64,000 nucleotides of DNA, from IMG/VR virus record IMGVR_UViG_3300045988_151707, positions 32,001 to 96,000 of that record, one strand, 5' to 3'. How positions within the stretch are numbered: the stretch's first letter is position 1; each line of letters begins with the position of its first letter. Source of the DNA: a virus. Shown one piece after another: positions 1 to 64,000 of this stretch. The notes beneath the pieces were generated by a model. That model ran no database searches and was not told the DNA's origin. It worked only from the letters and a program-made list of their open reading frames with translations. The position numbers and the translations under genes were made by a program.

Positions 1-78
1 CGTCTTCAAAAACAATTCTTGAGAATCCGTCCTGAATGCGTGTGTGCGCTTCCCATTGTCTTTCCAGCATGTATCCCA

Positions 79-459
79 TCACATTTCCTCCATTTGTTTC
101 TTGTACTCCTTATAAATAGATTCCAGCCCGCGAAGCTCTACTTCCGTGAAATCGAAGTTACGGAAATGCGCACGCAGCGCATGTTCGCCCATACCTCGTT
201 CTTTCATGAACTCGATAAATTCTCCCTTCTTTCTCACACCGGAAAAGAAGTCTTTCAGTTCCCCTTCGTAGTCAGGATCAAAATCTCTCAGGCATTTTTC
301 CACGCCTTCCGCCTCCCACCGGCGCACGCGGTTCAACCTGATCTTCTGGTACGCCGTGCTCATGCTCATTCCGTAATGTTCCACCAGGTAGCGGCTAAAT
401 CCCAGCCGCATGGGGCTCAACTTTTTTTCGGATAATGCTTCAATGATGCTCATTTTCAT
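79..459 (-). CDS. small early regulator candidate (HTH-like; Cro/antirepressor position)
   Basis: 126-aa ORF. Operator O1 and a -7-like box (TACTTTG) lie immediately upstream on its strand, divergent from the 4xHTH gene. Confidence 0.45.
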   Translation of the reverse strand: MKMSIIEALSEKKLSPMRLGFSRYLVEHYGMSMSTAYQKIRLNRVRRWEAEGVEKCLRDFDPDYEGELKDFFSGVRKKGEFIEFMKERGMGEHALRAHFRNFDFTEVELRGLESIYKEYKKQMEEM

Positions 460-531
460 ACTTCTGATATATATTGTCGTTTCTCGCTTTTGCGGTTTCG
501 GTCGTTTTTTGTTATTTTTACCCTACAAAGT

Positions 532-566
532 AACAATTTTAATTTGACAATCGCATTATAATTGTT
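532..566 (-). promoter_or_regulatory. operator O1 (AACAATTTTAA-N-ATAATTGTT inverted repeat), oriented toward the 79-459 gene; extra half-site AACAATTTTAAA at 575-586
   Basis: Its reverse complement matches O2 (32455-32488) in the first 18 nt (17/18) and the last 10 nt (10/10). It is followed directly by TACTTTG. Confidence 0.6.
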
Positions 567-596
567 ACGGAAATAACAATTTTAAACTGATTTTTT

Positions 597-1886
597 ATGT
601 ACTATTTCAATTCTTTCCTGTTCAATAATCTTCCCAAGCTCTTCGGTCTGAGCGAAAAAGGCGTGTCGGAGAAGGTGTACGGAAAATCATACATGTATAA
701 AAGAAAGGTTGATAATCAAGACAATATACTCGTGCATGACATCGTAATGGTGTGCAACACATTCCACATAAGCCTGTCAAACTTCATTATGTCGGCTCCT
801 CCTGAAAATTTACTCGGAAATCGCTTCAAATATGTCATACCGGATGAAGATTTTAAAGAGGTAAGATTCATACCCGAAAACTTGCGCTGGCTCTACGGTC
901 CGCAGGGACTTACCAAAATTCCTTCGCTTGCTGAATTTTCGCGTCAGAGCGGAATATCAGTCACCAGTATCGTAAGGTGGCAGAATCCGAAGATAGGAGG
1001 GTGTACGGTTAACTGGCTTATCGGAATATGCAACCGTTTCGGAATCGACATAGACGTGTTCATGGAAGACGAGAATGAGAAGCTTGAAAAGTACGCGGCC
1101 ACCGAGACGGAAATATCGCCGCGCGTGTGGCAGGAAATTTCGGAACTCAAAGAGGCTATAAGGCAATACCGGCAGGAACGAATCTCACTTCTGGATGAAA
1201 ACCGCAAGCTGAAAGCAAGAATCAAGGAAACGGAGCTTGTGGCAGAAGAAAGCACCGAATATACCTACGCAGACAGGAAAGTCAGGGAATGGAAGGCTAA
1301 CTGGGGACTGCTGGAGAACTTTCATATCGTCGTGGGAGTGTCCAGACGAAAAGTGATTCAGGATGCCGGCATGCAGAATTTCAGCGAACTCTTTATTGAA
1401 GGAAACATGCTGATTACCTCGCTGGTGAAACTTTGCAACAAATACCATATCAGCACAAGACACATATTCTATCGGGATAACGGCATTGTTCCGGAAGTAA
1501 ATGTGTACGACTATTACCGGTCGGACAACTGGAAGACGGTAGTTTTCCATCCGGAATATGTGAATGATTTTTTCGGGAAGGAGAGCGTGACGGGTATAAA
1601 CCGCTCGGAACTGCTGTCACGCATGGAAGTGGGCGAATGGAAACTTCGTGCATGGCGAAAAGAAAACAGCACCATGCGCATAAAAGACATGCTGGAGATA
1701 TGCAACCGGCTGGAAGTAAGTCCTTACTACCTTATTTCTGACCACAACCGGATGGACCTTTCCAGCGGGATGACCAGTGCGGAAATCCTGCTGGAAGAGA
1801 ACCGTATGCTCCGCCAGCAGGTTATCCGGTTGAAAGAAAAACTACAGAAGAAAAACGGAGAAGGATTCCTTCCGTTAGACGAATGA
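597..1886 (+). CDS. four-fold XRE-type HTH repeat protein with two coiled-coil segments; candidate master repressor
   Basis: Four recognition-helix-like modules: VMVCNTFHISLSNFI, LIGICNRFGIDIDVFM, LVKLCNKYHISTRHIF and MLEICNRLEVSPYYLI. They are arranged as (2 HTH + heptad-rich helix) x2. The gene sits next to operator O1. Confidence 0.5.
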   Translation: MYYFNSFLFNNLPKLFGLSEKGVSEKVYGKSYMYKRKVDNQDNILVHDIVMVCNTFHISLSNFIMSAPPENLLGNRFKYVIPDEDFKEVRFIPENLRWLYGPQGLTKIPSLAEFSRQSGISVTSIVRWQNPKIGGCTVNWLIGICNRFGIDIDVFMEDENEKLEKYAATETEISPRVWQEISELKEAIRQYRQERISLLDENRKLKARIKETELVAEESTEYTYADRKVREWKANWGLLENFHIVVGVSRRKVIQDAGMQNFSELFIEGNMLITSLVKLCNKYHISTRHIFYRDNGIVPEVNVYDYYRSDNWKTVVFHPEYVNDFFGKESVTGINRSELLSRMEVGEWKLRAWRKENSTMRIKDMLEICNRLEVSPYYLISDHNRMDLSSGMTSAEILLEENRMLRQQVIRLKEKLQKKNGEGFLPLDE

Positions 1887-2996
1887 GTTCATAGTACTTC
1901 CTGAGAATCCATACCGCACACTGAAATTCACGGACAGCATACCGGGTTTAGCGCGGTCATAAAGTTCGTTCGTCTCTTCGGGTATGATAGTGACGGGTAT
2001 GTATGTGCCGTTATCGTACATCCATGCCTTTCGCGTCACCACAAATTCCGTGAGCCACCACTCGGCCCACTCCCTGTTTACGAATCCGCTGCTCATGGAA
2101 AAAGTTCCTGAAGGTGCCTGTGCATAGCTGGCAGTGCGCGTGGTAGCACGGTAGGAAATGTCAGCAGGCAGCGTGTAGAGTTCACTCTGTATGTCATATT
2201 CCAGCGCATCTCTTGTAAAAGCGACTACGCTTTCCATCAGCCCGAATCCGTTAAGGAATATGAAGTGACGCATGAGCGGGTTTGTCTTTACCGCATAGCG
2301 CTTCTTCCCGGTTTCAAATCCGGTGTTCACTGTAAGCTCACCTTCTTTCAGGAGTAACGTACTTATGACAAGCGAATCGGGAACCAGCGCACCACGGGTA
2401 TAATCGGAATATTCTTTCGATTCTTCTCCCTGCACTACGCTGTAGGTAATGGTATCCGATCGGGTACTTACCGCAGGAATACACAGTATCCATCCCAATG
2501 GAACAATATCTCCCTCCGGTTTACGGCTCAAGATACGTCCCTCACCTAAAATCTCTGTGGTATCTACATTGGATGTAGTAAGGCGTTCAAACTCCGTGAG
2601 CCTTCCGGGTATGGCATTGTACTGCTCAGAAGTGGTTTCACCTTCTTCTATCTCTACCATCCCGTCAAGATACGATTCCTTGTAGGTAATGGTGTATCGT
2701 GCAGCATATATCATCTGTGAAAGGGTCTGCGTTCCGTTCACATCAAACGTCATCTTTCGTGACAGCGCAGTTTTTATGGTTTCTCCAATATTGAAAACGG
2801 CTATCCCGTCAGATCCTACCTCAAATGAGTAACTTTCTGAATAAGGGAACTCTTCAGATCCGGCAAATGCGGTGGCATTGACCGTAATCTTTATGCGGAG
2901 AAAAGTTTTTCCGCTCAGCGTGGTTTTTGCCTTAACCACTATGGGGTCGCCTGCAAATGCTATCTGTGGCGGCTGCTGTAATACCTGTATTGCCAT
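1875..2996 (-). CDS. tail/baseplate structural protein (assigned by position only)
   Basis: 373-aa ORF, the last gene of the tape-measure operon. No recognisable motif. Confidence 0.4.
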   Translation of the reverse strand: MAIQVLQQPPQIAFAGDPIVVKAKTTLSGKTFLRIKITVNATAFAGSEEFPYSESYSFEVGSDGIAVFNIGETIKTALSRKMTFDVNGTQTLSQMIYAARYTITYKESYLDGMVEIEEGETTSEQYNAIPGRLTEFERLTTSNVDTTEILGEGRILSRKPEGDIVPLGWILCIPAVSTRSDTITYSVVQGEESKEYSDYTRGALVPDSLVISTLLLKEGELTVNTGFETGKKRYAVKTNPLMRHFIFLNGFGLMESVVAFTRDALEYDIQSELYTLPADISYRATTRTASYAQAPSGTFSMSSGFVNREWAEWWLTEFVVTRKAWMYDNGTYIPVTIIPEETNELYDRAKPGMLSVNFSVRYGFSGSTMNSFV

Positions 2997-3010
2997 GTTT
3001 TATTTCTTCA

Positions 3011-5143
3011 TTAAATGGTATATAGTTCGATTGTCACCTCCGTAATCCCGCTACGGTCAATGCTGTAGGATAACTTATTGATGAATCCCACATAGTTACC
3101 TATCTGGTAGCGCTTGAGCATATCCAGTCCTGCAATCTGCGATATGGTCATTCTTACTGTCAGTATCACGGTCTTCCGGTTGTAAAGGAAGTAAAGATAC
3201 TCCGAAAGGAATTTTGACACCAGCCCACGGTCCTGGTATGCCTGAGAAGCGGGATACTTGTCTTTCCCGGCCACCAGCTTGAGCGAGAATCGTCCGGACT
3301 GGTCTACTCCACCCTGCTCAGTGCCGTTGTAATCAAAGAACCGTCCAAAGTTATCGCAGCTGTCGGCTGTAAAAGCACTGTTGGCTACCGTCTGCACCCA
3401 CGAATCGTTCCCCTCGCCGTCGTAGTTTTCGGTGTAGTCTATCCCTGATTCGCTACCGGGTCCTCGCATGATTCCAAGACAATAGCCGGCATCGTAAGTA
3501 CGCATAGGTGATTCTTCTGCCGATTCTGTGTCATAGTTTTCATCAGAAAGATAACTCAGCGTTATCTCATGCTTGTATCGAAGCATTTTTGAATAATCCA
3601 AGAATCCTGTTATAAATGGTATAAGGCTTTTTTCTACCTTTCTTTCCGACAAAAGTTCCTGATCGGCAAATACTGCGAGAATCTGTTCGCCCTGTTTGCC
3701 TGAAAATGCTTCCTCAACAACAGTTGATCCGTTAACGTCATTAATCATTACAGGAGAAAAATTAATGGATATTTCATCCTCATCTTCTTCTGTTGAAGTC
3801 CCACCAATTAAATAATCCCTAAATCCTCCGACTTCAAACAAAGAAGGATTACCACCCGTATTCTTATCTACTTTAATGCGATATGAGTTTCCAGTAAGTT
3901 TATCCTGATAGCATGTGGTGTCATTGGAAGCCTGACCCTGTTGAAGAATTTCCAAATAATTATTCTTTTCCTTCACATTAGAATAATTATCGTAATTGAA
4001 TGTGGTATCATCTTCCTGCCCGTATGTAAGACGTCTGGTCTTTTCTTTTGATTTTTTCAACTGCATTCCCACTATTTCCACATCAAGAATGGATATTTCA
4101 TTCGATTTCAAAATATCTTTTATATATATGACATCCATCGTATTTTTTGCACTGTCGTACAAGAATCTCACACCAAAAGCGTTCTGAAGATCATCTATCA
4201 AATCTTCCATTGATACATCAGGAATATTCTCATTTGTAGCATATACGTTTCTTGCTTTGTAAGAGAAATTCTGAGTTAGGAATGTCGCAATTGTTCTGTA
4301 TGAATTAAGGCCTGGAATTTTCTGATACTTTAAATCATAGTGAAGGGAGAATGAAGAGCCCATAAAGTTATTCATCATAATATCATTCCAAGAAACAGAA
4401 AACTCCTCACCTTTTGCTTCTGTATGACACTGAGTGCTAAAAAAGGCAAGTCTGCACATATCTTCCATGGTAGATAAATCATTCTTTTGAACTGCAATAT
4501 TCAGATACTTGAAAAAGCAGTCAAGAATATACATTACATAAAAGCATACTCCACTGTAAGGCCTTCTCGGCTCTAAAATATTATAATTGCCTGCGTCGTT
4601 TGGAGTACAAACACGCGCATTGCAGTAGGGTTTTATTGGATACGGGTCTGATTCATTGCTTTCCGTATAATTCATAATCCCATCTCCTAGGTATATAGTT
4701 ATAAACATATTATTGTTCTGATTCTGATACGTTACACCAGCAGACTCTACCCTATACCCCAGCTTTATCTCCCTGTCGAGCGGAATATCCCTTGCATTCA
4801 TTCCTTCTATACGGTCCATGAAATCACTGTTACCGGAAATGAATGTGACCGGAAGTGTATCTTCAAACTCCACTTCATCGTCTGTTTCTATCACACCACG
4901 GTATATCATTATGCCGTCCACCCAAAGCTCTGCGGTCATACGGTCAATGTCCTTCAGGTTAATGTCTCCCCAAGGATCGGCAATGTTCTTGAAAATTTCG
5001 CGGTTGGGTTCCAGCGGAATTTCGAAAGGGAACGAGAATGTTCCCTGGTCATTGAAAAGCGGGTTCGACTGCTCCAGTGTAATGGAAAAATCTTCCGACA
5101 GCTTTACCCACTGGCTGTTAATCTTTATCTGTAGTCCTTTCAT
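3011..5143 (-). CDS. large distal-tail / tail-tip structural protein (by position)
   Basis: 710-aa ORF starting 8 nt after the tape-measure stop. The central third (about 3540-4700) is visibly more AT-rich than its flanks. Confidence 0.45.
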   Translation of the reverse strand: MKGLQIKINSQWVKLSEDFSITLEQSNPLFNDQGTFSFPFEIPLEPNREIFKNIADPWGDINLKDIDRMTAELWVDGIMIYRGVIETDDEVEFEDTLPVTFISGNSDFMDRIEGMNARDIPLDREIKLGYRVESAGVTYQNQNNNMFITIYLGDGIMNYTESNESDPYPIKPYCNARVCTPNDAGNYNILEPRRPYSGVCFYVMYILDCFFKYLNIAVQKNDLSTMEDMCRLAFFSTQCHTEAKGEEFSVSWNDIMMNNFMGSSFSLHYDLKYQKIPGLNSYRTIATFLTQNFSYKARNVYATNENIPDVSMEDLIDDLQNAFGVRFLYDSAKNTMDVIYIKDILKSNEISILDVEIVGMQLKKSKEKTRRLTYGQEDDTTFNYDNYSNVKEKNNYLEILQQGQASNDTTCYQDKLTGNSYRIKVDKNTGGNPSLFEVGGFRDYLIGGTSTEEDEDEISINFSPVMINDVNGSTVVEEAFSGKQGEQILAVFADQELLSERKVEKSLIPFITGFLDYSKMLRYKHEITLSYLSDENYDTESAEESPMRTYDAGYCLGIMRGPGSESGIDYTENYDGEGNDSWVQTVANSAFTADSCDNFGRFFDYNGTEQGGVDQSGRFSLKLVAGKDKYPASQAYQDRGLVSKFLSEYLYFLYNRKTVILTVRMTISQIAGLDMLKRYQIGNYVGFINKLSYSIDRSGITEVTIELYTI

Positions 5144-5150
5144 CGTGTCA

Positions 5151-8100
5151 TTATTTTATCAGTCCGCGTTTGGTCATAAAATTGCTGGCTTTGTTCAACT
5201 GGTTTACCGCACCCTTGCTCCCGTATGGGTCTACAGCGGCTCTAATCGGCTTGCTCAGACGCTCGTTCAGTGTGGAAAGCGCTTCGGCCACACTCCCGAG
5301 CATTTGTGTCATCTGCTCGTTCTGCATGGTCATATCCGTAGCTCCGGATGCTACCTGTGTAATCTGTGCCGGCATGGAAGGATAGTTCCCGCTGGCAAAT
5401 GTAGGCATGGCGGCCGATTTGAGCTGCCCGTGCCGCGCAATGGTAAGAATACTGTCGTAGATGTGCGGATAGTTCAGAATAAGCTTCTGTGTAGTATCGC
5501 CGTCCACAATCATTTCAGGCTTCTTTTCAGAGAAAATACCGAAATGCGCACCTCCGCCGTACACGCCCGTCTTCAGTTCCTTCTGGTAGCGTGCGTTGTA
5601 TATCTGTCCGTCGTTCCCAAGTACCGGATAGTCACCCTCTGCGTAGGTAAGCATTCCGGCTGCTACACGGCCCTTGCTGCTGCTTACTCCGGTGGCAGCT
5701 GCCACATCCTGCTTTGCCTTGTTTAGCTTACCCATGGCAAGGCCCATCAGAGCGGAAAGTGCCGCACTGATAACTGCAATCAATGGGATACCCCACCATC
5801 CTAGGTCTCCGATTGTTTTTGCTGATCCCCTCGCAATACCAGAAGTTACATCTCCTGTAGTCTTTGCCCCTTCTACTGTCATATCCGTAATGGCCTGCGA
5901 CCCATGAATAGCTGTAACAGTAGCACTTGTAGCCGCTTCCTGTGTTACTTCCTGGTCTCCAAGAGTCTTCTTCATCAACAACTCGGTTATTTTTTGCATA
6001 ATCAAGTCTTTGGTGAGTTTCATCGCTGTTTGGAGTAACATTTTTGCAGCTTGCTTACGGTCGTCCACTTCGGCAAATGCAGCTTCTCCCATCTGCTCAC
6101 TGAAATCTACTACTGCATCGGTGTAGTTTTTCAATGTGCCCAACTTGCTTTCTGTTATTTCCAGTTCCTTGGAAGATTGTTCCTCCCTTGCGGCTATGTA
6201 GTTGTCGTAAGCCTCCTTTTGCGCCATGAGGAAAGATTCTTCTGCCTGCTGTTGCGTAGCGCCGGAAGCAATGGCCTGCTGTATCAGTTCTTTCTTACGG
6301 CTTTCAAACTGCTCATAATACTGCGCTGCCGCTTCCAATTTTATTCGCAGCGCTTCCAGTTCGGCATTGTCCGTGTCGGAAGTACCAAGGAAGGAACTTT
6401 GAGTAGATGCCAGTCCCAGATTACCGGCTGCACCCATCAGCTCACTCTGATCGTCAGCACCTTTTATCCGGTCCTCCCAAAGTTTCTGGTTTCCGCTGGT
6501 TTCCCACTGCACGTCTATCATTTCCTTTATGTCCTTTGCATACTTCTCGGCAGCGGCCTTGGAATCCTGATAGAAATCACGCAGCTTTTTCAGCATGAGC
6601 GACATCTGCTCCGGGCTCATGCTTTCGGCCCATACCGCGTCAATGTTGCTAAGATAAGTGCGCAACTCGTCTTCGTTCAGGCTGTAAGCATCTTCCGACA
6701 GAGAAACAAGGGCATTAATTCTTTCCTTCACTGCACTCTCGTCAATCACTCCGCTAAATCCCAGACTCATACGGAACTCTTTCTCCGCATCGGTATTCAG
6801 CAGACGAAGTTTGTCGAGCGACTCCTCAAACTGGTTGACAAGGCTTTCAAACGGGTTGTATTTAAGCAGCTCCTTCTCGATAGTCTGACGGTATTTCACT
6901 GCCATGTTCTGTACTTCGAGCAGGTCTTTTTCAAGGTTCTTACGTAAGCCGTCGGTCTGACGTTCGCCCAGCTTCTTAATCAATGCAGCGGTAGATTCCA
7001 GGTTCTTACCTTCCATCCCGTATAAATTCTGATTGAAGGTGTTCTCCTCGCCCAACAGCTTTTTACGAAGCTCCACACGTGCCAGCAGATGTTCTTCCTC
7101 GGTCGCGTCAATCTGACGGTTCATCTCCTCAGTAGTTATCTGTTCATCGAGATATGCCTGACGGATAGCCTGCTGACGGCGGAGGAAGTAAGCTTCGAGC
7201 GCAGACATGGCCGCACTGATTTCATCATTCATTTCCTTCTGCTCACCACGTGTGCCTGACTTACGTACTTTTAGCCAGTTACCGCTTGTGTCGCGTCCCC
7301 ATTTCTCAGCCAGCACCTTGGCCACATCCTGCTCCATCTTTTTCAGCGCCTCGTATTCTTCCTTAGCCGACTTGAATCCACGGGCAGCGAAGGTGTCTGC
7401 ATAGTCCTTGTCCTCATTAATGCTCTTCATCATGGCCTCCAGCTTTTTGTAGGTAGCTACCAGCTTGTCTACTCCGGCTGTTTCCAGCGATACCCCCTGC
7501 CCCCATACAGACTCCAGTCCGATGGCCTTAATACGTTTTTCCACCTGACTGATGTTATTCTGATACACACCAAGCTGACGGTTCTTTTCAGCAAGTTCGG
7601 CTGTTTCTGCCTTGGTGAGCTTCTCTCCTTTCTCACGCTTCGCGTTCAATTCGTCCACATCTTCACGAAGACGCTGTACGTAAGTAGTGGCCTGCTGCAG
7701 ATAGGTATTCAGTTCAGGCAGGTCGGACGAAGAAAGAATGCCCTGGTTGGACTTACGGAGGTCTTGCAACATAAGCTCTTCGGTCTTGCTCTCGGCAGCA
7801 CGCTGCGTACTTTCAAGGAAAGTCTGAGTCTGTCCGGCTTCCTTCCGGATGTTTTTCAGGATGTTCATCAGTTTTAAAGCGTCGGAACTGAATGGGAGCT
7901 GCTTTATGTTCTTGTCATATTTCTCCATAAAGCCATCCAGCGCGTCGTACAGATTACCTCCTTCCTCCACTACCTTATTCATCCCGTCCATGATACGGGC
8001 CATGGCATCGCCGGCGTTGGTCTCTCCGACGTTTTCCATTTTGTTCAGCGAAGCAATAATCTTCGACTGTAGTTCCTGAATCTGGTCGGTGTATTTGTCG

Positions 8101-11100
8101 GCAATGTTTTCCATCATCTTGTCGCGCATCTTCAGCGCCAGCGTTTCACGAAGGCGGGCATTAATCAGGCTGTAAATGTATTCCTGCTTCTCGGCATAGT
8201 TGTTTTCAGTGACCATAAATCCCAGATAGGCCCCATACTTGTCATTCAGCTGCTTAATCAGTGCCGCACGCTCTCCGTTCGATACATTTGCCTTGTCAAT
8301 CGCATATTTCAGGTTGGAAAGTTCAAATGTTTCCTTCTGTATGGCTGCTTCAAATTCCGACTGTGCCTTTGTTGCTTCGTCTACTGATTTCTTGAAATAA
8401 GTAACGGCAGAGGTCAGCGCAGTAAATCCTAATACAACCCATCCTAATGGATTTGACATCATAGCCTTTGAAAGCGACTGCCAGGCTATTTTGAATATGT
8501 TCACAGAGGCTGTGCCACTTTTCACCATCTTCGTAAACAGCACAATGTTTGCACTCGCTTTCTGCACAGCAGAAGACGTGGCAATCATCACTCCTACCAG
8601 CACCTGAAGAGCTACTGCGGTCAGACGGATTGAAGTCTCTCCGCGTTCAAACCGGTTGGGAATGCTCGAAATATAGCGAAGCACATCAGTTAGCCATTCC
8701 ACAAATCCGCTGTTGATAAACGATTCCTTGATGGCGTTCCCCATACGCTGCATGATGGCCATTGCGTTTTCGTTCTTGATGTTGTATTCATCCGTCACGC
8801 TGGTAGCCTCCTTAAACGCACGGGAAGAAGTGAATACCTGCGCCTTCAGCTCGTCTACGCCGGAAGAAAGGGTAACGAGCACCTGCTTGATACGCTTGCC
8901 ATCGCTACCGAGGTCTTTCATAATCGGAGCCAGCACATCCAGTCCGCCCATAGCATTCATTTTCTCGAATACAGCGATTACGGCCTGAATGGTTTTACCC
9001 TGTTCAATCAAGTTTTTCAAGTAATCATCGCTCAGTCCCACAGCCTGCGCCACCTCGGTGGTGTTACTGGTAAGTGTAGAGATAAAGGTGTTCAAAGCCG
9101 TACCACCCATTTCGGCGTGCTGACCAAGCGCGTCGAGTGTGCCGGCCAGCGCAATCAGGTCGGACATGGAAAGTCCTGCCGCTTCTCCGATAGCTCCGAT
9201 ACGGTTTACTACATCGACAATCGGACCGGCAGAAGCACGGCTGGTCTGAGATATTTCGTTGATAGCAGAACCGGTGGCGAGCAAGGCTTTTTCCACTCCG
9301 AGCTTCTGTGTCTCACCCAGAATGGCATTCACCTTCATCAGCTGACGTACCGCTTCAGCTCCTCCTAAATCTTCTCCCAATGCTACGAGCAACTGATTAC
9401 CTGCCTTCACGAATCCCAACACATCTTCTTTGGCAGAAATTCCTAACTTACCGGCTTCGTATGCCAGGTCGTGAAGTTCCTGCTGTGCGGTACGGGTGTC
9501 GATACTGTCAATTTCACGGCTTAGCTCGGCTACTGACTCAGTGGAAAGCCCGGTGGTCTTCTCGATGTCGGCCAGACTGTCGCTCAGCTGCAAGTTAGCC
9601 TGATACAACTGCTTGATACGTCCTACCACCTCATTGAATCCGGCATATACCAGCACATAACTTGTCAAACGCTTGATGGTAGCTACAATCTGGTTATCGT
9701 GTTCCTGCCAGCTTCGCTTCACTTCATTAATCTGCTCGTTTACCCGACGCAGATTCATTGAAGCTTCCATGTATTCGCGCGTGTCACGCTCAGCTTCCGA
9801 AAGTTCTTGCTGAAGCTGCGCCGCAGCCTTTTGCAAATCTTCCAGTGGAGCGGTTTTAAGTGTAAGAATCACTTTGTTAAGTTCTTCTGCACTTAATACG
9901 GAACTTTTCTGTTTCTTCTCAATCGTGCTCAGCGCATCTTCAATTTTTTTCAAGCCTTTTGTATCGCTTACTTCAAGCTTCTTTTTATACTCTTCGAGCG
10001 ATTTTTTCAGCTTCTCAAGGTCTTCGTATGTACCGTCGAACGTACCTTGACCAACCGTTTCAGCTTTATCAAGCGCATCTTCCAGTGAAGTAAATTCGGC
10101 AGATGATTGTTTCAGTTTCTCATTAAGTGAATTGATGGCCGATTCTACCTCCTTTACTCCCTTTGTGTCGCTTGTCTTTAGCTGCTGCTTGTATTGTTCA
10201 AGCAACTTGATGGCTTCTTTTGTCTGGGCTATTGTGCCATCGAATGTGCCGGTCTGTACTTTCCCTAGTGTGGTTTGAGCACGATTGGAAATGCGGTTCT
10301 GCTCTTCCTTGATAACCGCTTCCAAATTTTGCTGGTATTGCTGTAGTTTCTGTGAAGAAAGTTCTGCCCCATCCACCTGCTCCTGCCAGAACTTTTTCAG
10401 TTCAGCCAGTGAGGATGTGCTGGCATTCCCAATATTCTTCATGCGCTCTGCAATAGCCGCATTTTTACTTGTATTCTCAAAATCAGAAAGATACTTCTTA
10501 GCTCGCTCAATGTACTGATTATATATATCCCATTGCTTTGAACCAAGTTCTGTCGCATCACGAAGTTGGGTTGTTGCCTTAATTGCATCCTGAATCTCAG
10601 TAAGGCTACTTCCACTTAAATTACTGAATACACTGACTGCGCTTTTAGCCGAGCGTTTCTTCTCTTCATCCAAAACCTGTTTAAGCTTTGATTCGTATTC
10701 AGCAAGTTCCTGACTTCCACGCTGCGCACCGTTTACCTGCTCCTGCCAGTATTTTTTCAGCTCGGCCAGGGATGATTCACTGGCTTTCCCCAATTCTTTC
10801 ATCCTATCGGACATGGCAATCTGCTTTGTCAGGCTGTTGAAATCCGACAAATACTTCTGCGCACGCTGTATTTCATCATTGTAAATCTCCCACTCCTGTC
10901 CGCCAAGCTTCTGAACATCACGAAGCTTTGTTGTCACATTAATGGCTTCCTGGATTTCCGCGACACTGCTGCCATCCAGATTACCCATTACACGACCAGC
11001 CTTTGAACTGATACGACGTTGTTCCTCGTCCTCCACCTTTTTCAGCTGTTCACGGTAGGTCTGAATCTCTTTTGTATTTTTCTGAGTGGTAGAAATAAGT

Positions 11101-11615
11101 TCCTGCAATCGCTGTTTGGCCATGCCAAGCGACTTGTCGCTCACATTGCCTATGTCGCCTATTATGTCGGAAAACTCTACAAGGTTCCCTTTCCGGCGCT
11201 GTGCTTCATCGGCTATCTGTTTGATGTAATCGCGAACTGTATTAAGCGTTTGAAGGTCTTTCGGGTTTACCCCAAGCAACATCTGTTTCAAGCCATTCTG
11301 AGCGTTATTAAGATTACGTAGAGTCTGTCCGGAAATATCTGTAAGGTATTTCTGCACAGTATTAATATTCCGTTCAGATTCAGTTATTGACTTCTGAAGT
11401 TGTTTTTGCTGCTTTAAAGCATCTTCATATATCTTTTTATTCTTGTCGTAAGCAACCGTATCCACAGTAGCCTGCATGTTTTTCTGGGCTTCCTGTGCCT
11501 GTTTACCAAGCTTCTTCCATTCTTCACGCATCTGTTCAACCTGCTTACGGGCCTGTTCCGCTCCGCCTATAAGCACGTCGATTCTAGCCAGTCTGGTACC
11601 TAAACTATTTGCCAT
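5151..11615 (-). CDS. tail tape measure protein (2154 aa from ATG at 11615)
   Basis: Very long ORF, alpha-helical and coiled-coil rich, with internal tandem repeats of about 120 aa. It has a hydrophobic central segment and a Gly-rich C-terminal membrane-like segment. The ORF-track N-terminal extension (11616-11771) covers a promoter and hairpins and is rejected. Confidence 0.85.
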   Translation of the reverse strand: MANSLGTRLARIDVLIGGAEQARKQVEQMREEWKKLGKQAQEAQKNMQATVDTVAYDKNKKIYEDALKQQKQLQKSITESERNINTVQKYLTDISGQTLRNLNNAQNGLKQMLLGVNPKDLQTLNTVRDYIKQIADEAQRRKGNLVEFSDIIGDIGNVSDKSLGMAKQRLQELISTTQKNTKEIQTYREQLKKVEDEEQRRISSKAGRVMGNLDGSSVAEIQEAINVTTKLRDVQKLGGQEWEIYNDEIQRAQKYLSDFNSLTKQIAMSDRMKELGKASESSLAELKKYWQEQVNGAQRGSQELAEYESKLKQVLDEEKKRSAKSAVSVFSNLSGSSLTEIQDAIKATTQLRDATELGSKQWDIYNQYIERAKKYLSDFENTSKNAAIAERMKNIGNASTSSLAELKKFWQEQVDGAELSSQKLQQYQQNLEAVIKEEQNRISNRAQTTLGKVQTGTFDGTIAQTKEAIKLLEQYKQQLKTSDTKGVKEVESAINSLNEKLKQSSAEFTSLEDALDKAETVGQGTFDGTYEDLEKLKKSLEEYKKKLEVSDTKGLKKIEDALSTIEKKQKSSVLSAEELNKVILTLKTAPLEDLQKAAAQLQQELSEAERDTREYMEASMNLRRVNEQINEVKRSWQEHDNQIVATIKRLTSYVLVYAGFNEVVGRIKQLYQANLQLSDSLADIEKTTGLSTESVAELSREIDSIDTRTAQQELHDLAYEAGKLGISAKEDVLGFVKAGNQLLVALGEDLGGAEAVRQLMKVNAILGETQKLGVEKALLATGSAINEISQTSRASAGPIVDVVNRIGAIGEAAGLSMSDLIALAGTLDALGQHAEMGGTALNTFISTLTSNTTEVAQAVGLSDDYLKNLIEQGKTIQAVIAVFEKMNAMGGLDVLAPIMKDLGSDGKRIKQVLVTLSSGVDELKAQVFTSSRAFKEATSVTDEYNIKNENAMAIMQRMGNAIKESFINSGFVEWLTDVLRYISSIPNRFERGETSIRLTAVALQVLVGVMIATSSAVQKASANIVLFTKMVKSGTASVNIFKIAWQSLSKAMMSNPLGWVVLGFTALTSAVTYFKKSVDEATKAQSEFEAAIQKETFELSNLKYAIDKANVSNGERAALIKQLNDKYGAYLGFMVTENNYAEKQEYIYSLINARLRETLALKMRDKMMENIADKYTDQIQELQSKIIASLNKMENVGETNAGDAMARIMDGMNKVVEEGGNLYDALDGFMEKYDKNIKQLPFSSDALKLMNILKNIRKEAGQTQTFLESTQRAAESKTEELMLQDLRKSNQGILSSSDLPELNTYLQQATTYVQRLREDVDELNAKREKGEKLTKAETAELAEKNRQLGVYQNNISQVEKRIKAIGLESVWGQGVSLETAGVDKLVATYKKLEAMMKSINEDKDYADTFAARGFKSAKEEYEALKKMEQDVAKVLAEKWGRDTSGNWLKVRKSGTRGEQKEMNDEISAAMSALEAYFLRRQQAIRQAYLDEQITTEEMNRQIDATEEEHLLARVELRKKLLGEENTFNQNLYGMEGKNLESTAALIKKLGERQTDGLRKNLEKDLLEVQNMAVKYRQTIEKELLKYNPFESLVNQFEESLDKLRLLNTDAEKEFRMSLGFSGVIDESAVKERINALVSLSEDAYSLNEDELRTYLSNIDAVWAESMSPEQMSLMLKKLRDFYQDSKAAAEKYAKDIKEMIDVQWETSGNQKLWEDRIKGADDQSELMGAAGNLGLASTQSSFLGTSDTDNAELEALRIKLEAAAQYYEQFESRKKELIQQAIASGATQQQAEESFLMAQKEAYDNYIAAREEQSSKELEITESKLGTLKNYTDAVVDFSEQMGEAAFAEVDDRKQAAKMLLQTAMKLTKDLIMQKITELLMKKTLGDQEVTQEAATSATVTAIHGSQAITDMTVEGAKTTGDVTSGIARGSAKTIGDLGWWGIPLIAVISAALSALMGLAMGKLNKAKQDVAAATGVSSSKGRVAAGMLTYAEGDYPVLGNDGQIYNARYQKELKTGVYGGGAHFGIFSEKKPEMIVDGDTTQKLILNYPHIYDSILTIARHGQLKSAAMPTFASGNYPSMPAQITQVASGATDMTMQNEQMTQMLGSVAEALSTLNERLSKPIRAAVDPYGSKGAVNQLNKASNFMTKRGLIK

Positions 11616-11635
11616 GTCTTTGTGTTTGTTTCCCT

Positions 11636-11678
11636 CAAAGTTAGGCACCCGAAATGTGGAAATGAAGGACAAAAAAAC
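11636..11678 (-). promoter_or_regulatory. late promoter copy 1 (TTTTTTTGTCCTTC-N-TAACTTTG)
   Basis: Minus strand reads GTTTTTTTGTCCTTCA, with 26 nt between the TTTG and the TAACTTTG box. The leader AAACAAACACAAAGAC precedes the ATG. Confidence 0.7.
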
Positions 11679-11705
11679 GGTGTCCGTCAGTTCAACGGAC
11701 ACCGT
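11677..11705 (-). terminator. rho-independent terminator whose U-tract is the T-run of late promoter 1
   Basis: 11-bp stem ACGGTGTCCGT/ACGGACACCGT with a 7-nt loop. On the minus strand it is followed by TTTTTTT. Confidence 0.6.
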
Positions 11706-11720
11706 TTTAAAACTATTCGC

Positions 11721-11791
11721 CAGCAACCTCTCAAGTGGTTTGCGGCAAACCTCTCGAGCGATATGCAGCAAACCACTTGAGAGGTTTGCTG
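11721..11791. repeat. long inverted repeat (about 22-bp arms, about 24-nt loop containing a third partial copy)
   Basis: CAGCAACCTCTCAAGTGGTTTGC pairs with GCAAACCACTTGAGAGGTTTGCTG. The loop carries GCAAACCTCTCGAG. Confidence 0.6.
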
Positions 11792-11864
11792 CATTTGTTT
11801 TGACAGGCCCTACAGGCTATTGTGGAGGGGGTGGTAAGTGGCGAAAGGGAAGAATGTTCGTATA

Positions 11865-12374
11865 TTACAATAATCCATTAACCATCACTTCCGCATACAC
11901 CATCCCGAACGCTATCACCTCCGCCCAGAACAGCGGTTTGCACAACACGAAGCTATACCATAAATCGCCATTCCATACTTGTTTCAAGCGTACACCGACA
12001 TATAATGCCCACGCAATCCACACAAGCAGAAGACACGGACAGGTAAGTGCTATCCATATCTGACTGTTGAGCGCAGCTATCGTGGTAGCGACGATGTGTA
12101 CAGGCCGGTCCATCCCGGCTTTGAAATTGGGTGCCGCACCCACGAATAGTAACGCTCCGCACATCAGAAATGCGGTGAACTGATAATTTTCGGGGGTAGC
12201 AGATAGGAGGGTGGGCATGAGCAGTAGGGATGTTGCGGTCATGGTGAAGCCGAACCACAGCTTATGTTTCAACGAATAGTATGTGTCGCTGATGGAATAT
12301 GGTATTCCGTTGCGTTTCACCATCACCCCCACGTATGTGAGGATGACAGCTATTGATAAGAGTATGAGTATCAT
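11865..12374 (-). CDS. multi-pass membrane protein
   Basis: 169-aa ORF that is almost entirely hydrophobic helices. Its start overlaps the upstream stop (ATGA-type coupling). Confidence 0.55.
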   Translation of the reverse strand: MILILLSIAVILTYVGVMVKRNGIPYSISDTYYSLKHKLWFGFTMTATSLLLMPTLLSATPENYQFTAFLMCGALLFVGAAPNFKAGMDRPVHIVATTIAALNSQIWIALTCPCLLLVWIAWALYVGVRLKQVWNGDLWYSFVLCKPLFWAEVIAFGMVYAEVMVNGLL

Positions 12375-12895
12375 TTTGTGTTCAGATTAAGTTTTTCAGG
12401 ATATCCGGTTGTGTGGTCGTAGGCTTCCACTTCTTTCACGCTTTGCAGGGCTTCCACATTCGCCTTGTGTTGTGCCGTTACGTTGTAGCACTGCAGGGCG
12501 TACAGTTCGAGGGCGGAGAGCATCTGTATAGCTGTGTCGCACTCGATGGTGTAGCTTTTGTCTCCGAACCAGAGTGTAGTGGTGAGCATCGAGGCTGCCT
12601 TCTGTATCTGGGTGGAGTTCATCAGTCCTACGCGGGTGTTCTTGTCGAGCCAAACGGATTCGCCGTCGAGAGTGAAGCTGTTTACCGCGTCGCTCGTGTC
12701 GTAGCTTTCTATCTCGAATATCTTTGCGGCTTTTTCGGCTCCCAGTTCGTCGGTGGGCAGTTCGCTTACTTCTTTGAACATTTCCTCCATGTCGGAAGGA
12801 AGGCGGTTTGCACGCTTGAAATAGATGTTTGTTCCGATACGATTTATGTACAGACCTTCTGTACTGTAAATCTCTTTTTCTGTAAATTTTATCAT
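12371..12895 (-). CDS. hypothetical phage protein (possibly DUF4376-like)
   Basis: 174-aa ORF. The stretch FTLDGESVWLDKNTRVGL resembles tail-fibre-associated DUF4376 proteins from memory only. Confidence 0.4.
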   Translation of the reverse strand: MIKFTEKEIYSTEGLYINRIGTNIYFKRANRLPSDMEEMFKEVSELPTDELGAEKAAKIFEIESYDTSDAVNSFTLDGESVWLDKNTRVGLMNSTQIQKAASMLTTTLWFGDKSYTIECDTAIQMLSALELYALQCYNVTAQHKANVEALQSVKEVEAYDHTTGYPEKLNLNTK

Positions 12896-13266
12896 AATGT
12901 CACGATTGAGATTGATGGTTTGTTTTTCAGTGCTGACTGGATTTCTTCGTCTTCAATGATTGAGGCATAGTCTTTTGCCGGAAGTGTGAGTGGGATAACG
13001 GAGTTGCTGTCTGTATTCTCGATAAAGAACAGCAGTGCCTCGCGGCTTATGCCGGGTTCTTCGGTTATCGTTCCCCATTCCTGCACTATGCAGGTTTCGT
13101 ATTCGCGATTGATGAAGAAGTCTGCTCCTTCGGGTTTCTCTGTTTCGCAGTATGGCTTGTAGCCTTGTGCGATGATTTCTTCTTCAGCAAGTTTTCCGCC
13201 TACTTCCTGTCCTTTCTCTACTTCTTTGACGAGTAGCTGGTCATTTTCGATTTTTGCGTACTTCAT
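12892..13266 (-). CDS. hypothetical protein (start moved to ATG 13266)
   Basis: The internal Met removes the overlap with the RT 3' end. The protein is acidic and 124 aa long. Confidence 0.45.
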   Translation of the reverse strand: MKYAKIENDQLLVKEVEKGQEVGGKLAEEEIIAQGYKPYCETEKPEGADFFINREYETCIVQEWGTITEEPGISREALLFFIENTDSNSVIPLTLPAKDYASIIEDEEIQSALKNKPSISIVTL

Positions 13267-13303
13267 GTTATCAATGTTTTTAAATGTTGCTATCAGTTGT
13301 CCG

Positions 13304-14776
13304 TTATGCTCGCATATATGCAGGTTCGCGGAGCTGTAGGGGGAGCCTCCTTTTCGGATAGTACCTTTCCGGCGGTCTGAATATGGAAGCATAGTCGTTC
13401 AGGTTTAGATATGATGTCTTGTTTGGTTTGTATTTGCTTTTCAGCACACAGACGAAGCTGCCGTTCTTGTTGCGGAAATACAGCCATTCGGAAAATGTTT
13501 CCAAAGCTTTCTTTGCTATGCGCTTTTTGATGTTGAAGGATGCTGTTCCTTTCATCAGACCGAAATAGCTGTTTATGCTTTGCATGACGTGTACGGCGTT
13601 ATCGTACGACGGCATCCGGCTGTATTCTTCTATCGCTGTATGAAGGGCGTGTACTGTGCGGTTGGATATGTAGATACGGTTCAGCTTTACTACTTTTCCG
13701 CAGAACTTTACTCCGTGTGAGGCCGGCTGTATGTAGAATTTATCGGGATGGACTTTTAGTTTCAGCCGTCCGGTCGCTTTTATGAATACTTTCCGGGCAT
13801 GGATTATTTCGGCTGCTGTTTCTGCCACCACGCATATATCATCTACAAACCGTGTGTATCTCACTCCGGCTTTTATCATTTCCGCATCAGCTTCCGCCAT
13901 GACGAGGTTTGCGAGGAGTTGGGAATAGAAGTTTCCTATCGGGAGTCCTTTATCGGGTGGAAGTCCGAAAAGGCTTTTGTTGGGCGGAACTTTATCCCAC
14001 ATTTTTATATCGGAGCGTCGCTCGCAGTCTGTGGCCGGATTGTGCTGTATCAGGGTGTGAAGCAGGGAGAGTTTTTCTTCCTTATCGGGTTTATCGTAAT
14101 ACATATCGGCGTATTTCCGAAAGATGCGGTATGCTGTTTCCTTGTCTATCGACATAAAGAAGCCTGATATATCCATTGTGGCCACAAAGGCTTTCTTTGT
14201 GTAACCGTCCGTTACATCACGAATATTCCGCTGTATCTGCTCGATGGCTGTAGATGCGGAATGCCCGATACGGTTGCCGTGGCTTACATCACCATTGGCT
14301 TCGTGGACTTTCTCGCATATCTCGCCAAGCATCGGAGCGACGTAGTGGTGCACGATACGGTCGGTGTAGTTAGCTGCAAACACTTCTCTATATACAGGAT
14401 AGTCGAGGACAAAACAGATGCTTGTCTGTGGCTGGTAGCCGTTGTCTATTCTGTTTATCAATTCATAAATACGCGACAGGTTGAAATGAAACGATGCTGC
14501 TTCGAGCGATGCGTGCTTGTTTTTGTAACAGTCACTTTCGGCAGCTATCCAGGCGGGCACTTTTTCTGATAAATCGGAGGCCGGCACCACGCTATAGGTG
14601 TTGTTCGTGTTGTTGTTGTTCAAGTTGCCATTTCCCATGTTCACATACCAGGCGTTGTTGCCATTGTTGCGGACACAGCTCCAGACGTTGCCGCCCAGGA
14701 CTTCTGCCCTGTTAATCGAAATAGCTTGCTCACCGCAAGCACAGGGACCTTTATCATTAAACAGTTCTGCCGACAT
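13304..14776 (-). CDS. DGR reverse transcriptase (the ORF as drawn includes the TR in frame; a GTG at 14560 is an alternative start)
   Basis: Motifs seen: REVFAANYTDRIVHH (motif 1/2), LPIGNFYSQLLANL (the DGR-type IGxxxSQ signature) and FVDD (YxDD box). It lies directly downstream of the TR. Confidence 0.9.
   Translation of the reverse strand: MSAELFNDKGPCACGEQAISINRAEVLGGNVWSCVRNNGNNAWYVNMGNGNLNNNNTNNTYSVVPASDLSEKVPAWIAAESDCYKNKHASLEAASFHFNLSRIYELINRIDNGYQPQTSICFVLDYPVYREVFAANYTDRIVHHYVAPMLGEICEKVHEANGDVSHGNRIGHSASTAIEQIQRNIRDVTDGYTKKAFVATMDISGFFMSIDKETAYRIFRKYADMYYDKPDKEEKLSLLHTLIQHNPATDCERRSDIKMWDKVPPNKSLFGLPPDKGLPIGNFYSQLLANLVMAEADAEMIKAGVRYTRFVDDICVVAETAAEIIHARKVFIKATGRLKLKVHPDKFYIQPASHGVKFCGKVVKLNRIYISNRTVHALHTAIEEYSRMPSYDNAVHVMQSINSYFGLMKGTASFNIKKRIAKKALETFSEWLYFRNKNGSFVCVLKSKYKPNKTSYLNLNDYASIFRPPERYYPKRRLPLQLREPAYMRA
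14575..14701 (-). repeat. DGR template repeat (TR), 127 nt
   Basis: Gapless alignment to 15219-15345. All 15 mismatches are A in the TR on the coding strand. It translates as an Asn (AAY)-rich peptide. Confidence 0.92.
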
Positions 14777-14779
14777 AGT

Positions 14780-15133
14780 TCAAGACTTTTCGGATCTGAC
14801 ATTCTTTATCCTCGCAAGCGAAGATAAAATATTATCGCACAAAACGTCTATTACAGACGCTTTCTCTTTGCTGCATCCTCCAAGAGCCACTATCAAGTAT
14901 ATCCCGAACTGCAACTCGTATGTCAGTTCTGTAGCTCTTTTATAATAGTCCATTCCACGGACCTGGCGCATAGCGTAGATGAAGAGTAATGCGCCTTGCT
15001 TCAGCATAGGATCTATATATGTTCTGCTTATGACCTTATAAGCTTTGCTGTTGATTTCTATGAGACAATTATTCAGGCGTATCACATCCTGAATAATCGG
15101 TGCGTCCAAATGTTTCCTCCCGGATCTGTTCAT
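14780..15133 (-). CDS. avd: accessory variability determinant (Avd)-like helical protein
   Basis: 117-aa helix-rich ORF in the canonical position between target gene and TR. Its stop is 3 nt from the RT-ORF ATG. The call is positional rather than motif-based. Confidence 0.55.
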   Translation of the reverse strand: MNRSGRKHLDAPIIQDVIRLNNCLIEINSKAYKVISRTYIDPMLKQGALLFIYAMRQVRGMDYYKRATELTYELQFGIYLIVALGGCSKEKASVIDVLCDNILSSLARIKNVRSEKS

Positions 15134-15183
15134 TTCTATTGTCGCGTATTAAATGTTAATATATTTTAATGCAAAAGTTAATG

Positions 15184-15202
15184 AGCCGTGCTCCGCACGG
15201 CT
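15184..15202 (-). promoter_or_regulatory. GC-rich hairpin 3' of the VR (DGR target-recognition hairpin/cruciform candidate)
   Basis: AGCCGTGC-TCC-GCACGGCT, an 8-bp stem that ends 17 nt beyond the VR 3' end. Confidence 0.55.
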
Positions 15203-15210
15203 GAGATAAA

Positions 15211-16629
15211 TCAAAAAGCGGAGGCCGGCACCACGCTACAGGTGCCGTACGCGTTGCCGTAGTACAAGGTGCCATTACCCATGTGCACATACCAGGCGTA
15301 GTTGCCACTGTAGCGGACACAGCTCCAGACGTTGCCGCCCAGGACGCCAGGTATGCCCCATTTTTCATAACTGTTAAGATAGTTTATCAATCCTGAAATT
15401 ATGCTTTTGTTTGTCCAGTATGGATATAATTCTTTCTCTCCTGCCATATACTTCCCTTCAAGTGTTTTGATGTAATACACAGCATGAGAGTCCGCCATAT
15501 TCCATTCGTAATTTGTACTGGAATTTCCCGGTCTGCTTATGTATGGGGTAATGATATACCAATAACCGTCAACGGTTATGGCTTCCGCTCCTTTTGCGCC
15601 CGGAGAAAGAAGAGGTCGTTCGGCGGAGTTTACTCCGGTGTCGTTCATGTTTACACCGTTTGTTTTCTGCTGTTCGTACAGCCATTCAGCGTATTCAGGT
15701 TTAAAATAATATGCGTTGTTTACTGAATACTTATTATTTGTATTGTACATTGCTTTCAAACCTGTGTTCTGGCCGTTTACGAAGAAAAACATATCTTCAC
15801 CTAACTGAGCCTGTACGCCTGATGAATTTAGGATTTCCACATCGGTTATTGTGCCTTCTGCTTCAGAAGATGTTATGCCGCTACAGATGGCAAACCTGTG
15901 GCGAAGCCATTCATTCTGTACATACATGGATTCAAGACGTTCGGCGTAATTATCCGCTATCATAGCATTTACATTACCGCAATTCTTTTCCATTATCCAG
16001 CGTTGCTTGGTATTACCGCTATAAAGTTCAAGCTTGTCGTCTTCCGTTACGGTTACGCTCCAGTCGGCTGCGAAGTGACTTCCTGCAGCATGGGTGCCAA
16101 GGTTCTCATCTATGGTTCCATGATAGTCTGTTCCTTCTCCTGTTCCGGTTCTCTGATCGTATTCATAAACGGAATGCTGCATTGCGTTTGATGCTTTGCT
16201 TGTAGTACCGGACGTGGCGTAATATTCTCCCTGCCACGGCCAATACAATATCGTTCTTATCCCGTTGCACTCCAAAGAGAATCCTACCGGAGGAGCAATG
16301 AGTTCGTTGTCGAAGCCGTTGGCCACGCTGCGCTCGTTCCATTCTTTTACCGTGTAATGCTTCAGGTCTGCATCTACAATCTTGATATGGTCGTTTGTAG
16401 CTACGGCTTCCGTCTTGCCTTCTTTTGTTGTGATGGCAGTGGAGCGTACCGGCAGTATCAGCATTTGCGATTCAAAGGCGTATTCATCCCCTGTCGGAAT
16501 GGCTGCTATTTTAGCCGGATATTCGGAAAGGATTTCTCCTACATTTTCTACACCCTTTGCTTCAATGGCTGCCTTTATGGCGGCTTTGCTTTCTTTTAAC
16601 TTGTTTAGTTTGTCTGCTGTCGTTCCCAT
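15211..16629 (-). CDS. DGR target (variable) protein; tail-fibre/receptor-binding candidate with a C-terminal variable domain
   Basis: 472 aa. The last ~42 codons are the VR (VLGGNVWSCVRYSGNYAWYVHMGNGTLYYGNAYGTCSVVPASAF). The N-terminus is fibre-like (KLNKLKESKAAIKAAIEAKG). The gene is translationally coupled to the upstream coiled-coil gene. Confidence 0.85.
   Translation of the reverse strand: MGTTADKLNKLKESKAAIKAAIEAKGVENVGEILSEYPAKIAAIPTGDEYAFESQMLILPVRSTAITTKEGKTEAVATNDHIKIVDADLKHYTVKEWNERSVANGFDNELIAPPVGFSLECNGIRTILYWPWQGEYYATSGTTSKASNAMQHSVYEYDQRTGTGEGTDYHGTIDENLGTHAAGSHFAADWSVTVTEDDKLELYSGNTKQRWIMEKNCGNVNAMIADNYAERLESMYVQNEWLRHRFAICSGITSSEAEGTITDVEILNSSGVQAQLGEDMFFFVNGQNTGLKAMYNTNNKYSVNNAYYFKPEYAEWLYEQQKTNGVNMNDTGVNSAERPLLSPGAKGAEAITVDGYWYIITPYISRPGNSSTNYEWNMADSHAVYYIKTLEGKYMAGEKELYPYWTNKSIISGLINYLNSYEKWGIPGVLGGNVWSCVRYSGNYAWYVHMGNGTLYYGNAYGTCSVVPASAF
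15219..15345 (-). repeat. DGR variable repeat (VR), 127 nt
   Basis: 112/127 identical to the TR. Every difference falls at a TR adenine. The conserved 3' GC-rich end CGTGGTGCCGGCCTCCG is IMH-like. Confidence 0.92.
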
Positions 16630-16880
16630 TATATCACCTCCCCGTTTATTTCATCAAGTACTGTGTTTATATCTCCTATAGCATTGCTTAAATCCTGAGA
16701 GGTGGCGTACCCTTTCTGCGCAAGAGTTTCTTCTGTTACATATCCTTCAGGAACTTGCTTTAAAGAAGAATTTACTCCATCAACGAGTTCGTCTATCTTC
16801 TTCGTTATAGCGTTCATTTCATCAGACTGCAACACCTGCTCTCTGGTGAATGTTTTATTTAATTTCTGAATATCTGCCAT
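16629..16880 (-). CDS. small coiled-coil fibre-associated protein
   Basis: 83-aa helical ORF whose stop overlaps the start of the DGR target gene. Confidence 0.5.
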   Translation of the reverse strand: MADIQKLNKTFTREQVLQSDEMNAITKKIDELVDGVNSSLKQVPEGYVTEETLAQKGYATSQDLSNAIGDINTVLDEINGEVI

Positions 16881-17023
16881 GGCATATTATTTTAATTTGT
16901 TTACATCGAGCTTTCCTTTGTCGAGTACGAGGTATTTTTCTTCAGGAGGAGATATATGCTTTTTCTTCTTAATCTCACAGAATCTATACGTCAAAAGCTT
17001 AAACGTATTTAGCTTAATAGGTT

Positions 17024-17305
17024 TCATGATCCTGCCTCCCTTATGGTTGCTTTTGTAACTTTACTTGATACAACAATTTTAATATACTTAGGATAGACCG
17101 CATGACAAAAATCTGCATCTATTACGTCCCCCCACTTTAGTTCAATATATGAACGCCTATACTTTCCTTCATCACTTCCCCTTTGATAAATCTCCAATGT
17201 TCCTCCACTCTCCATTTCGATATGAAGATTATAGTCTGAGTTTACTTTTGTTTCTGATACAAATGATTTGCCTTCCTCATTAAATAATAATTCTCTCTGT
17301 TCCAT
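17024..17305 (-). CDS. hypothetical protein (start at ATG 17305)
   Basis: First ORF after late promoter 2. The ORF-track start at 17323 falls inside the -7 box. Confidence 0.5.
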   Translation of the reverse strand: MEQRELLFNEEGKSFVSETKVNSDYNLHIEMESGGTLEIYQRGSDEGKYRRSYIELKWGDVIDADFCHAVYPKYIKIVVSSKVTKATIREAGS

Positions 17306-17320
17306 GATATTTGTTTTTAG

Positions 17321-17363
17321 CAAAAATAAGTAACATACACAAAAATAAGAAGGACAAAAAAAC
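17321..17363 (-). promoter_or_regulatory. late promoter copy 2 (TTTTTTTGTCCTTC-N-TATTTTTG)
   Basis: Same invariant core and the same 26-nt spacing as the other five copies. Confidence 0.65.
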
Positions 17364-17533
17364 AGCTGTATATATATCGGATAAGACTACTTTTTTAAAA
17401 GGGAATCTAATTAAAATTGTCTCACATTTTATATTTTACACCGTTTTTCAGCACTTTTTCCATTTAATCAGAAATTGTGAAACTCAAACACAACCAAATC
17501 AATATTTTTGCAATAAACAAACTACTTATCATT

Positions 17534-18208
17534 ATGAAAAAAAACTTATTTTTTACATTGACTTTAATTTTAATTATGTGCTTGTTTACTTCTTGCGGAA
17601 GTACATATATGGCTGTTTACGATTTAGGTCTTTCTTCTGTTGAAAGCCCTTCATACTCAAAAGATCCATTTGGTAATTCGGAAATAGTAAAGATTTCTGA
17701 TGAAGTCCCTTCAAAAAATAAAAAGGCTCAGATTGTAAACAAATACAGATACACGGATAAATACATTGACATTGTGTGGTGGTACTCTACCACTCAGTTT
17801 GAATTTGAGCTGAAAAATGTTTCAGAAAAAACACTGAAAATAAATTGGGATGATGTAACCTTTATGGACTATACAGGTAATATAAGCCGGATTATGCACA
17901 AAGGAGTAAAATACATAGACAAAGATAAAAGTCAGGGAAGCATAAGCATACCCAAAAACGGAAAGCTAAACGATATTATAGTCCCTACGTCAAATGTATA
18001 TTTCAGTCAGGGGTTTGGCGTTTATGTTCCTTCTGAATGGAAACAAAAATCAATCATTCCATGTTTCTACAAGAGTAAGAAAGAAATGCAGAATGATATT
18101 GACAATAAAATTTGGATAGGTAAAAAAGTACAAATACTTTTCCCGATAGAGATTGAAGGAAAGAAAAATGACTACAATTTTGAGTTTACAGTTAACGGTA
18201 CATACTGA
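17534..18208 (+). CDS. lipoprotein encoded opposite to the late operons (moron; superinfection-exclusion candidate)
   Basis: Signal peptide and lipobox MKKNLFFTLTLILIMCLFTSC. It has its own TATTTTTG box at 17503-17510, its own terminator, and AT-rich composition. Confidence 0.7.
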   Translation: MKKNLFFTLTLILIMCLFTSCGSTYMAVYDLGLSSVESPSYSKDPFGNSEIVKISDEVPSKNKKAQIVNKYRYTDKYIDIVWWYSTTQFEFELKNVSEKTLKINWDDVTFMDYTGNISRIMHKGVKYIDKDKSQGSISIPKNGKLNDIIVPTSNVYFSQGFGVYVPSEWKQKSIIPCFYKSKKEMQNDIDNKIWIGKKVQILFPIEIEGKKNDYNFEFTVNGTY

Positions 18209-18220
18209 TAATAAAAAAAC

Positions 18221-18262
18221 AATGCAGCCGGGGAAGAAACGACAAAACCCGGCTGCATTTTC
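18221..18262. terminator. rho-independent terminator (12-bp stem)
   Basis: AATGCAGCCGGG ... CCCGGCTGCATT followed by TTTC, with an A-run upstream. Confidence 0.65.
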
Positions 18263-18415
18263 ATTCATATAGGGTGGAAAGACAAACTACATCATCTTTT
18301 TCTCATAATTATATCGCCCACCACATTTGCCAGCACATTAGAGCCAAATCCTCTTATCCCGTCAAGTTGAGCTACCATACGTATAAGGAGGTCCAGCTTT
18401 TCTTCTATGCGGCTG

Positions 18416-18964
18416 TTACATGGCTGCCGGCTCTCCGTACATGCGCTTCTTGAAGTAACGGCGCACCTGAAAGTTCATATCTTTGTCCTTAAGATAGGAA
18501 ACGGCCTTTTTGTAACATGAAAGAGCCATCTTTTCATTCGGTACTTCCGATGGCTTCTTGAAGCCCATATCCTCTGCAATACTGTAAGCCATGTCGCTGT
18601 AAATCATGTTTGCTGTAACACAGAGCGCATACGAATTGTAGAACGGTTTTTCTTCAGGAATACCTCCTAGCTGCTTCACCGCAGAAACAAATGTGTCGTG
18701 ACCCCAGTGGAATCCCTGAACACCGTCTTCATTTATCATTGTTTTCCCAATGTTTACGGCTTCACTTTCGTCCAGGTAATTATTCCACTCTGTTGCTTCG
18801 AGGTGCGCCAGCCAGTTTCTTGCCATCTCCGGATGCACCTTTGCCAACTCGCGGAACATGTATTTTTCGGCTTCCCCGAAAATCTTCATATTTTTCACAT
18901 CCTTGCTTTCTTTCATCAAGGCGTACAGATAATTGTATCTGTCTATCATTTGTTCGGTTGTCAT
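18416..18964 (-). CDS. hypothetical protein (start at ATG 18964)
   Basis: 182-aa ORF with no recognised motif. Confidence 0.5.
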   Translation of the reverse strand: MTTEQMIDRYNYLYALMKESKDVKNMKIFGEAEKYMFRELAKVHPEMARNWLAHLEATEWNNYLDESEAVNIGKTMINEDGVQGFHWGHDTFVSAVKQLGGIPEEKPFYNSYALCVTANMIYSDMAYSIAEDMGFKKPSEVPNEKMALSCYKKAVSYLKDKDMNFQVRRYFKKRMYGEPAAM

Positions 18965-19111
18965 GTCTATTTGTTTTAAATTAGTTTCTCCAAAACTTCC
19001 CGCCCTCGCGGACGGGAAGCCACTCAAACATTTTTCCTTTTCCTTCGCTTTTTTACGGGTTCATCGGCGGATGCCAGACTGAAAGCGCTAAACGCGGCTG
19101 CCTGAACTTCG

Positions 19112-19528
19112 TTAAGCGGGAAAGGTAGCAGTAATCGTGACCGGGACTGCAATCAGTGCGCCGCAAGCAGAGCAACCGCAACCGTTCTCATTGTAAGAGA
19201 ATACCTGCGGAACTAAAGCTGTAGCTACCACACTGGTAGGGGCTGTATTTGCCGCACCGATGAAGGTTACTGTAAACTGTTCGGTCCACTGAATAGTCTT
19301 TGCTGCACATCCGTTTTTCGGAGTGTAGGTCAGAGTTACAGCTGCGTTGATAAGCGCAATGTTCTGCGTGTTGTTGTTTGTGACGCTTGCTACACTGAAT
19401 ACGACGGTAGCAGTAGGTTGAACGCCGTTGTTCACGCAATAAGCCTGACGCAGTTTCTTAGTGATGTTTACCGTCAGTGGCTGAGCGGTAGCTGTCGGAA
19501 CTCCAGACAAAGTAATTGACTGAATCAT
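19112..19528 (-). CDS. hypothetical beta-rich structural-like protein with a Cys cluster (GCGCSACG)
   Basis: 138-aa ORF rich in T/V/A, preceded by an A/C-rich leader. Confidence 0.45.
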   Translation of the reverse strand: MIQSITLSGVPTATAQPLTVNITKKLRQAYCVNNGVQPTATVVFSVASVTNNNTQNIALINAAVTLTYTPKNGCAAKTIQWTEQFTVTFIGAANTAPTSVVATALVPQVFSYNENGCGCSACGALIAVPVTITATFPA

Positions 19529-19589
19529 AGTTGTGTTGTGTTTGTGTTATATATCTTTTACAGGACACCAGGCCGCCTGTATTCGGCAC

Positions 19590-20087
19590 TTATTTCTCTT
19601 CTTTTTCTCGTGTTTCATTCTTTGGTGCAGGCTGCGGTTGTGGGTGCGACGGCTGTGCGGGCTGCTGCGGAACCTTCACCACATATTCCTCGGGTTTCTG
19701 ATACGGAAGGTTGCAGTCCAGGTATTTCTTCAGTTCCACCAGGTCATCGCGGTCAAAAGTGAAGAATCCGTCGATAACAGATAGCTTCCCCTGCTGGATG
19801 GCAGAATCTACATAACCATGAGCCAGTTCCGGGATCATGTCGTCCGGAATGCGGGACACAAATCGTTCAAGGAACGGACGGATCATTTTTGTCCCTCCTA
19901 AAGATGCCAGCGAATTGATTTCATTGGAAATCTGCCATCCGGGGCCTGCGAGTCCGATTGACTTGAATAACTTCTCCACCGGAAGCATACCGGCAGAAAT
20001 ACCGTTGAGCGTATTGCCCATCATAACCGGAATGACCGGCTCACCCCATTTCAGGATGACAGCGGTCAGAATCTGTGCGTTTGTCAT
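19590..20087 (-). CDS. hypothetical protein with a Pro/Gln-rich C-terminal tail
   Basis: 165-aa ORF. Confidence 0.5.
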   Translation of the reverse strand: MTNAQILTAVILKWGEPVIPVMMGNTLNGISAGMLPVEKLFKSIGLAGPGWQISNEINSLASLGGTKMIRPFLERFVSRIPDDMIPELAHGYVDSAIQQGKLSVIDGFFTFDRDDLVELKKYLDCNLPYQKPEEYVVKVPQQPAQPSHPQPQPAPKNETREKEEK

Positions 20088-20176
20088 TGTGCTGCGTGTT
20101 TGAGTTTTTTCTACAGTGCTTGAAAATCAAAAGGAAGGGGAAGACCGGACGGTCCTCCCCCGGGGCCAGTTTGGGG

Positions 20177-20689
20177 TTACTGGGCAGACGGACATCCGCA
20201 GCATCCATCCTGACATACGTTGCTTGACGGAATGTATGTCTTAGTGATAGCCTGCAAAGCGGCGATGCTGTTCTGCATGCACTGCAGAGCAGCGGTGTTG
20301 GTACCGTTGTAAACGGCCTGCTGCATGTTGACAGCTGTCTGAGCGTCTTTGTTGGAACGAACTTCCACTGCAAGTTCCTTGATCTGACCCTGCAAGTCTT
20401 TGTAGGCTTCCACAATCTTCTGATCAGTGTACTTGTCAGCCTTCAGCAAAGCGATTTCTGAATCCTTTGCATTCAGTTGTTCCACCATGTTCAACTCATA
20501 ACGGCTTACGGGCATGTTGTCTGAGCATACGCCTTCTGCGTTCCATCCCCAGCCATTGCGACCCAGGATGTTACCACCGTTGATACCCAAAAATGATGCG
20601 ATGCCTGCTGCTGCACCCACAGTGTTGAAATTACCTTGTCCCTGGCCGGTTACGTTGTAACTCTGGCCATCCATACCTTTGATTGTCAT
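20177..20689 (-). CDS. hypothetical coiled-coil protein with C-terminal CQDGCCGC cluster (start at ATG 20689)
   Basis: The internal Met is preceded by the A/C-rich leader CACAACACAAACAAAAAACAGT. A palindromic GC hairpin terminator follows at about 20131-20160. Confidence 0.5.
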   Translation of the reverse strand: MTIKGMDGQSYNVTGQGQGNFNTVGAAAGIASFLGINGGNILGRNGWGWNAEGVCSDNMPVSRYELNMVEQLNAKDSEIALLKADKYTDQKIVEAYKDLQGQIKELAVEVRSNKDAQTAVNMQQAVYNGTNTAALQCMQNSIAALQAITKTYIPSSNVCQDGCCGCPSAQ

Positions 20690-20753
20690 ACTGTTTTTTG
20701 TTTGTGTTGTGCCGTGAACTATTTCCCGACATGACAAAGGTACGGACGAAGCA

Positions 20754-21059
20754 TTACTCTGGGAATGAGTTATTTCCTAACCTCTTCCTGATTCTTTCGC
20801 AACTTATTCTGAATATTTTCTGTGTGCTGAGACGCTGGTCGAAATTGGTATGAATCTGGTTGACGGCACGCTCCGTCTTTCCGATTCTTGCAGCGATATA
20901 CGACGGATTCAATCCGCTCTGAAAAAGGAAATGCACCAGCAGATAGCGTGCATCTACCGTCTCTGTGTCCTTCCTTCCGGAAAGAATCTGTGCGGACGGT
21001 ATTTCCGTTTCCTCCGATACCATGCGGAGGATGGTGTTAAAAATCTCACTCTTGCTCAT
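20754..21059 (-). CDS. DnaA-domain-IV-like HTH protein (candidate late-gene regulator)
   Basis: VDARYLLVHFLFQSGLNPSYIAARIGKTERAVNQIHTNF follows the DnaA C-terminal HTH pattern (R..a.yL....t..S...Ig......tV.h). Confidence 0.45.
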   Translation of the reverse strand: MSKSEIFNTILRMVSEETEIPSAQILSGRKDTETVDARYLLVHFLFQSGLNPSYIAARIGKTERAVNQIHTNFDQRLSTQKIFRISCERIRKRLGNNSFPE

Positions 21060-21126
21060 CGTTTCTTTGTTTATCTGGACACGTCTGCCCTGTGTTTTCT
21101 CTTGTGTTTAACGAAACAACCTGCCG

Positions 21127-21681
21127 CTACCATTGCAGCAGGTTGTAATTAAGCGTAACGCCCAGAAACGGTTCTGTCTTCCCTGAAAGCCCTATCCCGC
21201 ATCCGGCGCTCAGTCCTATCCCCCACCTCTTTTTTTTCGGTGCCGGTGCATTTACCACCCCCGTCTGTGTGCGGCGGTAAAACTCTGCCGACACCAGTTG
21301 CGGGCGGTACCCTGAAATGACTATCCGGTAGTCGTCCGTGCGGTATTCCTTCTCTGTGAGAGGAATAATCACGTCCACGTTGTCTTTCCCTGTAGAAAGC
21401 GAATCAGAAACAACCGTAACCGTATCCGCTATGCTGTCCGGGATGGAAGCTGGTCCGGACGGTTTCTGCGGACGATATACCGGAAGGCGTGCGGTGTCTG
21501 TTCCTGCGGGACGCTCTGACACGGGAGGAGCAACTGCCGTGTCGCGTATCGTATCTACCCTGACGGGAAGCCATACGGTATCACCCTGCCCAGACTGCGG
21601 CGACGCGCATCCACGGAAGAAAAGCGAAAAGAGGAGCGCGGCCGACAGCAAGCCTACCAGTATCCACGGGAGCTGTTTCAT
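21127..21681 (-). CDS. membrane-anchored lysis-cassette protein (spanin-like candidate)
   Basis: N-terminal TM/lipobox-like LFSLFFRGC, a Pro-rich linker and a C-terminal Gly-rich beta segment. It overlaps the amidase stop. Confidence 0.45.
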   Translation of the reverse strand: MKQLPWILVGLLSAALLFSLFFRGCASPQSGQGDTVWLPVRVDTIRDTAVAPPVSERPAGTDTARLPVYRPQKPSGPASIPDSIADTVTVVSDSLSTGKDNVDVIIPLTEKEYRTDDYRIVISGYRPQLVSAEFYRRTQTGVVNAPAPKKKRWGIGLSAGCGIGLSGKTEPFLGVTLNYNLLQW

Positions 21682-22250
21682 ACGCCAAGGTATTTACAGA
21701 TTCCCTGCACATGCAGCGTGACAATCTTCTGTCGGCCTTCATCCGACAGAAGGAAGTCCACATCTTCGCGATTGTCCTGGAAAAGGTTTTCCGTCAGCAC
21801 AGCCGGGCAAATGGTATGCTTCAGAATGCAGAAACCGCTTTCCTTGTCGCTGTCGCCGTCGGCGGTGTCCTTACGAATCTTCATTCCTTTCAGCACCTGC
21901 TCTGCACTCTGATACAGACATTCGGCCAGTTTGTCGGCCTTGGTCTGACCTACGCTGGTCCATGCCTCCCATCCGCGTGCGGTCATCCACTGCGTGCCGC
22001 TTCCGGCAGCGTTGCAATGGACGGATACCAGGATGCTGTCTTTCACCCGGTTGGCGCGTGCGCACCGTTCCTGAAGCGAAATGTCTTCCTCTTCCGGAAC
22101 GAGCAGCTGCGCGTCCAGCCCTTTCTTCTTTAGCGCATCTACCACGCGGCGTGCAATGTCGCGTGCATAGGCATATTCGCGCAACCGTCCGTCGGGCGAC
22201 TGCTTCCCTTTGGTGTCTGCACCATGACCGTTATCAATCCAGATTTTCAT
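21678..22250 (-). CDS. N-acetylmuramoyl-L-alanine amidase (Amidase_3-type endolysin)
   Basis: WIDNGHG...E, SVHCNA and PAVLTENLFQDN match the zinc amidase_3 motifs. Confidence 0.8.
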   Translation of the reverse strand: MKIWIDNGHGADTKGKQSPDGRLREYAYARDIARRVVDALKKKGLDAQLLVPEEEDISLQERCARANRVKDSILVSVHCNAAGSGTQWMTARGWEAWTSVGQTKADKLAECLYQSAEQVLKGMKIRKDTADGDSDKESGFCILKHTICPAVLTENLFQDNREDVDFLLSDEGRQKIVTLHVQGICKYLGV

Positions 22251-22286
22251 GTCGTGTCTAGTTTAGTTTTTGTGTTGTGACTGTGG

Positions 22287-22862
22287 TTATGCAGAAGCTA
22301 GAACCCCGGCCTTTTCAAGCTCGTCAATCAGCTTGTTCAGTACGGTATGTGCATCTGCCGAACCTGTAGCATCTGTTACATGGGCACCCTGTTTTACCAA
22401 ACCTGGTGTTCCTGATGCGGCATTTGTATAAGTTGTATCAGTCCAGTTTACTGTTACATAGGCTTTCCCGCTGCCATCTACTTTTACAGCATAATTCTTG
22501 CTGTTTTCAGAATAGCCGGTCTGGATTCCTCCCAAAGCAGAGTCGCTGGCTTTCGGGAGCACATAGCTTTCACCTCCGCCGCCACCACCGGCTGCTGCGG
22601 AATCCTTGATAACCAATGCCTTGACTTTTTTCACCTCCACATCGCTCAGAAGCCGTACCTTCATGCCGGCAGGTACATTGATTTCAATTACTGAATTTGT
22701 GAAATTCACCGTATCCATTGCGACGGGTTCCATGGTGTCAATAAACTGGTAGATTGAAAGCCTTCCGCTTTTCACACCCTGAATCTGCACCATTGTACGT
22801 CCTTCGGAAGTATATTCGGCCACATAGCCTTCAGCTCCCTTCTTAAAACTGATTTCGTCCAT
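22287..22862 (-). CDS. virion fibre/decoration-like protein
   Basis: Gly-run linker plus the C-terminal GLVKQGAHVTDATG...LNKLIDELEKAGVLA motif typical of phage head-fibre/fibre tips. Confidence 0.45.
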   Translation of the reverse strand: MDEISFKKGAEGYVAEYTSEGRTMVQIQGVKSGRLSIYQFIDTMEPVAMDTVNFTNSVIEINVPAGMKVRLLSDVEVKKVKALVIKDSAAAGGGGGGESYVLPKASDSALGGIQTGYSENSKNYAVKVDGSGKAYVTVNWTDTTYTNAASGTPGLVKQGAHVTDATGSADAHTVLNKLIDELEKAGVLASA

Positions 22863-22891
22863 TGTTTGTGTTGTGTTTTTGGTTTGTAACT

Positions 22892-23524
22892 CTATTTATA
22901 GGGATTCTCCCGGTATTCCGGAAGAATGAACTGTATGTTCACCGCTGCATCGTGCAGCACCTTATGGGCTTGTTCCTCACTTACCTCCATTTCGTCGGTA
23001 AACTCGCAGAAGATGTTTCCTACCCAGTCGGAAGCGCTGTTCAGCCTCTTTATGGCTACGCCGCGACAGCCATTGGTTATAAACAGGGATTTGGCCATCT
23101 TGTCCTTCACTTGAGAGTCTATATCCGTATAGCAGAGAAAAAGGTTTTCGGCCAGCCCTCTGCTGAATACTGCCATTTCGCTCATAGGGAGCCGCTGCAC
23201 GTTGTCCTTCATGCCCGACACCCCCTTGCGTTTCACTTCGAAATAGATGGAAAGGAAGGCTGCGTTACCCAGCGGGTGCGGCTGTACGATGTACACCCTG
23301 TCGGCCTTTGTCTCGTAGAGCACCTTCCACAGTTCGCCGAATACCTTTGCCGTGTTCTCGCTTCGCTTGAAGCTAAGACGTTCGGTTTCCTGCTTGTACC
23401 GTTCCAACTTCATATCGTTCATCTTGTCACGATACTTCTGCGTCATTTTGTTGTACTGAGTAAAAATCAAGGTACCCACGGAAACTACAGCTGCGCTTAT
23501 GGCCGTCACCATTTCTGCGTCCAT
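22892..23524 (-). CDS. N-terminally membrane-anchored protein of unknown function
   Basis: 210-aa ORF with one N-terminal TM helix and a cytoplasmic globular part. It lies in the lysis cassette. Confidence 0.45.
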   Translation of the reverse strand: MDAEMVTAISAAVVSVGTLIFTQYNKMTQKYRDKMNDMKLERYKQETERLSFKRSENTAKVFGELWKVLYETKADRVYIVQPHPLGNAAFLSIYFEVKRKGVSGMKDNVQRLPMSEMAVFSRGLAENLFLCYTDIDSQVKDKMAKSLFITNGCRGVAIKRLNSASDWVGNIFCEFTDEMEVSEEQAHKVLHDAAVNIQFILPEYRENPYK

Positions 23525-23548
23525 TCCGTGCCTCCTTCCGATTTCCCA

Positions 23549-23947
23549 TTATTCCATTTCAGGCGTATTTTTTTCAAAAAGAGCGGCAATAGCTTTTACC
23601 ACATCGTAGAAACCGCATCCACTAAGGCCGGCAGCCAGTCCGTAAATAAGCGTTCCCCACCATTGGTATCCTTCGAGCAGAGGAGTAAGCTGAAGCGCCC
23701 ATGCCAGCACGCAAACCACCATACCTACCGCCACGCTCACACCGATTTTTGCGAGCTTGCTTCCTGAAATGGCAGGAATTACTTTCAGGATTTGCGTCAC
23801 GATAGCCGAGATAAGTGCTACGATTCCGGTAAACGTGCCTAGGTCGATTACGAATCCGGCAGTAGAAGGTTCAGAGGTTACAACGCCCTGTGCGAAAACG
23901 GTCACTGCAGAGATCAGCATTGCAAACATTAAAATCATCTTTTTCAT
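23549..23947 (-). CDS. holin-like multi-TM protein
   Basis: 132 aa with 3-4 hydrophobic helices. It is the first gene after late promoter 3 and lies upstream of the amidase. Confidence 0.5.
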   Translation of the reverse strand: MKKMILMFAMLISAVTVFAQGVVTSEPSTAGFVIDLGTFTGIVALISAIVTQILKVIPAISGSKLAKIGVSVAVGMVVCVLAWALQLTPLLEGYQWWGTLIYGLAAGLSGCGFYDVVKAIAALFEKNTPEME

Positions 23948-23990
23948 TTTGTCGTCGTTTTTAGTTAAACATTTGGTTTTTGATGCAATA

Positions 23991-24033
23991 CAAAGTTACG
24001 AAGAGCACATTGGAGAATGAAGGACAAAAAAAC
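23991..24033 (-). promoter_or_regulatory. late promoter copy 3 (TTTTTTTGTCCTTC-N-TAACTTTG)
   Basis: Invariant core and 26-nt spacing. A degenerate second core (TTTTTGTCCTCC) lies 21 nt upstream. Confidence 0.65.
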
Positions 24034-24060
24034 GACGGTTTCTCGGAGGACAAAAACAAA

Positions 24061-24086
24061 AAAGGAGACAATCGCTTGTCTCCTTT
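24061..24086. terminator. bidirectional rho-independent terminator
   Basis: AAAGGAGACA-ATCGCT-TGTCTCCTTT flanked by A- and T-runs. Confidence 0.6.
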
Positions 24087-24383
24087 CTGTGTGTGTTGAT
24101 AAAACTCTCATCGAAGAAGGGAATCCCTGTTTTCCCTATCACGCCGCTAAATTACAAAAAATATTTATATCCGAATAAAACGGATATGTTTTTTTGACAA
24201 TTGAATGCTTATTTGCACTTTAAAACAATAAAAAGGGGAATATACCTCTCTTGGAAATATCCCCCTTTATGCATCTAATAATTCATTAAGAATTATAGCT
24301 GCAAATATAGCTTTTTATTATGATTGACATCTTGTTTATGCTTAATTTTTAATATATTTATAGTGTATCTAATAATAATCATT

Positions 24384-25528
24384 ATGAATAAAATTAAGTA
24401 TGAGCTTGTAACGCATCGTGTACACGGAGGAATGCTAGCTGTTTTTGTGAAATGTTCACAGTATGGTTCTGTAATAGAACTAGATACTAATGTCAGAGTG
24501 TTTAATGACGAATGGAGCAAAGAATTCGGACTTATTTCTAAAAATCCAAATGCCGCTAATCTTAACCTGCTAATCAGAAAACTTGTGTATAACCTGGAAG
24601 AGATTGAACTAACTTATTCTGGAGAAATTACATTGTCTAAATTGCATGACATCTATTCAAAACGTGGAGCTTCTGCAGACTGGTATGTAATGTGGGAAAA
24701 ATCCATGAATGAAAGAGGGTTAAAACCTCGTACTATAGAAATACATGAAAATGTTTTGAAGACTATAAAAAAATTCAGAGATTCTTGTCCTGTCACATCA
24801 TTGACAGAGGATTTCTTCCGCGGATTCATGGGATTTTTAATTAATTCCGGACTTAAATATTCAACCGTATGTAAGGAAATGCATGTTGTTAAGGCATATT
24901 ATAATATCGCACGTAAATTGTATGGGAATAAGGTTCCATCGGATGCATTCGCTTTTTACCATGATCCAAAAGACCTGAACAATACTTATAAACTGAAGTC
25001 GTTAAGTGATGATGATATACGTAAGATTGAGAATTATGTAGCATCTGGGACGTTATCAGAAAGTAAAAAGCTAACTATCAATCAATTCTTATTCATGAGC
25101 TATTCTGGAACTAGGATAAGTGATTTTGCTTCTCTCAACGAAAAAAACTTCAAGTTGGAAGATGGTCGGATTTGGCTTGAATATAATTCCGTAAAAACAA
25201 ATACACATGTCAGAATACCTCTTTTTGCTCTGTTTGATGGAAGAGGTGAGCAAATATATAGCCAGTATCAGAATAGACTTTCAGAGTTTTTTATGTGGGG
25301 AACAATTGCAGGTTCAATTCAAGGTTGTCTTCCGCTCTTAAAGGAAGTGGCCTTAACAAGCATGTAACCGCTCACGTTGCAAGACATACTTGCGCAAGCA
25401 GATTAATTAATAGGAATGTTCCTATAACTACAATACAGCAAGTAATCGGTCATAGACAAATAAAGACTACGATGATATATGCAAAGATTGACGACAATTC
25501 GTTTGTAAGACAATTGAAAGGATTATAA
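24384..25528 (+). pseudogene. tyrosine recombinase (integrase/invertase family) split by a -1 frame change in a T6 run
   Basis: Two ORFs, 24384-25367 and 25295-25528. The second carries HVARHTCAS (HxxR) and GHRQIKTTMIY (catalytic Tyr). Adding one T to the T-run at 25287-25292 fuses them. Confidence 0.75.
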
Positions 25529-25551
25529 AAAGCCTCTTTACGAGGCTTTTT
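25527..25551 (+). terminator. rho-independent terminator after the recombinase gene
   Basis: AAAGCCTC-TTTAC-GAGGCTTT followed by TTT. Confidence 0.65.
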
Positions 25552-25555
25552 ACAA

Positions 25556-25572
25556 GTTCTGGCGGAACTGAT
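25556..25572 (+). repeat. proposed inversion crossover site L (GTTCTGGCGGAACTGAT)
   Basis: 14/17 match to the minus-strand sequence at 26052-26068. It is in the same codon phase (V-L-A-E/G-L) as the expressed fibre gene. Confidence 0.55.
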
Positions 25573-25825
25573 GGGTGGATTTATAAGGAGAAGCCCAGTT
25601 TCAGAATCTTTCGACTCCTGTATAAATCAGGGCGTTTATAATATCAATAAGACCACTTATCCATCCGCAGTAAACTATCCTCCAAGTATTGTCTATGGGC
25701 TTCTATTTGTATTCAGTTCATCGAATGGATGGGTTTCACAATTATCTCATAATTTGGAAAATAATACAATACACACAAGAATAAGAAATGAAAATGGTAT
25801 TTGGAATGAGTGGAAACAGTTATAA
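25556..25825 (+). other. promoterless alternative tail-fibre tip cassette (silent copy)
   Basis: The reading frame is open from the crossover core. It ends in a knob-like tip (GVYN...YGLL...Q...R...NGIWNEWKQL) paralogous to the expressed tip. It converges on the fibre gene and overlaps it by 6 nt. Confidence 0.55.
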
Positions 25826-26404
25826 TTCTTTCCATTCAGTCCATTCTCCATTACTTATTTTTGCCCTTTGATAAGTCGTTCCAGTAAATATCTCTACTAG
25901 TATCTGAAATGCACTTTGATCAGATTTCGCAGAAAGCAGAAAACCAAAATATCCATTTGTGTTTGTTGAGCCATTCTCTGCATAATAATATCCATCTTCA
26001 ATGTTGTTCGCGTCAACCACTTTGCGTCCACGATAGGCGAAGGGGAATTGTATTAGTCCCGCCAGGACTGATGAAAACTGTTCTTTGCCAATATATATAG
26101 GATTCCCATTAGAGTCAATTCCTCTTATAAAAGGAATATCTTCTGAAGGCTCATTCAATTTCTCTGATTTTGAAATTTCTCTAGATGCATCTCCTATACT
26201 GATTATTCCAGTTTCCATATCGCTCGGATTTGAAACTATAAAATTTTTAGGAGAATTTATTTGTAAAAATGATGACATTAATTCAGAGATTACTTTTTTC
26301 ATGGAATCTTTTGACATCTTTTGTACATCCCCATTACTCTTTACACCAAGAAAATAATCAAAATCTTCAACGGATGTAACGTCTGATAATTTTTTATCTG
26401 CCAT
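25820..26404 (-). CDS. tail fibre protein with a knob-like C-terminal tip (expressed orientation)
   Basis: 194 aa. The C-terminus GYYY...GFLL...QIL...R...NGEWTEWKEL fits the pyocin-knob/fibre-tip pattern. The crossover core lies at codons 113-118. Confidence 0.6.
   Translation of the reverse strand: MADKKLSDVTSVEDFDYFLGVKSNGDVQKMSKDSMKKVISELMSSFLQINSPKNFIVSNPSDMETGIISIGDASREISKSEKLNEPSEDIPFIRGIDSNGNPIYIGKEQFSSVLAGLIQFPFAYRGRKVVDANNIEDGYYYAENGSTNTNGYFGFLLSAKSDQSAFQILVEIFTGTTYQRAKISNGEWTEWKEL
26052..26068 (-). repeat. proposed inversion crossover site R (GTCCTGGCGGGACTAAT on the minus strand)
   Basis: Inverted partner of 25556-25572, inside the fibre gene at the constant/variable junction. 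Confidence 0.55.
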
Positions 26405-26447
26405 AATTATATGTTTTAATCGTTTGTGTTTTGTTATATAATACTCA

Positions 26448-26951
26448 TTAAACAGTTTCCTTATTATCCGGAAGAACCGGTCTGTAATAAATTACTTTTT
26501 CAGATTCATCAGGAGAAAGTGAAAGAAGCATAGGATTCTGGTCTGGCATAGTATCCTCTGATAAAGTATGTGGAGTCACTACCTCAAGAAGCACATCATC
26601 AAAATTAAACTTAAAACCAGAAGGAGCTTCTGTGCCGATTACCTCATTAAAACTTGGATATAAACGCTTTAGTTCCAATGCCTGATTGTTTGTAAGGCTA
26701 ATGTTATTAATATCTGATGATACTTTTCCCAATAAAGATACGAGCTTGTTAAGAAAATTATAATCCAGATTATCCGGATAGAACAGATTTCCTTCTTCAA
26801 TCATAGAATCTTTTTCTGATTCTGGTATTTCTTTCCACAATGCCGCTTCTTCCATGGATGAAACAATCATTGATTTTTCAAAACGTCTTTCACTAATTGG
26901 AACTTCCTCACTCTGAGTAAGAAGACATCCGTTACTTGCTTGTAGTATCAT
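26448..26951 (-). CDS. hypothetical fibre-module protein
   Basis: AT-rich ORF. Start taken at the second Met (MILQASNG). Confidence 0.45.
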   Translation of the reverse strand: MILQASNGCLLTQSEEVPISERRFEKSMIVSSMEEAALWKEIPESEKDSMIEEGNLFYPDNLDYNFLNKLVSLLGKVSSDINNISLTNNQALELKRLYPSFNEVIGTEAPSGFKFNFDDVLLEVVTPHTLSEDTMPDQNPMLLSLSPDESEKVIYYRPVLPDNKETV

Positions 26952-27219
26952 TTTTCCTTGCTTTTTCAATCATGTTGTCAATAGCATCAATAAAACGTGG
27001 GTTCCCGAACCTGGAATATTCCTTAATCAGTTCCACTTCTTTCTCATCATATTCTTCTTCACCATCTGAATTGTATATCTTACGGCACAATTCAAGCGAA
27101 GCAACTCCCCTGCCCGATGCGTAGATAGCATCGGCAAACATTTCTCTTACATCTTCCACTGCTTCCGTGACGCGTGAAAGACCGTTGAAAACGTGTAATT
27201 CCTTAAAATTCAGTTTCAT
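26932..27219 (-). CDS. hypothetical small protein
   Basis: 95-aa ORF immediately after the 1019-aa gene. Confidence 0.45.
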   Translation of the reverse strand: MKLNFKELHVFNGLSRVTEAVEDVREMFADAIYASGRGVASLELCRKIYNSDGEEEYDEKEVELIKEYSRFGNPRFIDAIDNMIEKARKNDTTSK

Positions 27220-27221
27220 TA

Positions 27222-30200
27222 TTATCCTATTTTATAACAAATTCCATTTTTAAAATAAAGGGTTTTTGAATACCCGTTTGGGGGCACATATTCTGCGGTA
27301 CCTGTAAATCCAGTAACTGAATTACCTCCTTCTGTCATTGATATTTGAGTAGGATTTATAATCATACTAGAATCTCCCATCTTTAATCTTATATCTCCGT
27401 TTGTTATCTGAGTGCTCTTGTCACCGCTGTTCATTCTTATGTCAAACGGGTATAGGTAAAGCGTTTCCCCTTCAATATTTTTCAATGATATTGCAGCTGA
27501 TTCATATCCTGAATTGTCGTAGAAAAACCAGCTAGAAAGCACATTCCCTGTACTTGAAACTAAAGCCATTTGTCTTGAATCAGGGTCTAATATAATTCTG
27601 TTTCCATCTGAATTAGTAACAACACCTCCAGTGAAAGTACCTGTAGCAGATTTCAACTCACCGGAAAAAGATCCGCTCGTAGCTACGACTTCACCTTGTA
27701 TATGTGCTTTTGTAGCATACATCTCACCAGATTCCGTCACACGGAAGGGAGCAGAAGCACGGTTCTCGTAAGTGCTTCCTGCAAAAATACGCACAAGGCT
27801 GCCTGAATTGCTTCCTGTCATACCTGCAGTAACAGTACCATCATCTTTCTGTATAAGCAGGTCGTTTCCCTGAAACAACTGTATTTTTGCATTCTTGGCT
27901 ATAATCAGTGATGTAAAAATAGAACCTACATTCGCGCCAAACCTTTTCCAAAATTCAGTGTTTGCGTATGTAATGCTGCTGCTCGATACATGCGTTTTCA
28001 AACACTGGTATGCGTCCCATCCGGTTTCAACAGCATTGTTTCTTACCAATACTACATCTATATAACGAACAGGAAGGCTTCCGTCTTTCACATCGCTGTC
28101 ATTACGGTATTCCGTGTTCAATGCCCATTCAGAATCGCGGATTACACATCCCTGAAGACCGTCTGCCCCTTTCTCGCCAAGCTGTGCAAATACAGCAGGA
28201 GTAGAGAATAACCCCCATTCTCCATCTGTTGATTTCCTTCTTTTAGAGACCCATTCGTATGGATAAGAAACAGAAATACCTGAAGGTGAGCGTGTCCATC
28301 CACTTGGTATGTAATCATCTATCTGTGCTGTTGTTGGAGTTGAAGGGGTTGAATTTATTGTTGTTCGTGTGTAAATTTCTTCAGTATAAGGTCCGTCTTC
28401 GCCTTTTTGAGCAATTATTTCGTATTCTAAAGAGTTTTGTTCTCCCGTTAGTATATATCCTCCATCTTCAAATATAAATCTATTCCCATCATTATCTGTC
28501 CAACACCATAAAGGAGGATTGTTAGTTGCATTTTTTGCAGAAAATGAAGAACCACACATTGTTACAACACCCATTTCAGGAACTTCCATGCCAGACTCCC
28601 ACCTTCCAATATAAGTTAACCCAGCTCCATCTTCACCCTTATCTACTTGTAGAAGCCAATCAGCATTTTCCTTGGAAGGTTCTGTATCTGTCCCGTCTTC
28701 TGCTACGCATAGCCACAATATACCATCATGGCTTACACGGTCATAAAATTCATATTTTGTGCCACTTTCCCATTGACCTCTGTCATTTGCCACAAGAACC
28801 GGCGTTCCATCTGGTCTTACTTGATTTATTGTACCAGTAAAATACACAGAATTAAGGTACATGGAGTAACCAGACATGTTCAGCCCGAATATGTTCAAAT
28901 TCGTCAGGTCGCCATACTGCATGGCAATATTCCCAACCGTAAATTCCCAGTCATTCTGTTTCCAGAGAAGTCGGGTATATGATCGTGTTTCGTATGCGGA
29001 GCTTTGTCTTGCTTCATCAGTAAAGTTTCCGTAGCATGAAAAACTCATCTGTGGCTGTGGATGAATAGTATATCCGGGACGAAGTGCATAACGGAATGTC
29101 TCATTATTATCTCCCGACACCTCCGTCACGCGAAAATAGGTGGTTGCAAATCCGGAAAATTTGAAGTTACCTTTGCTGTCGTCAGAATCCTCGGTAGCAT
29201 CCCTTTCATCGCCAAAATGGAAGATACCAAGTGCAATGTCATCCTTAGATACCGCACCAAACTCTCCTTTTTCCAGCTTTAGTGTACAAGTTCCAGTTGT
29301 AAGCTGATTACCTTCCGAATCCGTATCAGGTGTGCATGACAGAATAATTCCAGCACCAGGTACACGCCATTTAATCCCCAGGAAAATCTCTACACGGTTG
29401 TACCGGAGTTCAGGAACCTCCAGAAATTCCCACAAGCGAAGTCCGCGCATTTCTCCGTATCCTTTTTTATCTATCTTTGCGCCAAAACCGGTTAAACCTT
29501 CGGCAAAACCTTTCTCTCCCACCACAATTCCTGCCATCATCGTAAGCAAGAATTTTGTGGAGTCTTCACGGTCTTTATTGATAAGGTATTGTCTGAGAAG
29601 GTCTAAATATTTTCCAGTAAGCAACTTGGTTGTGGGCACGGATTCGTCGCTTTGAAGGAATTCTCCCTCATCTCCCTGGCGTGCCACATCAGAAATCTGC
29701 TTGTCGTTGATAACCAGCTTGCCGATAATGGAAAGCGTGCCTTGAACTATGTAGGAAGTGAAGCGTTTCAGCGGACGGATAAGGTCATCGGCTGTCACTT
29801 CAAACAGTTCTTTCCATCCGGCTGTATCCTGCGTTTGTCCTTCAGGAGTAGAAAGCTTACCGTAGTCCAGTGTAATTTCACGGTCGAGGGTGGCAGCTTC
29901 CAGACTGTCGGTGGCGGTAATGCTTCCGATACGTATGTAATAGAAATCTTCGCTGGGATTCTCTCCGCCGATGCTTCCGTCAGTAGCATAGTCGTTCACG
30001 GAAAACAGCACCATGGCATCGTCAGAACCACGTTCCAGACGGGCATAGATGTAGTGTGCCTCCGTGCGGTTCAGACGGGTGTTGTATCCCGTCAGCGTCC
30101 AGCTTCGGTATTCTCCGTTGGGCAGATAATCTATGCCGTAGCTTTTCTGCGGAGCCACCATGATGGTACAGCCCGGAACCACCCCCACCTGAATCAGGTT

Positions 30201-30281
30201 GGGGTTTTCCAGTGCATTTTCTATCATGGACACGCCCTGGTAAGAAATTCGGTATGCGTTACTCTGGTAATCGGTTATCAT
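27222..30281 (-). CDS. large tail fibre/spike-like structural protein (1019 aa)
   Basis: Size, beta-rich G/T/S composition and position in the fibre operon. Composition shifts from GC-richer (5' part, about 29000-30281) to AT-richer (3' part). Confidence 0.55.
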   Translation of the reverse strand: MITDYQSNAYRISYQGVSMIENALENPNLIQVGVVPGCTIMVAPQKSYGIDYLPNGEYRSWTLTGYNTRLNRTEAHYIYARLERGSDDAMVLFSVNDYATDGSIGGENPSEDFYYIRIGSITATDSLEAATLDREITLDYGKLSTPEGQTQDTAGWKELFEVTADDLIRPLKRFTSYIVQGTLSIIGKLVINDKQISDVARQGDEGEFLQSDESVPTTKLLTGKYLDLLRQYLINKDREDSTKFLLTMMAGIVVGEKGFAEGLTGFGAKIDKKGYGEMRGLRLWEFLEVPELRYNRVEIFLGIKWRVPGAGIILSCTPDTDSEGNQLTTGTCTLKLEKGEFGAVSKDDIALGIFHFGDERDATEDSDDSKGNFKFSGFATTYFRVTEVSGDNNETFRYALRPGYTIHPQPQMSFSCYGNFTDEARQSSAYETRSYTRLLWKQNDWEFTVGNIAMQYGDLTNLNIFGLNMSGYSMYLNSVYFTGTINQVRPDGTPVLVANDRGQWESGTKYEFYDRVSHDGILWLCVAEDGTDTEPSKENADWLLQVDKGEDGAGLTYIGRWESGMEVPEMGVVTMCGSSFSAKNATNNPPLWCWTDNDGNRFIFEDGGYILTGEQNSLEYEIIAQKGEDGPYTEEIYTRTTINSTPSTPTTAQIDDYIPSGWTRSPSGISVSYPYEWVSKRRKSTDGEWGLFSTPAVFAQLGEKGADGLQGCVIRDSEWALNTEYRNDSDVKDGSLPVRYIDVVLVRNNAVETGWDAYQCLKTHVSSSSITYANTEFWKRFGANVGSIFTSLIIAKNAKIQLFQGNDLLIQKDDGTVTAGMTGSNSGSLVRIFAGSTYENRASAPFRVTESGEMYATKAHIQGEVVATSGSFSGELKSATGTFTGGVVTNSDGNRIILDPDSRQMALVSSTGNVLSSWFFYDNSGYESAAISLKNIEGETLYLYPFDIRMNSGDKSTQITNGDIRLKMGDSSMIINPTQISMTEGGNSVTGFTGTAEYVPPNGYSKTLYFKNGICYKIG

Positions 30282-31279
30282 TTCCCTTTTCTGTATTTCT
30301 GATTCATTTTCTCAATTTCCTTGGCTTCCTTGGCCATGGCATTCATAATTCCCAGGATGCGGACCGCCTCGCTGTCGTACACTGCGTCGTAGTCACTGAA
30401 TCCCTGATACTTCATGATGTTGTTAATCATTTCCACCTCTATCTTGATGGGGTTCTGCCGTCCGTTCTTTTTCCCGTTAGGCGTGAACAGCTCCGGATAC
30501 ATGCGTGCGTAGGCTTCCTGCACGCTCTGAAAATACTGCACCATGACGGGGAACATGCGGGCTTCTACCATGCTAAACCAGCGGGCGTTTTTCTGTATCT
30601 GTCCGGAGTTGAACGACCACACGCGGCGCTTACACTTGCGCAGGTAGCGCCCTTCGCGTATCTCTCCCGTCTCGCGCACGGATTCGTTGAACAGCGTGGC
30701 CAAAAACCGGCAGCGTGCCTGCTTCATGCGGCGCAACTGCATCCGGATGGCGGCATGGGTCGATTTTCGCCTTACAAGCGTCTGTAGAACCTTCTGTGCG
30801 TCCCAGTACATGATAAGCAGATTCTGTGCGGACTGGTACTGCGCAAAGCTGACATCGGACATCACATCTTTCGGTGCTTTCAGACGAAGGGTCCCCATAC
30901 GAAGCCGGATAATTCCGTATGGAGTGACGGTGCGTGCAAAAGGATTGTCCAGAAAACCGAGCTTCTGGTCTATCCACTGGTCCACCTGCCATGCCCGCAT
31001 GGGAATGCGCTCAAACAGGTGTCGAATCCCTTTGCGCCGGAAGAGAAACACCGTCTCACCATTTTCATCGGTCACGGTGCGCCGCACGATTTTCAGTCCG
31101 AGAAAAAGCATGAAGCACTTCAGCTTGAAAAGTCGGTCGGCACGTTCCTCGTCGCCTGCCGCAGCCATAGCCTCCTTACGCTTGTAAAGTCTGTTCACCT
31201 CTTCCAGTTCTTCGGTCGACAGCCAGTTCCAGCTGTCGGGAAGTTCCGGAAGATGTATCTGGTAGTTTGTCGTATCCAT
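30278..31279 (-). CDS. hypothetical late protein
   Basis: 333-aa ORF, the first gene after late promoter 4. It overlaps the next gene by 4 nt. Confidence 0.5.
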   Translation of the reverse strand: MDTTNYQIHLPELPDSWNWLSTEELEEVNRLYKRKEAMAAAGDEERADRLFKLKCFMLFLGLKIVRRTVTDENGETVFLFRRKGIRHLFERIPMRAWQVDQWIDQKLGFLDNPFARTVTPYGIIRLRMGTLRLKAPKDVMSDVSFAQYQSAQNLLIMYWDAQKVLQTLVRRKSTHAAIRMQLRRMKQARCRFLATLFNESVRETGEIREGRYLRKCKRRVWSFNSGQIQKNARWFSMVEARMFPVMVQYFQSVQEAYARMYPELFTPNGKKNGRQNPIKIEVEMINNIMKYQGFSDYDAVYDSEAVRILGIMNAMAKEAKEIEKMNQKYRKGK

Positions 31280-31298
31280 TTGTCGTTTCTTTATACTC

Positions 31299-31340
31299 CA
31301 AAGTTAGGTATATGACAACTGGGGATGAAGGACAAAAAAT
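31299..31340 (-). promoter_or_regulatory. late promoter copy 4 (TTTTTTGTCCTTC-N-TAACTTTG)
   Basis: Invariant core and 26-nt spacing. The core abuts the stop codon of the upstream gene. Confidence 0.65.
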
Positions 31341-32365
31341 CAGTGCCGGGTAAAGGCTTGCGGACGCATGACGAAGATGGCGTTGTCCTGGTTGTCGTAA
31401 TCGAATATGGGCTGTTTGTCCGGTCCGGTTATTTCAGTGAGCGGCGGCACATACAGCGGAGAATCCTTGATAAACTCTCCGAAAGAATCCTGATGGTTGG
31501 AAATAAATTTGCGTGCCTTTGTCATGGAATAAGCTGCCTCGTTTTCGCTGTACTTTCGCTGTTTTTCCGGACGGCGCGACTCGATGTAGAGTGCCAGCGC
31601 CATGCGCAGACAGTCCACCGCCTTCTGCCACACCGCATTTATGGCATCCTTGTCTTCGCCCGTGAAAAGGTCAGACTTTAGCGAGCGCGTGCACCATTTC
31701 ACCAGCGCATCGGTCAGCTCCTCCCCTATCTCCGGCTCTATGTAGGCGCTCTGGCAATAGCGGATGTCAGGCAACATGGCGATGAACTTCTCCCGGCTTT
31801 CGTTAATATCCAGAAAACGGTTCATCTCGATGGCGGTAGTAAACAGCAAGTCGCCCTGAAGGTAGAAGTAACGGCTTTCGCGCCACAAATCGGCAAACAC
31901 GGGGGCCTGACTGCACGCATCCTCTTCCAGGAATACCAGCAGACGGTCTACTCCGCGACGTCCCTTGAAATACGCATCGCGTTCAAACCGGCTCACGGAT
32001 TTCTCGTCGGCCTTGTCGTACCCGTCGGTGTACACCTGATTCAGTCCACCTCCGTCGTTCAGACTCACCGTGAGAATGCCGGTGCTGTTGGCCAGCGACA
32101 AGTAGACCACCGGAAGCTGACAGGCACGTATCAGACGGATTTCGGGTGTAAGGTTTTCTTTTTCCACGTAGGCCGCCGTCACTCCGCCATACTCTTCCAT
32201 GGCCTTATCGTATTCTTCGCATACCTTTTCGTAGAGTTTCCGCCCAAGTATCGGCACAAGAATGTTCTCTTCTGTCTCTTCCATGATTGTGAGAAGTGAC
32301 TGGTCGCCGCTGTACACGCTGGTGGGCACGTATGCCCTGATTTCTTCGGTTTTCGTTACTAGCAT
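31340..32365 (-). CDS. head-tail connector/adaptor-like protein (start at ATG 32365)
   Basis: The N-terminal pattern LLTIMEETEENILVPILGRKLYEKV resembles gp6-type connector proteins (weak). The ORF-track start lies inside the -7 box. Confidence 0.4.
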   Translation of the reverse strand: MLVTKTEEIRAYVPTSVYSGDQSLLTIMEETEENILVPILGRKLYEKVCEEYDKAMEEYGGVTAAYVEKENLTPEIRLIRACQLPVVYLSLANSTGILTVSLNDGGGLNQVYTDGYDKADEKSVSRFERDAYFKGRRGVDRLLVFLEEDACSQAPVFADLWRESRYFYLQGDLLFTTAIEMNRFLDINESREKFIAMLPDIRYCQSAYIEPEIGEELTDALVKWCTRSLKSDLFTGEDKDAINAVWQKAVDCLRMALALYIESRRPEKQRKYSENEAAYSMTKARKFISNHQDSFGEFIKDSPLYVPPLTEITGPDKQPIFDYDNQDNAIFVMRPQAFTRH

Positions 32366-32383
32366 AGTCTTTGTGTTTTTCTT

Positions 32384-32425
32384 CAAAGTTAGCGGTCTGA
32401 TTCGGTAGTTTGAAGGACAAAAAAC
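32384..32425 (-). promoter_or_regulatory. late promoter copy 5 (TTTTTTGTCCTTC-N-TAACTTTG)
   Basis: Invariant core, 26-nt spacing, and the leader AAGAAAAACACAAAGACT before the ATG. Confidence 0.65.
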
Positions 32426-32454
32426 GAAAAATTGGAGGTTTTATGAAATTTAGA

Positions 32455-32488
32455 AACAATTTTAATGCGATTTCGGTTTAAAATTGTT
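32455..32488 (+). promoter_or_regulatory. operator O2 overlapping the early promoter of the plus-strand block
   Basis: AACAATTTTAATGCGATTTCGGTTTAAAATTGTT, followed at once by TATTTTTG (32488-32495). 33/34 identical to the reverse complement of O3. Confidence 0.65.
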
Positions 32489-32519
32489 ATTTTTGCGGTA
32501 GGTAAAATGTAATAAAACG

Positions 32520-33002
32520 ATGAACATGAAATCTAAAAAAGTTATGAAAAAGACTTACGTGCTCATGCTTTCGCAATCTTTCCCGACCAAACATCCCCGG
32601 TCTGGGAGCCCTACCGGATTCCGTGAGAAATTCCTTTCCGGAGAAAAACGCCACACCATCCGGACCAACTTCCCGCTTTGGGAAAAACGCATACACGAGG
32701 TGCAGCAAGGTGAAGCGGTTATCTCCGTCCGTCAGTGGGAAGGCCGTCCGTATTTCAGCAGGCAAATAACAATAGGCTGTCTGACCGCAGAATCCGGAAC
32801 AGGTATTCAGAAACTTACCTTCCAGCTGGATCGCGACGGATGTGCCTCTTTCAATTTCTTTGACATCGACGGTAAATATCCGGAACTGAAAGAACTTGCG
32901 GCCAACGATGGTCTGTCGGTAGACGACTGGAAAGAGTGGTTCCGGGGTTATGACTTCAGTCAGCCGATGGCAGTAATTCAATTCGGTAAATTCAGGTATT
33001 AA
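32520..33002 (+). CDS. early-block protein (possible ASCH/PUA-like fold)
   Basis: 160-aa ORF. The pattern HTIR...W...G...V.QW.GRPY is reminiscent of ASCH domains (weak). Confidence 0.4.
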   Translation: MNMKSKKVMKKTYVLMLSQSFPTKHPRSGSPTGFREKFLSGEKRHTIRTNFPLWEKRIHEVQQGEAVISVRQWEGRPYFSRQITIGCLTAESGTGIQKLTFQLDRDGCASFNFFDIDGKYPELKELAANDGLSVDDWKEWFRGYDFSQPMAVIQFGKFRY

Positions 33003-33175
33003 TGATGAAAGAGTATTTTATTGCTACTGCAATTTTTGTAGGTCTTGTGGCTTTCGTTATGGCAATGAGCTATTTCTCCGGTTTGGATTACGACATTCTT
33101 TTTATAGAATTTATGCTTACATACCTAGTGATTAATAAATTATCTGAAATACAAAACGATAAAAAAGAAGAATAA
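33002..33175 (+). CDS. small membrane protein (57 aa, below the ORF-track cutoff)
   Basis: ATG overlaps the upstream stop. Contains the hydrophobic helix FIATAIFVGLVAFVMAM. Confidence 0.35.
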   Translation: MMKEYFIATAIFVGLVAFVMAMSYFSGLDYDILFIEFMLTYLVINKLSEIQNDKKEE

Positions 33176-33176
33176 T

Positions 33177-33377
33177 ATGGCAGCGTATGACGTAAACGGG
33201 CGGTGCGAAGACTGCACATTTGCTGACGCATTTGGAAGAAGTTGCCAGCATGGGATGCTATTCCCTGTCATGGTACTAATTGCGTTTGGAGATGTATATC
33301 AGTGTCCGAACTTTCAGAAAAAGAATGCTGAACAGCTTCAGGAACAAATTCGATTAAAGAACAAAGAAAATAAATAG
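33177..33377 (+). CDS. small Cys-rich protein
   Basis: 66 aa, with CEDCTF...CQHG...CPNF. Confidence 0.5.
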   Translation: MAAYDVNGRCEDCTFADAFGRSCQHGMLFPVMVLIAFGDVYQCPNFQKKNAEQLQEQIRLKNKENK

Positions 33378-33380
33378 GAT

Positions 33381-33632
33381 ATGGATTTTAAGAAATTAAA
33401 ATTACTCACAGAACTGATTGATGGATATGAATGGCAAATGGGCCATGGTCTTGCGGTATGGATAGAATATTCTAATTGCACGACTGTTTTTGATAAGATA
33501 TTGGAAATAGATACTGAACTATTCCCTAATTGTTTAGCAGAAAGAACAGGTATTTACATTGATCATTTTGAAGATATACTGAGCTTGTATACCAACGATA
33601 TTGAGAAGTTGTTCCCTAAAGACGAAGATTGA
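33381..33632 (+). CDS. hypothetical early protein
   Basis: 83-aa ORF, tightly packed with its neighbours. Confidence 0.5.
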   Translation: MDFKKLKLLTELIDGYEWQMGHGLAVWIEYSNCTTVFDKILEIDTELFPNCLAERTGIYIDHFEDILSLYTNDIEKLFPKDED

Positions 33633-33635
33633 AAT

Positions 33636-33845
33636 ATGGCGAAGAAAGAATTTAAAGTTGGAGAAACATTCCAGTGCGGGCTGGTAAAGCTGAGAGTAGT
33701 TAAATCCGAAAAGGCTGGAACATGTACAGGATGCGACCTACTTGGGCTAGAATATTGCACAGCTGTTCAAGAATTTATCGGAAGTTGTTACCGTGGTGAT
33801 AGAGAAGATAAAACCGATGTAATCTTTGTAAAAGTGGAGGAATAA
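33636..33845 (+). CDS. small Cys-containing protein
   Basis: 69 aa, with CTGCD...C...C. Confidence 0.5.
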   Translation: MAKKEFKVGETFQCGLVKLRVVKSEKAGTCTGCDLLGLEYCTAVQEFIGSCYRGDREDKTDVIFVKVEE

Positions 33846-33848
33846 AAT

Positions 33849-34370
33849 ATGGATTTCAAATCACAAATAGCAACCACACGCGACCAGTCGAAAATACTTC
33901 TTTCGCTGGGCCTGAAACCGGAAACGGCCGACATGGTGTATCACCACACCAACAGCCGGGTAAAATCATTGGAATGGGAACTTCAGACAAAACCTCCCAC
34001 ATTGAGAGGGAAGTATTGGACACCGGAAAGAATCGCAAAACTGGAAAGCCCTTTCCATAAGCACCCGGACGGAACCCTGATGACCGGAGAGGAAATTTTC
34101 GACGCTCTCTGGGGAAAAGATGTTCCTGCATGGAGTCTTGACCGGCTTCTGGAAATTATGCCTAAGTCAATCACTCAAAGTAACCGCCAAAATGCTGATT
34201 TTGCAATGAATAGTGACGGTACCTTCTGGTTTATTTCATACGAAGAACTTGGATATGATATGAAGCACCAGGAAATGAACATTGGTTCTTTTGACACCGC
34301 TATTTGCATGATTAGATGGCTTATACATAATAATCACCTGAACCCGGAATACTTAAAAGACAAACCATGA
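33849..34370 (+). CDS. hypothetical early protein, paralogous to 35700-36146
   Basis: Shared N-terminal (L..LG....A....Y) motif and shared AWSLDRLLEIMP / FTLDDVLSLLP motif. Confidence 0.5.
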   Translation: MDFKSQIATTRDQSKILLSLGLKPETADMVYHHTNSRVKSLEWELQTKPPTLRGKYWTPERIAKLESPFHKHPDGTLMTGEEIFDALWGKDVPAWSLDRLLEIMPKSITQSNRQNADFAMNSDGTFWFISYEELGYDMKHQEMNIGSFDTAICMIRWLIHNNHLNPEYLKDKP

Positions 34371-34705
34371 AAAGAGAGGATATAGAAAAGAAATACAATG
34401 AACTTGTAAAGTCTATCGAAACAAAGATAATGTACGATGGGCGTGGAACGGTGGACAGATATACCTGCGATACGTGCGGACATATCATATACACCACGTA
34501 TAGGGACAAAGGTGTAACCCCATTCACAATAAGATGCACACGATGTGGAGGTACAAAGTATCATGACAAAACTTATGATAAAAAAACTGTCCCTGGTTAT
34601 GTGAATGTAATGGATTGGTATCGCCCTACATTAGAGCAAACATTAAAAATGCCTGACAGAGTGATTGAACATATTCTTAACGGAGGACTTGTTTTGGAGG
34701 ATTGA
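34367..34705 (+). CDS. zinc-ribbon protein
   Basis: CDTCGH ... CTRCGG. Confidence 0.55.
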   Translation: MKREDIEKKYNELVKSIETKIMYDGRGTVDRYTCDTCGHIIYTTYRDKGVTPFTIRCTRCGGTKYHDKTYDKKTVPGYVNVMDWYRPTLEQTLKMPDRVIEHILNGGLVLED

Positions 34706-35358
34706 TTATGAAAACAATAGAAATATACGAAACAAATGATGGTAGCCGATTCGACAAAAAAGAAGGAGCTATTAAATATGAAGGACTTTGCGATAAATGC
34801 AATTCGATAAATCTAAAACTCGGAATATTAGGACGTGACTTAGAATCAAATGAGTATATACAGCATGATCCGGAAGTCATAAAAAACACATTTAAAGAGT
34901 TTATGGGTATTGTAGCAGATTCAATACCTGATTATTCCAACATGGCTATTGAATGTGGTAACGGGGAAAGACACATGAGTCATATATATCGAGTCATCTC
35001 TGATTATAACATTAAATGCCTTAGCTATTTAATGTTTAGATTTTACTGTATCGACTTTAAAAATGGGAAAGAGTTTCAGCAACCTTACTTCACTTCACAT
35101 CAAGAAAAAGTGACAGTCAGAGTGAAATTAGACAACTGCGAAAACTTCTCCCCCACCTGCGCAACATGCAACAGTTATAACGACGGGAAATGTACCAATT
35201 TCGGGAAGGAAGGAAAAGCGGAAGATTCCTGCAAATACTATCAGTCGGACGTGATTGAATATACCTGCCAGCAGTGCGGACGTAAATACGAAATCATAGA
35301 CTCTGATGCAGGTGATCGTGAGAAGTTTTGCTGCAAAGCATGTGAAAACGGATATTAA
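34702..35358 (+). CDS. Cys-rich protein with a C-terminal multi-CxxC cluster
   Basis: CATCNSYNDGKC, CQQCG and CCKAC. Confidence 0.55.
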   Translation: MIMKTIEIYETNDGSRFDKKEGAIKYEGLCDKCNSINLKLGILGRDLESNEYIQHDPEVIKNTFKEFMGIVADSIPDYSNMAIECGNGERHMSHIYRVISDYNIKCLSYLMFRFYCIDFKNGKEFQQPYFTSHQEKVTVRVKLDNCENFSPTCATCNSYNDGKCTNFGKEGKAEDSCKYYQSDVIEYTCQQCGRKYEIIDSDAGDREKFCCKACENGY

Positions 35359-35374
35359 TCAAAACTAAGTAACC

Positions 35375-35725
35375 ATGGAAATAGAAATTACACCTGAAGA
35401 AATGCTGGAGCGCTTCAAGCTCTACGGAGAAATTTATCTGCTTCTGGCTCCCGTCTGTGAATATGATGACATGGACGATTTCAGAATAGAAAGTTATGAG
35501 ATTATCGACGAGCTGGATTTAGAAGATGAAATATTTTTCCAGGCAGATGGCGTGGAAGTCAGATTTAAAGGCGTGGAATTTAAAGAAGATATGCTGTACA
35601 TCCTATATACAAACGAAGATGAATGCGAAGAATATTTACATCCCGTCATCCACCTGGAAACAGAGTCCATCCGAAAAGTGAAATCAATTCTCGAACAATA
35701 TGTCAAAGCAATCAGCCATGAGTAA
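35375..35725 (+). CDS. strongly acidic protein (DNA-mimic/anti-restriction candidate)
   Basis: By my count about 33 D/E against 10 K/R in 116 aa. Confidence 0.4.
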   Translation: MEIEITPEEMLERFKLYGEIYLLLAPVCEYDDMDDFRIESYEIIDELDLEDEIFFQADGVEVRFKGVEFKEDMLYILYTNEDECEEYLHPVIHLETESIRKVKSILEQYVKAISHE

Positions 35726-36146
35726 ACAGGTATTGGATGTTGAGCAAATGATGCATCTTAAAGAGTTGGGTGTTGATACAAGCAAAGCGAGCGCTAAAGA
35801 ATATATTATCTCCGAGACTGAAAATTATTGTGGATATTCGAGAAATATTGTTGTTATTGACGGATATATCGAAAACTTCATAGAACAAAGGAAGGCTTTT
35901 ACCTTAGATGATGTTTTGAGTCTGCTACCAGATTGTATAGATAAAGAAGAAGCCAAGCTCAATGTTGGTAAAAAATCTGTATCATACGAAAAAATGGTAG
36001 GTTATAGTTATGATGGTGACTTGATTTTATTTCATAATGATATTCTTTTAGAAGCTGCATACGAAATGCTTTGCTGGTGCGCAGAAAACGGATATCTAAA
36101 CCATAGACAGTATGATGAACAAACATCAAAAGAAGCTGATAGATGA
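35700..36146 (+). CDS. hypothetical early protein, paralog of 33849-34370
   Basis: See the paralog motifs above. The start is ambiguous (35700 or 35718). Confidence 0.5.
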   Translation: MSKQSAMSKQVLDVEQMMHLKELGVDTSKASAKEYIISETENYCGYSRNIVVIDGYIENFIEQRKAFTLDDVLSLLPDCIDKEEAKLNVGKKSVSYEKMVGYSYDGDLILFHNDILLEAAYEMLCWCAENGYLNHRQYDEQTSKEADR

Positions 36147-36465
36147 AGTAGAAGCAATTATCGGCCATGAGGTAGAAGCCACCAGAAGACTAAAAGAGCT
36201 GGATAAACACATAGAAATGATGAAAAACATGCGGTACATAAAACTTAATCATAGAATTGATTACAGCGATATCACTCTGACTGGGAATGGTAGGAATGGA
36301 CTATGCTTAAACATTGATGTTGACGACCGGATTTACGAACGTATAATTGATGCATACGTCCAAGAATTTTATGAACAAGTCAGAACCGTTGCCAAGCTCT
36401 TATCATATTTAAGAAACAAAGAACTATTAAAAGAACTTATTTATGACTCCCGAAGAATACCTTGA
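36112..36465 (+). CDS. hypothetical early protein
   Basis: 117-aa ORF overlapping both neighbours. Confidence 0.45.
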   Translation: MMNKHQKKLIDEVEAIIGHEVEATRRLKELDKHIEMMKNMRYIKLNHRIDYSDITLTGNGRNGLCLNIDVDDRIYERIIDAYVQEFYEQVRTVAKLLSYLRNKELLKELIYDSRRIP

Positions 36466-36718
36466 CAAGAAGAAAGCGGAGCAATTCAATGGAAGAGAAT
36501 CCTACTACACCGTCTCACTGGACGATGCAGTGAAAGCCGTTGAAATGGCCCGCAGTGAAAACAAACCTGCTGACAACATACCGGTATCAGCGCTATACGG
36601 ATGGATTTGCCCGAAATGCGGACGTGTCTACTCCCCTACCGTACCCACATGTATGAGATGCATAAACTTTGAAATAGGCCGTACAACATGCGCGGAACAG
36701 TCGGAACGTATGAAATAA
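36443..36718 (+). CDS. zinc-ribbon protein
   Basis: CPKCG...CMRC. Confidence 0.5.
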   Translation: MTPEEYLDKKKAEQFNGRESYYTVSLDDAVKAVEMARSENKPADNIPVSALYGWICPKCGRVYSPTVPTCMRCINFEIGRTTCAEQSERMK

Positions 36719-36740
36719 CAAACCATTAAACAACATTTCT

Positions 36741-37256
36741 ATGGAATTTAAACATCAGAAAGACCTCGGTCCTGACGCCATTCAGAAATGGTGTGAGGAA
36801 CTGGACCGGAAACCCAAAAGAGAATTAACACCGGAAGAAGGAAAAACTTTGTTTATGTGTATGATAAACGAACCCCATTACAGAACAGACAAAAATTTTG
36901 AATCCTTGCTAGGTAAATGGAACGGAGTCGCCATCCTTCACGACCGGATAAAAGAAAACCACACCTACACTATTGAGAACGCAGTCCTGCTTTTCCTCGG
37001 ATCTGTGATTGACCGACCGGGAATAGCTGTCCAATATGCAAACTTCATGCAGTACAAATGCTGGCAGTACCATATCAAGCATGTAGATATGAAATCCTTC
37101 ACCAGACGTATTTTACCGGCAGGACTTCTCACCGAAGATGCCTTATATGAAATGTGGAACAAACAAAAGTATATCAGTGAAAAAGAAAGAGGACTTCTCA
37201 ACATGCTGGATAATGCTTATTTCATGCAGTCAATCAGAGAAATAGAAGAAAAATAG
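36741..37256 (+). CDS. hypothetical early protein
   Basis: 171-aa ORF. Confidence 0.5.
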   Translation: MEFKHQKDLGPDAIQKWCEELDRKPKRELTPEEGKTLFMCMINEPHYRTDKNFESLLGKWNGVAILHDRIKENHTYTIENAVLLFLGSVIDRPGIAVQYANFMQYKCWQYHIKHVDMKSFTRRILPAGLLTEDALYEMWNKQKYISEKERGLLNMLDNAYFMQSIREIEEK

Positions 37257-37260
37257 CCCT

Positions 37261-37866
37261 ATGACCGCAAACGATTATTCAATAGAAAAATATCTGTCTG
37301 AATACCTGAAGCCGCTGGAAGAGAAAGGAATTATTACAGACTTGCGGGTTATTCCATGCAGATGCCGCATCATGTTCAGACTGAATGAACCCTCACGAGA
37401 AAACTCAATGAAAGTCATTATCGAAACAGAGGCGGATGAAGACCATATCACATTTTTCAAGTCCGATGTGTCGGTGGAGGAAACATTTAGATCACCTGAA
37501 CGAATGTTTATTTATCAAAGACTCATGGATGCAAATAAAACCCTTAATGATGAACTAAACAAGAAGTCAGTAAACACCGATTTATACATTACGAAATACC
37601 TGAAGCCGCTGGAAGAAATCGGAATTATCCAAAACATTCAAATAGAGAATAATGGGAACGTCTGGTTCTACATGAAAGCGAAAATAAAAGGCATGACTGT
37701 TTCTGGTCGTATTATTCCAGGTACAGAGTTTGATCTAGTCACTCTTCAGACGAATAGTTGTCGAACTGTATGTAAGATATTCTCATTTGTAAAAAATGAA
37801 TCCTATACAAATGATTTGAAAGTATGCCTAGTAAATTTAATGGATAATCTTGATGAATTACTTTAA
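37261..37866 (+). CDS. internally duplicated protein
   Basis: KYLSEYLKPLEEKGIITDL and KYLKPLEEIGIIQNI each begin one half of the protein. Confidence 0.5.
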   Translation: MTANDYSIEKYLSEYLKPLEEKGIITDLRVIPCRCRIMFRLNEPSRENSMKVIIETEADEDHITFFKSDVSVEETFRSPERMFIYQRLMDANKTLNDELNKKSVNTDLYITKYLKPLEEIGIIQNIQIENNGNVWFYMKAKIKGMTVSGRIIPGTEFDLVTLQTNSCRTVCKIFSFVKNESYTNDLKVCLVNLMDNLDELL

Positions 37867-37878
37867 ATCAATCAAATA

Positions 37879-38289
37879 ATGGAATCAAAATCAGAAGGTG
37901 CAAAAAGACTGGAAGAAGAAGTTCTTTTCATAAAGCAAGAAATGGAAACCGAGCTCGCTCCATACAGAATGAAACTCCTGGAGATACATAACGAAATGAA
38001 CAGGATCTCGCAACCATACGAGAAAAGAATCAAGCAGAAAGAACAGGAATATCTCGATAAATTCCTTGTAGACTGTAACGGGAACATCATTCACACGGGA
38101 GACGTTCTTATAAACAACGTAACCAGTGATTCATTTAAAGTGGTAAACCGGTTCCAGCAAAAGCTGATTCATTACCTCGGTAATCCTCGTGTGGTAGTAG
38201 TAAAACTGAATAAGAAAGGAGAGGCCGGGAAGAAAGAATTTTCTATTTTCCCGAATGAGCTACAAACCTATTATACTCTCAAAAAATAA
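37879..38289 (+). CDS. hypothetical early protein
   Basis: 136-aa ORF with a helical N-terminus. Confidence 0.5.
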   Translation: MESKSEGAKRLEEEVLFIKQEMETELAPYRMKLLEIHNEMNRISQPYEKRIKQKEQEYLDKFLVDCNGNIIHTGDVLINNVTSDSFKVVNRFQQKLIHYLGNPRVVVVKLNKKGEAGKKEFSIFPNELQTYYTLKK

Positions 38290-38294
38290 GTAGT

Positions 38295-38597
38295 ATGGAC
38301 AATAAAGTCAAACCCAGAATAAGCGCAGTCATTACCGACTGTCTGAAGTGTCCGCACTCAAAAAGGTACGACTCTTCTCAAGGCTCAACCGGTTCAGTGC
38401 TTGTATGCAAAGAAAAAGAACAAATAATCATTAGTGATGATTATATTTATCACACAGATAAGATAAATATGAGTAACTTTATCCTGGAATGGTGCCCGCT
38501 GGATTGCTACACCGGAGAGAATGAAATTTACGGGCTTAAAGAAAAAAACCTACGTGATTCACAATGTGAAGTACCTATGGTGAGATATAATAACTAG
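38295..38597 (+). CDS. four-Cys protein, paralog A
   Basis: ISAVITDCLKCP...VLVC...EWCPLDCY. Confidence 0.5.
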   Translation: MDNKVKPRISAVITDCLKCPHSKRYDSSQGSTGSVLVCKEKEQIIISDDYIYHTDKINMSNFILEWCPLDCYTGENEIYGLKEKNLRDSQCEVPMVRYNN

Positions 38598-38602
38598 AAC
38601 CT

Positions 38603-38854
38603 ATGGCAGAAAAAAAGAAAATCAGCACAATTGTTTCGCATTGCGAAGAATGCGTTTTCCACCGGAAATACAACCAGGAAGGCGCTAGTTTTGGATATAT
38701 CATTCTATGTTCACCCACAAATAGGGTGGTAAAGCGGAATGACGTAAATAAAATTATTGATGCACCAATAGAAATCCCAGACTGGTGTCCGCTAGATGAC
38801 TATCAGGGGGATAATAAAACCTATGAAATTTTAGATACAGAACAAAACGAATAA
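38603..38854 (+). CDS. four-Cys protein, paralog B
   Basis: ISTIVSHCEECV...IILC...DWCPLDDY. Tandem duplicate of the preceding gene. Confidence 0.5.
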   Translation: MAEKKKISTIVSHCEECVFHRKYNQEGASFGYIILCSPTNRVVKRNDVNKIIDAPIEIPDWCPLDDYQGDNKTYEILDTEQNE

Positions 38855-38857
38855 ACC

Positions 38858-39340
38858 ATGAAAAAAGAATTTACCGAGGACCAGCTTGTATATATACGAG
38901 ACGTTTTCGCTCATGAATGTGACAGATATATTGATTCAGGCGAAAGGGATATGGCGCATGAAGCACTGGATATTGTAAACGTAGTACAGTCAAAATACGA
39001 CTGTGACGAATACGCCGACCTGGAATCCTTTATGCTGGATGAAAGCTGGACTTATGGCTACATAGAAAAACGTGAATTGGAAGAAAGTGAAGAAGAAGCT
39101 GTCAGACTGATGATTCAATTTTCCAAATCTTCGGAACAGGACCCATCGGAAGAACTGAAAGAAGCGGTAAATGAGCATTTGTATTTAAACGATGCAAATC
39201 GAGGAAAAACGAAGCTGGATGTAGTAATGAATAGAAAAGTAAAGATAAACAGACTCATTATTCTTTGCATAAATTCATGCGAGGAAAGCGAATTGATAAG
39301 ACTTGATGACATAGCAGACTTGCTGGCCGAAAACATTTAA
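38858..39340 (+). CDS. acidic hypothetical protein
   Basis: 160-aa ORF rich in D/E. Confidence 0.5.
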   Translation: MKKEFTEDQLVYIRDVFAHECDRYIDSGERDMAHEALDIVNVVQSKYDCDEYADLESFMLDESWTYGYIEKRELEESEEEAVRLMIQFSKSSEQDPSEELKEAVNEHLYLNDANRGKTKLDVVMNRKVKINRLIILCINSCEESELIRLDDIADLLAENI

Positions 39341-39352
39341 AACGAATAAACC

Positions 39353-40105
39353 ATGGAAGAAAGAAAAATAAACTTTAAAAAGAACGATGATAATACTCCA
39401 GTTCTTGATCCGGACGGAATGCTTTACGAAAAGCTGACAGAGAAACAGAAGAAAATAAACGAAAGAATCTCTTTATTGCTTTACATGCTAAAAGAAGGGA
39501 GCCTGAAAGAGGGTACAAAAGAAGCATTGCTTGAATTGTTTCATAAGAATGCAATAGACATCCTGAACGAACTTGGATATGAAGACAGCCTGAATAAAAA
39601 GTACAATGAATACATCCAGGAAATACGCTCACTCAACCATGAGAACCGGGAACTAAGAAAACAGCTTGGCATGAAGGTATCGAACGAGGATGCAAGGGAA
39701 AGGTTGAAACTTATCACTGAATCCTTTGGTGAATGGTGGCACAACGAAGGAACCGGGAATATAGATGATATTATTTTCGACCGGTACAAAATGACAGCCA
39801 CATTGAGAGGGAGTATATTCCCTTCCAGTCGCGAAAAGGAAATAAAAAATCAGGTGGAAATGTTGAAGAAAAAAGGATTCGATGTATCGTCTGTCACAAA
39901 CTACGGGCACCACCTTACAGCCTCTGAAAAAAACTTCAATATTCTGAAAGAACTTTTCAAAAGCGCTTTCCCGCATTCGGACATTGACGAAATAAATACA
40001 GCCACCTATCTGGGAGGTGAAAGCAGAGAAGAATATGTGTACGTTATTACAAAGATCATCGTTAATTTCAATAACCTTGACGACATTAAAATCACAGAGC
40101 CATGA
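39353..40105 (+). CDS. hypothetical coiled-coil protein
   Basis: 250-aa ORF. Confidence 0.5.
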   Translation: MEERKINFKKNDDNTPVLDPDGMLYEKLTEKQKKINERISLLLYMLKEGSLKEGTKEALLELFHKNAIDILNELGYEDSLNKKYNEYIQEIRSLNHENRELRKQLGMKVSNEDARERLKLITESFGEWWHNEGTGNIDDIIFDRYKMTATLRGSIFPSSREKEIKNQVEMLKKKGFDVSSVTNYGHHLTASEKNFNILKELFKSAFPHSDIDEINTATYLGGESREEYVYVITKIIVNFNNLDDIKITEP

Positions 40106-40521
40106 CCGAACTGAATACTGAAAATGTGGACCGAATTTTCGCCGACTGCATGTTTCGCAGCCACGAAGAATACGAAGAATGTAAGAAAGAAGGACTTCAT
40201 TTTTTTGTGCGTTCTATTCAGAATACCAATGTAAATGTAGGATTCCATACGGAACGTATCGAAAAGCACCGGCAGGAAATCAGAGAAATGTTGTTGCAAT
40301 TACCTGACGGATTCTTTAAAGATAAAGGTGGCGGAGCTTCTTTCCTGCAAGCTGCTTGCGCAAAAGATGGAGAATTATGGACAGGATTCCATACAGAAGT
40401 AGAAAAGCTTTGCCTGCTTGGACTCGCTTCAAAACAGATGCGGATGCTTACACCAGACGCGGAGATATGCCCAATGCTACCAGGCGGAATGCCCTATCTG
40501 CGTGTGGAAATAGAACAGTAA
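40102..40521 (+). CDS. hypothetical early protein
   Basis: 139-aa ORF with an ATGA overlap with the upstream gene. Confidence 0.5.
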   Translation: MTELNTENVDRIFADCMFRSHEEYEECKKEGLHFFVRSIQNTNVNVGFHTERIEKHRQEIREMLLQLPDGFFKDKGGGASFLQAACAKDGELWTGFHTEVEKLCLLGLASKQMRMLTPDAEICPMLPGGMPYLRVEIEQ

Positions 40522-40560
40522 TTTTATACATTCATTTATACATAAAAATACAAACAGATT

Positions 40561-40875
40561 ATGAAAGATAAAATCTTAAAAGCAATCAACTTTATTTTCC
40601 CTATTTTCGTATGTGCTCAAATAGCCTTTTCTGTTTTTTCATATTTTAACGGGACTGAAACAAGGGACTTGTTGTACAATTTTTTCATCTCTATTATATT
40701 GATGCTTTCTTTCATCATTGCACAGATAGCCAAGACATGCACCCAGTTCCTGATGATAAAGCGGATTGAACACAGATTGATTATCAATCTTTTAAACGCC
40801 ATTCAAGGGAACACGAGCCATGAAAAACAGCCGGAAAATAAAGATTCAAAAAGCAAAGATGAAGAAAAATCGTAG
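40561..40875 (+). CDS. small membrane protein
   Basis: Two hydrophobic helices and a charged tail. Last gene of the block. Confidence 0.5.
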   Translation: MKDKILKAINFIFPIFVCAQIAFSVFSYFNGTETRDLLYNFFISIILMLSFIIAQIAKTCTQFLMIKRIEHRLIINLLNAIQGNTSHEKQPENKDSKSKDEEKS

Positions 40876-40887
40876 TTACGCCAGTTT

Positions 40888-40964
40888 AGTGGCGTAGTAT
40901 CGCCACCAAAAAATCTATTAAGCGCGACTGAAGTGGCGTAGTATCGCCACTAAAAAATCTATTA
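40888..40964. repeat. two tandem 33-bp repeats, each containing a GTGGCG/CGCCAC hairpin
   Basis: AGTGGCGTAGTATCGCCAC(C/T)AAAAAATCTATTA at 40888-40920 and 40932-40964 (32/33 identical). Confidence 0.7.
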
Positions 40965-40988
40965 ATAAACACTTTAGCCAAGATCAAC

Positions 40989-41027
40989 AAAAATCCCGAC
41001 AAATCAGAAGTTTTGCCGGGATTTTTT
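40989..41027. terminator. bidirectional terminator between the plus block and the portal gene
   Basis: AAAATCCCGACAAA ... TTTTGCCGGGATTTT stem with flanking A/T runs. Confidence 0.6.
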
Positions 41028-41066
41028 CTGTGAATAAAACCAAAAAAAGAAGAAGAAAAATGTATG

Positions 41067-42800
41067 TTATAGCGTGGATTCTGTCTCTTCTGTGCCTGTT
41101 GCGCTGCGGTCGAGCGTGGTAAATGTCTGCTGACGGATGACTATTTCTCCATGCTTGTCCCATTTATTGAATGTATAGATATTCTTCAGGAACCGCAGAT
41201 AAATGCGCTGCCGGGTAGAAAGCTGGTTTTGCTTGAGCAACTGCAATTCGCGCTGGTAAGTTCCCCCACTGCTACCGCTTTTACCGGGAACCGCACCAAT
41301 AAGGGCCGGATGCACACCGATGGCAAAGAATATAATGCTGGATATTTCCTCCAACTCGTTTTTCAATTCTATTGAGTTTGCTACCTGCGGCACATCCACA
41401 ATCTCGACCGCATGCTGCATCGTCTTCCCGTCAGGGCCTACAAACGAGTCCAGACAAATAGTTTTCCCGTTGTTCTCACGGCGTTGAAGGAACTCATTCA
41501 CCTTCTTATAGATACTGTCACGTACAGCTTGTTTCGCTTCGGTAGTATCCGCTCCCATTTCATCGAACATCGCACGAAGGTATTCGTTGTTGATGAAAAT
41601 CATTTTACCCCACATGGTCGCATTCTGGCGGGCCATGTGCTTATCAGCCATCAGAGTCGTGGCATAATCGAAGGTCATCGACGGGAAGATACTCCACCAG
41701 GCCGGCTGAGGGTAATAAGGTTTCAGCATAGACGCATAGTAGCTGGGACAGCAGAACCAGGTGGTACGTTTCTTTGGAGGACGGTTCTTACTCTTTTCCA
41801 CCTGACGGCGAAGCTCCGTAAGCATATTTTCAGGCATCAGTGTGGGATAAGCCACCACATCCTTTCTTTCCAGCTTTGGCGTGGCATCCTTTCGCCACTT
41901 CTCCGCATAATACACGTAGTTTATGCGCATCCGTTCGTCCATTTCCTCCATACGGCAGCACACCGCCGGAATGTTTCCTAACTTGACGATTTTCGGGTCC
42001 CACTCTTCGTCCTTCCGTCCGATGCTTAGCCCGATAGTCGGGAAATAAATGTCCATGTGCGCGTCGTCTGTCATGCACTTCAGGTAGTGAAGTTCCAGAT
42101 TGTTATTTTCGCAGAACTTGTCCCATTCCTTGTCGGTCTCTTCCCAGGTGCGATAATCTTCACGAAGCTGCTTCAGCTCGTATTCAGGTGTTCCAACCTG
42201 TGCGGAATCTTTCTTCTCCTCTCCGGAGATGGCCTGCGACCAGGTGATTGTACCTCCCCCACCCTGCTCTTCGCCGCTTTCTGCTTTCTGCTGGTCAATC
42301 TGTGCCTGAATCTCCATGATGCGGTTGCGAATCAGTAGTCCGGCATCCTTGAAGGGAATCAGTTCAGTCTTTACCGTACCGTTTACGTAGCGTGACCAGC
42401 GGTACATAAGCTGCGGCCCGAGCCCTACGGCCAGGTCAATAATATATTTGATGGCGGCCGCCGTGTATGGAAGACTGCCTACCAGCTTGTAGATGGTATT
42501 CGGCAGCATGTTGCCAGGTCCCCATGGAATGTAACCAAGACCGGGTGTCCCGGCATTGCTGACCGGCACCGGGTTTGACTGCCGGCTGTCGAAAATATCA
42601 AACGTGCCCTGAATGGGCAGCCCGCCGATAGCCCCTCCCCCTTTCATCATTTCCGAGGAAGATACAGACGGGATTTCCGACACGAGGGCCGTGCCGATAC
42701 ACTGGTATCCACGGTCTAAGAGTGAAGTCACTTTTCCTCTGAACTCCTTTATTCCCGGGTTGGACTTCTTACGGTTTGTATTTTTTGTGTTTGTCGCCAT
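41067..42800 (-). CDS. portal protein (probable)
   Basis: 577 aa, second gene of a late operon. The C-terminal pattern AIGVHPALIGAVPGKSGSSGGTYQRELQLL...R is like portal stem/clip regions. Judged by eye only. Confidence 0.55.
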   Translation of the reverse strand: MATNTKNTNRKKSNPGIKEFRGKVTSLLDRGYQCIGTALVSEIPSVSSSEMMKGGGAIGGLPIQGTFDIFDSRQSNPVPVSNAGTPGLGYIPWGPGNMLPNTIYKLVGSLPYTAAAIKYIIDLAVGLGPQLMYRWSRYVNGTVKTELIPFKDAGLLIRNRIMEIQAQIDQQKAESGEEQGGGGTITWSQAISGEEKKDSAQVGTPEYELKQLREDYRTWEETDKEWDKFCENNNLELHYLKCMTDDAHMDIYFPTIGLSIGRKDEEWDPKIVKLGNIPAVCCRMEEMDERMRINYVYYAEKWRKDATPKLERKDVVAYPTLMPENMLTELRRQVEKSKNRPPKKRTTWFCCPSYYASMLKPYYPQPAWWSIFPSMTFDYATTLMADKHMARQNATMWGKMIFINNEYLRAMFDEMGADTTEAKQAVRDSIYKKVNEFLQRRENNGKTICLDSFVGPDGKTMQHAVEIVDVPQVANSIELKNELEEISSIIFFAIGVHPALIGAVPGKSGSSGGTYQRELQLLKQNQLSTRQRIYLRFLKNIYTFNKWDKHGEIVIRQQTFTTLDRSATGTEETESTL

Positions 42801-42804
42801 ATAA

Positions 42805-43068
42805 CTACTTAACCAATATCTTTGTGTCGTTAATCTGCAGAATAAGTACGTCGTACACGTAACGGAAATCTCCGTTTGGCATTACCAGTTTACGGTATCC
42901 CTTTTCTCGGTTGTACGAAACGGCACGCTGCACGTTGTAACATTCGCTTATCGTTCCGTCCTTACACACAAAACGTATGTCGAACGGCTTGTTTTTCCCG
43001 TCCGGAGTGCGGGCGTTCATCAGCTTGTACGCCTCCGTCCAGAGCAGACGTTTGGTCGGTTTCTTCAT
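42805..43068 (-). CDS. small basic protein (start at ATG 43068)
   Basis: First ORF after late promoter 6. The ORF-track TTG start lies in the -7 box. Confidence 0.45.
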   Translation of the reverse strand: MKKPTKRLLWTEAYKLMNARTPDGKNKPFDIRFVCKDGTISECYNVQRAVSYNREKGYRKLVMPNGDFRYVYDVLILQINDTKILVK

Positions 43069-43086
43069 CTTTCGTTTGTTTTGGTA

Positions 43087-43129
43087 CAAAGATATACAAG
43101 GTTAATATGGTAATGAAGGACAAAAAAAC
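43087..43129 (-). promoter_or_regulatory. late promoter copy 6 (TTTTTTTGTCCTTC-N-TATCTTTG)
   Basis: Invariant core and 26-nt spacing. Confidence 0.65.
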
Positions 43130-43494
43130 GCACCTCCCTTCACAGGGAAGCGCGGTAAACATAACACTGATAATGATTGTATCAAACAACATTACTTTGT
43201 GCGATTATCCTTCCATCTTCCTTCACAGGAAAATAGGACTTTGTGTAAGCTTAATTCTGTCAAAATAAAGAATAAAGTGCACACCACCGTGTGCAATAAC
43301 ATGGTTACTATTTTTCTCATGATGATGCAAATATATCCTATTTCTCTGAATATCAAAAAGAAAAAGGATGAAGAACCACTGTTCCCCATCCAGGTGTAAT
43401 AAAACAAAGAACATTTTCATGCTCAATTCTTTGCAAATATAATGTTTTTACCGCACATAAGCAAACTTTGAAACTAATTGATTATCTGATTTAT

Positions 43495-43895
43495 AATAAA
43501 TACTTTTATTCAAACATACTTTTATTCTTTTATATAAAAATACTTTTACTCTTTTATTATTTCATACTTTTATATTTTCATTCAGTTGTATTAAAACATT
43601 ATTATTCTTTTGCATATCTGTATATTTGAATGTAAATACTTTTACTCTTTCATACTTTTATACTTTTATGTTTTTATACTTTTACTCAATTATTCTTTTA
43701 TACGTTCATACTTCTATGATTTTGTACTAAAATATCTTTCCATCACCCATTTTGTATTTTCACACAAAAGTATGTTTATATAAAAATACTTTTGTGTTTT
43801 TACGTTTCTATGCTTTTATTCATTTATACTATTATTATTTTATGTATCCGCACAAAAATGCTTTTATATTTTTATTCAAAAATACTTTTATGCGT
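43495..43895. repeat. centromere-like array of short TACTTTTA(T/C) repeats upstream of parA
   Basis: At least nine exact TACTTTTA copies plus variants (TGCTTTTAT, TACTTCTAT, TACTTTTGT) in a very AT-rich 400 bp. Confidence 0.6.
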
Positions 43896-44002
43896 TTGCA
43901 CATTTGAATATTTACATTTTTGCATAAAAATATTTCTGTATTTATGGAGGAAATGAAAAAAAACGACTATCTTTGCAGTGTAATAAAACAAAAACATTTG
44001 AT

Positions 44003-44785
44003 ATGGCAATTACAATTTCTTCATTCAACTTTAAGGGTGGAGTAGGGAAGACCACTACCACCGTCAATCTGGCAAAAGCCTTACATTCTCTTGGTAAACG
44101 TGTGCTGGTAATAGATGCCGACGCACAGGGTAACGCATCTAAAATGATGGGATTCCGTCTGGCCACGGAAAAGGATGGTAAAACCCTTTACGAAGCCATG
44201 TCTGGAAATGCCAGCATCATGGAATGTGTGTTCTGTGAAAATGAAAACGAAGAAAGCTTCGACTTCATTCCTTCACGCCCGAACTTATACCAGTGCGAAC
44301 AGGAACTGGTTAGCCGTACCGGACGCGAATACATCCTTCGCATGATGCTGAACAATCTGGAAGACCATTATGATTTTATCCTGATTGACTGCCCTCCGAA
44401 CTACGGACTGGTTTCTATCAATGCAATGGTGGCTTCTGACTACCTGCTGATTCCTATCAACTGCGAAGTATTTGCCCTTGACGGAATGGGCCTGATTACC
44501 GCAAAATATGAGGAAATCAAAAAGCTGGTGAACCCGAAACTTGAAATTCTGGGTTACATCATGTCACGCTACGACAAGCGTCTGTCGCTTCACCGTCAGG
44601 CATACGAACAGATGAATCAGAATTTCCCTGGGAAGGTGTTCAATACCACCATCCGCACGAACATTCAGCTGGCCGAATCGCCTGCGCAGCGCATGAACGT
44701 GTTCGATTTTGCGCCCAACTGCACGGGAGCTGCCGACTACATGGAGCTGGCCAAAGAGATTCTATCACGATTAGATAACCGGTAA
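44003..44785 (+). CDS. parA: ParA-family partition ATPase
   Basis: Deviant Walker A FNFKGGVGKTTT. A TATCTTTG box at 43968-43975 places the start at ATG 44003. Confidence 0.85.
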   Translation: MAITISSFNFKGGVGKTTTTVNLAKALHSLGKRVLVIDADAQGNASKMMGFRLATEKDGKTLYEAMSGNASIMECVFCENENEESFDFIPSRPNLYQCEQELVSRTGREYILRMMLNNLEDHYDFILIDCPPNYGLVSINAMVASDYLLIPINCEVFALDGMGLITAKYEEIKKLVNPKLEILGYIMSRYDKRLSLHRQAYEQMNQNFPGKVFNTTIRTNIQLAESPAQRMNVFDFAPNCTGAADYMELAKEILSRLDNR

Positions 44786-44796
44786 AACCCACGATT

Positions 44797-45297
44797 ATGG
44801 CTAAACAACGATTCAACCTGAATGAAACAATGCTCGATGCCCGGCAGGGCATTGAGGAAGCACGCGCCAACGCGGAGAAGGCAGGGGAGGAGAGTGCTGT
44901 GACTCAGGAAAAGGCAGAAGAAAAGACGGAAGAATCTCCTGCTACCTTCACTGCTGAAAACTCATGCGTTGAAGCAAATAACCAGAAAGAGGAAAACATC
45001 TGTCCGGAACAAGAGGCTGCGCCCGATAAAGAATCCGTTAAAAGTGAATCACCCGCAGTAGAACGGAAAATAAACGGCATACGAAAAAGAATTAGAAAAG
45101 ATGAAAAAGAGGGACGCATCATGCGGAATGTCTATCTGGAAGAAGACATGCTCGAGAAGCTGGAAGACATTAAGAAAAGCATGAACAAAGGCCGTAACAA
45201 GGAAAAGAAAGATACCTTGGTGTTTGTCATCGACTTGCTGAACGTAGCCGCGCAGGAGTTCATTGACAAATACTACAAAGACATCGTGGGGAAATAA
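44797..45297 (+). CDS. partition adaptor (ParB/ParG-like centromere-binding partner, by position)
   Basis: 166-aa ORF 12 nt after parA, with an acidic N-half and a basic helical C-half. Confidence 0.45.
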   Translation: MAKQRFNLNETMLDARQGIEEARANAEKAGEESAVTQEKAEEKTEESPATFTAENSCVEANNQKEENICPEQEAAPDKESVKSESPAVERKINGIRKRIRKDEKEGRIMRNVYLEEDMLEKLEDIKKSMNKGRNKEKKDTLVFVIDLLNVAAQEFIDKYYKDIVGK

Positions 45298-45318
45298 TTC
45301 CGCACAATTCATACACCG

Positions 45319-45359
45319 AAAGGGCAGGGGAGCACACGCTTCTCTGCCCTTCGCTTTTT
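45319..45359. terminator. rho-independent terminator after the par operon
   Basis: AAGGGCAG ... CTGCCCTT stem followed by GCTTTTT. Confidence 0.6.
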
Positions 45360-45367
45360 GAATGATG

Positions 45368-46240
45368 TCACATTTCTATCTCGATGGCCGGATTCCATTC
45401 GTCCGGATCAGAAAAAGTGATTCCCGTATTTCCACTGAACAGACGGCAGATGGCGTTTGTGCACCGGTTCCTCAGAAGCGGAACGCCGGAAGCCTGTGCA
45501 CCGTAAAGCATTTTCCCGTCGGCTCCCAGAGCCTCTATTTTCAGCGTCACGTCAAATTCTTCCGACTCGGTAGGAGTGAAGGTAAACACGGAGAAATAAA
45601 GCCCGCTACGGCCCGCATACTCGTCGCCTATCTCCCAGGTAATCGCATAGTCGGATGCGGAATCTGCGTCACCGTTACCGGTAGTCACATCCAGCGTGCG
45701 AAGATGACCGCCTACCGTCATTCGTACCGATTTCACCGAGGCTGGAAACGCATCTTTCACGGTAATCATGGCACGGCTTACTACGCGCTTCATTTGCAGT
45801 TCCTGACTCGAAGCCATATTCTCGTCCACTTGAAGAGAAAAGTCCTGCCAGAAAGTCTCTGTTACTTTCTCAGGAGTATATTTCATGCCTTCCATACTTC
45901 CTCCGGTACTGCTGTGAGCCAGGAAGTACACATGATGCGCTCCATACTTCATGTTCAGTGTAAGGGGAGAAGGAAGCGAAACGGTGTCCGCCTGCATCTG
46001 CTCGCCGTCCATGTAATCCCAATAGGAGAGGGTAGTGGCCAGCTCGGCCAGCGTGCCGGCACGTGAATTATTCCACTGGTTGATGTCTCCCTGTCCGATT
46101 TCCATAAACACCGGAAGGAAAGACACCCTGCACGTTTTCTCACTCGTCTGCCCTATATCCGTCGGACGGACGATGTTTTCCTTGCTGCAAGACGCCATAA
46201 TCAGGATAGCAGCCATGCAAATGCTTTTCGACAAATTCAT
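45368..46240 (-). CDS. lipoprotein, possibly fimbrillin (Mfa2/FimB)-like (start at ATG 46240)
   Basis: Lipobox MNLSKSICMAAILIMASC. The beta-rich body with the KRVVSRAMITV pattern is reminiscent of Bacteroidales fimbrial subunits (weak). Confidence 0.4.
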   Translation of the reverse strand: MNLSKSICMAAILIMASCSKENIVRPTDIGQTSEKTCRVSFLPVFMEIGQGDINQWNNSRAGTLAELATTLSYWDYMDGEQMQADTVSLPSPLTLNMKYGAHHVYFLAHSSTGGSMEGMKYTPEKVTETFWQDFSLQVDENMASSQELQMKRVVSRAMITVKDAFPASVKSVRMTVGGHLRTLDVTTGNGDADSASDYAITWEIGDEYAGRSGLYFSVFTFTPTESEEFDVTLKIEALGADGKMLYGAQASGVPLLRNRCTNAICRLFSGNTGITFSDPDEWNPAIEIEM

Positions 46241-46320
46241 GTTGTTTAGTTTTAAGTTTATACCATAATTAACGCACGTCCGGAGTTTCGTTTCCGGTTT
46301 TGATGGATTTTTATTGTAAA

Positions 46321-46760
46321 GTTCGGAAAGTTTGCACATTTATATAGTTCGGAATCTTTGCACCTTTACACGAAATAATTTCCCTTACTGACGGAATCTT
46401 TTCACCTATTGACGGAATCATTGCACCTACATGCTTTTAAAAACCTAATAATCAATGATTTTCAGAATTTATATAATTATCTATATGTTATAATATAAAG
46501 AAACGATAGTTTCTTAAATAAGGGATAAAAGAAAAAATATATCGGTCTGCTTTTATTAATGATATTATGATATAAGATATATAGTAAAGCGTAATTTGCT
46601 ATAAAACAAATAGTTATATTAATAAAGGTGCAAACTTTCCGTTTTTAGGGGTAAACTTTCCGTCAATATGTACTAAGTTTCCGTGTGTATGGGTAAAGAT
46701 TCCGTCATATAGGGGAAAATTTCCGAACATATATAGATTAAAGGTGCAAACTTTCCGAAC
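46321..46760. repeat. iteron-type replication origin: 4 leftward and 6 rightward iterons flanking an AT-rich spacer
   Basis: Consensus GGTGCAAA(C/G)TTTCCG(N)(A)C. Right set at 46627, 46648, 46671, 46691, 46712 and 46743 (about 21-22-bp phasing). Left set, inverted, at 46321, 46347, 46389 and 46410. Confidence 0.75.
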
Positions 46761-46772
46761 TATTTTCATTCA

Positions 46773-46827
46773 ATATTTTCCGTTTTTGGAAAATATTGTC
46801 ATTTTATTTTCCGTTTTTGGAAAATAT
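46773..46827. promoter_or_regulatory. two copies of the TATTTTCCGTTTTTGGAAAATAT palindromic operator upstream of the XRE/rep operon
   Basis: Copies at 46773-46796 and 46805-46827, followed by a TATATTTG box at 46831-46838. Confidence 0.55.
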
Positions 46828-46855
46828 ATCTATATTTGTGCCAAATAACGAACCA

Positions 46856-47110
46856 ATGAAGATTTATTTAGAAGAAAGATTAAAAGAGTCAGGTATAAGC
46901 AAGGATGAACTGGCAAAGAGACTGGGTATTTCCAATTCAAGTCTGACAAAGAAATTAAACGGTCCGTCACGTACTAACCTGCAATTTCTGGAAAGTGTGG
47001 CCGATGCGTTGGGAATATCTGTTTTCTCTCTTATTGATGATGAAAAATACGTGAAGGTAGGTACATTCCAGTCCGATGGGAATACTTACGAAATACGAAA
47101 AATAAACTGA
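46856..47110 (+). CDS. XRE-family HTH regulator
   Basis: LKESGISKDELAKRLGISNSSLTKKLNG...LQFLESVADALGISVFSL fits the HTH_3 pattern. Start moved to ATG 46856, downstream of the -7 box. Confidence 0.7.
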   Translation: MKIYLEERLKESGISKDELAKRLGISNSSLTKKLNGPSRTNLQFLESVADALGISVFSLIDDEKYVKVGTFQSDGNTYEIRKIN

Positions 47111-47116
47111 TAGCCT

Positions 47117-48580
47117 ATGCGACGGAAGAAAAGCACCACCGAATCAAGCAACTCACTGATTAAAGAGCTTAGCTCAGTAGAGTTTATTAAACAACCCTAT
47201 CTGTATGCCATGGTAGGGGCAGATTTTTCACTCTACCAGCGAAGTATTATGATAGAAATCATGAAGTCCATGCAAGACCGCTTCAATGAATTTCTGAAAA
47301 ACAGACGTGCAGACGGACAAATGTCACTTTTCCCTGATGATCTGGACGACAATCAGATTCTCACATTCCGAATCAGCGCTTCCTCTCTTGGAGTAAGTCC
47401 TCGTGACTATATGTATCTTAGTGAGGCATGCGATAATCTGATGAAGATGAACTGTTCTTTTTACAGATATGATGAAGTGGGAAGACCTATTCGTACATAC
47501 GCACATCTGTTTTCTACGATTGAAATGCCGATGATTCCGGTTTCAGGCTCGAAAGAAAAAGAAAGGAGGATGAACTACGTGGAAGCGCGTATGGATGCAA
47601 AGGTCTTGAAAGAACTGTGCGATTTAGGTAACGGGAAAGGTTATCTTGACCACATTTACCGAATAGCCCGTATCTGCAAACGCAAACGTACACCAAGCAT
47701 TTATATTTATCTTTCCAGATGGAAAGACTTCCCAAAGAAATCGGTGGAATATGTGGAGCTCAAGAAATTCCTGGGAGTGATAACATTGGAAAATGTGGAG
47801 GTGAACGGGGTAGTTACTAAGACTTACGAAAAAGACCGATACCCGAAATTCAGTAAATTTTGTAAGGAAGTGATGGACCCGATACGTGAAGACCTCGACC
47901 GTATGGCCAGCGAAAATCAGGTGGACTTTACTTTTGATTATGAACCTGTATATAAGGGTTCAACGAAGAGAGGAAACCCTGACGAGATATTATTTAAAAT
48001 CAAGCTGAGTGAACTTGGGGAGGAAATGTCGCGTAAACGAAGACAGCAAAAACTTCCCGCAGATATTTGGGACTTGCTTCGCTCTGAATATAAACTGACG
48101 GAAACAGATGTGCGTATGCTGACCGATATGCTTCCTGACGAACTGATGAACGATTTCCGGGCCGAAGTGCTGGCACTTCGTGACCGAATGAACCGGTATA
48201 AGGTAAACAATCCGAAAAGTTATGTGGTGACTTCACTCAAGAATTTTATTATCCAGCACACTCCGGAGGCAAAAGAAACAAAAGAAGATAATAGGGTAGA
48301 GGAGAAGAAAACCGTCAAGCATAAAACAATAAGCGAAGAAGATAAAAGCCGATGGATGGCATTTATGGAACTTCTTCAAGGTTCTGTAAGTCCGGTTGAA
48401 TTTAGCACCTGGCTGTCGTCGCTTGAATTTGTTTCGCTTAATGGTGAGGAAGTGACACTATCTGTACCGGCTGCATACGTAGCGACTTATATTGACGAAA
48501 AGCTGAGTGCACCATTTAAACAAGCGCTTAATGCAGTGTATGGCGAAGATGTAAAACTACTTTATGAAGTAAGAAAATAA
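47117..48580 (+). CDS. rep: plasmid-type replication initiator (Rep_3-like N-terminal region) with a DnaA-domain-I-like C-terminus
   Basis: The FIKQPYLYAMVGADFSLYQRSIMIEIM pattern is typical of iteron Rep proteins. The C-terminus WMAFMELLQGSVSPVEFSTWLSSLEFVSLNGEEVTLSVPAAYVATYI matches the DnaA N-terminal domain pattern. Iterons lie upstream. Confidence 0.7.
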   Translation: MRRKKSTTESSNSLIKELSSVEFIKQPYLYAMVGADFSLYQRSIMIEIMKSMQDRFNEFLKNRRADGQMSLFPDDLDDNQILTFRISASSLGVSPRDYMYLSEACDNLMKMNCSFYRYDEVGRPIRTYAHLFSTIEMPMIPVSGSKEKERRMNYVEARMDAKVLKELCDLGNGKGYLDHIYRIARICKRKRTPSIYIYLSRWKDFPKKSVEYVELKKFLGVITLENVEVNGVVTKTYEKDRYPKFSKFCKEVMDPIREDLDRMASENQVDFTFDYEPVYKGSTKRGNPDEILFKIKLSELGEEMSRKRRQQKLPADIWDLLRSEYKLTETDVRMLTDMLPDELMNDFRAEVLALRDRMNRYKVNNPKSYVVTSLKNFIIQHTPEAKETKEDNRVEEKKTVKHKTISEEDKSRWMAFMELLQGSVSPVEFSTWLSSLEFVSLNGEEVTLSVPAAYVATYIDEKLSAPFKQALNAVYGEDVKLLYEVRK

Positions 48581-48585
48581 CGAAT

Positions 48586-48623
48586 AAATCCCGGAACGGA
48601 AAGCACCGTCCCGGGATTTTATT
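48586..48623. terminator. bidirectional terminator
   Basis: AAATCCCGG ... CCGGGATTT stem followed by a T-rich tract (TTATTTT). Confidence 0.65.
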
Positions 48624-48624
48624 T

Positions 48625-49128
48625 TCACTCCACATAGTCCTTCGTGTCGACGCAAAGCTCTACTTTTTGTACATCGGTCAGTTCAAGAAAAACTGCATAC
48701 CAGTTGTTCAGGAAAGGGCCGTAGGTAGAATAGTGAAGCTCCTCCGTTTCAAGGTTTATGTTCCGGAAAATCTTCCGTTTCTCCTGCTGCTCACGTAGCC
48801 AGGCAAGAAACTTCTGCATGTGCATCTTCGCTTCTTGAATGGCTTCGTATGACTGCTGCTTGTCGGTCGGCTTCATATTATCCGTTTTAACGAGGAAATA
48901 AATCACGTGCATAGGTTTGTCCATACCGCCTTTAATCGTCCCGTCCTGGGCAAATTCGTAGCCCACACAAGGCGATTTCACGTCGGGCAGCTTGCTCATG
49001 AACGAGGGAATAGCTACAATGTTGTCGAAAAGGAAAAACCGTTTGTTCTTTCCGGTTTCTCCGGGCGTATGAAGCATGGGCTTGTACTTTGTGGCCCATT
49101 CTTCGATGATTTCTTTTAATTCTGTCAT
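48625..49128 (-). CDS. hypothetical protein
   Basis: 167-aa ORF. Confidence 0.5.
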   Translation of the reverse strand: MTELKEIIEEWATKYKPMLHTPGETGKNKRFFLFDNIVAIPSFMSKLPDVKSPCVGYEFAQDGTIKGGMDKPMHVIYFLVKTDNMKPTDKQQSYEAIQEAKMHMQKFLAWLREQQEKRKIFRNINLETEELHYSTYGPFLNNWYAVFLELTDVQKVELCVDTKDYVE

Positions 49129-49130
49129 AA

Positions 49131-49421
49131 TTAAAATTTTGTTGGTTTTCTTAATTCTTTATCAAATGCCATTATAAATCCGATAAAAGTAAAAGACAGT
49201 AATGAAAGCCATATTCCCAGTTTACCTAATTCAGCATAAAGTAGCATGACTATCATGGCTGCTGTGATAATCCCTCCCAGAAGATTAGTCAGTTCCGATT
49301 CTTTTTGGAACATGAGGAAGACACCTAGCAGAAGGACAGCCAGTTCTATTCTTATCTGCTGGAGAAAATACATACCTACCAGCAAGAACGTGTTCGACAA
49401 TATTCTGATTATCGTTTTCAT
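49131..49421 (-). CDS. small three-TM membrane protein
   Basis: 96 aa, hydrophobic throughout. Confidence 0.5.
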   Translation of the reverse strand: MKTIIRILSNTFLLVGMYFLQQIRIELAVLLLGVFLMFQKESELTNLLGGIITAAMIVMLLYAELGKLGIWLSLLSFTFIGFIMAFDKELRKPTKF

Positions 49422-49954
49422 TTCATCCGGAATTTATAATCACTTCTTTTAAACTCGTCCTGGAAAGAAACCAGTACGCCGTTTTCGATGAAGTCCTGAT
49501 AATAGGAAGACACGAGCACTTGCAGTCGCTTTAGTTGATAACGCACTTCCATGGCGATTACAGGTCGTGACTGACGGTCTCCTTCTTCCTTCCATTTTTT
49601 ATACAATTTCTTGTAATGGGCAAATTCGTCTCTATCCACATCTTCAATGGGCTGTCCGGCACCGACACCCATATCTACGAAATACAGGTAATAGTTGAAG
49701 AAGAAGGAAATCTTCTTTGTGTCACCTCCGGCACCGTTGAATATCTTGGCATACATGCGCCGGTAAGCCTGTCCGGTACTCCGCTTGGCGGCCGGTGTAT
49801 TTCGGTACCCGATGTACGGGCCGGGGTATCCTCCCGGCCATACATGCTGTGTCTCGAAGTTGGTCTGAAGCTGCCGGATCATGTTGTTTGCCCAGCGCGT
49901 CAAGTCCAGGAACTCATCCTTTACCGCCTGACTGATGGTTTTCTGTTCTGACAT
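49418..49954 (-). CDS. hypothetical protein, possibly HK97-gp10-like tail-completion fold
   Basis: TGQAYRRMYAKI...YYLYFVDMGVGAG resembles the gp10 family Y..fvE.G pattern (weak). Confidence 0.35.
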   Translation of the reverse strand: MSEQKTISQAVKDEFLDLTRWANNMIRQLQTNFETQHVWPGGYPGPYIGYRNTPAAKRSTGQAYRRMYAKIFNGAGGDTKKISFFFNYYLYFVDMGVGAGQPIEDVDRDEFAHYKKLYKKWKEEGDRQSRPVIAMEVRYQLKRLQVLVSSYYQDFIENGVLVSFQDEFKRSDYKFRMK

Positions 49955-49957
49955 GGC

Positions 49958-50119
49958 TTATACATAGTTTAATGGATTTTCAAAAATATCTTTTATCATT
50001 TCCTGTTTGCATCCTTTGAACCATTTGAAAGGTTCTTTGCAGTAACTGATACCGATTGTTCCGGTTGTAGCATAGAACGAAACTTTGGCGTAACCGTTTT
50101 TATTTGATTTCTTTTTCAT
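49958..50119 (-). CDS. small basic protein (53 aa, below the ORF-track cutoff)
   Basis: MKKKSNKNGYAKVSFYATTGTIGISYCKEPFKWFKGCKQEM... fills an otherwise empty 200-bp gap. Confidence 0.3.
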   Translation of the reverse strand: MKKKSNKNGYAKVSFYATTGTIGISYCKEPFKWFKGCKQEMIKDIFENPLNYV

Positions 50120-50126
50120 ACATTCA

Positions 50127-50152
50127 TACTTTTATGTTTTTATGTAAAAGTA
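50127..50152. repeat. isolated inverted pair of the centromere motif (TACTTTTA ... TAAAAGTA)
   Basis: 17 nt (TACTTTTATGTTTTTAT) identical to 43661-43677 in the parA-upstream array. Confidence 0.5.
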
Positions 50153-50157
50153 GTTTT

Positions 50158-50781
50158 CTAAATTACTCCCTTTTCTTTTAGTTTTTTGTTCACTTCTTCA
50201 TACACAGAGTAAAACATATATTTTTTCCCTCCGCACCTGGTACCTCTTCTTAAAGAAGCAAATAACGCTGACAGTCCAACTCCGTTCTTTCTCGCACATT
50301 CAGCTACCGAATAATACACTTCTCCTGTTTCTAATGCAATTACTTTTTTGCAGATTCCAGGAGGTGATTTGCGGTGTGGGCCAAAATTACTATCAGGGTT
50401 GTTTATAAGCCTTAAACAGTTTTCTCTCGAAAGCTGTCTTCGTCTTTCCTGACGTTCTTTTGACCATTTATGGAAACCATTGTTTAATTTATGTCCCTTA
50501 CGGAAATGGCCTGTTCCTATTTCATGGTTAGGATCAGGAGTAAACTTCAGTTCATCCATTCTCTGCTCCTCATATATTTTCCTGAAGTCTTCTTCATAAT
50601 ACCATCTGAATCCTTTACATGCAGTTCCTCTCCGACAACTGAAACTAATGGAATGCCGACTTACACCGGATTTTATTGCTGCGTCTCTGATAAAGTCAAA
50701 ATATCCGGCAACTGTACCGTCTGGATTTACCGCAACTACCGGGTGATTGCTTCCTATTTTATATTGACTGTTCGATGGCAT
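50158..50781 (-). CDS. NUMOD1-like repeat DNA-binding protein (homing-endonuclease-like, no nuclease motif seen)
   Basis: Two modules, YFDFIRDAAIKSGVSRHSISFSCRRGTACKGFRWYY and YYSVAECARKNGVGLSALFASLRRGTRCGGKKYMFY. Confidence 0.5.
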   Translation of the reverse strand: MPSNSQYKIGSNHPVVAVNPDGTVAGYFDFIRDAAIKSGVSRHSISFSCRRGTACKGFRWYYEEDFRKIYEEQRMDELKFTPDPNHEIGTGHFRKGHKLNNGFHKWSKERQERRRQLSRENCLRLINNPDSNFGPHRKSPPGICKKVIALETGEVYYSVAECARKNGVGLSALFASLRRGTRCGGKKYMFYSVYEEVNKKLKEKGVI

Positions 50782-50793
50782 ATTTTTGTCATA

Positions 50794-50827
50794 ATGTTTA
50801 ATTTGACAAATTTGTCAAATTAAACAT
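50794..50827. promoter_or_regulatory. perfect 34-bp palindrome (ATGTTTAATTTGACAAA|TTTGTCAAATTAAACAT)
   Basis: 17+17 perfect inverted repeat, 13 nt upstream of the 50781 start codon. Confidence 0.6.
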
Positions 50828-50873
50828 AATTCAGTTTATATCAAATCTGTAAACATGAATACCAATATGCGTA

Positions 50874-51830
50874 TCATTCCTTGTCACTGATTAATGCGTT
50901 TCCGCAGGTGATTCTATCGGAGTCTTCTTCTTTTGACGGGACAAATACGATGACATCCCATCCTTCTTCAAGTAACGGCTGCTCGAACTTGCGGTACACA
51001 TTGTAATCGGAATATCCGGTTACTTCAAAACCGTTTTCTATGGCCGAGCTGGTTTCATGAATCGGCGTAATTTTTACGATAAACTTCTTTTTGTCAAACA
51101 GCGCAGAAAGTTCCTTCGCATCAAGAATGGTCTGTGCCGTAACAGGGAAATTCAGGGTGTATTTCCTTCCTTTCGGCATAGGAAGTTCTTTGGCCAATGC
51201 GGAAATTTCCTGAAGCGAAAGGCTCTTTCCGTCAAACAATTCGTTTCGCTGTGCTTCGTCGGTAGAATTGATGGAAAACTGCAGTCCGGCTTCTCCGTGG
51301 TAGAACTCGTTCTTGATGTCGCACCAGGTAAGAATAAAATCTTTCAGCCGTTTGTTGGCTCTTGGCAGCATGGTCGATACAACCGGATGAACGGTGTCTG
51401 CCATTAGTCCGCATCTCTTTACGAGACTTTTCAGCTGCAGAGTAAAGGAAGGCACGTTTTCATTCCAGGTAGGCTCTCCCATCCGGGCGAAATGTACGTT
51501 GAATCTTTCTGTGTGGAATACATATTCATTTTCAATGATGGTTCTAATCTGATAGGCCAGTTCTTCCAGCGAAGCGTTACCATGGAATCCGAAACGGGGT
51601 ACGTCGCAGAACTTACATTTCATCGGGCATCCTTTCTGCGTAGAGATGGTTGCCACCCATTTCTTGCTCAAGTCAACTTCTGTGTTGGCCACACCGTTTA
51701 TTTCTTTGGTCAGGCCCAAGAAATCGGCCTTGATATTGTTTTCTTTTCCGTAGTCTCCCACGGTAAGAAATTCCAGCTTCTTTTCTGTATCAACATAAAT
51801 CTTTCCTGTGTGTGTCTTGATTGTTTTCAT
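50874..51830 (-). CDS. radical SAM enzyme of the RlmN/Cfr methyltransferase type
   Basis: Motifs: TQKGCPMKCKFC (CxxxCxxC), GFHGNASLEELAYQI, ARMGEPTWNENV, LQFSINSTDEAQRNEL and C-terminal DRITCGNAL (like AACGQL). Collinear with E. coli RlmN as I remember it. Confidence 0.65.
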   Translation of the reverse strand: MKTIKTHTGKIYVDTEKKLEFLTVGDYGKENNIKADFLGLTKEINGVANTEVDLSKKWVATISTQKGCPMKCKFCDVPRFGFHGNASLEELAYQIRTIIENEYVFHTERFNVHFARMGEPTWNENVPSFTLQLKSLVKRCGLMADTVHPVVSTMLPRANKRLKDFILTWCDIKNEFYHGEAGLQFSINSTDEAQRNELFDGKSLSLQEISALAKELPMPKGRKYTLNFPVTAQTILDAKELSALFDKKKFIVKITPIHETSSAIENGFEVTGYSDYNVYRKFEQPLLEEGWDVIVFVPSKEEDSDRITCGNALISDKE

Positions 51831-51878
51831 TTTTCTTCTTTTTGGGGTTTTGGTTTGGTTTATTTGTAAAATTTGAAA

Positions 51879-53594
51879 TCAAAAAATAGATAATTGCGCA
51901 TCTTCGCACGAATTATCGACAAACATTTTCTTGAAGATGTAATAAAGAACATCCACCACAATGCTGTTGCCGGCCATTTTGTATTGCTGCGTCTTGCTGA
52001 TTCCTGACTTCTGAATATTATCAATATCTTTTTCGGAAACCCCCATAAGGCGGAAGCATTCGCGAGGTGTGAGTTTACGGATTCGGTAATTTGCAAAGTA
52101 TTCAATTATTTTAGGTTGTAAATTACCTCCTGACATGGTGTTAATATTTGGACTTATACCTATCGGGTTGTACACTCTACCTCTTTGAGGGTTCTTAAAA
52201 CCTTTCTCATCAGCCAAATTACCTACTTGAATAATTTTAGATTCTACTACGAAATTATTATCCTGCCATCGGCTTGACGTTATAGCCGAACAATTATCTA
52301 ATATTGCACCTTTATTAAATCCGCGCGGAGATTGAAAGATTTTTGCTTCTATTCCCTCATAAAGACATGGAGGCTCTCCGCCTGCTGTCAACGTAGGAGA
52401 AACTTTGCCGTTATCTTGTACCCTACCTCTTCTCGTTAAGCTTTCAGGATAAGAAGCATCGAATACCCCACCTGGCGGGATTTCTATATATCCTTTTTTA
52501 GTTGCTTGTTTTATAATTAGTGCTTGATTTATAGGTTCTGAAATAAAACTTAAACAAGAAGAATCCACAGTCGTCTTAATTGTTCCACATATATCAGATA
52601 CTGTTTGATTATAAGCATCAAGAAATTGAACTTCATGACCACTGATTTTTCCACTATCAACCAATGATTGTACTCTTTTATTCCCATATTTTTTTTCTTT
52701 TGAGCTAAAACCTGTTGGCACTGATTCCAAAATTCTTGGACCTTCACCTTTGTTTGTTGTCAAAGTAGGGCACAAGCCGTTTGAATCGAACACGTTTCCA
52801 TTCATTCCGTGACCTGAAGGGTTTGTGTTTCCTACTACATAAACGTAATTATCGCAATCCCTTGAACCAGCATTAGTCAAAATACTCGATGCAATCACAT
52901 CACCCATTGTAGGCTCAAACTTAAATCCGTTCCCTTTAGCCTTGTTCTTCTCGTTTCTTGCAAGAAATGTCTTTACAATCTTCTCGCTCAAATAAAAACT
53001 TTCATCCACATCTTTTTCAAGAACATCTTTCAGCCTTTTCTCCAGAGTGAAAGGTTTCGGAAAATGAAACGAAGCCTCGCCCAATATCGACACCATAAAG
53101 ACACGTTCCCTGTTTTGCGGTACTCCGAAGTCCTTTGCATTGAGAACTTTCGTATAATTGCTGTAGCCCTGTCCTTCAAGAAATCTGAGCCATTCTTTCA
53201 GGTACGGGGTAAACTTCTTCGATACGAGGTTCTTCACGTTCTCCATAAGCAGATACTTCGGACGTTTCGCCTCTATAGCCTTACGGCATTCCCAAAGCAG
53301 GCTGCTTCGTGTACCGCTACCCTCTGCAAGCCCTTTCTGCTGTCCGGCTGTGCTTATATCGGTACAAGGAAATGAGTATGTCAGAAAATCGAAGTCAGGA
53401 ACACTGCTCCAGTCTATCTTTGATATGTCGCCATAATTAGGAGTGTCTCCATGTACGGCCATATATGCCTGAATGGCGTACTTGTCAATTTCACTTATTC
53501 CAACAACCTCAAAGTCTATTCCCAGTCTGCTTAAAGCCATAGACTGCGAACCATATCCTGCAAATGCTTCAAAGACTCGTATTTTATTCTTCAT
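51879..53594 (-). CDS. DNA (cytosine-5)-methyltransferase with an unusually long target-recognition region
   Basis: Motifs: I FEAFAGYGS, IV SFPCTDIS, VI ENVKNL, VIII QNRERVF, IX/X TPRECFRLMG and GNSIVV. About 300 aa lie between VIII and IX. Confidence 0.9.
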   Translation of the reverse strand: MKNKIRVFEAFAGYGSQSMALSRLGIDFEVVGISEIDKYAIQAYMAVHGDTPNYGDISKIDWSSVPDFDFLTYSFPCTDISTAGQQKGLAEGSGTRSSLLWECRKAIEAKRPKYLLMENVKNLVSKKFTPYLKEWLRFLEGQGYSNYTKVLNAKDFGVPQNRERVFMVSILGEASFHFPKPFTLEKRLKDVLEKDVDESFYLSEKIVKTFLARNEKNKAKGNGFKFEPTMGDVIASSILTNAGSRDCDNYVYVVGNTNPSGHGMNGNVFDSNGLCPTLTTNKGEGPRILESVPTGFSSKEKKYGNKRVQSLVDSGKISGHEVQFLDAYNQTVSDICGTIKTTVDSSCLSFISEPINQALIIKQATKKGYIEIPPGGVFDASYPESLTRRGRVQDNGKVSPTLTAGGEPPCLYEGIEAKIFQSPRGFNKGAILDNCSAITSSRWQDNNFVVESKIIQVGNLADEKGFKNPQRGRVYNPIGISPNINTMSGGNLQPKIIEYFANYRIRKLTPRECFRLMGVSEKDIDNIQKSGISKTQQYKMAGNSIVVDVLYYIFKKMFVDNSCEDAQLSIF

Positions 53595-53609
53595 CCTTAT
53601 TGTGTTTGG

Positions 53610-54260
53610 TTATTTGTATAACTTAAAATGTGAGTGTGTACCCTTCGGACGCACATTTCGGTTAAACTTTGTATGGTACTTCTTACCGTCATTTCGGGGT
53701 ACGTGACGGTTCTGACCGACAATACTGAAATAGAACGGCACATGGCGTGAGGTGTGGCGGTTTCGGTTGGCTATCTCATGCTGGCTCTCAATCCTATCCC
53801 AATTGCTTCCGTTTACATTGCAGGGACTTTGTACTAGAATGAGTTGTCTGAGATGTTCCACAGCATCTGAGTTCAAAGTCATTTCTCCGCAATTATCCAT
53901 TCCACGAGAGTAACTTGTTGGGGATTCTTCCACTATATTTTTGAGAGGATACATTCTAATTACAGCTTCAGAAGCTGTAAATGCTGCATCTCGCAAAAGC
54001 TTTGCAGACTTCCTAAACTCGTTTATTGCATCAACAAATCTCTCGTAAAATATTTGCTTATTGATAAGCTCTATAATAGCTTCCTTTATTTTTTCTTCCG
54101 GAAGTTTACTGTAAATAGAAATAGTATGAATTGCTTTCAAAACTTCGGCTTCATCAAGTTCTGGATGTTTCTCTTCCTTATAGGTGAGCATACCTTCCTT
54201 ATACTTTCCTCCTAATCTTTCACGAAGTTTGTCAAATAATTCTTTATCACTGTTCCACAT
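53610..54260 (-). CDS. hypothetical protein with a basic His-rich C-terminus
   Basis: ORF 53610-54326. Start probably at MWNSDKE (54260). Confidence 0.45.
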   Translation of the reverse strand: MWNSDKELFDKLRERLGGKYKEGMLTYKEEKHPELDEAEVLKAIHTISIYSKLPEEKIKEAIIELINKQIFYERFVDAINEFRKSAKLLRDAAFTASEAVIRMYPLKNIVEESPTSYSRGMDNCGEMTLNSDAVEHLRQLILVQSPCNVNGSNWDRIESQHEIANRNRHTSRHVPFYFSIVGQNRHVPRNDGKKYHTKFNRNVRPKGTHSHFKLYK

Positions 54261-54975
54261 AGGCTCCGATTTTAAGCGATTTCTCCATTTCATCCTGAAG
54301 CTTATCAAGTAGGCCACATTCTCCATGGCAGAAGAAACGGAACTCCTTCTGCTGCTTTTCGCAGAAGAATTTCACTTGATCTATCTCTTTGTGATACGGG
54401 CAAAGCAGACGAATTTTTTGCAAGGCTACATCTACTGCAATCATGGCTCCCATCTTGTATCCCTTCCGGAATGGCTTATGAAGATCCTTTACTTCACGAC
54501 GGGCCTGTGCGCATTCTGTCTTTGCCTTTACCATGTGGTGATAGAATTTGTCGGCCAGTCCCAGACCTTCTTCTCTGATTTTTTCTTTGTGCAGTCTTGG
54601 AGCTTTCTTGATAACTTCCGGACGCGAGCGGTGCATGTAAATCAGACCGGCAAACGATGGTACTTCGTCGGGAGAAATCATTCCTTCCGGCACAGCATAG
54701 TAGAAATAGTTCGGTTTGTTAGATGTATCTTCGTCGGCCATGAAATTAAACTTCTGCAATTTATGCTTCTGGTCGTTATGGAAGTCGGCACGCGAAATCT
54801 TGATTTCTATCTCGTACCAGTAACCGGAGTTCGTGAGGATCAACACATCGCTCTCCCACCCGAACACGTACATGTTGCGCAGAAAGAACTTTGGTGAGCT
54901 CATGAAGCTGCGAAGCCCGTCCTGTATGCTTGTTTCCGTATATTCAAATCTTTCCAGCTTTCCCATATTACCCAC
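54247..54975 (-). CDS. PD-(D/E)xK nuclease-fold protein (MmcB-like)
   Basis: GWESDVLILTNSGYWYEIEIKISRADF gives a D...E-x-K arrangement. Confidence 0.5.
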   Translation of the reverse strand: MGNMGKLERFEYTETSIQDGLRSFMSSPKFFLRNMYVFGWESDVLILTNSGYWYEIEIKISRADFHNDQKHKLQKFNFMADEDTSNKPNYFYYAVPEGMISPDEVPSFAGLIYMHRSRPEVIKKAPRLHKEKIREEGLGLADKFYHHMVKAKTECAQARREVKDLHKPFRKGYKMGAMIAVDVALQKIRLLCPYHKEIDQVKFFCEKQQKEFRFFCHGECGLLDKLQDEMEKSLKIGAYVEQ

Positions 54976-55243
54976 CTATTTCACCTTTCAAGCGCTTAAT
55001 GGCAAGGTTTCTTGCCTTAATGGTTTCTTCCTGCTCTCGGACTTTTGTTTTGAGCGATGAAACCCGGCGTTGCAATTTCTCCACCGTGGGCGTGTTATTC
55101 CGCTCATAGTTTAGCTCTGCCTGAAGCTTTTCCACCTTCTTCTCCAGTTCCGCCGTGCGTGCCTGTTCGCGCCGGTAGTCCCGGCAGAGGTACTTAAAAA
55201 GTATCTCTACCGGAATGTCCAGTGCCTTATTCCACTTTTCCAT
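54968..55243 (-). CDS. small coiled-coil protein
   Basis: 91 aa with heptad-rich sequence. Confidence 0.5.
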   Translation of the reverse strand: MEKWNKALDIPVEILFKYLCRDYRREQARTAELEKKVEKLQAELNYERNNTPTVEKLQRRVSSLKTKVREQEETIKARNLAIKRLKGEIGG

Positions 55244-55958
55244 CGTCTTCCTTCTTTTTGATGTACCAGTCGAACTCTTCCAGCGGCTTGTCTACCACAG
55301 AAATGTAGTCTCCATCACGTTTCAGAACGCCTTTGTTGATAAGTTGCCGAATAAGCTTCAGACCGCTTCCGTAACCGTAATGAATATTCAGCACGTTTAT
55401 CGGGTCAGTATTGATACATTTTTTTCCGCCCTTTTCTGTGATTCCTAAGTTGTGGCATACACGAGCGGCCGCAGACAATTTCTCATAGTCGTATTCCTCG
55501 AACTCAGGCTGTACTTCAGCTTCGGCCTGATACGGATATACGTCCATGATGGCGGTCTCTGCGATGGATGCAATGACATAATCGGCCATCGTACCTTTCA
55601 TTCCTTCGTCCAGCTTCTTCACCGCATCTCGAAGGTCGGCAGCCTGTACCAGAATGTTGGTGGCTGTCTTCTTTTCTGCACCGCTTTTCTCGTCGATGGT
55701 GATAAAGTACAGCTTGCATTTGTACCACTTGTCGGCAGCTTCCTCGTCGGACGGGAATATCTCGCTGTAGTTGGCCCGCTTGATGTCGATCACTGTGAAC
55801 TCTCCTGTAATAAACGGCGTGACTTCTTCAATGAGACGTGCTTCGGCTTCGGTGAAACTCAGGGCATCTACCAGATAGGGCTCTGTCACTTTCTTGTTCA
55901 TCCCGTTTTCCGCTACCTTTTCGTAGCGGATTTTTCCTTCAAACCATGTGTGCATCAT
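55227..55958 (-). CDS. DUF4494-like protein
   Basis: The N-terminus HTWFEGKIRYEKVAENGMNKKVTEPYLVDALSFTEAEARLIEEVTPFITGEFTVIDIKRA matches the Bacteroidales DUF4494 family as I remember it. Confidence 0.55.
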   Translation of the reverse strand: MMHTWFEGKIRYEKVAENGMNKKVTEPYLVDALSFTEAEARLIEEVTPFITGEFTVIDIKRANYSEIFPSDEEAADKWYKCKLYFITIDEKSGAEKKTATNILVQAADLRDAVKKLDEGMKGTMADYVIASIAETAIMDVYPYQAEAEVQPEFEEYDYEKLSAAARVCHNLGITEKGGKKCINTDPINVLNIHYGYGSGLKLIRQLINKGVLKRDGDYISVVDKPLEEFDWYIKKKEDDGKVE

Positions 55959-56185
55959 AATTTGTCCTCCATTATTTTTTCGCGTTGTGCAATCATGGCA
56001 TCGGCAAAATCATAGGCCATCTTAGCCAACCATTCCTCGTCGTATGCTATCACTGATTTATATTCCAAACCAAATAATTTTTTAATCTTATTTTTAAAAG
56101 TCATGTATTCTGATACATTTTTCTGCATCAATACCTTCATCGCTTCCATAGCGATGTGGTCTCTACTGATATTACTTTCTGCCAT
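55955..56185 (-). CDS. hypothetical small protein
   Basis: 76-aa ORF. Confidence 0.45.
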   Translation of the reverse strand: MAESNISRDHIAMEAMKVLMQKNVSEYMTFKNKIKKLFGLEYKSVIAYDEEWLAKMAYDFADAMIAQREKIMEDKL

Positions 56186-56200
56186 AGTTATTTTATTGAA

Positions 56201-56731
56201 TTAGATAATAATTGTCATTATTGCGTAAGTAGCTAAATCGAGAAAAGCATTTTCCACTTTTTCTGATTGTGATTCTGCTTCTTCTTTATCCAGCAAAAAA
56301 TATATTTCTTTAATCTTTGATTTCAGAATTATTCCAGCTATCGGTGTACCTCGTAGAGCAATCATACGATAAAACTGAACATTAGCCTGATATATTTCTC
56401 TTTTACATCTTTCTTCTATCTCTTTTTCTACAATCATCTTTTCATGATGATATTTTTTGTAAAAAAACAGCAGGAAGTATATGGAGTGATTGTAAATTTT
56501 AATCATAGAGGCACCAATATCACCATCTTCCTCAAAAGAATTACATTCTTCATAAAGAAACTTCAGGAAGTTTGGCATACCAGGGTGAACTACTTCCTTC
56601 GGGAATCTTATTTCATCGGATTCCATCTTTTTTTTAAAAGATATTTCCCATGAATTATCGGAACATTCCCATACTCCACAAAAAGGATTCTGGTAACTTG
56701 TATGACCTTGATAAACAAAACCTTTTCCCAT
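56201..56731 (-). CDS. divergent DUF1599-like protein
   Basis: The C-terminal FLDLATYAIMTIII parallels the DUF1599 C-terminal helix of the next gene. Confidence 0.4.
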   Translation of the reverse strand: MGKGFVYQGHTSYQNPFCGVWECSDNSWEISFKKKMESDEIRFPKEVVHPGMPNFLKFLYEECNSFEEDGDIGASMIKIYNHSIYFLLFFYKKYHHEKMIVEKEIEERCKREIYQANVQFYRMIALRGTPIAGIILKSKIKEIYFLLDKEEAESQSEKVENAFLDLATYAIMTIII

Positions 56732-56734
56732 ATT

Positions 56735-57805
56735 TTACTTTTGTTTCCTGATCCAAATAATTGTCATCACGCAGTAGTTGGCCAGGTCCAGATAAGTATC
56801 TTCCAGCCTTTCGTCCTTCACCTGCCCTTCACCATTATTTTTAATCAGGGAATTTATTCTTCGAATTTTGTCACCGATTCGGATTTTGGCTACCAGGAGT
56901 CCGTCTTCGTCCATTGACTTTTCAAAGGCGTTTCCATAGTCGGCGTTCTTTTTTCGGTAAGTGTAAAGCTGTTCTTGACTGATTTCGGCCATAGAAAGCG
57001 TAACTTCCGCATAGTGTTGATATGCAGCACGGGCTATGCTTGTAATATGAAGCAAGCCTTCTATCCGGTCTGAATAGGTAATATCATCCTTGAAACATGG
57101 CTTGAACAAATTTCCTATTCTGATATGATAAAGATTAGGATCTCCACCTGCCATTTTATCGTAAGGTACCAGCTCGTGCAGCACCTCTTCAAACTTCTCA
57201 ACCATTTCATCCATAGTTTCTTCTACAGGATTCTCCGGTTGTTTCTCTCCTTCTTCGTTATCATCAGGTATATTTACCGGTTCAGGCAGTTCTTCCAAAA
57301 AATCTTCCGGAACGTCGACTATGTTCCGACCCCACTGACCTACCTCATACCAGAATACAGGTTCACCATCTTTACGAATTTGTCTTGTTCCAAGCACTTT
57401 GTAGATTGCAACCTGAGCATTTGAGATATGTTTTAAATCAAATTCCCCCATCTGATACGTCAGGGTCTCATTTGCCAATTTAAGCGAGTCGCAGTCTTTC
57501 AGCTTTACTACCTGCCCGACACTGAATTTTGATACGTTAATTTTACCTTCCATATATGTTGCTATTTTAGTTCCTGATGGCTGTTCTTTGCTTATGATCT
57601 TTCTGAAATCAAGCTGTGGAACTTTAGTTCTATCTCGGATGTTTAAAATATCCTGTTCTTTTTTCTCAATTAATGGCCAGAAACCTCCGAATAGCTCCAT
57701 CATATTTCCCGCACCCGATTCCATATCAAGGAAATCGCATAGTATACTTTTATTTATTTTAAGCGGATTTATTTGTTTTTTATTCCTTTTTTTCTTCTTT
57801 TCCAT
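56735..57805 (-). CDS. protein with a C-terminal DUF1599 domain (nucleotide-modification-associated, MazG-like helical domain)
   Basis: KKNADYGNAFEKSMDEDGLLVAKIRIGDKIRRINSLIKN...RLEDTYLDLANYCVMTIIW fits the DUF1599 pattern (DYG.AW...l.d.i.iK..Ri..l......E...d...Dl.NY.i.al). Start taken at MEKKKK. Confidence 0.55.
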   Translation of the reverse strand: MEKKKKRNKKQINPLKINKSILCDFLDMESGAGNMMELFGGFWPLIEKKEQDILNIRDRTKVPQLDFRKIISKEQPSGTKIATYMEGKINVSKFSVGQVVKLKDCDSLKLANETLTYQMGEFDLKHISNAQVAIYKVLGTRQIRKDGEPVFWYEVGQWGRNIVDVPEDFLEELPEPVNIPDDNEEGEKQPENPVEETMDEMVEKFEEVLHELVPYDKMAGGDPNLYHIRIGNLFKPCFKDDITYSDRIEGLLHITSIARAAYQHYAEVTLSMAEISQEQLYTYRKKNADYGNAFEKSMDEDGLLVAKIRIGDKIRRINSLIKNNGEGQVKDERLEDTYLDLANYCVMTIIWIRKQK

Positions 57806-59495
57806 CTTCTTCTGATTTATCGTTGTTATCGTTATATACTTTCTCCATTTCGCGGAAAAGGCGTTTATAAACCTCCGGGAGTGTGCCTTTCTCTTTTGTC
57901 TCACGTAAAGAAGCAAACAGCACGTAACGGGGGTCTGCACCCAGCATCTTACCCACGTCCATTACCAACGGACCGACGGCTTTCTCTGCATTGGGATAGC
58001 GTGCAATGTCGCCCATGGCCTCCAGTTCCAGCAATCGGTTGATACCTACACCGGTCATGGACGCAAACTTTTCGCGGGTATAACCGTGCATCTCATACAT
58101 GGCACGCACGCCCTGACCGAGGTTGAGTTCGTAGCGGCATCCGTCTTTCAGTGCAAGCTGACTCACTTTGACCGTTTTCAGCATACGGAGTGTACGCGCC
58201 ATTACGTCGGCATCCGCACGCGCTATGTATTCTGCCATAGCCTTCTTTGTGCCAAACACGTTGTACAGATAGCGTAGGGTAAGCATACTCAGTGTGCCGT
58301 GATTGCGGTAGACTTCCTGACGAAGCTTTCTGAGAGTAATGGATTCGTTTGTTTCAGGTACTGTGCGGATATGGTCTTCCAGACAGAGGTGACGGAACTT
58401 GTCAATCACGCTTTCGCCTTCTGCCTTTGCATCGGGCAGCATTTCCATGACATCGTACACCTCATATTCTTCCGATTCAGGAAGAGGGAGCGAAGCGATT
58501 TCATTCAGCAGCATACGCACGTTGTTCTTAGTTCCCATGCGTGCCATCAGTGTGCGGTAGTCCTGAAAGCAGAGCCCGTCTCCGGCCATCTTCATGCGCA
58601 GACTGGCGATGACGTATTCTATAAACTCTACCTGTAGCGAAACGATTCCGCTCTCCACCAGTTTCAGCAGGTCGTCTTTCACCAGCTCCATCTGGAACTG
58701 TGCAGTCAAGGTGCGCACATCCGTTCCCTCCTTATCGGGTATTTCAATGTTTCCCACCATCTCACGCAGCATATCTTTCACCGCAGCCATCATCTTTTCG
58801 TTGTGCTGGCTTTTCTGCCGGTTCACCTTCCCTACTCCGTTGAGCAGTCCGTCCACCTTCCGGCACATGCAGTCGTAGAACTCGATTCCAGTGGTACACA
58901 TCATGGCCACCATCTCCATGTTCGATACAAGGTCGCTCTGGCGCACGTTGCACTTGTCGAGCGCATTCTTGGTCGCAAAATAAATGAGGTTTATTTTTTC
59001 TCCGTAGGTCTTCCAGAAGATGTTCTGAAGCTTCTGTGTCAGTGTGCCGCCCCCCCTAATAAAACTTCCGGACAGCCCGGGGTGGATGGTTTCTGTAAAG
59101 GTACGCACCTGCATGGCATCGTGCGCATTGCATCGCTTCATAAGGTCACTAGACAGATTTACCAGTTCGTTGGCCCTGCGCTTCATGTTGTGGCGCGTCA
59201 GTCCGCGTTCCTTCAGGCAGGAAACCACTTCGTAGATGTATTTCTGAGTGATATTGGTCATCATGATTTCCACCATGAGCAGGTGGGCGTTCAAAATGTC
59301 GGCACTGGCCATTCGCTGCTGTGCAGTGTATCGGTCAAACCGGTTTCGTGTGACGGGAATCATGGATTTCGGACGGCTGATAGAAGCCGCAAGCCCTGTT
59401 TCAGAGCTTTTCCCCTTCATGGGTAAAATGGTGGAGGGAGCCTGCAAGAAAGGATTGTTTCCCAGATTCCCTGCCGGGTTTGTAAATTCGTTCAT
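57780..59495 (-). CDS. large hypothetical protein with a C-terminal XRE-like HTH
   Basis: 571 aa, with YTREKFASMTGVGINRLLELE near the C-terminus. No NTPase motif seen. Confidence 0.45.
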   Translation of the reverse strand: MNEFTNPAGNLGNNPFLQAPSTILPMKGKSSETGLAASISRPKSMIPVTRNRFDRYTAQQRMASADILNAHLLMVEIMMTNITQKYIYEVVSCLKERGLTRHNMKRRANELVNLSSDLMKRCNAHDAMQVRTFTETIHPGLSGSFIRGGGTLTQKLQNIFWKTYGEKINLIYFATKNALDKCNVRQSDLVSNMEMVAMMCTTGIEFYDCMCRKVDGLLNGVGKVNRQKSQHNEKMMAAVKDMLREMVGNIEIPDKEGTDVRTLTAQFQMELVKDDLLKLVESGIVSLQVEFIEYVIASLRMKMAGDGLCFQDYRTLMARMGTKNNVRMLLNEIASLPLPESEEYEVYDVMEMLPDAKAEGESVIDKFRHLCLEDHIRTVPETNESITLRKLRQEVYRNHGTLSMLTLRYLYNVFGTKKAMAEYIARADADVMARTLRMLKTVKVSQLALKDGCRYELNLGQGVRAMYEMHGYTREKFASMTGVGINRLLELEAMGDIARYPNAEKAVGPLVMDVGKMLGADPRYVLFASLRETKEKGTLPEVYKRLFREMEKVYNDNNDKSEEDGKEEKKE

Positions 59496-59521
59496 ATCGC
59501 TAAATGATTAATCTGTTCGTA

Positions 59522-60016
59522 TTAAAAAGGAAGATCATCCTTTTCGTCAGTCATATTAAGCGTTCCCTGCGTAGGCTGCTGTGGGGCCGCTTGTGCCGGC
59601 TGAGCGGGTGAAGGAACAGAAGCCGGTGCAGGCTGGCTGCCGAAATCGTCGGGCGAAGTAGGAAGCGGAGCAGACGATGATTCTGCCTTCCGCCCTAGCA
59701 GACGAAAATCGCGTGCCCATATTTCGGACACATAGCGTTTTTCTCCGGTTCCTTCTGCCTCGTAGCTTCGTGTGCGGAACTCTCCTTCCACATACACCTG
59801 CGAACCTTTGCGGGCAAGCTGGCTGATTATTTCGGCCAGATTGTCCCAGGCCACAATGGGAATCCATTCCGTATATTCCTTTGTCTCTCCATTTTCCTTG
59901 TTTTTCACTTTACGGCTGCAGGCGATGGAGAAACTTGCTACCTTATGCCCGCTTTCCAGCACTTTATAATCGGGGTCTTTCCCCAGATTACCGATGAATG
60001 TACATTTGTTAATCAT
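59522..60016 (-). CDS. ssb: single-stranded DNA-binding protein
   Basis: OB-fold N-terminus NKCTFIGNLGKDPDYK...W..IVAWDNLAE, a Pro/Gln/Ala-rich linker and the acidic tip DDLPF. Confidence 0.9.
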   Translation of the reverse strand: MINKCTFIGNLGKDPDYKVLESGHKVASFSIACSRKVKNKENGETKEYTEWIPIVAWDNLAEIISQLARKGSQVYVEGEFRTRSYEAEGTGEKRYVSEIWARDFRLLGRKAESSSAPLPTSPDDFGSQPAPASVPSPAQPAQAAPQQPTQGTLNMTDEKDDLPF

Positions 60017-60026
60017 ATCGTTTCTT

Positions 60027-60875
60027 TTAATCTTTAAACTCTAATTTCTGTTGCATCACTTCGTCTGCATAAAATTCTTTGAAAGACTTCTTGCTTATCC
60101 ACCATTTCAGGGCCATATCAGGATCTTGCAAAAGCGGTTTGTCCTTCCATTTGTTTTCGATCAACCATTCAATTGTTTTCCTCCAGTTTTTACCTACGTG
60201 CGGGAAATCTTTCATTTCTCGCACATTCTGTTTGTAGTTCGACATGGGACACATGATACATCCTATCCGTTTATACCCCTTGTCATACAACGAGCAATAT
60301 TGAATGTGCATTCGTTTCAAGTAGTCCCATACATCCTTTTCAGTCCAGTAAAGGATAGGAGAAACCAGAATTTTGTCTTTTCCTCCGACGCATGTCACCA
60401 TCTTTTCCTGATGTTCACTCCACTGATCAAATGTTCCGGAGAATTTACGGTCTCCCGTTTCAATTTCATTTCTTTTCTTCCGGTTCGTACTCTCCGATTT
60501 GCGTATTCCAATCAGGGTAACTTTCCCTGCGCCTGACATTTCCTTAAACTCTTCGCAGCACCATCTCACAAGCCGGGTCGGAAGACATCCTTTCTTCTTT
60601 GCCATATCATATATGCTCATTTTTGGTTTTATCAGTTCCACATCGGGATAGTTCTTTTTTGCGAAACGTATAACTTCAGGTGGGTCCACGCTTGTAAGGT
60701 TCATGTGAGCCTTGAATTTTACCCCCCCCTGTACGGCAAGGTGATAGAGGACCTGAGAGTCTTTCCCACCAGAAAACGCCAGATAAAATCCGTTCTCAGG
60801 GTCCATTCTCAGTGCCATCTCTTCACTTTTGCGAAGAAGGTTAATGGAGTATTCTATTTTTTCATCTAGTGTCAT
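60027..60875 (-). CDS. PAPS-reductase/PP-loop ATPase family protein (phage type with C-terminal Cys motif)
   Basis: PP-loop AFSGGKDS, RWCCEEFK and GCIMCPMS. Confidence 0.8.
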   Translation of the reverse strand: MTLDEKIEYSINLLRKSEEMALRMDPENGFYLAFSGGKDSQVLYHLAVQGGVKFKAHMNLTSVDPPEVIRFAKKNYPDVELIKPKMSIYDMAKKKGCLPTRLVRWCCEEFKEMSGAGKVTLIGIRKSESTNRKKRNEIETGDRKFSGTFDQWSEHQEKMVTCVGGKDKILVSPILYWTEKDVWDYLKRMHIQYCSLYDKGYKRIGCIMCPMSNYKQNVREMKDFPHVGKNWRKTIEWLIENKWKDKPLLQDPDMALKWWISKKSFKEFYADEVMQQKLEFKD

Positions 60876-60962
60876 TTCTTTTAAGATTTAGTCCCGCGCG
60901 GGGGAGTCGAACCCCTGAAATGTGAATTTGTCAAAACTTTTAAACTAAACATTATGGAAAAC

Positions 60963-60976
60963 GTGCGCCGACGCAC
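60963..60976 (-). terminator. short terminator hairpin (GUGCG-UCGG-CGCAC + GUUUU)
   Basis: On the minus strand, 30 nt after the stop of 61007-61345. Confidence 0.45.
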
Positions 60977-61006
60977 TTCACGCGGGAGCCATTTTATTCA
61001 ACTTGG

Positions 61007-61345
61007 CTATTTAGAACTAATTACTTTTTCTTCACCAGGATTTCCCTGAAACCATATCTGAATACCCAGAAATTTCGCCACCCTGAACTCGATTCTTGCT
61101 CCACGGCTTGACTTCCAGTTCTGCTGCAGGTAGATGTGACCGCAACGGGAAAGCAGCAGAATGTCCCACACCATGTGCATCCAGTACGGGCGCGATGGTT
61201 TCAGTCCGAGAATGATAGGATTTACGGGAGTGAAACCCATCGCGGAAATCTCCTGATCTGCATTCTCAAAGTTCTTGTATGCATACAGGTAGGAAAGACC
61301 GCCTATTTTACCGGAGTTATAGCATTTTATGTTTTTCTTTGCCAT
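61007..61345 (-). CDS. DUF4406-like (nucleoside 2-deoxyribosyltransferase-fold) protein
   Basis: YNSGKIGG...NF..A......GF.PVNP...W..YM......L..C..IYL...W..S.GA..E...A pattern. Confidence 0.55.
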   Translation of the reverse strand: MAKKNIKCYNSGKIGGLSYLYAYKNFENADQEISAMGFTPVNPIILGLKPSRPYWMHMVWDILLLSRCGHIYLQQNWKSSRGARIEFRVAKFLGIQIWFQGNPGEEKVISSK

Positions 61346-61444
61346 GTATTTCAGGTTTTACAAAGGGCTCCGCACGGATGCGGAACCCTGAATTTACAAA
61401 TACCTTTTATCACCCAACATGTCATTGTATGACATGGCAAATGT

Positions 61445-61478
61445 AACAATTTTCAACCGAAATCGCATTAAAATTGTT
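61445..61478 (-). promoter_or_regulatory. operator O3 overlapping an early promoter reading toward 61345
   Basis: The reverse complement AACAATTTTAATGCGATTTCGGTTGAAAATTGTT is followed by TACATTTG. 33/34 identical to O2. Confidence 0.65.
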
Positions 61479-61486
61479 GCTAAATT

Positions 61487-61729
61487 TCATAAAACCTCCG
61501 ATTTTATATGGATTCTTGCTGATGTAACAGATGCAATACGCTGAATAAGTGATAGATAAATGCCATCTTTGTCTTTTATGGTAAAAACGACGCTTCGTTC
61601 TACTCCTTTTTTGGCATTCCGGATAGATATTTCGGGCTCTTTACCTGCTTCAATCCACTCCATGAGTGCAGCTGCTGTGTACGACTGTTCGAAGCATAGA
61701 ACGTAGGTCCGGTTGGCGAGTGTGAGCAT
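61487..61729 (-). CDS. hypothetical small protein
   Basis: 80-aa ORF. Confidence 0.45.
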   Translation of the reverse strand: MLTLANRTYVLCFEQSYTAAALMEWIEAGKEPEISIRNAKKGVERSVVFTIKDKDGIYLSLIQRIASVTSARIHIKSEVL

Positions 61730-61739
61730 AGAGTAAGGT

Positions 61740-62177
61740 TTACCAGTTCAATAATGAAAAACGTCTGGAATGTTTGGGATGCAGCATTTCCATTTTCCGC
61801 AGTCGTTCGTCGTCAATCACCACATTCGGCACATCGCACGAGTCGCAGGATGGTTTCATCACACGCACAATACCGAGCGCGACGGCCATCACCAGCAGGC
61901 GCTCGGCTGAATCGAGCGTGGCCCCTTCGTATCGGCTTCCGTTACCGCGTGCCAGAATCCATGGAGCGCCTTCCGGACGATTGCTGTAACGCATCACGCG
62001 AGGAAGTCCCTTCACAGCCGAAAGCACAAACATATATTTTTCTTCCAGCCGGCTACGGCAAAAGGTATGCGCACCTTCCGTAAGTCCCGGAACGGTTACG
62101 GTTTCTCCGCAACGCTCGTTTGTGCGGTAGGTGGCATACTGGTATATGTGGTTTATTGTGTCGGTGGTGACGTTCAT
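61740..62177 (-). CDS. hypothetical protein
   Basis: 145-aa ORF overlapping the methyltransferase stop. Confidence 0.5.
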   Translation of the reverse strand: MNVTTDTINHIYQYATYRTNERCGETVTVPGLTEGAHTFCRSRLEEKYMFVLSAVKGLPRVMRYSNRPEGAPWILARGNGSRYEGATLDSAERLLVMAVALGIVRVMKPSCDSCDVPNVVIDDERLRKMEMLHPKHSRRFSLLNW

Positions 62178-62839
62178 GGCTTAAATAAATCTCCTTGTAT
62201 TAGTTTACCGTTTGCGGTATTAATCTCATTCATGCACTCCTCACGGAATCTATTTTCTTGCGCATCGAAATAATCTTTGTCTATTTCTGTGGCATAGAAA
62301 TCAAATCCCATTTTGTAAGCAGCTATTCTGCTACTTCCGCTTCCAAGGTGAGTGTCCAGAATCTTATCACCTGGCTTAGCAAAAGTACGTAAAAGATAAG
62401 CATACAGGTCGATTGGCTTTTGCGTGGGATGAAATTTACCCTTGTCTGCTTTACCTCCCTTATTTGATATGCTTATATGCTTTGCTGGTTTATTAAACGA
62501 TGTCCATGCAAATTCGCATTGAGAGAAGTTTTCCCAAACTTGTTTTTTGTCCCAACATACAAAACATCTTGTTGGAGGAAGAGGAAAGTAATTACCTCCC
62601 CAAATAATCTGATTCTGGCTTACGCGAAACAATTCATCAAAGTATTCCTTTGTAGGACGGATGTCCCATCGCTGGATATTTCCCCTGTTTAGACACCTGT
62701 TTTTAAGTTTACCTCTTCCATGGGTACTTTTTTTGTCTAATCCGTATGGAGGGTCCACGATGGCCAGTTCAAAAAACTTGTCGGGTATGGAGCGCATGTA
62801 TTCCATGCAGTCCATGTTATATGTTTCGCTTATTGGCAT
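62174..62839 (-). CDS. beta-class DNA N6-adenine (or N4-cytosine) methyltransferase
   Basis: Motif IV IVDPPYG at the N-terminus and motif I LDTHLGSGSS near the C-terminus. Confidence 0.85.
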   Translation of the reverse strand: MPISETYNMDCMEYMRSIPDKFFELAIVDPPYGLDKKSTHGRGKLKNRCLNRGNIQRWDIRPTKEYFDELFRVSQNQIIWGGNYFPLPPTRCFVCWDKKQVWENFSQCEFAWTSFNKPAKHISISNKGGKADKGKFHPTQKPIDLYAYLLRTFAKPGDKILDTHLGSGSSRIAAYKMGFDFYATEIDKDYFDAQENRFREECMNEINTANGKLIQGDLFKP

Positions 62840-62843
62840 ACCA

Positions 62844-63428
62844 CTATCTTACTACAAGATTATTCTTTTCAACCAGATGCACACAGTTTATTTGAGCCAG
62901 GCAGTCGGCCAGCGGAGTGTGTCTGTCCGCCACCTTCGGAGGAAGAAGACCTGCATTATCCAGAGCATCCATATACGGACGCACATCGCGCACTTTCCGG
63001 AAGTTCCACGGAAGCACTTCTTCGTCGCATCTGTACACGTTCAAGTTATACCATGAATACATGGAACGAAGCATAGCCACGTCGAAATCCAGCTGAAGAC
63101 ACCATAACGTGAAGTCGTTCCCTTCGTCCGTAGCAGCTATAAACTGCATGAAATCCTCCAGGAAATCCTCCAGTGGTGTTTCTGCTCCTTCCACAAATTC
63201 GCGTCGTGCTTCGTCCGACTGCATCATCCACCATTTAAGTGTGGATGCTTCTACCTTAAAACTGTATCGGATAGAATCGGTAAGGTCTATTTTCCAAACC
63301 TTCTGTCGTCCGGTTTCACCCGTTTGCGGGTCAAACTCTACGGCAGCCACCGAACGGACCACGCTTCCAGGTGTCCTTCCCAGCGTTTCCGTATCTATCA
63401 TTACATGCTTGAATTTCTTCTCTCCCAT
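62844..63428 (-). CDS. DEDD-family 3'-5' exonuclease
   Basis: VMIDTETLG (ExoI), a central acidic motif and C-terminal H..LADCLAQ. Confidence 0.65.
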   Translation of the reverse strand: MGEKKFKHVMIDTETLGRTPGSVVRSVAAVEFDPQTGETGRQKVWKIDLTDSIRYSFKVEASTLKWWMMQSDEARREFVEGAETPLEDFLEDFMQFIAATDEGNDFTLWCLQLDFDVAMLRSMYSWYNLNVYRCDEEVLPWNFRKVRDVRPYMDALDNAGLLPPKVADRHTPLADCLAQINCVHLVEKNNLVVR

Positions 63429-63434
63429 AATCTT

Positions 63435-63719
63435 TCATTTATGTTGAATCAGTCCGTCTTTACCCACACGGCGTTTCTGGTCTTCCGTAGCTTTTTCTTT
63501 CGGAAATCTTCCGTGCCATTTTCCTGGAATATATCTTGCGTGATTTCCGGTTTCGTCAAACTCTATTTTACAGCATTCCGAACAAAGCGGTTTCCATTTG
63601 TACGGCAGAAGACTTTCGTCCCATTCTGCATCTGGCGCAAGTCTTGTCACAATGCTCCAGTATTCCGAAGTGGCGGTGTTGTCCACGCACCCGCATTTTG
63701 CACAAATAAAACATCCCAT
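63435..63719 (-). CDS. small zinc-binding protein
   Basis: CAKCGC ... CSECC. Confidence 0.5.
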   Translation of the reverse strand: MGCFICAKCGCVDNTATSEYWSIVTRLAPDAEWDESLLPYKWKPLCSECCKIEFDETGNHARYIPGKWHGRFPKEKATEDQKRRVGKDGLIQHK

Positions 63720-63720
63720 G

Positions 63721-63855
63721 TCAATCCTCCATCATTTGTTTTATCATTTTCAATAGTTCTTTAAATGCAGAAACAGTTATTCCTATTGCAAAAAGAATAC
63801 TCCATCCAAAAGCTACACTTAACATAGCAACCAGAAAAATATTAAACGGATTCAT
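63721..63855 (-). CDS. small single-TM protein (44 aa from ATG 63855)
   Basis: MNPFNIFLVAMLSVAFGWSILFAIGITV. The upstream part of the ORF-track ORF overlaps another reading frame. Confidence 0.4.
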   Translation of the reverse strand: MNPFNIFLVAMLSVAFGWSILFAIGITVSAFKELLKMIKQMMED

Positions 63856-64000
63856 TATTTCTTTTGTATATAGGTTTTTCACGAAGCACATCCAGCGCCA
63901 TGTCGGCCTTTCGCACCATGGCCAGCGTTTCCGACGCATAGAGGTCGCCGGCAGCCATGCGTGCCAGAAGTATCTCGCGGTATTCCGCACGCGAAACTAC
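63842..64000 (-). CDS. 3' end of a gene that starts beyond the window
   Basis: Open frame from the window edge (...AEYREILLARMAAGDLYASETLAMVRKADMALDVLREKPIYKRNNESV stop). Its stop overlaps the next ATG. Confidence 0.4.
   Translation of the reverse strand, partial: VVSRAEYREILLARMAAGDLYASETLAMVRKADMALDVLREKPIYKRNNESV

What the first reader, a model, noticed from the sequence alone, without database searches (positions are those of the whole stretch)
11636..43129. Six-copy late promoter with an invariant extended -33 element
**Structure**
- Every minus-strand late operon starts with the same structure, read on the minus strand.
- It consists of an invariant TTTTTTGTCCTTC, exactly 26 nt between its TTTG and the next box, then TA(A/T)(C/T)TTTG.
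- An A/C-rich leader of about 15-50 nt follows, then the ATG.

**Copies**
- 11636-11678 (tape measure), 17321-17363, 23991-24033 (lysis), 31299-31340, 32384-32425 and 43087-43129 (portal).

**Interpretation**
- TTTG/TAnnTTTG is the general Bacteroidetes promoter.
- The extra invariant GTCCTTC and the T-run point to a phage-specific activator or sigma factor controlling a late regulon.
- In several copies the T-run doubles as the U-tract of the preceding terminator.
Basis: partly seen in the sequence, partly recalled or inferred. Interest (0 to 1): 0.65.

Follow-up and report, generated by a model that had tools for sequence, protein, structure and literature searches.

The report
Conserved late-gene promoter of Bacteroidota phages
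Six operons for virus-particle, tail, lysis and diversity-generating genes in this roughly 100 kb gut phage start with the same promoter, a normal Bacteroidetes -7 box plus an unusual invariant upstream box, and that box is conserved in distant relatives including a cultured marine phage, so it probably marks a phage-controlled late gene switch that has not been described.

Summary
Six exact copies of TTTTTTGTCCTTC-N20-TA(A/T)(C/T)TTTG lie on the minus strand. Each sits 15-43 nt upstream of the first ATG of a structural, lysis, DGR or tail operon.

**Conservation**
- In relatives located without using the motif, the 13-mer and the -7 box almost never vary. The spacer, flanks and leaders vary freely.
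- The core GTCCTT, at a fixed 21 nt from the -7 box, persists in phages whose proteins are only 20-50% identical.
- A TGTCCTTTT version occurs six times before late genes of the cultured Polaribacter phage Leef_1.
- Across 185,579 species genomes the full pattern looks promoter-like only in phage-like Bacteroidales DNA. A host regulon is therefore unlikely.

- The TTTG inside the T-run is out of register for a -33 element. GTCCTTC itself occupies -39..-33.
- The whole genome has at least seven copies. The head operon's copy lies outside the window.
- Only two T-runs directly serve as terminator U-tracts.

**Mechanism and trans factor**
- The most likely mechanism is a host-sigma -7 box combined with a phage-factor-dependent upstream box, similar in logic to T4 MotA or P1 Lpa promoters.
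- The factor is not identified. The candidates are a clade-wide 211-aa protein of unknown fold and a LuxR-type protein.

This is a new member of a known kind, of moderate interest.

The parts
11636..11677 (-). Late promoter P11. T7-GTCCTTC at 11664-11677, 20-nt spacer, TAACTTTG at 11636-11643. Predicted start about 11631; ATG at 11615 of the 2154-aa presumed tape measure.
   Evidence: Orthologous sites in relatives keep the 13-mer and box unchanged.
17321..17362 (-). Late promoter P17. T7-GTCCTTC, N20, TATTTTTG. ATG at 17305 of a 93-aa ORF that heads the operon containing the DGR.
23991..24032 (-). Late promoter P24. T7-GTCCTTC, N20, TAACTTTG. ATG at 23947 of the holin-like gene; the endolysin lies at 21678-22250.
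31299..31339 (-). Late promoter P31. T6-GTCCTTC, N20, TAACTTTG. It fills the 60-nt gap between the stop of g35 and the ATG at 31279 of g34, which is followed by a 1019-aa tail-fibre-like protein.
   Evidence: Exact in 28/28 loci found by portal homology.
32384..32424 (-). Late promoter P32. T6-GTCCTTC, N20, TAACTTTG. ATG at 32365 of g35 (341 aa). It is back-to-back with the operator-bearing early promoter on the + strand.
   Evidence: Core present in 37/38 loci; one relative has a canonical TTTG-N19-TATTTTTG instead.
43087..43128 (-). Late promoter P43. T7-GTCCTTC, N20, TATCTTTG. ATG at 43068 of an 87-aa ORF followed by the portal gene (41067-42800).
   Evidence: Exact in 40/40 loci found by portal homology.
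11677..11705 (-). G+C-rich hairpin (-20.4 kcal/mol) whose U-tract is the T-run of P11. It is the terminator of the DGR operon.
43129..43154 (-). G+C-rich hairpin (-20.4 kcal/mol) whose U-tract is the T-run of P43.
24045..24083 (-). Separate terminator hairpin (24064-24083) with its own T-tract, plus a degenerate, poorly conserved extra box GTTTTTGTCCTCC (24045-24057) upstream of P24.
1875..11615 (-). Operon driven by P11: a 2154-aa, a 710-aa and a 373-aa protein (tail module).
11865..17305 (-). Operon driven by P17. It holds the DGR target gene (15211-16629, VR 15215-15345), a 117-aa accessory ORF, TR 14571-14701, the reverse transcriptase (13304-14776) and a tail-fibre-like ORF.
18416..23947 (-). 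Operon driven by P24: holin-like gene, endolysin and about nine further small ORFs.
25820..31279 (-). Operon driven by P31: g34, the 1019-aa fibre-like protein and three small ORFs.
31340..32365 (-). Single-gene unit driven by P32 (g35, 341 aa, function unknown).
41067..43068 (-). Operon driven by P43: the 87-aa ORF plus portal.
1..82 (-). First 27 codons of a 211-aa LuxR/GerE-type regulator gene that runs off the window. It is one of two candidate trans factors and the weaker one.

Best explanation
The six elements form a dedicated class of late promoters of a temperate, probably plasmid-borne, roughly 100 kb Bacteroidales phage.

**Proposed mechanism**
- Host RNA polymerase with the primary Bacteroidetes sigma factor reads the ordinary -7 box (TAnnTTTG, -12..-5).
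- The usual -33 contact is replaced by the box T5-7-GTCCTTC(A) at about -45..-33, held exactly 20 nt from the -7 box.
- A phage-encoded DNA-binding factor made from the early operons reads that box and recruits or re-tools the polymerase.
- As a result the portal, g35, tail-fibre, lysis, DGR and tape-measure operons, plus the head operon outside the window, come on together.
- Where an upstream operon ends just before, its terminator hairpin is fused to the T-run. This insulates each unit.

**What is shown**
- The sequence, its geometry, its position before late operons and its selective conservation.
- Its restriction to phage-like DNA.

**What is inferred**
- That it acts as a promoter.
- That it needs a phage factor.
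- That expression is late.
- The identity of the factor.
For: **Copies and position**
- There are six exact copies with identical spacing, far beyond chance, and their flanks do not align.
- Every copy is intergenic and 15-43 nt upstream of the first ATG of a co-directional block encoding portal, fibre-like protein, holin and endolysin, DGR, and a 2154-aa tail protein.
- Early and DNA-metabolism blocks (methylase, radical SAM, DUF4494, SSB, ParA, Rep) lack the motif.

**Footprint in relatives found by protein homology, not by motif**
- The exact motif is present in 40/40 (P43), 34/38 (P32) and 28/28 (P31) loci.
- Variable alignment columns: 3/39 in the 13-mer and 2/24 in the -7 box, against 31/60 in the spacer, 58/60 upstream and 23/36 in the leader.

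**Conservation of GTCCTT with the same distance to the -7 box**
- Relatives at 70% and 53% portal identity.
- Relatives at 36-52% identity.
- Contigs whose c211 or LuxR homologues are only 21-51% identical.
- A head-operon copy outside the window, present in 33 family loci.
- The cultured Polaribacter phage Leef_1 has six TGTCCTTTT copies, all intergenic before late genes, with none of 100 shuffles reaching six.

**Other support**
- One relative replaced the box before g35 with a canonical TTTG-N19-TATTTTTG. This is what would be expected if the box substitutes for -33 function.
- In 596 Gb of representative genomes, the full pattern is promoter-like only in about 11 phage-like Bacteroidales contigs. 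The remaining hits sit inside ORFs of unrelated taxa.
- The -7 box numbering comes from PMC6847099.
Against: - There is no transcription start, timing or binding data of any kind.
- The trans factor is not identified.
- The LuxR-type candidate has a variable recognition helix in lineages that keep the same box.
- The c211 candidate has a confident model (pLDDT 93) but no known fold, and hence no evidence that it binds DNA.
- Other promoters of this phage also lack a clear TTTG at -33. Baez et al. report that the -33 element is weak in Flavobacterium. Absence of a canonical -33 is therefore not itself proof of activator dependence.
- The major capsid and terminase genes were not located, and about 15 kb of the family genome was not sampled.
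Confidence: 0.6

Rival explanations
1. A phage-encoded alternative sigma factor reads both halves. GTCCTTC would be its -35 element and TAACTTTG-like sequences its -10 element, and host primary sigma plays no part.
For: - The spacing is strictly invariant and the upstream element is asymmetric, as is typical of sigma-type bipartite promoters.
- Four of the six boxes are TAACTTTG.
- A protein just outside the window scores on Sigma70_r4_2 (25.9 bits).
Against: - The downstream element is the general host consensus. It varies within that consensus across copies and lineages (TAAC, TATT, TATC, TAAT, TAAA, TACT).
- The sigma-r4-like protein folds as a LuxR/GerE domain with no sigma-2 domain.
- No sigma family hit was found among about 70 window proteins scanned.
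Confidence: 0.12
2. The elements are factor-independent strong promoters. The T-tract would act as an UP-like element and GTCCTTC as a favourable -33-region sequence for host polymerase, and timing is set by something else.
For: - The -33 element is weak in Bacteroidetes, and AT-rich upstream tracts contribute to promoter activity (PMC6847099).
- Other promoters in the window also lack TTTG at -33.
Against: - If host polymerase favoured this sequence, host genes should use it. The pattern is promoter-like only in phage-like contigs among 185,579 species genomes.
- Seven-base invariance across lineages with 20-50% protein identity exceeds what a generic strength element needs.
- The motif is used only before structural and lysis operons.
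Confidence: 0.12
3. The box is an operator for a repressor that silences the late operons during plasmid-prophage carriage, like the dispersed asymmetric C1 operators of phage P1.
For: - The phage has ParA, a Rep protein and a CI/Cro-like divergent pair.
- The box is asymmetric and overlaps the promoter.
Against: - A separate palindromic operator (ACAATTTTAA-N13-TTAAAATTGT) already marks the early promoters and the putative repressor gene.
- The box is fixed in register with the -7 box to the base pair, which repression does not need.
- Leef_1 and single-copy lineages keep it at late operon starts only.
Confidence: 0.1
4. The element is not transcriptional. It would be a recombination or module-boundary sequence, or merely the tail of intrinsic terminators.
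For: - Upstream homology between relatives often breaks exactly at the T-run.
- Hairpins abut the box in two window copies and in many relatives.
Against: - Three of the six copies have no hairpin.
- The fixed 20-nt link to a -7 box and the constant short distance to an ATG are unexplained by this reading.
- Orientation always matches the downstream genes.
Confidence: 0.04

Closest known systems
Phage T4 middle promoters (MotA box with AsiA sigma appropriation)
   Same: - Keeps the host -10-type element.
- The -35-region element is replaced by an asymmetric conserved box, T/A-rich on its 5' side, at fixed spacing.
- Many copies in one genome define a temporal class.
   Different: - The host element here is the Bacteroidetes -7 box, and the box sequence and position (-45..-33) differ.
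- No MotA- or AsiA-like protein was found by Pfam or PHROGs in the proteins scanned.
- Whether sigma region 4 is remodelled is unknown.
Phage P1 late promoters activated by Lpa; Mu C-dependent and P2/P4 Ogr/Delta-dependent late promoters
   Same: - A handful of late operons (4-11) in a temperate, or for P1 plasmid-prophage, genome.
- Each operon is headed by a promoter with a good -10 and a conserved activator site instead of a usable -35.
- The activator is made from an earlier operon.
   Different: - Those sites are dyad-symmetric and bound by dimers. This box is asymmetric.
- The phylum and promoter grammar differ.
- The activator is not identified here.
Standard Bacteroidetes primary-sigma promoter (-33 TTTG / -7 TAnnTTTG)
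   Same: - The -7 box is canonical, including no G at the two n positions.
- Leaders are short, A-rich and lack a Shine-Dalgarno sequence.
   Different: - There is no TTTG 19-21 nt upstream. CTTC sits in that slot, and the nearest TTTG is 26 nt away.
- An extra 13-nt invariant block is present.
PeSL (promoter-early stem-loop) cassettes of T4-type phages
   Same: A terminator hairpin is fused to a conserved promoter and repeated between gene modules. Homology between relatives breaks at these cassettes.
   Different: - PeSLs carry ordinary early promoters in hyperplastic regions.
- Here only some copies have the hairpin, and the promoters head late structural operons.

Membership tests
Bacteroidetes primary-sigma (sigma-ABfr) promoter | -7 element TAnnTTTG (TAHHTTTG) | tested here: met
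   All six copies have TAACTTTG, TATTTTTG or TATCTTTG. The consensus is as given in PMC6847099.
Bacteroidetes primary-sigma (sigma-ABfr) promoter | -33 element TTTG about 19-21 nt upstream of the -7 box | tested here: not met
   The slot holds CTTC in all six copies, and the TTTG of the T-run is 26 nt away. One relative has a true TTTG-N19 version instead.
Bacteroidetes primary-sigma (sigma-ABfr) promoter | Transcription start about 5 nt downstream of the box's G | not testable with these tools
   No transcript data are available. Predicted starts are 11631, 17316, 23986, 31294, 32379 and 43082.
Activator-dependent phage late/middle promoters (T4 MotA, P1 Lpa, Mu C, P2 Ogr types) | Conserved non-host box at fixed distance from a host-type -10/-7 element, replacing the -35/-33 element | tested here: met
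   GTCCTTC lies exactly 20 nt from the box in 6/6 copies and in distant relatives.
Activator-dependent phage late/middle promoters (T4 MotA, P1 Lpa, Mu C, P2 Ogr types) | Copies head the late (structural and lysis) operons and are absent from early operons | tested here: met
   See the operon map and family scans. The same holds in Leef_1.
Activator-dependent phage late/middle promoters (T4 MotA, P1 Lpa, Mu C, P2 Ogr types) | A cognate phage-encoded activator that binds the box | tested here: inconclusive
   Two clade-wide candidates exist. The first is the c211 family (hhalign 95% between lineages; present in Leef_1; no known fold). The second is a LuxR-type protein whose recognition helix is not conserved. 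Neither has been shown to bind the box.
Activator-dependent phage late/middle promoters (T4 MotA, P1 Lpa, Mu C, P2 Ogr types) | Activity depends on infection stage | not testable with these tools
   This needs a time-course transcriptome or reporters.
Promoters of a phage-encoded alternative sigma factor | Both promoter elements differ from the host consensus | tested here: not met
   The downstream element equals the host -7 consensus.
Promoters of a phage-encoded alternative sigma factor | A sigma-2 plus sigma-4 protein is encoded by the phage | tested here: not met
   Only a C-terminal LuxR/GerE domain was found. The model has no sigma-2 domain. About 15 kb of the family genome was not examined.
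Intrinsic terminator | G+C-rich hairpin immediately followed by a U-tract | tested here: inconclusive
   Met at two of six copies and nearby at a third; absent at three.

The most novel reading that the evidence does not exclude
The TGTCCTT box is the cis half of a late-transcription switch shared by a wide clade of Bacteroidota siphophages. The clade runs from abundant human-gut roughly 100 kb plasmid-prophages to marine Helgolandviridae. The trans half would be the c211 protein family, which has a confidently predicted fold with no match in the PDB and is always encoded two genes upstream of the head operon. Under this reading c211 acts as a new kind of promoter-specificity factor for the unusual Bacteroidetes RNA polymerase.
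Probability: 0.25. Interest if true: 0.7.

Novelty: new member of a known kind. Interest (0 to 1): 0.5.

Why it matters
- Almost nothing is known about how phages of Bacteroidota time their gene expression. Their hosts use a promoter grammar unlike that of the model bacteria.
- A simple conserved sequence signature that marks late operon starts gives an annotation handle for very 'dark' gut phage genomes. Most proteins here have no family match.
- It also supplies a candidate infection-inducible promoter for Bacteroides engineering.
- It turns 'how do these phages switch to late transcription?' into a testable question. The same box occurs in a cultured phage-host pair, Polaribacter phage Leef_1.
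- It also shows that a diversity-generating retroelement is wired into the late regulon.

Tried and rejected
- **Annotated phage collection.** Megablast of 24 kb found nothing. tblastn with g80 and g35 found nothing.
- **Prophage check.** A search for the portal in 185,579 species genomes gave no relative.
- **Literature.** Searches for the sequence, for TAnnTTTG with phage, for Bacteroides late promoter motifs and for DUF4494 turned up nothing relevant.
- **tRNA scan.** None found.
- **g2 (four HTH repeats) as the late factor.** Rejected because its own promoter region and the early promoters carry a palindromic operator, which makes it the likely immunity repressor.
- **DUF4494 protein as a candidate.** It is 68% identical in a relative whose neighbouring genes are 25-43% identical. 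It had no PDB hit and its context is DNA metabolism.
- **g49.** It had a weak PHROG 'transcriptional regulator' hit but no PDB support.
- **LuxR-type protein as an ECF sigma.** Rejected on its predicted fold.
- **HU-HIG-like protein.** It carries the box upstream of its own gene. It was noted but not resolved.
- **g58 and the 106-aa pre-portal protein of another lineage.** Similarity seen by eye was not supported by phmmer.
- **First profile comparison of c211 and c165.** With three sequences each it was insignificant. It became significant only with a 34-sequence profile.
- **Head genes of L293.** They have no homologue in the sampled 84+ kb of the family.

Full report
**1. The observation**

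TTTTTTGTCCTTC occurs exactly six times in the window, always on the minus strand. The copies are at 11664, 17349, 24019, 31327, 32412 and 43115. Each is followed by 20 nt and then TAACTTTG, TATTTTTG or TATCTTTG.

An exact 13-mer is expected about 0.002 times in 128 kb. The relaxed composite pattern gave 11 hits against 1.15 expected, and no shuffle of 100 reached that count. An alignment of the six sites shows identity only in the 13-mer and the box. They are therefore independent sites, not recent duplications.

**2. Context**

A simple gene map with family scans gives six minus-strand units:

| Promoter | Genes driven | Evidence |
|---|---|---|
| P43 | 87-aa ORF, then portal | |
| P32 | g35 | – |
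| P31 | g34, then a 1019-aa fibre-like protein and three small ORFs | |
| P24 | holin-like gene, endolysin and further ORFs | |
| P17 | an operon holding a diversity-generating retroelement | |
| P11 | 2154-aa, 710-aa and 373-aa tail proteins | – |

- The retroelement has TR at 14571-14701 and VR at 15215-15345. All 16 mismatches are at adenines of TR.
- The box sits 15-43 nt from the first ATG in every case.
- Internal gaps of these operons lack the box.
- So do the plus-strand block at 32.5-40.9 kb, the ParA/Rep region and the minus-strand DNA-metabolism block at 48.6-61.3 kb.
- Strong hairpins directly abut the T-run at P11 and P43 only. P24 has a separate terminator about 30 nt upstream.

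**3. Register**

Positions are taken from Flavobacterium promoters (T-12, A-11, T-8, T-7, T-6, G-5; PMC6847099).

- The 20-nt spacer covers -32..-13.
- GTCCTTC covers -39..-33.
- The T-run covers -45..-40.
- A normal -33 TTTG would lie where CTTC lies, so the TTTG at the end of the T-run is about 6 nt out of register.
- The box therefore replaces the -33 element rather than extending it.

Caveat: other promoters of this phage also lack a clear -33 TTTG, and the same paper finds the -33 element weak.

**4. Relatives**

The window belongs to a family of 85-122 kb IMG/VR contigs from human gut samples. The family is absent from INPHARED at DNA level and from 185,579 species genomes.

In loci fetched by portal homology, so without using the motif:

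| Site | Loci with the exact motif |
|---|---|
| P43 | 40/40 |
| P32 | 34/38 (core in 37/38) |
| P31 | 28/28 |

Variable alignment columns in those loci (alignments):

| Region | Variable columns |
|---|---|
| 13-mer | 3/39 |
| -7 box | 2/24 |
| Spacer | 31/60 |
| Upstream flank | 58/60 |
| Leader | 23/36 |

- One relative has swapped the box before g35 for a canonical TTTG-N19-TATTTTTG.
- All 215 family instances map to the six window sites.

**5. Distant relatives**

GTCCTT keeps the same distance to the box in the following:

- a 70% portal relative and a 53% portal relative, the latter with TTTTTCTGTCCTTTC-N19;
- roe-deer and Tannerellaceae contigs with 36-52% identity;
- contigs whose LuxR-like or c211 proteins are 21-51% identical.

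Walking outside the window revealed a seventh copy, TTTTTTGTGTCCTTCA-N19-TAATTTCG. It lies before the S49-type head protease/scaffold gene and is conserved in 33 loci. A degenerate eighth copy lies before an HU-like gene.

A syntenic lineage (L249 type) has a single copy heading the terminase-portal operon.

The cultured Polaribacter phage Leef_1 has six TGTCCTTTT copies. All are on the coding strand and all are intergenic before late genes (gp02, gp04, gp05/portal, gp13/tape measure, gp41 head protease, gp46). Three follow a hairpin and a T-run. The paper describing Leef_1 does not mention promoters or terminators.

**6. Host or phage factor?**

The full pattern gives 94 single hits in 596 Gb. 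Most lie inside long ORFs of unrelated taxa and are consistent with chance. The promoter-like hits are about 11 Bacteroidales contigs, and their downstream genes are tape-measure-like, holin/lysin or relatives of window genes. With C or G after GTCCTTC, only five viral contigs match.

No host regulon is visible, which argues for a phage-encoded reader.

**7. Candidate readers**

*LuxR/GerE-type protein*
- Window bases 82-1 encode the start of a 211-aa protein with a C-terminal LuxR/GerE domain.
- Its model matches only LuxR-type DNA-binding domains and has no sigma-2 domain.
- Its recognition helix is conserved only among close relatives. It is variable in the ~50% identity group, whose contigs carry the same box.

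*c211 family*
- This is a 211-aa protein encoded two genes upstream of the head-operon promoter, outside the window.
- It has 40 representative clusters.
- It is homologous to the 'c165' proteins of the single-copy lineages (hhalign 95%, E 3e-8).
- It is present in Leef_1 as gp39, in the same synteny.
- Its model is confident (pLDDT 93) but matches nothing in the PDB.

Both families co-occur with the box across the clade. Neither is shown to bind it.

**8. Conclusion**

The finding is real and is best read as a clade-specific late-promoter class that works like activator-dependent phage promoters. The concept is well known, but this instance, its grammar in Bacteroidota and its breadth appear undescribed in the searchable literature.

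The main uncertainties are the absence of transcript data, the unidentified factor and the roughly 15 kb of unsampled genome.

Noticed in passing
window 535-570, 32450-32487, 61453-61490; partial copy at about 17395-17425: The inverted repeat ACAATTTTAA-N13-TTAAAATTGT (or TTATAATTGT) lies over the upstream part of the early promoters. It also lies between the divergent genes g1 (79-459, Cro-like) and g2 (597-1886, four HTH_26-like repeats plus coiled coil). This is probably the immunity operator set of the phage.
   Followed up: partly
window 13304-16629: A complete diversity-generating retroelement. TR is at 14571-14701 and VR at 15215-15345, at the 3' end of the 472-aa target gene. All 16 differences are at TR adenines. 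A reverse transcriptase and a 117-aa accessory ORF are present. The whole cassette is driven by late promoter P17.
   Followed up: yes
window 43200-48600: A plasmid-like maintenance module: an AT-rich repeat-laden non-coding stretch (43.2-43.97 kb), ParA (44003-44785), an XRE-type HTH (46856-47110) and a 487-aa protein with a DnaA_N-like C-terminus (47117-48580). This suggests a plasmid-prophage lifestyle. The phage was not found integrated in any representative genome.
   Followed up: partly
window 17534-18208 and 24384-25825 (+ strand): Opposite-strand inserts sit between late operons. One is a lipoprotein-like 224-aa ORF. The other is an integrase-like ORF (weak Phage_integrase hits, possibly truncated) plus an 84-aa ORF. 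These are moron-like cargo.
   Followed up: no
window 11700-11800: Nested inverted repeats (GCAGCAAACCTCTCAAGTGGTTTGCTGC / CTCGAGAGGTTTGCCGCAAACCACTTGAGAGG) lie downstream of the last gene of the DGR operon. A similar sequence appears upstream of P31 in some relatives (rows u9 and u12).
   Followed up: no
L337 16534-17169 (outside the window; P0095): The c211 protein family has a confident AlphaFold model (pLDDT 93, pTM 0.86) with no PDB match. It is conserved from gut phages to Polaribacter phage Leef_1 gp39 and is always encoded just upstream of the head genes.
   Followed up: partly
L337 15550-16530: A roughly 1 kb non-coding stretch lies between the HU-like gene and c211. It is rich in TTTGCAA(A) repeats and could be an origin, a pac site or an RNA gene.
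   Followed up: no
L381 (Polaribacter phage Leef_1) 469, 1808, 2475, 10520, 30638, 34590: Six TGTCCTTTT boxes lie before late genes. In three of them only about 39-41 nt separate the box from the ATG, which implies nearly leaderless late mRNAs. The downstream partner looks like nATnTTGC rather than TAnnTTTG.
   Followed up: partly
L293 17380-17918 and L337 14989-15544: An HU-HIG-type DNA-binding protein gene carries the late box upstream of itself. The box is exact in L293 and degenerate (TTTTTAGTCCTTCA-N20-TAGATTTA) in the window's family, where a hairpin sits in the leader.
   Followed up: partly
window 50874-57805: A cluster of DNA-modification genes: a radical SAM protein, a 571-aa C-5 cytosine methylase, DUF4494 and two DUF1599-type 'nucleotide modification' proteins. 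A PAPS-reductase-like gene lies at 60027-60875. This suggests a modified phage DNA base.
   Followed up: no

What the first reader, a model, noticed from the sequence alone, without database searches (positions are those of the whole stretch)
13304..16629. Complete diversity-generating retroelement aimed at a fibre-like protein
**TR/VR alignment**
- TR (14575-14701) and VR (15219-15345) align without gaps over 127 nt.
- I count 15 mismatches. Every one is an adenine in the TR on the coding (minus) strand, out of about 36 TR adenines. There are no differences at C, G or T.
- The TR translates as NNGNNAWYVNMGNGNLNNNNTNNTY. The VR reads YSGNYAWYVHMGNGTLYYGNAYGTC.

**Gene order and motifs**
- The order is the canonical one: target gene, Avd-sized helical ORF, TR, then RT.
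- The RT carries the IGNFYSQ and FVDD motifs.
- An 8-bp GC hairpin lies 17 nt 3' of the VR.

DGRs are a known class. This one sits on what appears to be a plasmid-like Bacteroidales phage.
Basis: partly seen in the sequence, partly recalled or inferred. Interest (0 to 1): 0.8.

Follow-up and report, generated by a model that had tools for sequence, protein, structure and literature searches.

The report
Active phage diversity-generating retroelement
This is a genuine, recently active diversity-generating retroelement of a gut Bacteroidales phage that rewrites the last 40 amino acids of one phage protein; the kind is well known, but here the template repeat sits in frame inside the reverse-transcriptase gene.

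Summary
TR (14571-14701) and VR (15215-15345) align without gaps. All 15-16 mismatches fall on TR adenines (P about 5e-10).

The interpretation as a complete DGR is supported:
- A profile of the RT clade hits the Bordetella phage DGR RT far better than any other solved RT.
- The 117-aa ORF has no sequence match to Avd, but its model folds into an Avd-type four-helix bundle.
- The hairpin after the VR is conserved with covarying outer pairs.
- Metagenome contigs identical over the other 3,195 nt of the cassette carry VRs that differ at 15-18 positions, nearly all TR adenines. The element is therefore active, or was very recently.

Two claims remain unproven. "Fibre-like" rests on gene context only, and the C-type-lectin fold has only weak DUF1566/Lcl_C matches.

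Two features go beyond the finding:
- The TR lies in frame inside the RT ORF (codons 26-69). The RT start abuts the avd stop. This layout holds in 107 of 110 related RTs.
- A conserved stem-loop (14724-14740) lies just 5' of the TR.

Verdict: a new member of a known kind with a little-described layout. Interest is moderate.

The parts
15211..16629 (-). Target gene (472 aa), with the variable region at its extreme 3' end. Function unknown. Its start overlaps the stop of an 83-aa ORF at 16629-16880.
   Evidence: ORF. About 395 homologues of 450-480 aa, none with a Pfam domain. No PHROG or phage hit. The C-terminal profile hits the Lcl C-terminal domain (8q4e) at E=0.0026, and Pfam Lcl_C matches weakly in 9 of 11 members.
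15215..15345 (-). Variable repeat (VR), 131 nt, encoding the last 44 codons of the target. The variable adenine-derived positions span 15333-15239.
   Evidence: Of the 35 TR-A positions shared by all genomes, 31 vary among 7 related VRs. Of the 92 other positions, 3 differ, one of which reflects a TR-side difference in the window.
15219..15237 (-). GC-rich 3' boundary of the VR (AGCGTGGTGCCGGCCTCCG). It is identical in the TR (14575-14593) and is IMH-like. The sequences diverge immediately downstream: VR CTTTTTGA, TR ATTTATCA.
   Evidence: The last mutated adenine is TR position 107. Position 109 and beyond do not vary.
15184..15202 (-). Hairpin / potential cruciform downstream of the VR: AGCCGTGC-GGA-GCACGGCT. 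It begins 8 nt after the target stop codon. No counterpart follows the TR.
   Evidence: fold; the NNNCGTGC-GGA(N)-GCACGNNN pattern recurs in most diverged loci with covarying outer pairs. No comparable hairpin lies on the TR side.
14780..15133 (-). Accessory gene (117 aa, pI 9.5), a structural homologue of Avd.
   Evidence: No sequence hit in Pfam, PHROGs, NCBIfam or PDB. AlphaFold model pLDDT 94. Foldseek top hits are 2gsc, 4dwl (Avd), 2rld and 8ub8_D (Avd in the DGR RNP), with TM 0.72-0.81. pI.
13304..14776 (-). Reverse transcriptase ORF (490 aa). The ATG lies 3 nt after the avd-like stop. Residues 1-25 are a leader, 26-69 are TR-encoded, and the RT core starts at about residue 70.
   Evidence: RVT_1 4.8e-15. 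phrog_1423 3.9e-51. The clade profile hits bRT 8ub7_A at 5.5e-23, against 8e-14 for the next hit. K87, R130, I280, G281, Q286 and the FVDD motif are conserved.
14724..14740 (-). Conserved stem-loop 5' of the TR (GCUUGC-GGUGA-GCAAGC), inside the RT leader codons, ending 22 nt upstream of the TR/VR homology.
   Evidence: present in 17 of 17 clade loci; 94% of cells paired, two pairs changed on both sides, covariation 0.261 against 0.118 in shuffles (0 of 500 reach it).
14571..14701 (-). Template repeat (TR), 131 nt, in frame within the RT ORF. It has 37 adenines (36 in the 127-nt core), 12 AAC and 2 AAT codons. No codon can mutate to a stop.
   Evidence: The TR is invariant among six related contigs whose VRs all differ.

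Best explanation
This is a functional diversity-generating retroelement carried by a large (about 108 kb) phage of gut Bacteroidales.

**Proposed mechanism**
1. The avd-like gene and the RT gene are expressed as one translationally coupled unit.
2. The same transcript carries the TR, as codons 26-69 of the RT ORF.
3. The basic Avd-fold protein and the RT bind this RNA and reverse-transcribe the TR, inserting random nucleotides opposite template adenines.
4. The cDNA replaces the VR at the 3' end of the 472-aa gene. Replacement is guided by the shared GC-rich 3' boundary and the VR-specific hairpin.
5. The result re-randomises up to about 20 codons, giving about 1e21 possible proteins. The affected region is a DUF1566/C-type-lectin-like C-terminal ligand-binding surface of a protein that is probably virion- or tail-associated.

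**Shown here**
- The repeat pair and its A-specificity.
- The DGR-type RT and the Avd fold.
- Conserved cis hairpins 3' of the VR and 5' of the TR.
- Population-level VR hypervariation against a constant TR.

**Inferred from the BPP-1 paradigm**
- The RNA intermediate, cis-priming and homing.
- The receptor-binding role of the target.
For: **Repeat pair**
- A-only TR/VR mismatches: 16 of 16, P about 5e-10.
- The TR has 36 of 38 adenines at codon positions 1-2, 14 AAY codons, and no possible stop.

**Activity in populations**
- Six contigs from different samples share an identical TR and RT but carry six different VRs.
- 31 of 35 TR-A positions vary. 3 of the 92 other positions differ, one of them through a TR-side difference in the window.
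- L001, L003 and L004 have 0 differences in 3,195 nt outside the VR and 15-18 differences within the 131-nt VR.

**Proteins**
- The RT clade profile hits bRT (8ub7_A) at 5.5e-23, nine orders of magnitude better than Cas6-RT-Cas1 or group II RTs.
- The bRT residues that contact template and dNTP (K29, R74, I181, G182, Q187; preprint 10.1101/2023.10.23.563531) correspond to conserved K87, R130, I280, G281 and Q286.
- The accessory protein models as an Avd-like bundle: pLDDT 94, top Foldseek hits 2gsc, 4dwl and 8ub8_D. Its pI is 9.5.

**Cis elements and relatives**
- The hairpin after the VR is conserved with covariation in diverged relatives and absent after the TR.
- All 18 diverged intact loci examined have their own A-specific TR/VR pair.
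Against: - No direct evidence for RNA or cDNA intermediates.
- No read-level polymorphism within a single sample was examined; the evidence is between-sample variation in assembled contigs.
- The Avd assignment rests on a predicted structure. Foldseek E-values are modest (5e-3 to 8e-2), and there is no sequence-level match beyond one family member hitting PF05635 at E=0.023.
- The target's fold and function are not established.
- No Sp-like or cPRT-stop-like RNA structure could be found downstream of the TR.
- 2 of 92 non-A positions differ between a VR and its own TR. Ordinary point mutation explains this.
Confidence: 0.93

Rival explanations
1. A fossil DGR. The components are all present but the element no longer diversifies, and the TR/VR differences are a relic.
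For: - Decayed relatives exist. L009 is a target-RT fusion with a truncated RT.
- L028-L030 have A-depleted, corrupted TRs.
- No within-sample read data were examined.
Against: - In this lineage the RT, the avd-like gene and the A-rich TR are intact.
- Contigs that are 100% identical over the other 3,195 nt of the cassette carry VRs differing at 15-18 sites. That requires very recent mutagenic events.
Confidence: 0.05
2. An ordinary tandem duplication of a gene fragment that diverged by point mutation or recombination, lying next to an unrelated retron-type or group II intron RT.
For: - By single-sequence search the RT hits group II and retron models in NCBIfam, all far below their cut-offs. 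It also hits retron and group II PDB chains.
Against: - All 16 mismatches fall on one base of one copy (P about 5e-10).
- The same asymmetry is seen in all 18 diverged intact loci examined.
- The profile search puts bRT first by nine orders of magnitude.
- No group II intron or other RNA family was detected in the window.
Confidence: 0.01
3. The RT is translated only from a start downstream of the TR. The in-frame TR is then a gene-calling artefact with no translated product, and the layout is functionally the canonical avd-TR-RT.
For: - DGR reviews state that the TR is not translated (PMC5758913).
- A GTG at 14559-14557 and an ATG inside the TR could serve as starts in this window.
- No protein-level data exist.
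Against: - No start codon is conserved between the TR and the RT core across relatives.
- The ATG upstream of the TR abuts or overlaps the avd stop in all eight locus types with gene calls.
- 107 of 110 related RTs keep the TR in the VR reading frame and in frame with the RT, despite several leader and linker indels that are all multiples of 3.
- bRT aligns from its residue 13 onward, immediately after the TR peptide, which leaves no room for a separate leader.
Confidence: 0.3

Closest known systems
Bordetella phage BPP-1 DGR (mtd-avd-TR-brt)
   Same: - Gene order of target, avd, TR and RT on one strand.
- A-specific TR-to-VR transfer into the last ~40-45 codons of the target.
- GC-rich 3' boundary and a VR-only hairpin.
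- Basic four-helix-bundle accessory protein.
- RT with the IGxxxSQ motif and the conserved template/dNTP contact residues.
   Different: - In BPP-1 the TR is intergenic, followed by a 140-nt non-coding spacer (Sp) that primes cDNA synthesis. An avd:Sp duplex stops cDNA synthesis.
- Here the TR and everything downstream of it are RT coding sequence. The upstream element is a local stem-loop. No Sp-like structure was found.
- The Avd protein is not recognisable by sequence.
- The target is unrelated to Mtd.
Bacteroides phage BS-TP1 DGR (PQ571274.1, gp25-gp27), the closest annotated phage
   Same: - Target, then a four-helix-bundle protein, then a ~490-aa RT whose annotated CDS contains the Asn-rich TR in frame, then a DUF4376 protein.
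- 14 of 14 TR/VR mismatches at A.
- An analogous stem-loop followed by UAC upstream of the TR.
- Genome of about 110 kb.
   Different: - The RT is only 34% identical.
- The target is a much larger protein (CDS of about 6.6 kb).
- The accessory protein is 171 aa and overlaps the RT start.
- No other window protein tested matches this phage.
Legionella pneumophila LdtA DGR, and Bacteroides uniformis 'Bacuni' phage DGRs (DUF1566 / CLec2-type VRs)
   Same: - The VR sequence class: the W-x-[SA]-x...A-W-Y-V-N...G pattern with weak Lcl_C/DUF1566 matches.
- Bacuni phages also have a TR inside a called ORF (PMC8143477).
   Different: - In Bacuni phages the TR ORF is separate from the RT, and the RT match starts at residue 77 of this RT.
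- LdtA is a bacterial surface lipoprotein on an ICE.
- Here the DUF1566 matches are below Pfam's threshold.
Hankyphage DGR (Bacteroides dorei, Benler 2018)
   Same: - A temperate Bacteroides phage DGR with a 117-bp repeat pair, 14 A mismatches and a small Avd-sized ORF (PMC6199706).
   Different: - Hankyphage is a 43-kb Mu-like transposable phage with a target of more than 2,200 aa.
- No nucleotide similarity to this window.

Membership tests
Diversity-generating retroelement (DGR) | Reverse transcriptase of the DGR clade (IGxxxSQ in motif 4; closest to bRT) | tested here: met
   The LPIGNFYSQ and FVDD motifs are present. The clade profile hits bRT 8ub7_A at 5.5e-23, with the next hit at 8e-14. 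Equivalents of bRT K29, R74, I181, G182 and Q187 are conserved. No formal phylogeny with reference DGR RT sets was possible.
Diversity-generating retroelement (DGR) | Near-identical TR/VR pair whose mismatches fall on adenines of one copy only | tested here: met
   16 of 16 mismatches at TR adenines over 131 nt. P = 4.8e-10 for the 127-nt core.
Diversity-generating retroelement (DGR) | VR at the 3' end of a protein-coding target. TR adenines concentrated in codon positions 1-2 (AAY codons) with no stop codons reachable. | tested here: met
   The VR is the last 44 codons of the 472-aa ORF. 36 of 38 adenines lie at positions 1-2, with 12 AAC and 2 AAT codons and 0 codons that can become a stop.
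Diversity-generating retroelement (DGR) | Accessory variability determinant (Avd): a small, basic, four-helix-bundle protein | tested here: met
   Met by predicted structure only. pLDDT 94. Foldseek top hits are 2gsc, 4dwl (Avd), 2rld and 8ub8_D, with TM 0.72-0.81. pI 9.5. Sequence searches were negative. One family member hits PF05635 at 0.023.
Diversity-generating retroelement (DGR) | IMH-like GC-rich 3' boundary shared by TR and VR, plus a GC-rich inverted repeat downstream of the VR only | tested here: met
   A 19-nt identical GC-rich end is followed by divergence. The 8-bp hairpin lies at 15184-15202. It is conserved with covarying outer pairs in relatives and absent after the TR.
Diversity-generating retroelement (DGR) | Evidence of activity: VR hypervariable at TR-A sites in populations while the TR is constant | tested here: met
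   identical TRs and six different VRs. There are 15-18 VR differences against 0 in the remaining 3,195 nt for L001, L003 and L004. The comparison is between samples, not within a sample.
Diversity-generating retroelement (DGR) | Variable residues displayed on a C-type-lectin (or Ig) fold | tested here: inconclusive
   The AlphaFold model of the target is poor (pLDDT 54, and below 50 over the VR) and Foldseek on it was meaningless. The C-terminal profile hits the Lcl C-terminal domain 8q4e (a DUF1566, C-type-lectin-like domain, PMC11162425) at E=0.0026. Pfam Lcl_C matches 9 of 11 members at about 0.01, below the gathering score.
Diversity-generating retroelement (DGR) | TR-RNA intermediate, cis-primed adenine-mutagenic cDNA synthesis, and retrohoming | not testable with these tools
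   Requires RNA or cDNA sequencing, or biochemistry.
Group II intron / retron | Associated structured RNA (intron domains or msr-msd) and an RT that scores above the family cut-off | tested here: not met
   NCBIfam group II RT scores 73 bits against a cut-off of 300. The retron St85 model scores 56 against 235. No Rfam family was detected anywhere in the window.

The most novel reading that the evidence does not exclude
In this Bacteroidales-phage DGR clade the template repeat is translated. The RT would be made as a fusion carrying a ~25-aa leader plus a ~44-aa Asn-rich peptide copied from the target's C-terminus. One RNA segment would then serve both as mRNA and as mutagenesis template.

This arrangement could impose cis-preference, with the nascent RT loading onto the RNA that encodes it. 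It could also set up competition between translation and reverse transcription.

The conserved stem-loop 5' of the TR (14724-14740) would replace the long-range avd:Sp 'cPRT stop' duplex of BPP-1 as the upstream RNP anchor or cDNA stop.

A corollary follows from both repeats being in frame with their genes. VR x TR recombination and mis-homing would yield in-frame target-RT fusions and corrupted TRs. Both are seen in relatives (L009, L028-L030).
Probability: 0.45. Interest if true: 0.55.

Novelty: new member of a known kind. Interest (0 to 1): 0.38.

Why it matters
DGRs are the only known natural system of targeted protein hypermutation in prokaryotes, and gut Bacteroidales phages are a major reservoir. 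This element adds little as a class, but it is useful in three ways.

- **Evidence of activity.** Otherwise identical cassettes carry different VRs, which is unusually clean natural evidence of recent activity. The target family has about 400 members and no annotation. It is probably a receptor-binding or adhesion module of an uncultured ~108-kb phage lineage.
- **Compact layout.** The TR lies inside the RT ORF, the avd stop abuts the RT start, and there is no non-coding spacer. This challenges the working assumption that the TR is untranslated and that a dedicated non-coding Sp RNA is needed. It offers a natural system for asking how template use and translation are partitioned.
- **A testable cis element.** The conserved 5' stem-loop is a concrete mutagenesis target, for example by compensatory mutation.

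Decayed relatives with corrupted TRs and VR x TR fusions illustrate how DGRs die.

Tried and rejected
- **Megablast of 13000-17000 against annotated phages:** no match.
- **tblastn against annotated phages:** no match for the target or the 710-aa tail-region protein. The phage lineage has no annotated relative. Only the RT finds distant phage hits.
- **Sequence searches for Avd** (Pfam, PHROGs, NCBIfam, PDB by single sequence and by profile): negative. Only the structure prediction resolved it.
- **AlphaFold2 of the whole target with 41 homologues:** pLDDT 54, and the Foldseek output was meaningless.
- **PHROG scan of 41 target homologues:** nothing informative.
- **RNAalifold on TR 3' end plus 150 nt downstream** in 7 diverged loci, to look for an Sp-like or Avd-binding stem-loop: no conserved structure, -1.45 kcal/mol.
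- **RNAduplex between sequences upstream and downstream of the TR**, to look for a cPRT-stop-like duplex: sprawling, inconsistent pairings that could not be interpreted.
- **Rfam and tRNA scans of the window:** nothing.
- **Literature search for an explicit description of a TR overlapping the RT ORF:** no hit. Roux 2021 says only that the TR is 'in most cases intergenic'. I therefore cannot show the layout is undescribed.
- **Rejected explanations:** retron, group II intron, chance repeat, and a second VR elsewhere in the window.


Full report
**1. Observation**

On the minus strand, 14575-14701 and 15219-15345 align without gaps over 127 nt. There are 15 mismatches, and every one is an adenine in the 14.6-kb copy (7 A>G, 6 A>T, 2 A>C; 36 adenines in that copy). 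The repeat finder extends the pair to 131 nt (14571-14701 / 15215-15345), and the extra mismatch is again at an A. The chance that all 15 differences fall on A is 4.8e-10.

A scan of both strands with the TR, ignoring A positions, finds no further copy in the 64-kb window. The quoted peptides, the IGNFYSQ and FVDD motifs and the hairpin are all present as described. The hairpin is AGCCGTGC-GGA-GCACGGCT at 15202-15184.

**2. The components**

*Reverse transcriptase.* The 490-aa ORF 13304-14776(-) is a reverse transcriptase (Pfam RVT_1 4.8e-15; phrog_1423 3.9e-51). As a single sequence it cannot be assigned to an RT class. A profile of 23 homologues (A1) hits the Bordetella phage DGR RT (8ub7_A; the entry series is titled 'DGR ribonucleoprotein reverse transcriptase') at 5.5e-23. 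Cas6-RT-Cas1 scores 8e-14 and group II or retron RTs score 1e-12 or worse. The bRT residues that contact the template base and incoming dNTP are K29, R74, I181, G182 and Q187 (preprint 10.1101/2023.10.23.563531). They align with K87, R130, I280, G281 and Q286, which are invariant or nearly so in 121 sequences.

*Accessory protein.* The 117-aa ORF 14780-15133(-) has no sequence match in Pfam, PHROGs, NCBIfam or the PDB. The word-indexed search found four relatives. An exhaustive HMMER search found a family of only 32. A profile still found nothing in the PDB, and one member touched PF05635 at E=0.023. With 20 family members AlphaFold2 gave a confident helical bundle (pLDDT 94). Its best Foldseek matches are exactly the Avd family: Xcc0516 2gsc, Avd 4dwl, BT_0352 2rld and the Avd chain of the DGR RNP 8ub8_D. 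TM-scores are 0.72-0.81 and rmsd is about 2 Å over ~108 residues. The protein is basic, with pI 9.5.

*Target.* The target is the 472-aa ORF 15211-16629(-). It has about 395 homologues of similar length with no Pfam domain, no PHROG match and no match in annotated phages. The full-length model was poor (pLDDT 54, and below 50 across the VR), so fold comparison was meaningless. A profile of the last ~135 residues hits the C-terminal 49 residues of the Legionella Lcl C-terminal domain (8q4e, E=0.0026). That domain is a trimeric DUF1566 domain with a C-type-lectin-like fold (PMC11162425). Pfam Lcl_C (DUF1566) matches 9 of 11 members at about 0.01, below threshold. This places the VR in the 'DUF1566/CLec2' class of Wu et al. 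(PMC5758913). The fold itself is not demonstrated here.

*Is it a fibre?* That reading rests on context only. Downstream lie a DUF4376 / phrog_1807 tail-fibre-like gene (12371-12895) and a 2,206-aa tape measure gene (5151-11771).

**3. Is it active?**

Seven metagenome contigs encode an RT 97% identical to this one. In the six that include the target, the TR is identical, and it differs from the window TR at 2 positions. The six VRs are all different.

Of the 35 TR-adenine positions shared by all genomes, 31 differ from the TR in at least one of the seven VRs. Of the 92 other positions, 2 differ between a VR and its own TR. A third difference reflects the TR change itself.

L001, L003 and L004 come from different samples. 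They have no difference in the remaining 3,195 nt of the cassette but 15-18 differences in the 131-nt VR. It implies very recent mutagenic homing.

The TR has the usual design: 36 of 38 adenines at codon positions 1-2, 12 AAC and 2 AAT codons, and no codon that can become a stop. That allows about 1.9e22 DNA variants and 1.4e21 protein variants.

**4. Cis elements**

*3' boundary.* The TR and VR share an invariant GC-rich 3' end (AGCGTGGTGCCGGCCTCCG) and then diverge, like IMH and IMH* in BPP-1.

*Hairpin 3' of the VR.* This hairpin recurs in relatives whose RTs are only 41-62% identical. The pattern is NNNCGTGC-GGA(N)-GCACGNNN, with different, complementary outer pairs (AGC/GCT, AGT/ACT, GGG/CCC, GTC/GAC, CC/GG and others). 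No comparable hairpin follows the TR.

*Stem-loop 5' of the TR.* This was an unexpected second element. The Gln codon in the RT leader is CAA in every locus with the motif, and 'CAAG[TC]TA' is invariant at the nucleotide level. By contrast, conserved residues of the RT core use all their synonymous codons. The motif is the 3' arm of a stem-loop, (A/G)CUUG...CAAG(U/C). It is present in 17 of 17 clade loci, 22-39 nt upstream of the TR/VR homology. In the window it is GCUUGC-GGUGA-GCAAGC at 14740-14724.

On a 15-sequence alignment, 94% of cells pair. The closing pair is A-U in 12 sequences and G-C in 3. The seventh pair is U-A, C-G, A-U or G-C. The covariation score is 0.261 against 0.118 ± 0.027 in shuffles (0 of 500 reach it), and slid registers collapse to 18-51% paired. 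Four of the seven pairs never vary, so the support is moderate. BS-TP1 has a stem of unrelated sequence (ACUCCGU...ACGGAGU) in the same place, followed by the same UAC.

In BPP-1 the essential upstream RNA segment forms a long-range duplex with the spacer, the 'cPRT stop'. I could not find an equivalent duplex or a downstream stem-loop here.

**5. The TR is inside the RT ORF**

The RT ATG (14776) lies 3 nt after the avd-like stop. The TR occupies codons 26-69 in the same frame as the VR is read in the target.

- The same layout holds in all 23 aligned homologues, down to 37% identity.
- It holds in 107 of the 110 closest cluster representatives that have a full N-terminus.
- It holds in all 18 diverged intact loci examined, each with its own A-specific TR/VR pair.
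- It holds in the isolated Bacteroides phage BS-TP1, whose GenBank RT CDS includes the TR.

Leader and linker lengths differ among lineages, always by whole codons. No start codon is conserved between the TR and the RT core. The upstream ATG abuts or overlaps the accessory gene's stop wherever genes were called. bRT aligns from its residue 13 directly after the TR peptide.

I infer, with probability about 0.7, that the RT is translated through the TR. Whether the peptide has any function is unknown. Wu et al. state that the TR is not translated. Roux et al. say it is 'in most cases intergenic'. The Bacuni phage paper lists a separate 'TR containing gene'. My phrase search found no explicit description of an in-frame TR-RT fusion, which does not prove there is none.

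**6. Context**

The minus-strand block runs, in order of transcription:
- amidase (21678-22250);
- several small ORFs;
- the 83-aa ORF;
- target, avd-like gene and RT;
- a 124-aa ORF;
- the DUF4376 fibre-like gene;
- a small membrane protein;
- the tape measure gene;
- 710-aa and 373-aa proteins.

Elsewhere the window carries an integrase-like tyrosine recombinase (24324-25367), a ParA ATPase (43973-44785, 2e-54), a DnaA_N-containing protein (47117-48580) and a block of DNA-modification genes. Related contigs reach 102-110 kb. Relatives of the RT sit in MAGs of Bacteroides, Prevotella, Paludibacteraceae and other Bacteroidales. The 'plasmid-like' reading is therefore plausible but not decided.

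**7. Verdict**

This is a complete and recently active DGR, and a new member of a very well-populated class: gut Bacteroidales phage DGRs with DUF1566-type VRs.

Three points go beyond the routine. The evidence of natural activity is clean. The layout, with the TR embedded in frame in the RT ORF, is conserved across the clade. A conserved stem-loop lies 5' of the TR. I score interest at 0.38.

Noticed in passing
L009 5113-6819 (Bacteroides sp. MAG HRGM_Genome_3449, NZ_DXVR01000071.1): A collapsed DGR. One 568-aa ORF fuses an N-terminally truncated target, through a VR/TR hybrid, in frame to the RT. The accessory gene is deleted and the RT ends before the YxDD motif. It lies next to a bacterial rpoN gene. 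It looks like a VR x TR recombination deletion in a prophage remnant.
   Followed up: partly
L028/L029 3061-3215, L030 3061-3215 (relatives P0029, P0024; also P0028 from Bacteroides caecigallinarum and P0030): A subgroup of related RTs (linker 'SEFDII') carries an adenine-depleted, VR-like sequence where the TR should be. In L028 the RT-side copy differs from the VR at only about 6 sites. In L030 the RT-side copy has G at 8 sites where the target copy has A, and no accessory gene is called. This suggests TR corruption by gene conversion or mis-homing, and so decaying DGRs.
   Followed up: partly
window 15346-16629, compared with L001-L006: The non-VR body of the target gene is mosaic among close relatives. 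L006 has an RT 99.8% identical to L001 but a target body only 90.4% identical. The window is 95% identical in the RT and 91% in the target. Variation peaks at 16100-16500 and 15400-15500. This suggests allele exchange in the target in addition to DGR mutagenesis.
   Followed up: partly
window 43973-44785 (+), 47117-48580 (+), 24324-25367 (+): A ParA-type ATPase (AAA_31, 2e-54), a 487-aa protein with a C-terminal DnaA_N domain, and an integrase-like tyrosine recombinase. Together they fit either a plasmid-prophage or an integrative temperate lifestyle.
   Followed up: no
window 50874-62839 (-): A cluster of nucleic-acid modification genes: radical SAM (50874-51830), a 571-aa DNA methyltransferase (51879-53594), DUF4494 (55227-55958), DUF1599 'nucleotide modification associated domain 1' (56735-57940), a PAPS-reductase-like protein (60027-60875) and an N6/N4 methylase (62174-62839). 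This may be a DNA hypermodification module.
   Followed up: no
window 17477-18208 (+): A lone plus-strand gene inside the minus-strand structural and lysis block. An internal start gives MKKNLFFTLTLILIMCLFTSCGS..., a lipoprotein-type signal peptide with a lipobox cysteine. It is conserved in related contigs (224 aa, opposite strand) and may be a moron or superinfection-exclusion lipoprotein.
   Followed up: no
window 5151-11771 (-): A very long tape measure protein (2,206 aa from a TTG start; 1,939-1,956 aa as called in relatives). It has visibly repeated segments (for example ...SSLAELKKYWQEQVNGAQ... and ...SSLAELKKFWQEQVDGAE...). Unusually, the DGR cassette sits upstream of the tape measure gene rather than among distal tail-fibre genes.
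   Followed up: no
window 1-64000: No tRNA genes and no Rfam family at gathering threshold anywhere in the 64-kb window.
   Followed up: yes

What the first reader, a model, noticed from the sequence alone, without database searches (positions are those of the whole stretch)
24384..26404. Proposed shufflon-like inversion switch that swaps the tail-fibre tip in frame
**Arrangement**
- The 194-aa fibre gene (25820-26404, minus strand) converges on a promoterless plus-strand ORF (25556-25825).
- That ORF encodes a second knob-type tip ending in the same ...NG.W.EWK.L motif.

**Crossover cores**
- The constant/variable junction of the expressed gene carries GTCCTGGCGGGACTAAT (26068->26052).
- The start of the silent cassette carries GTTCTGGCGGAACTGAT (25556-25572).
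- These form a 14/17 inverted repeat. Both are in the same codon phase: S-V-L-A-G-L against Q-V-L-A-E-L.

**Predicted outcome**
- Inversion of about 513 bp would replace the C-terminal 82 aa with an alternative 89 aa without breaking the frame.
- A tyrosine recombinase gene with its own terminator ends 5 nt before the left core. This mirrors Gin/Cin segments of Mu and P1, but with an Rci-type (tyrosine) enzyme.
Basis: partly seen in the sequence, partly recalled or inferred. Interest (0 to 1): 0.85.

Follow-up and report, generated by a model that had tools for sequence, protein, structure and literature searches.

The report
Phage tail-fibre tip inversion switch (shufflon)
A gut (Bacteroidales-type) phage carries a short DNA segment that can flip between two conserved 7-bp sites to swap the receptor-binding tip of a small tail-fibre protein; this is real and well supported by relatives in the opposite orientation, but it is a kind of switch already described in other phages.

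Summary
The core GTYCTGGCGGRACTRAT occurs exactly twice in 64 kb, in inverted orientation (0.03 expected). Both copies lie in the same codon phase, one in the 194-aa gene and one at the head of a start-less, terminator-shielded cassette.

Relatives settle the interpretation.
- In about 30 related metagenomic phage contigs, similarity to the window stops and resumes exactly at the two cores.
- Each of 64 exact core copies is followed in phase by an open 77-120 aa cassette. There are at least 15 cassette types and up to six per locus.
- Contig L073 is the mirror image of the window: collinear flanks, the 531-nt segment inverted at 95% identity, and an intact 381-aa tyrosine recombinase.
- The predicted 201-aa post-inversion protein exists in nature at 97% identity.
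- The mostly silent cassette B has dN/dS 0.07.
- Both tips model as pyocin/Mu-type fibre knobs.

Caveats:
- The window's own recombinase is frameshifted (T6 instead of T7), so this copy may be locked.
- The enzyme is not an Rci orthologue.
- Tyrosine-recombinase tail-fibre shufflons are already published (Rin 2018; BV01-like phages 2026).

Verdict: a real shufflon and a new member of a known kind. Interest is moderate.

The parts
24384..25528 (+). Tyrosine recombinase (putative shufflon invertase). It is a pseudogene in this window: a -1 frameshift splits it into 24384-25367 and 25295-25528.
   Evidence: Pfam Phage_int_SAM_5 (8.6e-9) and Phage_integrase (3.9e-16 for the C-terminal piece), with a weak Arm-DNA-bind_5 match. 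Intact 381-aa orthologues are present in L001, L002, L004, L005, L009, L016, L017, L025 and L073. It is the only tyrosine recombinase in the 64 kb.
25287..25292 (+). Homopolymer T6 tract that causes the frameshift. It is T7 in intact relatives and T8 in L015.
   Evidence: Alignment of 11 recombinase genes. L025, L028, L073, L066-68 and L071 all have T7.
25527..25551 (.). Hairpin AAAAAGCCTC-TTTAC-GAGGCTTTTT. It looks like a bidirectional terminator between the recombinase gene and the shufflon, and it shields the silent cassette from read-through.
   Evidence: RNA fold gives -17.7 kcal/mol, z -5.5, with 0 of 200 shuffles as stable. It is conserved next to the fixed core in all lineage-1 relatives.
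25556..25572 (+). Left ('fixed-end') crossover site. The 7-bp core CTGGCGG lies at 25559-25565.
25556..25825 (+). Silent cassette B. It encodes an 89-aa alternative C-terminus (VLAELMGGFIRRS...NEWKQL*) and has no start codon of its own.
   Evidence: It is expressed as a fusion in relatives (P0079, P0010, P0008). dN/dS is 0.07 across 9 copies. It models as a knob (pLDDT 73-90) that hits R1/R2 pyocin fibres at E 3e-3.
25820..26068 (-). Expressed cassette A. It encodes the 82-aa C-terminus VLAGLIQFPFAYRG...TEWKEL*.
   Evidence: The knob (residues 122-194) has pLDDT 85-90 and hits R2 pyocin fibre 6cl6_A (rmsd 2.4 over 80 columns), the phi812 baseplate and the Mu tail fibre.
26052..26068 (-). Right crossover site at the constant/variable junction of the expressed gene. 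The core reads CCGCCAG on the + strand at 26059-26065.
25559..26065 (.). Invertible segment of about 500 bp. It holds two convergent cassettes between the two 7-bp cores.
   Evidence: It is found inverted between collinear flanks in L073 (95.1% identity) and L025 (87%).
26069..26404 (-). Constant N-terminal part (residues 1-112) of the 194-aa fibre-tip protein.
   Evidence: It is 96-97% conserved in relatives that carry at least 15 different C-termini.
26448..30281 (-). Upstream genes of the same minus-strand tail module: 173/167 aa, 95 aa and a 1019-aa tail fibre/host-specificity protein.
   Evidence: The 1019-aa protein is 43% identical over 69% of its length to crAss-like 'tail fiber protein; host specificity' and 54% identical to LoVEphage tail protein. 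It has PHROG tail hits. The gene order is the same in L025, L026 and L073.

Best explanation
This is a minimal shufflon with one segment and two cassettes.

How it works:
- The last gene of the phage's tail-fibre module encodes a 112-aa constant N-terminal part, which presumably anchors it to the fibre or baseplate. This is fused to an exchangeable knob of about 80-90 aa of the pyocin/Mu fibre-tip fold, the presumed receptor-binding domain.
- A second knob cassette lies tail-to-tail behind it. It is silent because it has no promoter and no start codon and sits behind a bidirectional hairpin terminator.
- Each cassette begins with the same asymmetric site. This site has an invariant 7-bp CTGGCGG, a conserved cassette-side arm (RACTNATNGG), and a 4-bp inverted arm (AGTY) on the outer side.
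- The adjacent tyrosine recombinase is inferred to pair the two inverted sites and exchange strands within or next to CTGGCGG. That flips about 500 bp, so the constant part is fused in frame to the other knob (194-aa A form or 201-aa B form).
- The likely effect is a change in which Bacteroidales surface structure the virion binds.

Relatives carry one to three such segments (two to six cassettes), drawn from a pool of at least 15 cassette types.

What is shown:
- the site anatomy;
- in-phase open cassettes;
- both orientations in near-identical genomes;
- purifying selection on silent cassettes;
- the knob fold;
- recombinase adjacency in three lineages.

What is inferred:
- that the adjacent enzyme is the invertase;
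- the position of strand exchange;
- receptor switching.

In this window the invertase carries a -1 frameshift. This copy is therefore probably locked in the A state unless the frameshift is a sequencing error, reverts by slippage, or is complemented in trans.
For: Chance:
- The core pair is non-random: 2 hits against 0.03 expected.

Breakpoints:
- In L001-L019, flanks are 92-98% identical to the window.
- Similarity ends exactly at window position 26052 and resumes at 25575 (25572 in L016), with 528-1814 nt of other content between.

Cassettes:
- Every core copy in 29 loci is followed in phase by an open cassette.
- Of 40 silent copies, 36 are open for 77-120 codons, in DNA of about 34% GC.
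- CTGGCGG is exact in 64 of 67 sites, including three synonymous codon positions, and in 14 or more unrelated cassette contexts.

Precise inversions between collinear flanks:
- Window against L073: 531 nt inverted at 95.1%, with flanks at 95.0% and 97.1%, silent A intact and the invertase intact.
- Window against L025.
- L004 against L009: 678 nt inverted at 98.8%.
- L001 against L010: the E/F segment is inverted and moved.

Predicted product:
- The natural protein P0010 is 97% identical to the simulated post-inversion product.

Assembly behaviour:
- At least 10 contigs break within about 100 nt after the core.
- Two are fold-back contigs with the constant flank on both sides (L003, L022).

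Selection:
- dN/dS is 0.07 for B, 0.12 for A and 0.30 for D.

Structure:
- Both tips model as knobs matching R1/R2 pyocin fibres, phi812 baseplate proteins and the Mu tail fibre.

Recombinase:
- A tyrosine recombinase abuts the last core in lineage 1, in lineage 2 (L020) and in the published-motif TGGGAGAACT arrays.
Against: - No read-level data were available, so inversion within a single clonal population is not demonstrated for this lineage. Orientation differences are between contigs, and several come from one large co-assembly (IMG 3300045988).
- The window's own recombinase is frameshifted.
- The purine after the core is not strictly linked to the cassette. B carries A in the window but G in L073. 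The exact crossover point is therefore uncertain.
- Re-pairing of cassettes (A with B in the window, A with D in L023) cannot arise by inversion at the cores alone and needs additional recombination.
- The N-terminal 120 residues model poorly (pLDDT below 50). The protein's position in the virion is therefore inferred from gene neighbourhood only.
Confidence: 0.85

Rival explanations
1. There is no programmed inversion. On this reading the conserved 'core' is only the DNA image of a conserved linker peptide (S-V-L-A-G/E-L). The different tips in relatives would then arise by ordinary modular exchange (homologous or illegitimate recombination) between phages, and the plus-strand ORF would be a remnant.
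For: Tail-fibre genes are notoriously mosaic. Cassettes are shared between two phage lineages with unrelated constant parts. Cassette partners differ between loci (A/B against A/D). These patterns need recombination other than core-to-core inversion.
Against: - The core is invariant at synonymous positions in 64 of 67 copies. It is a GC-rich 7-mer in 34% GC DNA.
- It is also kept at the fixed end and at internal head-to-head junctions, where it is not part of an expressed protein.
- Silent cassettes are always inverted relative to their neighbour and always in phase. They are under purifying selection, with dN/dS 0.07 for B.
- Identical segments occur in both orientations with breakpoints exactly at the cores.
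- A recombinase gene always abuts the array.
Confidence: 0.04
2. The inversion is real but is catalysed in trans by another enzyme, such as a host Bacteroidales invertase or a co-resident phage's invertase. On this reading the adjacent tyrosine recombinase is the phage's integrase or plasmid-resolution enzyme.
For: - The enzyme has an integrase-like architecture: SAM_5 plus catalytic domain, with a weak arm-binding-domain hit.
- Its best database matches are annotated 'integrase'.
- The same core and the same cassettes are served in lineage 2 by an enzyme only 29% identical.
- Bacteroides has global invertases (established knowledge; discussed in PMC6109161).
- Genomes with a frameshifted enzyme (window, L008, L010, L015) still keep intact cassettes.
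Against: - The gene sits immediately next to the last core in three lineages, despite 29% identity and opposite gene orientation.
- The phage has a ParA-like partition gene.
- The 194-aa fibre-tip protein has no relative in 185,579 GTDB genomes, so there is no sign of chromosomal integration.
- No other tyrosine recombinase lies in the 64 kb.
- The published BV01-like and Rin shufflons have the same adjacency (PMC13596623, PMC6109161).
Confidence: 0.07
3. In this particular genome the switch is a dead relic. The frameshift is real and not complemented, so the phage is fixed on tip A and cassette B is on its way to decay.
For: - The tract is T6 instead of T7, which splits the catalytic residues between two frames.
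- Independent frameshifts occur in L008/L010 (G3 to G2) and L015 (T8). This suggests that loss of the invertase recurs.
- Damaged silent cassettes exist elsewhere: A in L025 is reduced to 48 aa and F in L002 to 28 aa.
Against: - Cassette B in the window is fully open and 97% identical at protein level to the expressed B of P0010, so any inactivation is recent.
- A single-base change in a homopolymer may be an assembly error or may revert by slippage.
- The closest same-state relative, L028, has T7.
Confidence: 0.4

Closest known systems
Tail-fibre shufflon of BV01-like Phocaeicola vulgatus phages (Res Sq preprint, Sept 2026, PMC13596623)
   Same: - It is a multi-cassette array overlapping the distal end of a tail-fibre gene, flanked by a recombinase, with short directional motifs separating the cassettes.
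- The motifs are alike: TGGGAGAACT against TGGCGGAACT here (8 of 10), both read in phase as (L/V)-(A/G)-E-L.
- IMG/VR arrays with the published motif share this locus's architecture: head-to-head sites, two convergent cassettes per segment, and cassettes that begin ..ELIG.AT.EK.GL.
- Read-level activity was shown for that system.
   Different: - The core sequence differs.
- The recombinase next to TGGGAGAACT arrays is only 29-30% identical to the window-lineage enzyme. It is 78-82% identical to the lineage-2 enzyme.
- Here the recombinase gene converges on the array instead of reading away from it.
- The phage backbone is different: contigs of roughly 100 kb, a ParA-like gene, a DGR, and no nucleotide match to GenBank phages.
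- The carrier is a short 194-aa protein.
- The window has only one segment.
- BV01 itself could not be retrieved for a direct comparison.
Rin shufflon of Bifidobacterium prophages (Mavrich et al. 2018, PMC6109161)
   Same: It is phage-encoded. A tyrosine-family invertase sits next to an array of alternative receptor-binding-protein C-termini. These are separated by a short asymmetric repeat (11-bp rix) and fused to a constant N-terminal gene.
   Different: The site is unrelated (TTCCCTAACCC). Its RBP fold is TP901-1-like rather than a pyocin knob. Rin lacks an N-terminal arm-type domain, whereas this enzyme has about 100 extra N-terminal residues with a weak Arm-DNA-bind_5 match. The host phylum is different.
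R64/IncI plasmid shufflon (Rci recombinase, sfx sites, pilV tips)
   Same: - It works the same way: a tyrosine recombinase gene beside the array, and convergent cassette pairs per invertible segment.
- The sites are asymmetric, with a 7-bp core and only one conserved arm. The sfx anatomy is from established knowledge; the anatomy of this locus's own sites is shown.
- In-frame swapping of the C-terminus of an adhesin takes place.
   Different: - The enzyme is not an Rci orthologue. tblastn against 72,556 plasmids gave 495 weak hits with no IncI-type Rci among those listed or in the organism tally. NCBIfam gives only generic Xer/integron/Fim-type similarities.
- The target is a phage fibre knob, not a type IV pilus adhesin.
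Gin/Cin/Pin/Min tail-fibre inversion systems of Mu, P1, e14 and p15B
   Same: The biological logic is the same: inversion swaps the C-terminal receptor-binding part of a tail fibre. The knob model even matches the Mu tail-fibre structure 8ju3.
   Different: Those systems use serine invertases with an enhancer and Fis (established knowledge) and 26-bp gix-type sites. Here the enzyme is a tyrosine recombinase. No serine recombinase was seen among the ORFs scanned next to the locus.

Membership tests
Shufflon (site-specific multiple-inversion system, functional class) | Invertible segment(s) bounded by short specific repeats in inverted orientation | tested here: met
   Two cores sit in inverted orientation, against 0.03 expected by chance. 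Relatives have 2-6 cores that always bound cassettes.
Shufflon (site-specific multiple-inversion system, functional class) | Alternative C-terminal coding cassettes that join in frame to one constant N-terminal coding region | tested here: met
   All cassettes are in phase with the core. The simulated fusion is 201 aa and matches natural P0010 at 97%.
Shufflon (site-specific multiple-inversion system, functional class) | Both orientations / permutations actually occur | tested here: met
   Between near-identical genomes: window against L073 and L025, L004 against L009, L001 against L010. Occurrence within one clonal population could not be tested, because no reads were available.
Shufflon (site-specific multiple-inversion system, functional class) | Dedicated site-specific recombinase encoded next to the array | tested here: met
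   A tyrosine recombinase abuts the fixed core. It is frameshifted in the window itself. Its catalytic role is inferred, not shown.
Shufflon (site-specific multiple-inversion system, functional class) | More than one invertible segment | tested here: not met
   The window has a single segment (A/B). Relatives have up to three (L001, L067). The window is therefore a minimal, Gin-like two-state version of a shufflon family.
Rci/sfx shufflon of IncI plasmids | Recombinase orthologous to Rci | tested here: not met
   No Rci-type hit appeared among 495 plasmid matches at E<=1e-3. NCBIfam gave only generic tyrosine-recombinase models, all far below their cut-offs. The test is indirect, because no Rci sequence was available for a pairwise comparison.
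Rci/sfx shufflon of IncI plasmids | Asymmetric site: 7-bp core plus one conserved arm, other arm variable | tested here: met
   CTGGCGG plus RACTNATNGG is conserved. The opposite side is variable except for AGTY at the two outer sites. The sequence itself is unrelated to sfx (from memory, not tested).
BV01-like Phocaeicola phage tail-fibre shufflon (PMC13596623) | 10-bp directional motif TGGGAGAACT between cassettes | tested here: not met
   The window and its relatives use TGGCGGRACT, an 8/10 match.
BV01-like Phocaeicola phage tail-fibre shufflon (PMC13596623) | Same recombinase family next to the array | tested here: inconclusive
   The window-lineage enzyme is homologous over its full length but only 29-30% identical to the enzyme next to TGGGAGAACT arrays. 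Lineage 2, which shares the window's core and cassettes, is 78-82% identical.
BV01-like Phocaeicola phage tail-fibre shufflon (PMC13596623) | BV01-like (Salyersviridae) phage backbone | not tested
   No BV01 record was retrieved. The window has no nucleotide match to any GenBank phage.
Gin/Cin/Min serine-invertase fibre switches | Serine recombinase (resolvase/invertase family) | tested here: not met
   The adjacent enzyme is a tyrosine recombinase (Pfam PF00589).
Rin shufflon (Bifidobacterium prophages) | 11-bp rix site TTCCCTAACCC and an arm-less XerD-like invertase | tested here: not met
   The core is different. The enzyme has an added N-terminal region with a sub-threshold Arm-DNA-bind_5 match at E 0.0028. 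The Rin features are taken from PMC6109161.
Pyocin-knob type tail-fibre tip | C-terminal beta-sandwich knob fold as in R1/R2 pyocin fibres | tested here: met
   Foldseek gave 6cl6_A, 6cl5_A and 6ct8 at probability 1.0, rmsd 2.4-3.0 over 80-91 columns, and E 3e-3 to 0.25. The lineage-2 homologue P0040 is named 'pyocin knob domain-containing protein' by NCBI. The E-values are weak and no Pfam or NCBIfam model hits.

The most novel reading that the evidence does not exclude
The shared core may work as a portable docking site that lets unrelated Bacteroidales phages trade receptor-binding tips.

The supporting observations are these.
- The window lineage (contigs of roughly 100 kb with a ParA-like gene) and a Phocaeicola prophage lineage have unrelated constant regions.
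- Their invertases are only 29% identical and are oriented differently.
- Yet both carry the same CTGGCGGRACT core and cassettes that are 88-96% identical at nucleotide level.
- The homology begins and ends at the cores.

If divergent invertases recognise one core, then intermolecular site-specific recombination during co-infection would move cassettes between phage families. That would make a community-level tip pool rather than a private switch.

A second-tier possibility is that the T7 tract in the invertase (T6, T7 and T8 observed) acts as an on/off slippage switch for shuffling itself.
Probability: 0.2. Interest if true: 0.7.

Novelty: new member of a known kind. Interest (0 to 1): 0.45.

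Why it matters
Gut Bacteroidales vary their capsules and surface proteins by DNA inversion. A phage that varies its own receptor-binding tip in the same way is the matching counter-move.

This locus adds an uncultured phage lineage (contigs of roughly 100 kb) to the short list of phages with tyrosine-recombinase tail-fibre shufflons.

It also supplies practical material:
- a well-defined minimal site, AGTY-CTGGCGG-RACT;
- an intact 381-aa enzyme in relatives;
- a library of at least 15 natural knob cassettes.

These could be used for host-range engineering or as an orthogonal inversion tool.

The same phage also carries a DGR, so it has two independent ways to diversify (putative) receptor-binding proteins.

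The principle itself has already been published, so the finding is confirmatory rather than surprising.

Tried and rejected
- Nucleotide searches of GenBank phages found nothing. This covers megablast and blastn of 23500-27300 and 24300-27300, and megablast of 1-25000.
- tblastn of the 194-aa protein against GenBank phages found nothing.
- A scan of 185,579 GTDB genomes for the fibre protein found no relative. The host is therefore inferred only from lineage-2 homologues in Phocaeicola and from crAss/LoVEphage-like tail-fibre homology.
- Pfam and NCBIfam have no model for the fibre protein or for its neighbours of 95 and 173 aa.
- My recalled accession for phage BV01 (MT074136) was wrong; it is crAss-like phage DAC15. 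BV01 did not appear in the recombinase tblastn list. The comparison with the published BV01-like system was therefore made through its published 10-bp motif in IMG/VR.
- R64 (AP005147) is not in the plasmid collection, so Rci relatedness was tested only indirectly.
- The consensus terminator scan missed the 25527-25551 hairpin. Direct folding showed it.
- I considered a chance inverted repeat and rejected it.
- I considered the plus-strand ORF as a spurious antisense ORF and rejected it, because it has dN/dS 0.07 and is expressed as a fusion in relatives.
- I considered DGR involvement in this locus and rejected it. The DGR repeats lie at 14571-15345 and target another gene.
Full report
**1. 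The observation**

The sequence is as described.
- A 194-aa ORF runs on the minus strand at 25820-26404.
- A plus-strand frame is open from 25556 to a stop at 25823-25825. It has no start codon at its head.
- The two frames meet tail-to-tail in the palindrome TTATAA.
- The cores GTTCTGGCGGAACTGAT (25556-25572) and GTCCTGGCGGGACTAAT (26068->26052) form the best inverted repeat in the region.
- The degenerate pattern occurs exactly twice in 64 kb, against 0.03 expected by chance.
- Upstream lies a tyrosine recombinase gene (24384-25528; Pfam Phage_integrase and SAM_5). A -1 frameshift interrupts it. A strong hairpin follows at 25527-25551 (dG -17.7, z -5.5) and ends a few bases before the left core.
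- The locus sits in a low-GC island (33-35% against about 48% around it).
- An in-silico inversion yields an uninterrupted 201-aa protein.

**2. What relatives show**

*Breakpoints.* A scan of IMG/VR with the 194-aa protein returned 24 loci. In the 19 loci of the window's own lineage the flanks are 92-98% identical. Similarity stops exactly at window position 26052 and resumes at 25575 (25572 in L016), the inner edges of the two cores. Between these points lie 528-1814 nt of different sequence.

*Cores and cassettes.*
- The core occurs 2-6 times per locus.
- Every copy is followed, in the same codon phase, by an open cassette of 77-120 codons that ends in a stop. At least 15 cassette types exist.
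- Cassettes are arranged as convergent pairs, one invertible segment per pair. Internal sites sit head-to-head, 12 nt apart.

*Orientation states in near-identical genomes.*
- Contig L073 is the mirror image of the window. Its flanks are collinear at 95.0% and 97.1%, and the segment 26077..25547 is inverted at 95.1%. Tip B is expressed, tip A is silent but intact, and the recombinase is an intact 381 aa.
- L025 is a second such case.
- L004 and L009 differ by a precise 678-nt inversion (98.8% identity) between flanks that are 97.6% and 99.2% identical.
- L001 and L010 differ by inversion plus relocation of a segment.

*Predicted product.* The natural protein P0010 is 97% identical over all 201 residues to the product predicted for the window after inversion.

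*Assembly behaviour.* At least ten contigs terminate within about 100 nt after the core. Two are fold-backs with the constant region on both sides. This is the typical behaviour of assemblers at invertible DNA.

*Selection.* Cassette B is silent in 7 of its 9 sampled copies yet has dN/dS 0.07. It is therefore a working coding sequence.

**3. Site anatomy and mechanism**

- Across 67 genuine sites, CTGGCGG is exact in 64. The cassette-side arm RACTNATNGG is conserved.
- The other side is variable, except for AGTY at the two outer sites. This gives AGTY|CTGGCGG|RACT: 4-bp inverted arms around an asymmetric 7-bp spacer.
- The three bases left of the spacer always stay with their flank. The purine to its right mostly, but not always, travels with the cassette. 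This places strand exchange in or right next to the 7-bp spacer, as expected for a tyrosine recombinase. This placement is an inference.
- The 7-mer is GC-rich in 34% GC DNA and is invariant at three synonymous positions. That argues for a constraint at the DNA level rather than the protein level.

**4. What the protein is**

- The constant 112 residues model poorly.
- The variable part models as a beta-sandwich knob, with pLDDT 85-90 for A and 73-90 for B.
- The best structural matches are R1/R2 pyocin fibre knobs, phi812 baseplate proteins and the Mu tail fibre.
- All knob cassettes share invariant D, G, Q, R and W..W positions.
- Some cassettes in relatives (types L, M and N, 108-113 aa) lack the W..W ending and may have another fold.
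- The gene is the last in a minus-strand module. That module contains a 1019-aa protein homologous to crAss-like 'tail fiber protein; host specificity' and to LoVEphage tail proteins. Lysis genes follow on the far side of the plus-strand recombinase gene.
- 'Tail-fibre tip / receptor-binding protein' is therefore well supported by fold and neighbourhood, but not shown directly.

**5. The recombinase**

- Intact orthologues are 381 aa and have all the catalytic motifs.
- The window has T6 where they have T7 (25287-25292). L015 has T8, and L008 and L010 have an independent G3-to-G2 frameshift.
- All other copies examined have T7.
- It is the only tyrosine recombinase in the window.
- It is not an Rci orthologue. 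Its nearest annotated relatives are Bacteroides 'integrases' at about 30% identity.

**6. Relation to published systems**

- A 2018 paper described the Rin shufflon of Bifidobacterium prophages as the first phage-encoded tyrosine invertase acting on RBP tips (PMC6109161).
- A September 2026 preprint describes an active multi-cassette tail-fibre shufflon in BV01-like Phocaeicola phages, with the motif TGGGAGAACT (PMC13596623).
- I searched IMG/VR for head-to-head pairs of that motif and found 35 loci with up to ten cassettes and the same architecture.
- Their adjacent recombinase is 78-82% identical to that of 'lineage 2'. Lineage 2 is a Phocaeicola-associated set of loci (L020-L024) that uses the window's core and shares its cassettes A, B, D, E, F, I and K.
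- That recombinase is only 29-30% identical to the window-lineage enzyme.
- The window therefore belongs to the same broad Bacteroidales shufflon family as the published one. It differs in core sequence, has a deeply divergent enzyme in the opposite gene orientation, and sits on a different phage backbone.

**7. Verdict**

- The kind of system is already known, so this is a new member of a known kind.
- In this particular genome the switch may be locked by the frameshift.
- The most novel reading left open is that the shared core lets unrelated phages exchange tips by site-specific recombination. A second possibility is that the homopolymer in the invertase is itself a switch.

Noticed in passing
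window 13304-16629: There is a diversity-generating retroelement here. The reverse transcriptase ORF lies at 13304-14776 (-) (phrog_1423, E 4e-51). The template repeat is at 14571-14701 and the variable repeat at 15215-15345, at the 3' end of the 472-aa ORF 15211-16629. All mismatches within the 131-nt repeat are A-to-N. The phage therefore has two independent diversification systems, a DGR and a shufflon.
   Followed up: partly
window 25287-25292; L015, L008, L010: The invertase gene has a T7 tract that reads T6 in the window and T8 in L015, that is, both -1 and +1 in independent assemblies. L008 and L010 share a G3-to-G2 frameshift. This could be recurrent inactivation, assembly error or slippage-based on/off control.
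   Followed up: partly
L020-L024 against window 25559-26086: A second phage lineage has an unrelated constant region. Its protein P0040 is named 'pyocin knob domain-containing protein [Phocaeicola sp.]', and its homologues occur on contigs up to 508 kb. Its invertase is only 29% identical to the window-lineage enzyme. It nevertheless carries the same core and cassettes at 88-96% nucleotide identity, with homology starting about 18 nt before the core.
   Followed up: partly
L031-L065 (e.g. L055 7210-11203): IMG/VR holds 35 loci with head-to-head TGGGAGAACT pairs, the published BV01-like motif. They carry up to ten cassettes, several of 120-150 aa, which is much larger than the three-cassette system described in the preprint.
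   Followed up: partly
window 43973-44785, and the whole window: The window has a ParA-like partition protein (phrog_164, E 6e-68) and no integrase other than the shufflon enzyme. The fibre protein has no relative in GTDB genomes, and related contigs are 95-123 kb. Together these suggest an extrachromosomal (phage-plasmid-like) or virulent lifestyle.
   Followed up: no
window 25537-25541 and the equivalent position in relatives: The loop of the terminator hairpin is reverse-complemented between relatives: GCCTC-TTTAC-GAGGC against GCCTC-GTAAA-GAGGC. This is a small hairpin-loop flip (flank sequences).
   Followed up: no
internal junctions in L001, L005, L010, L015, L020: The 12-nt spacer between head-to-head internal cores occurs in both orientations (GCAGATTTAGCA and TGCTAAATCTGC). 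This is expected if the sites on either side recombine.
   Followed up: no
window 24000-27000: The recombinase, the shufflon and the small upstream genes form a 33-35% GC island in a region of about 48% GC. This suggests the module was acquired horizontally.
   Followed up: no
L010 4829(-), L017 6340(+), L005 7580(-): Cassette types L, M and N (108-113 aa) lack the conserved W..W knob ending and may encode a different tip fold.
   Followed up: no
L023 against the window and L020: Tail-to-tail cassette partners are not fixed: A pairs with B in the window and with D in L023, and D pairs with G, L or M elsewhere. Inversion at the cores cannot produce this, so another recombination route must act between cassette 3' ends.
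   Followed up: no
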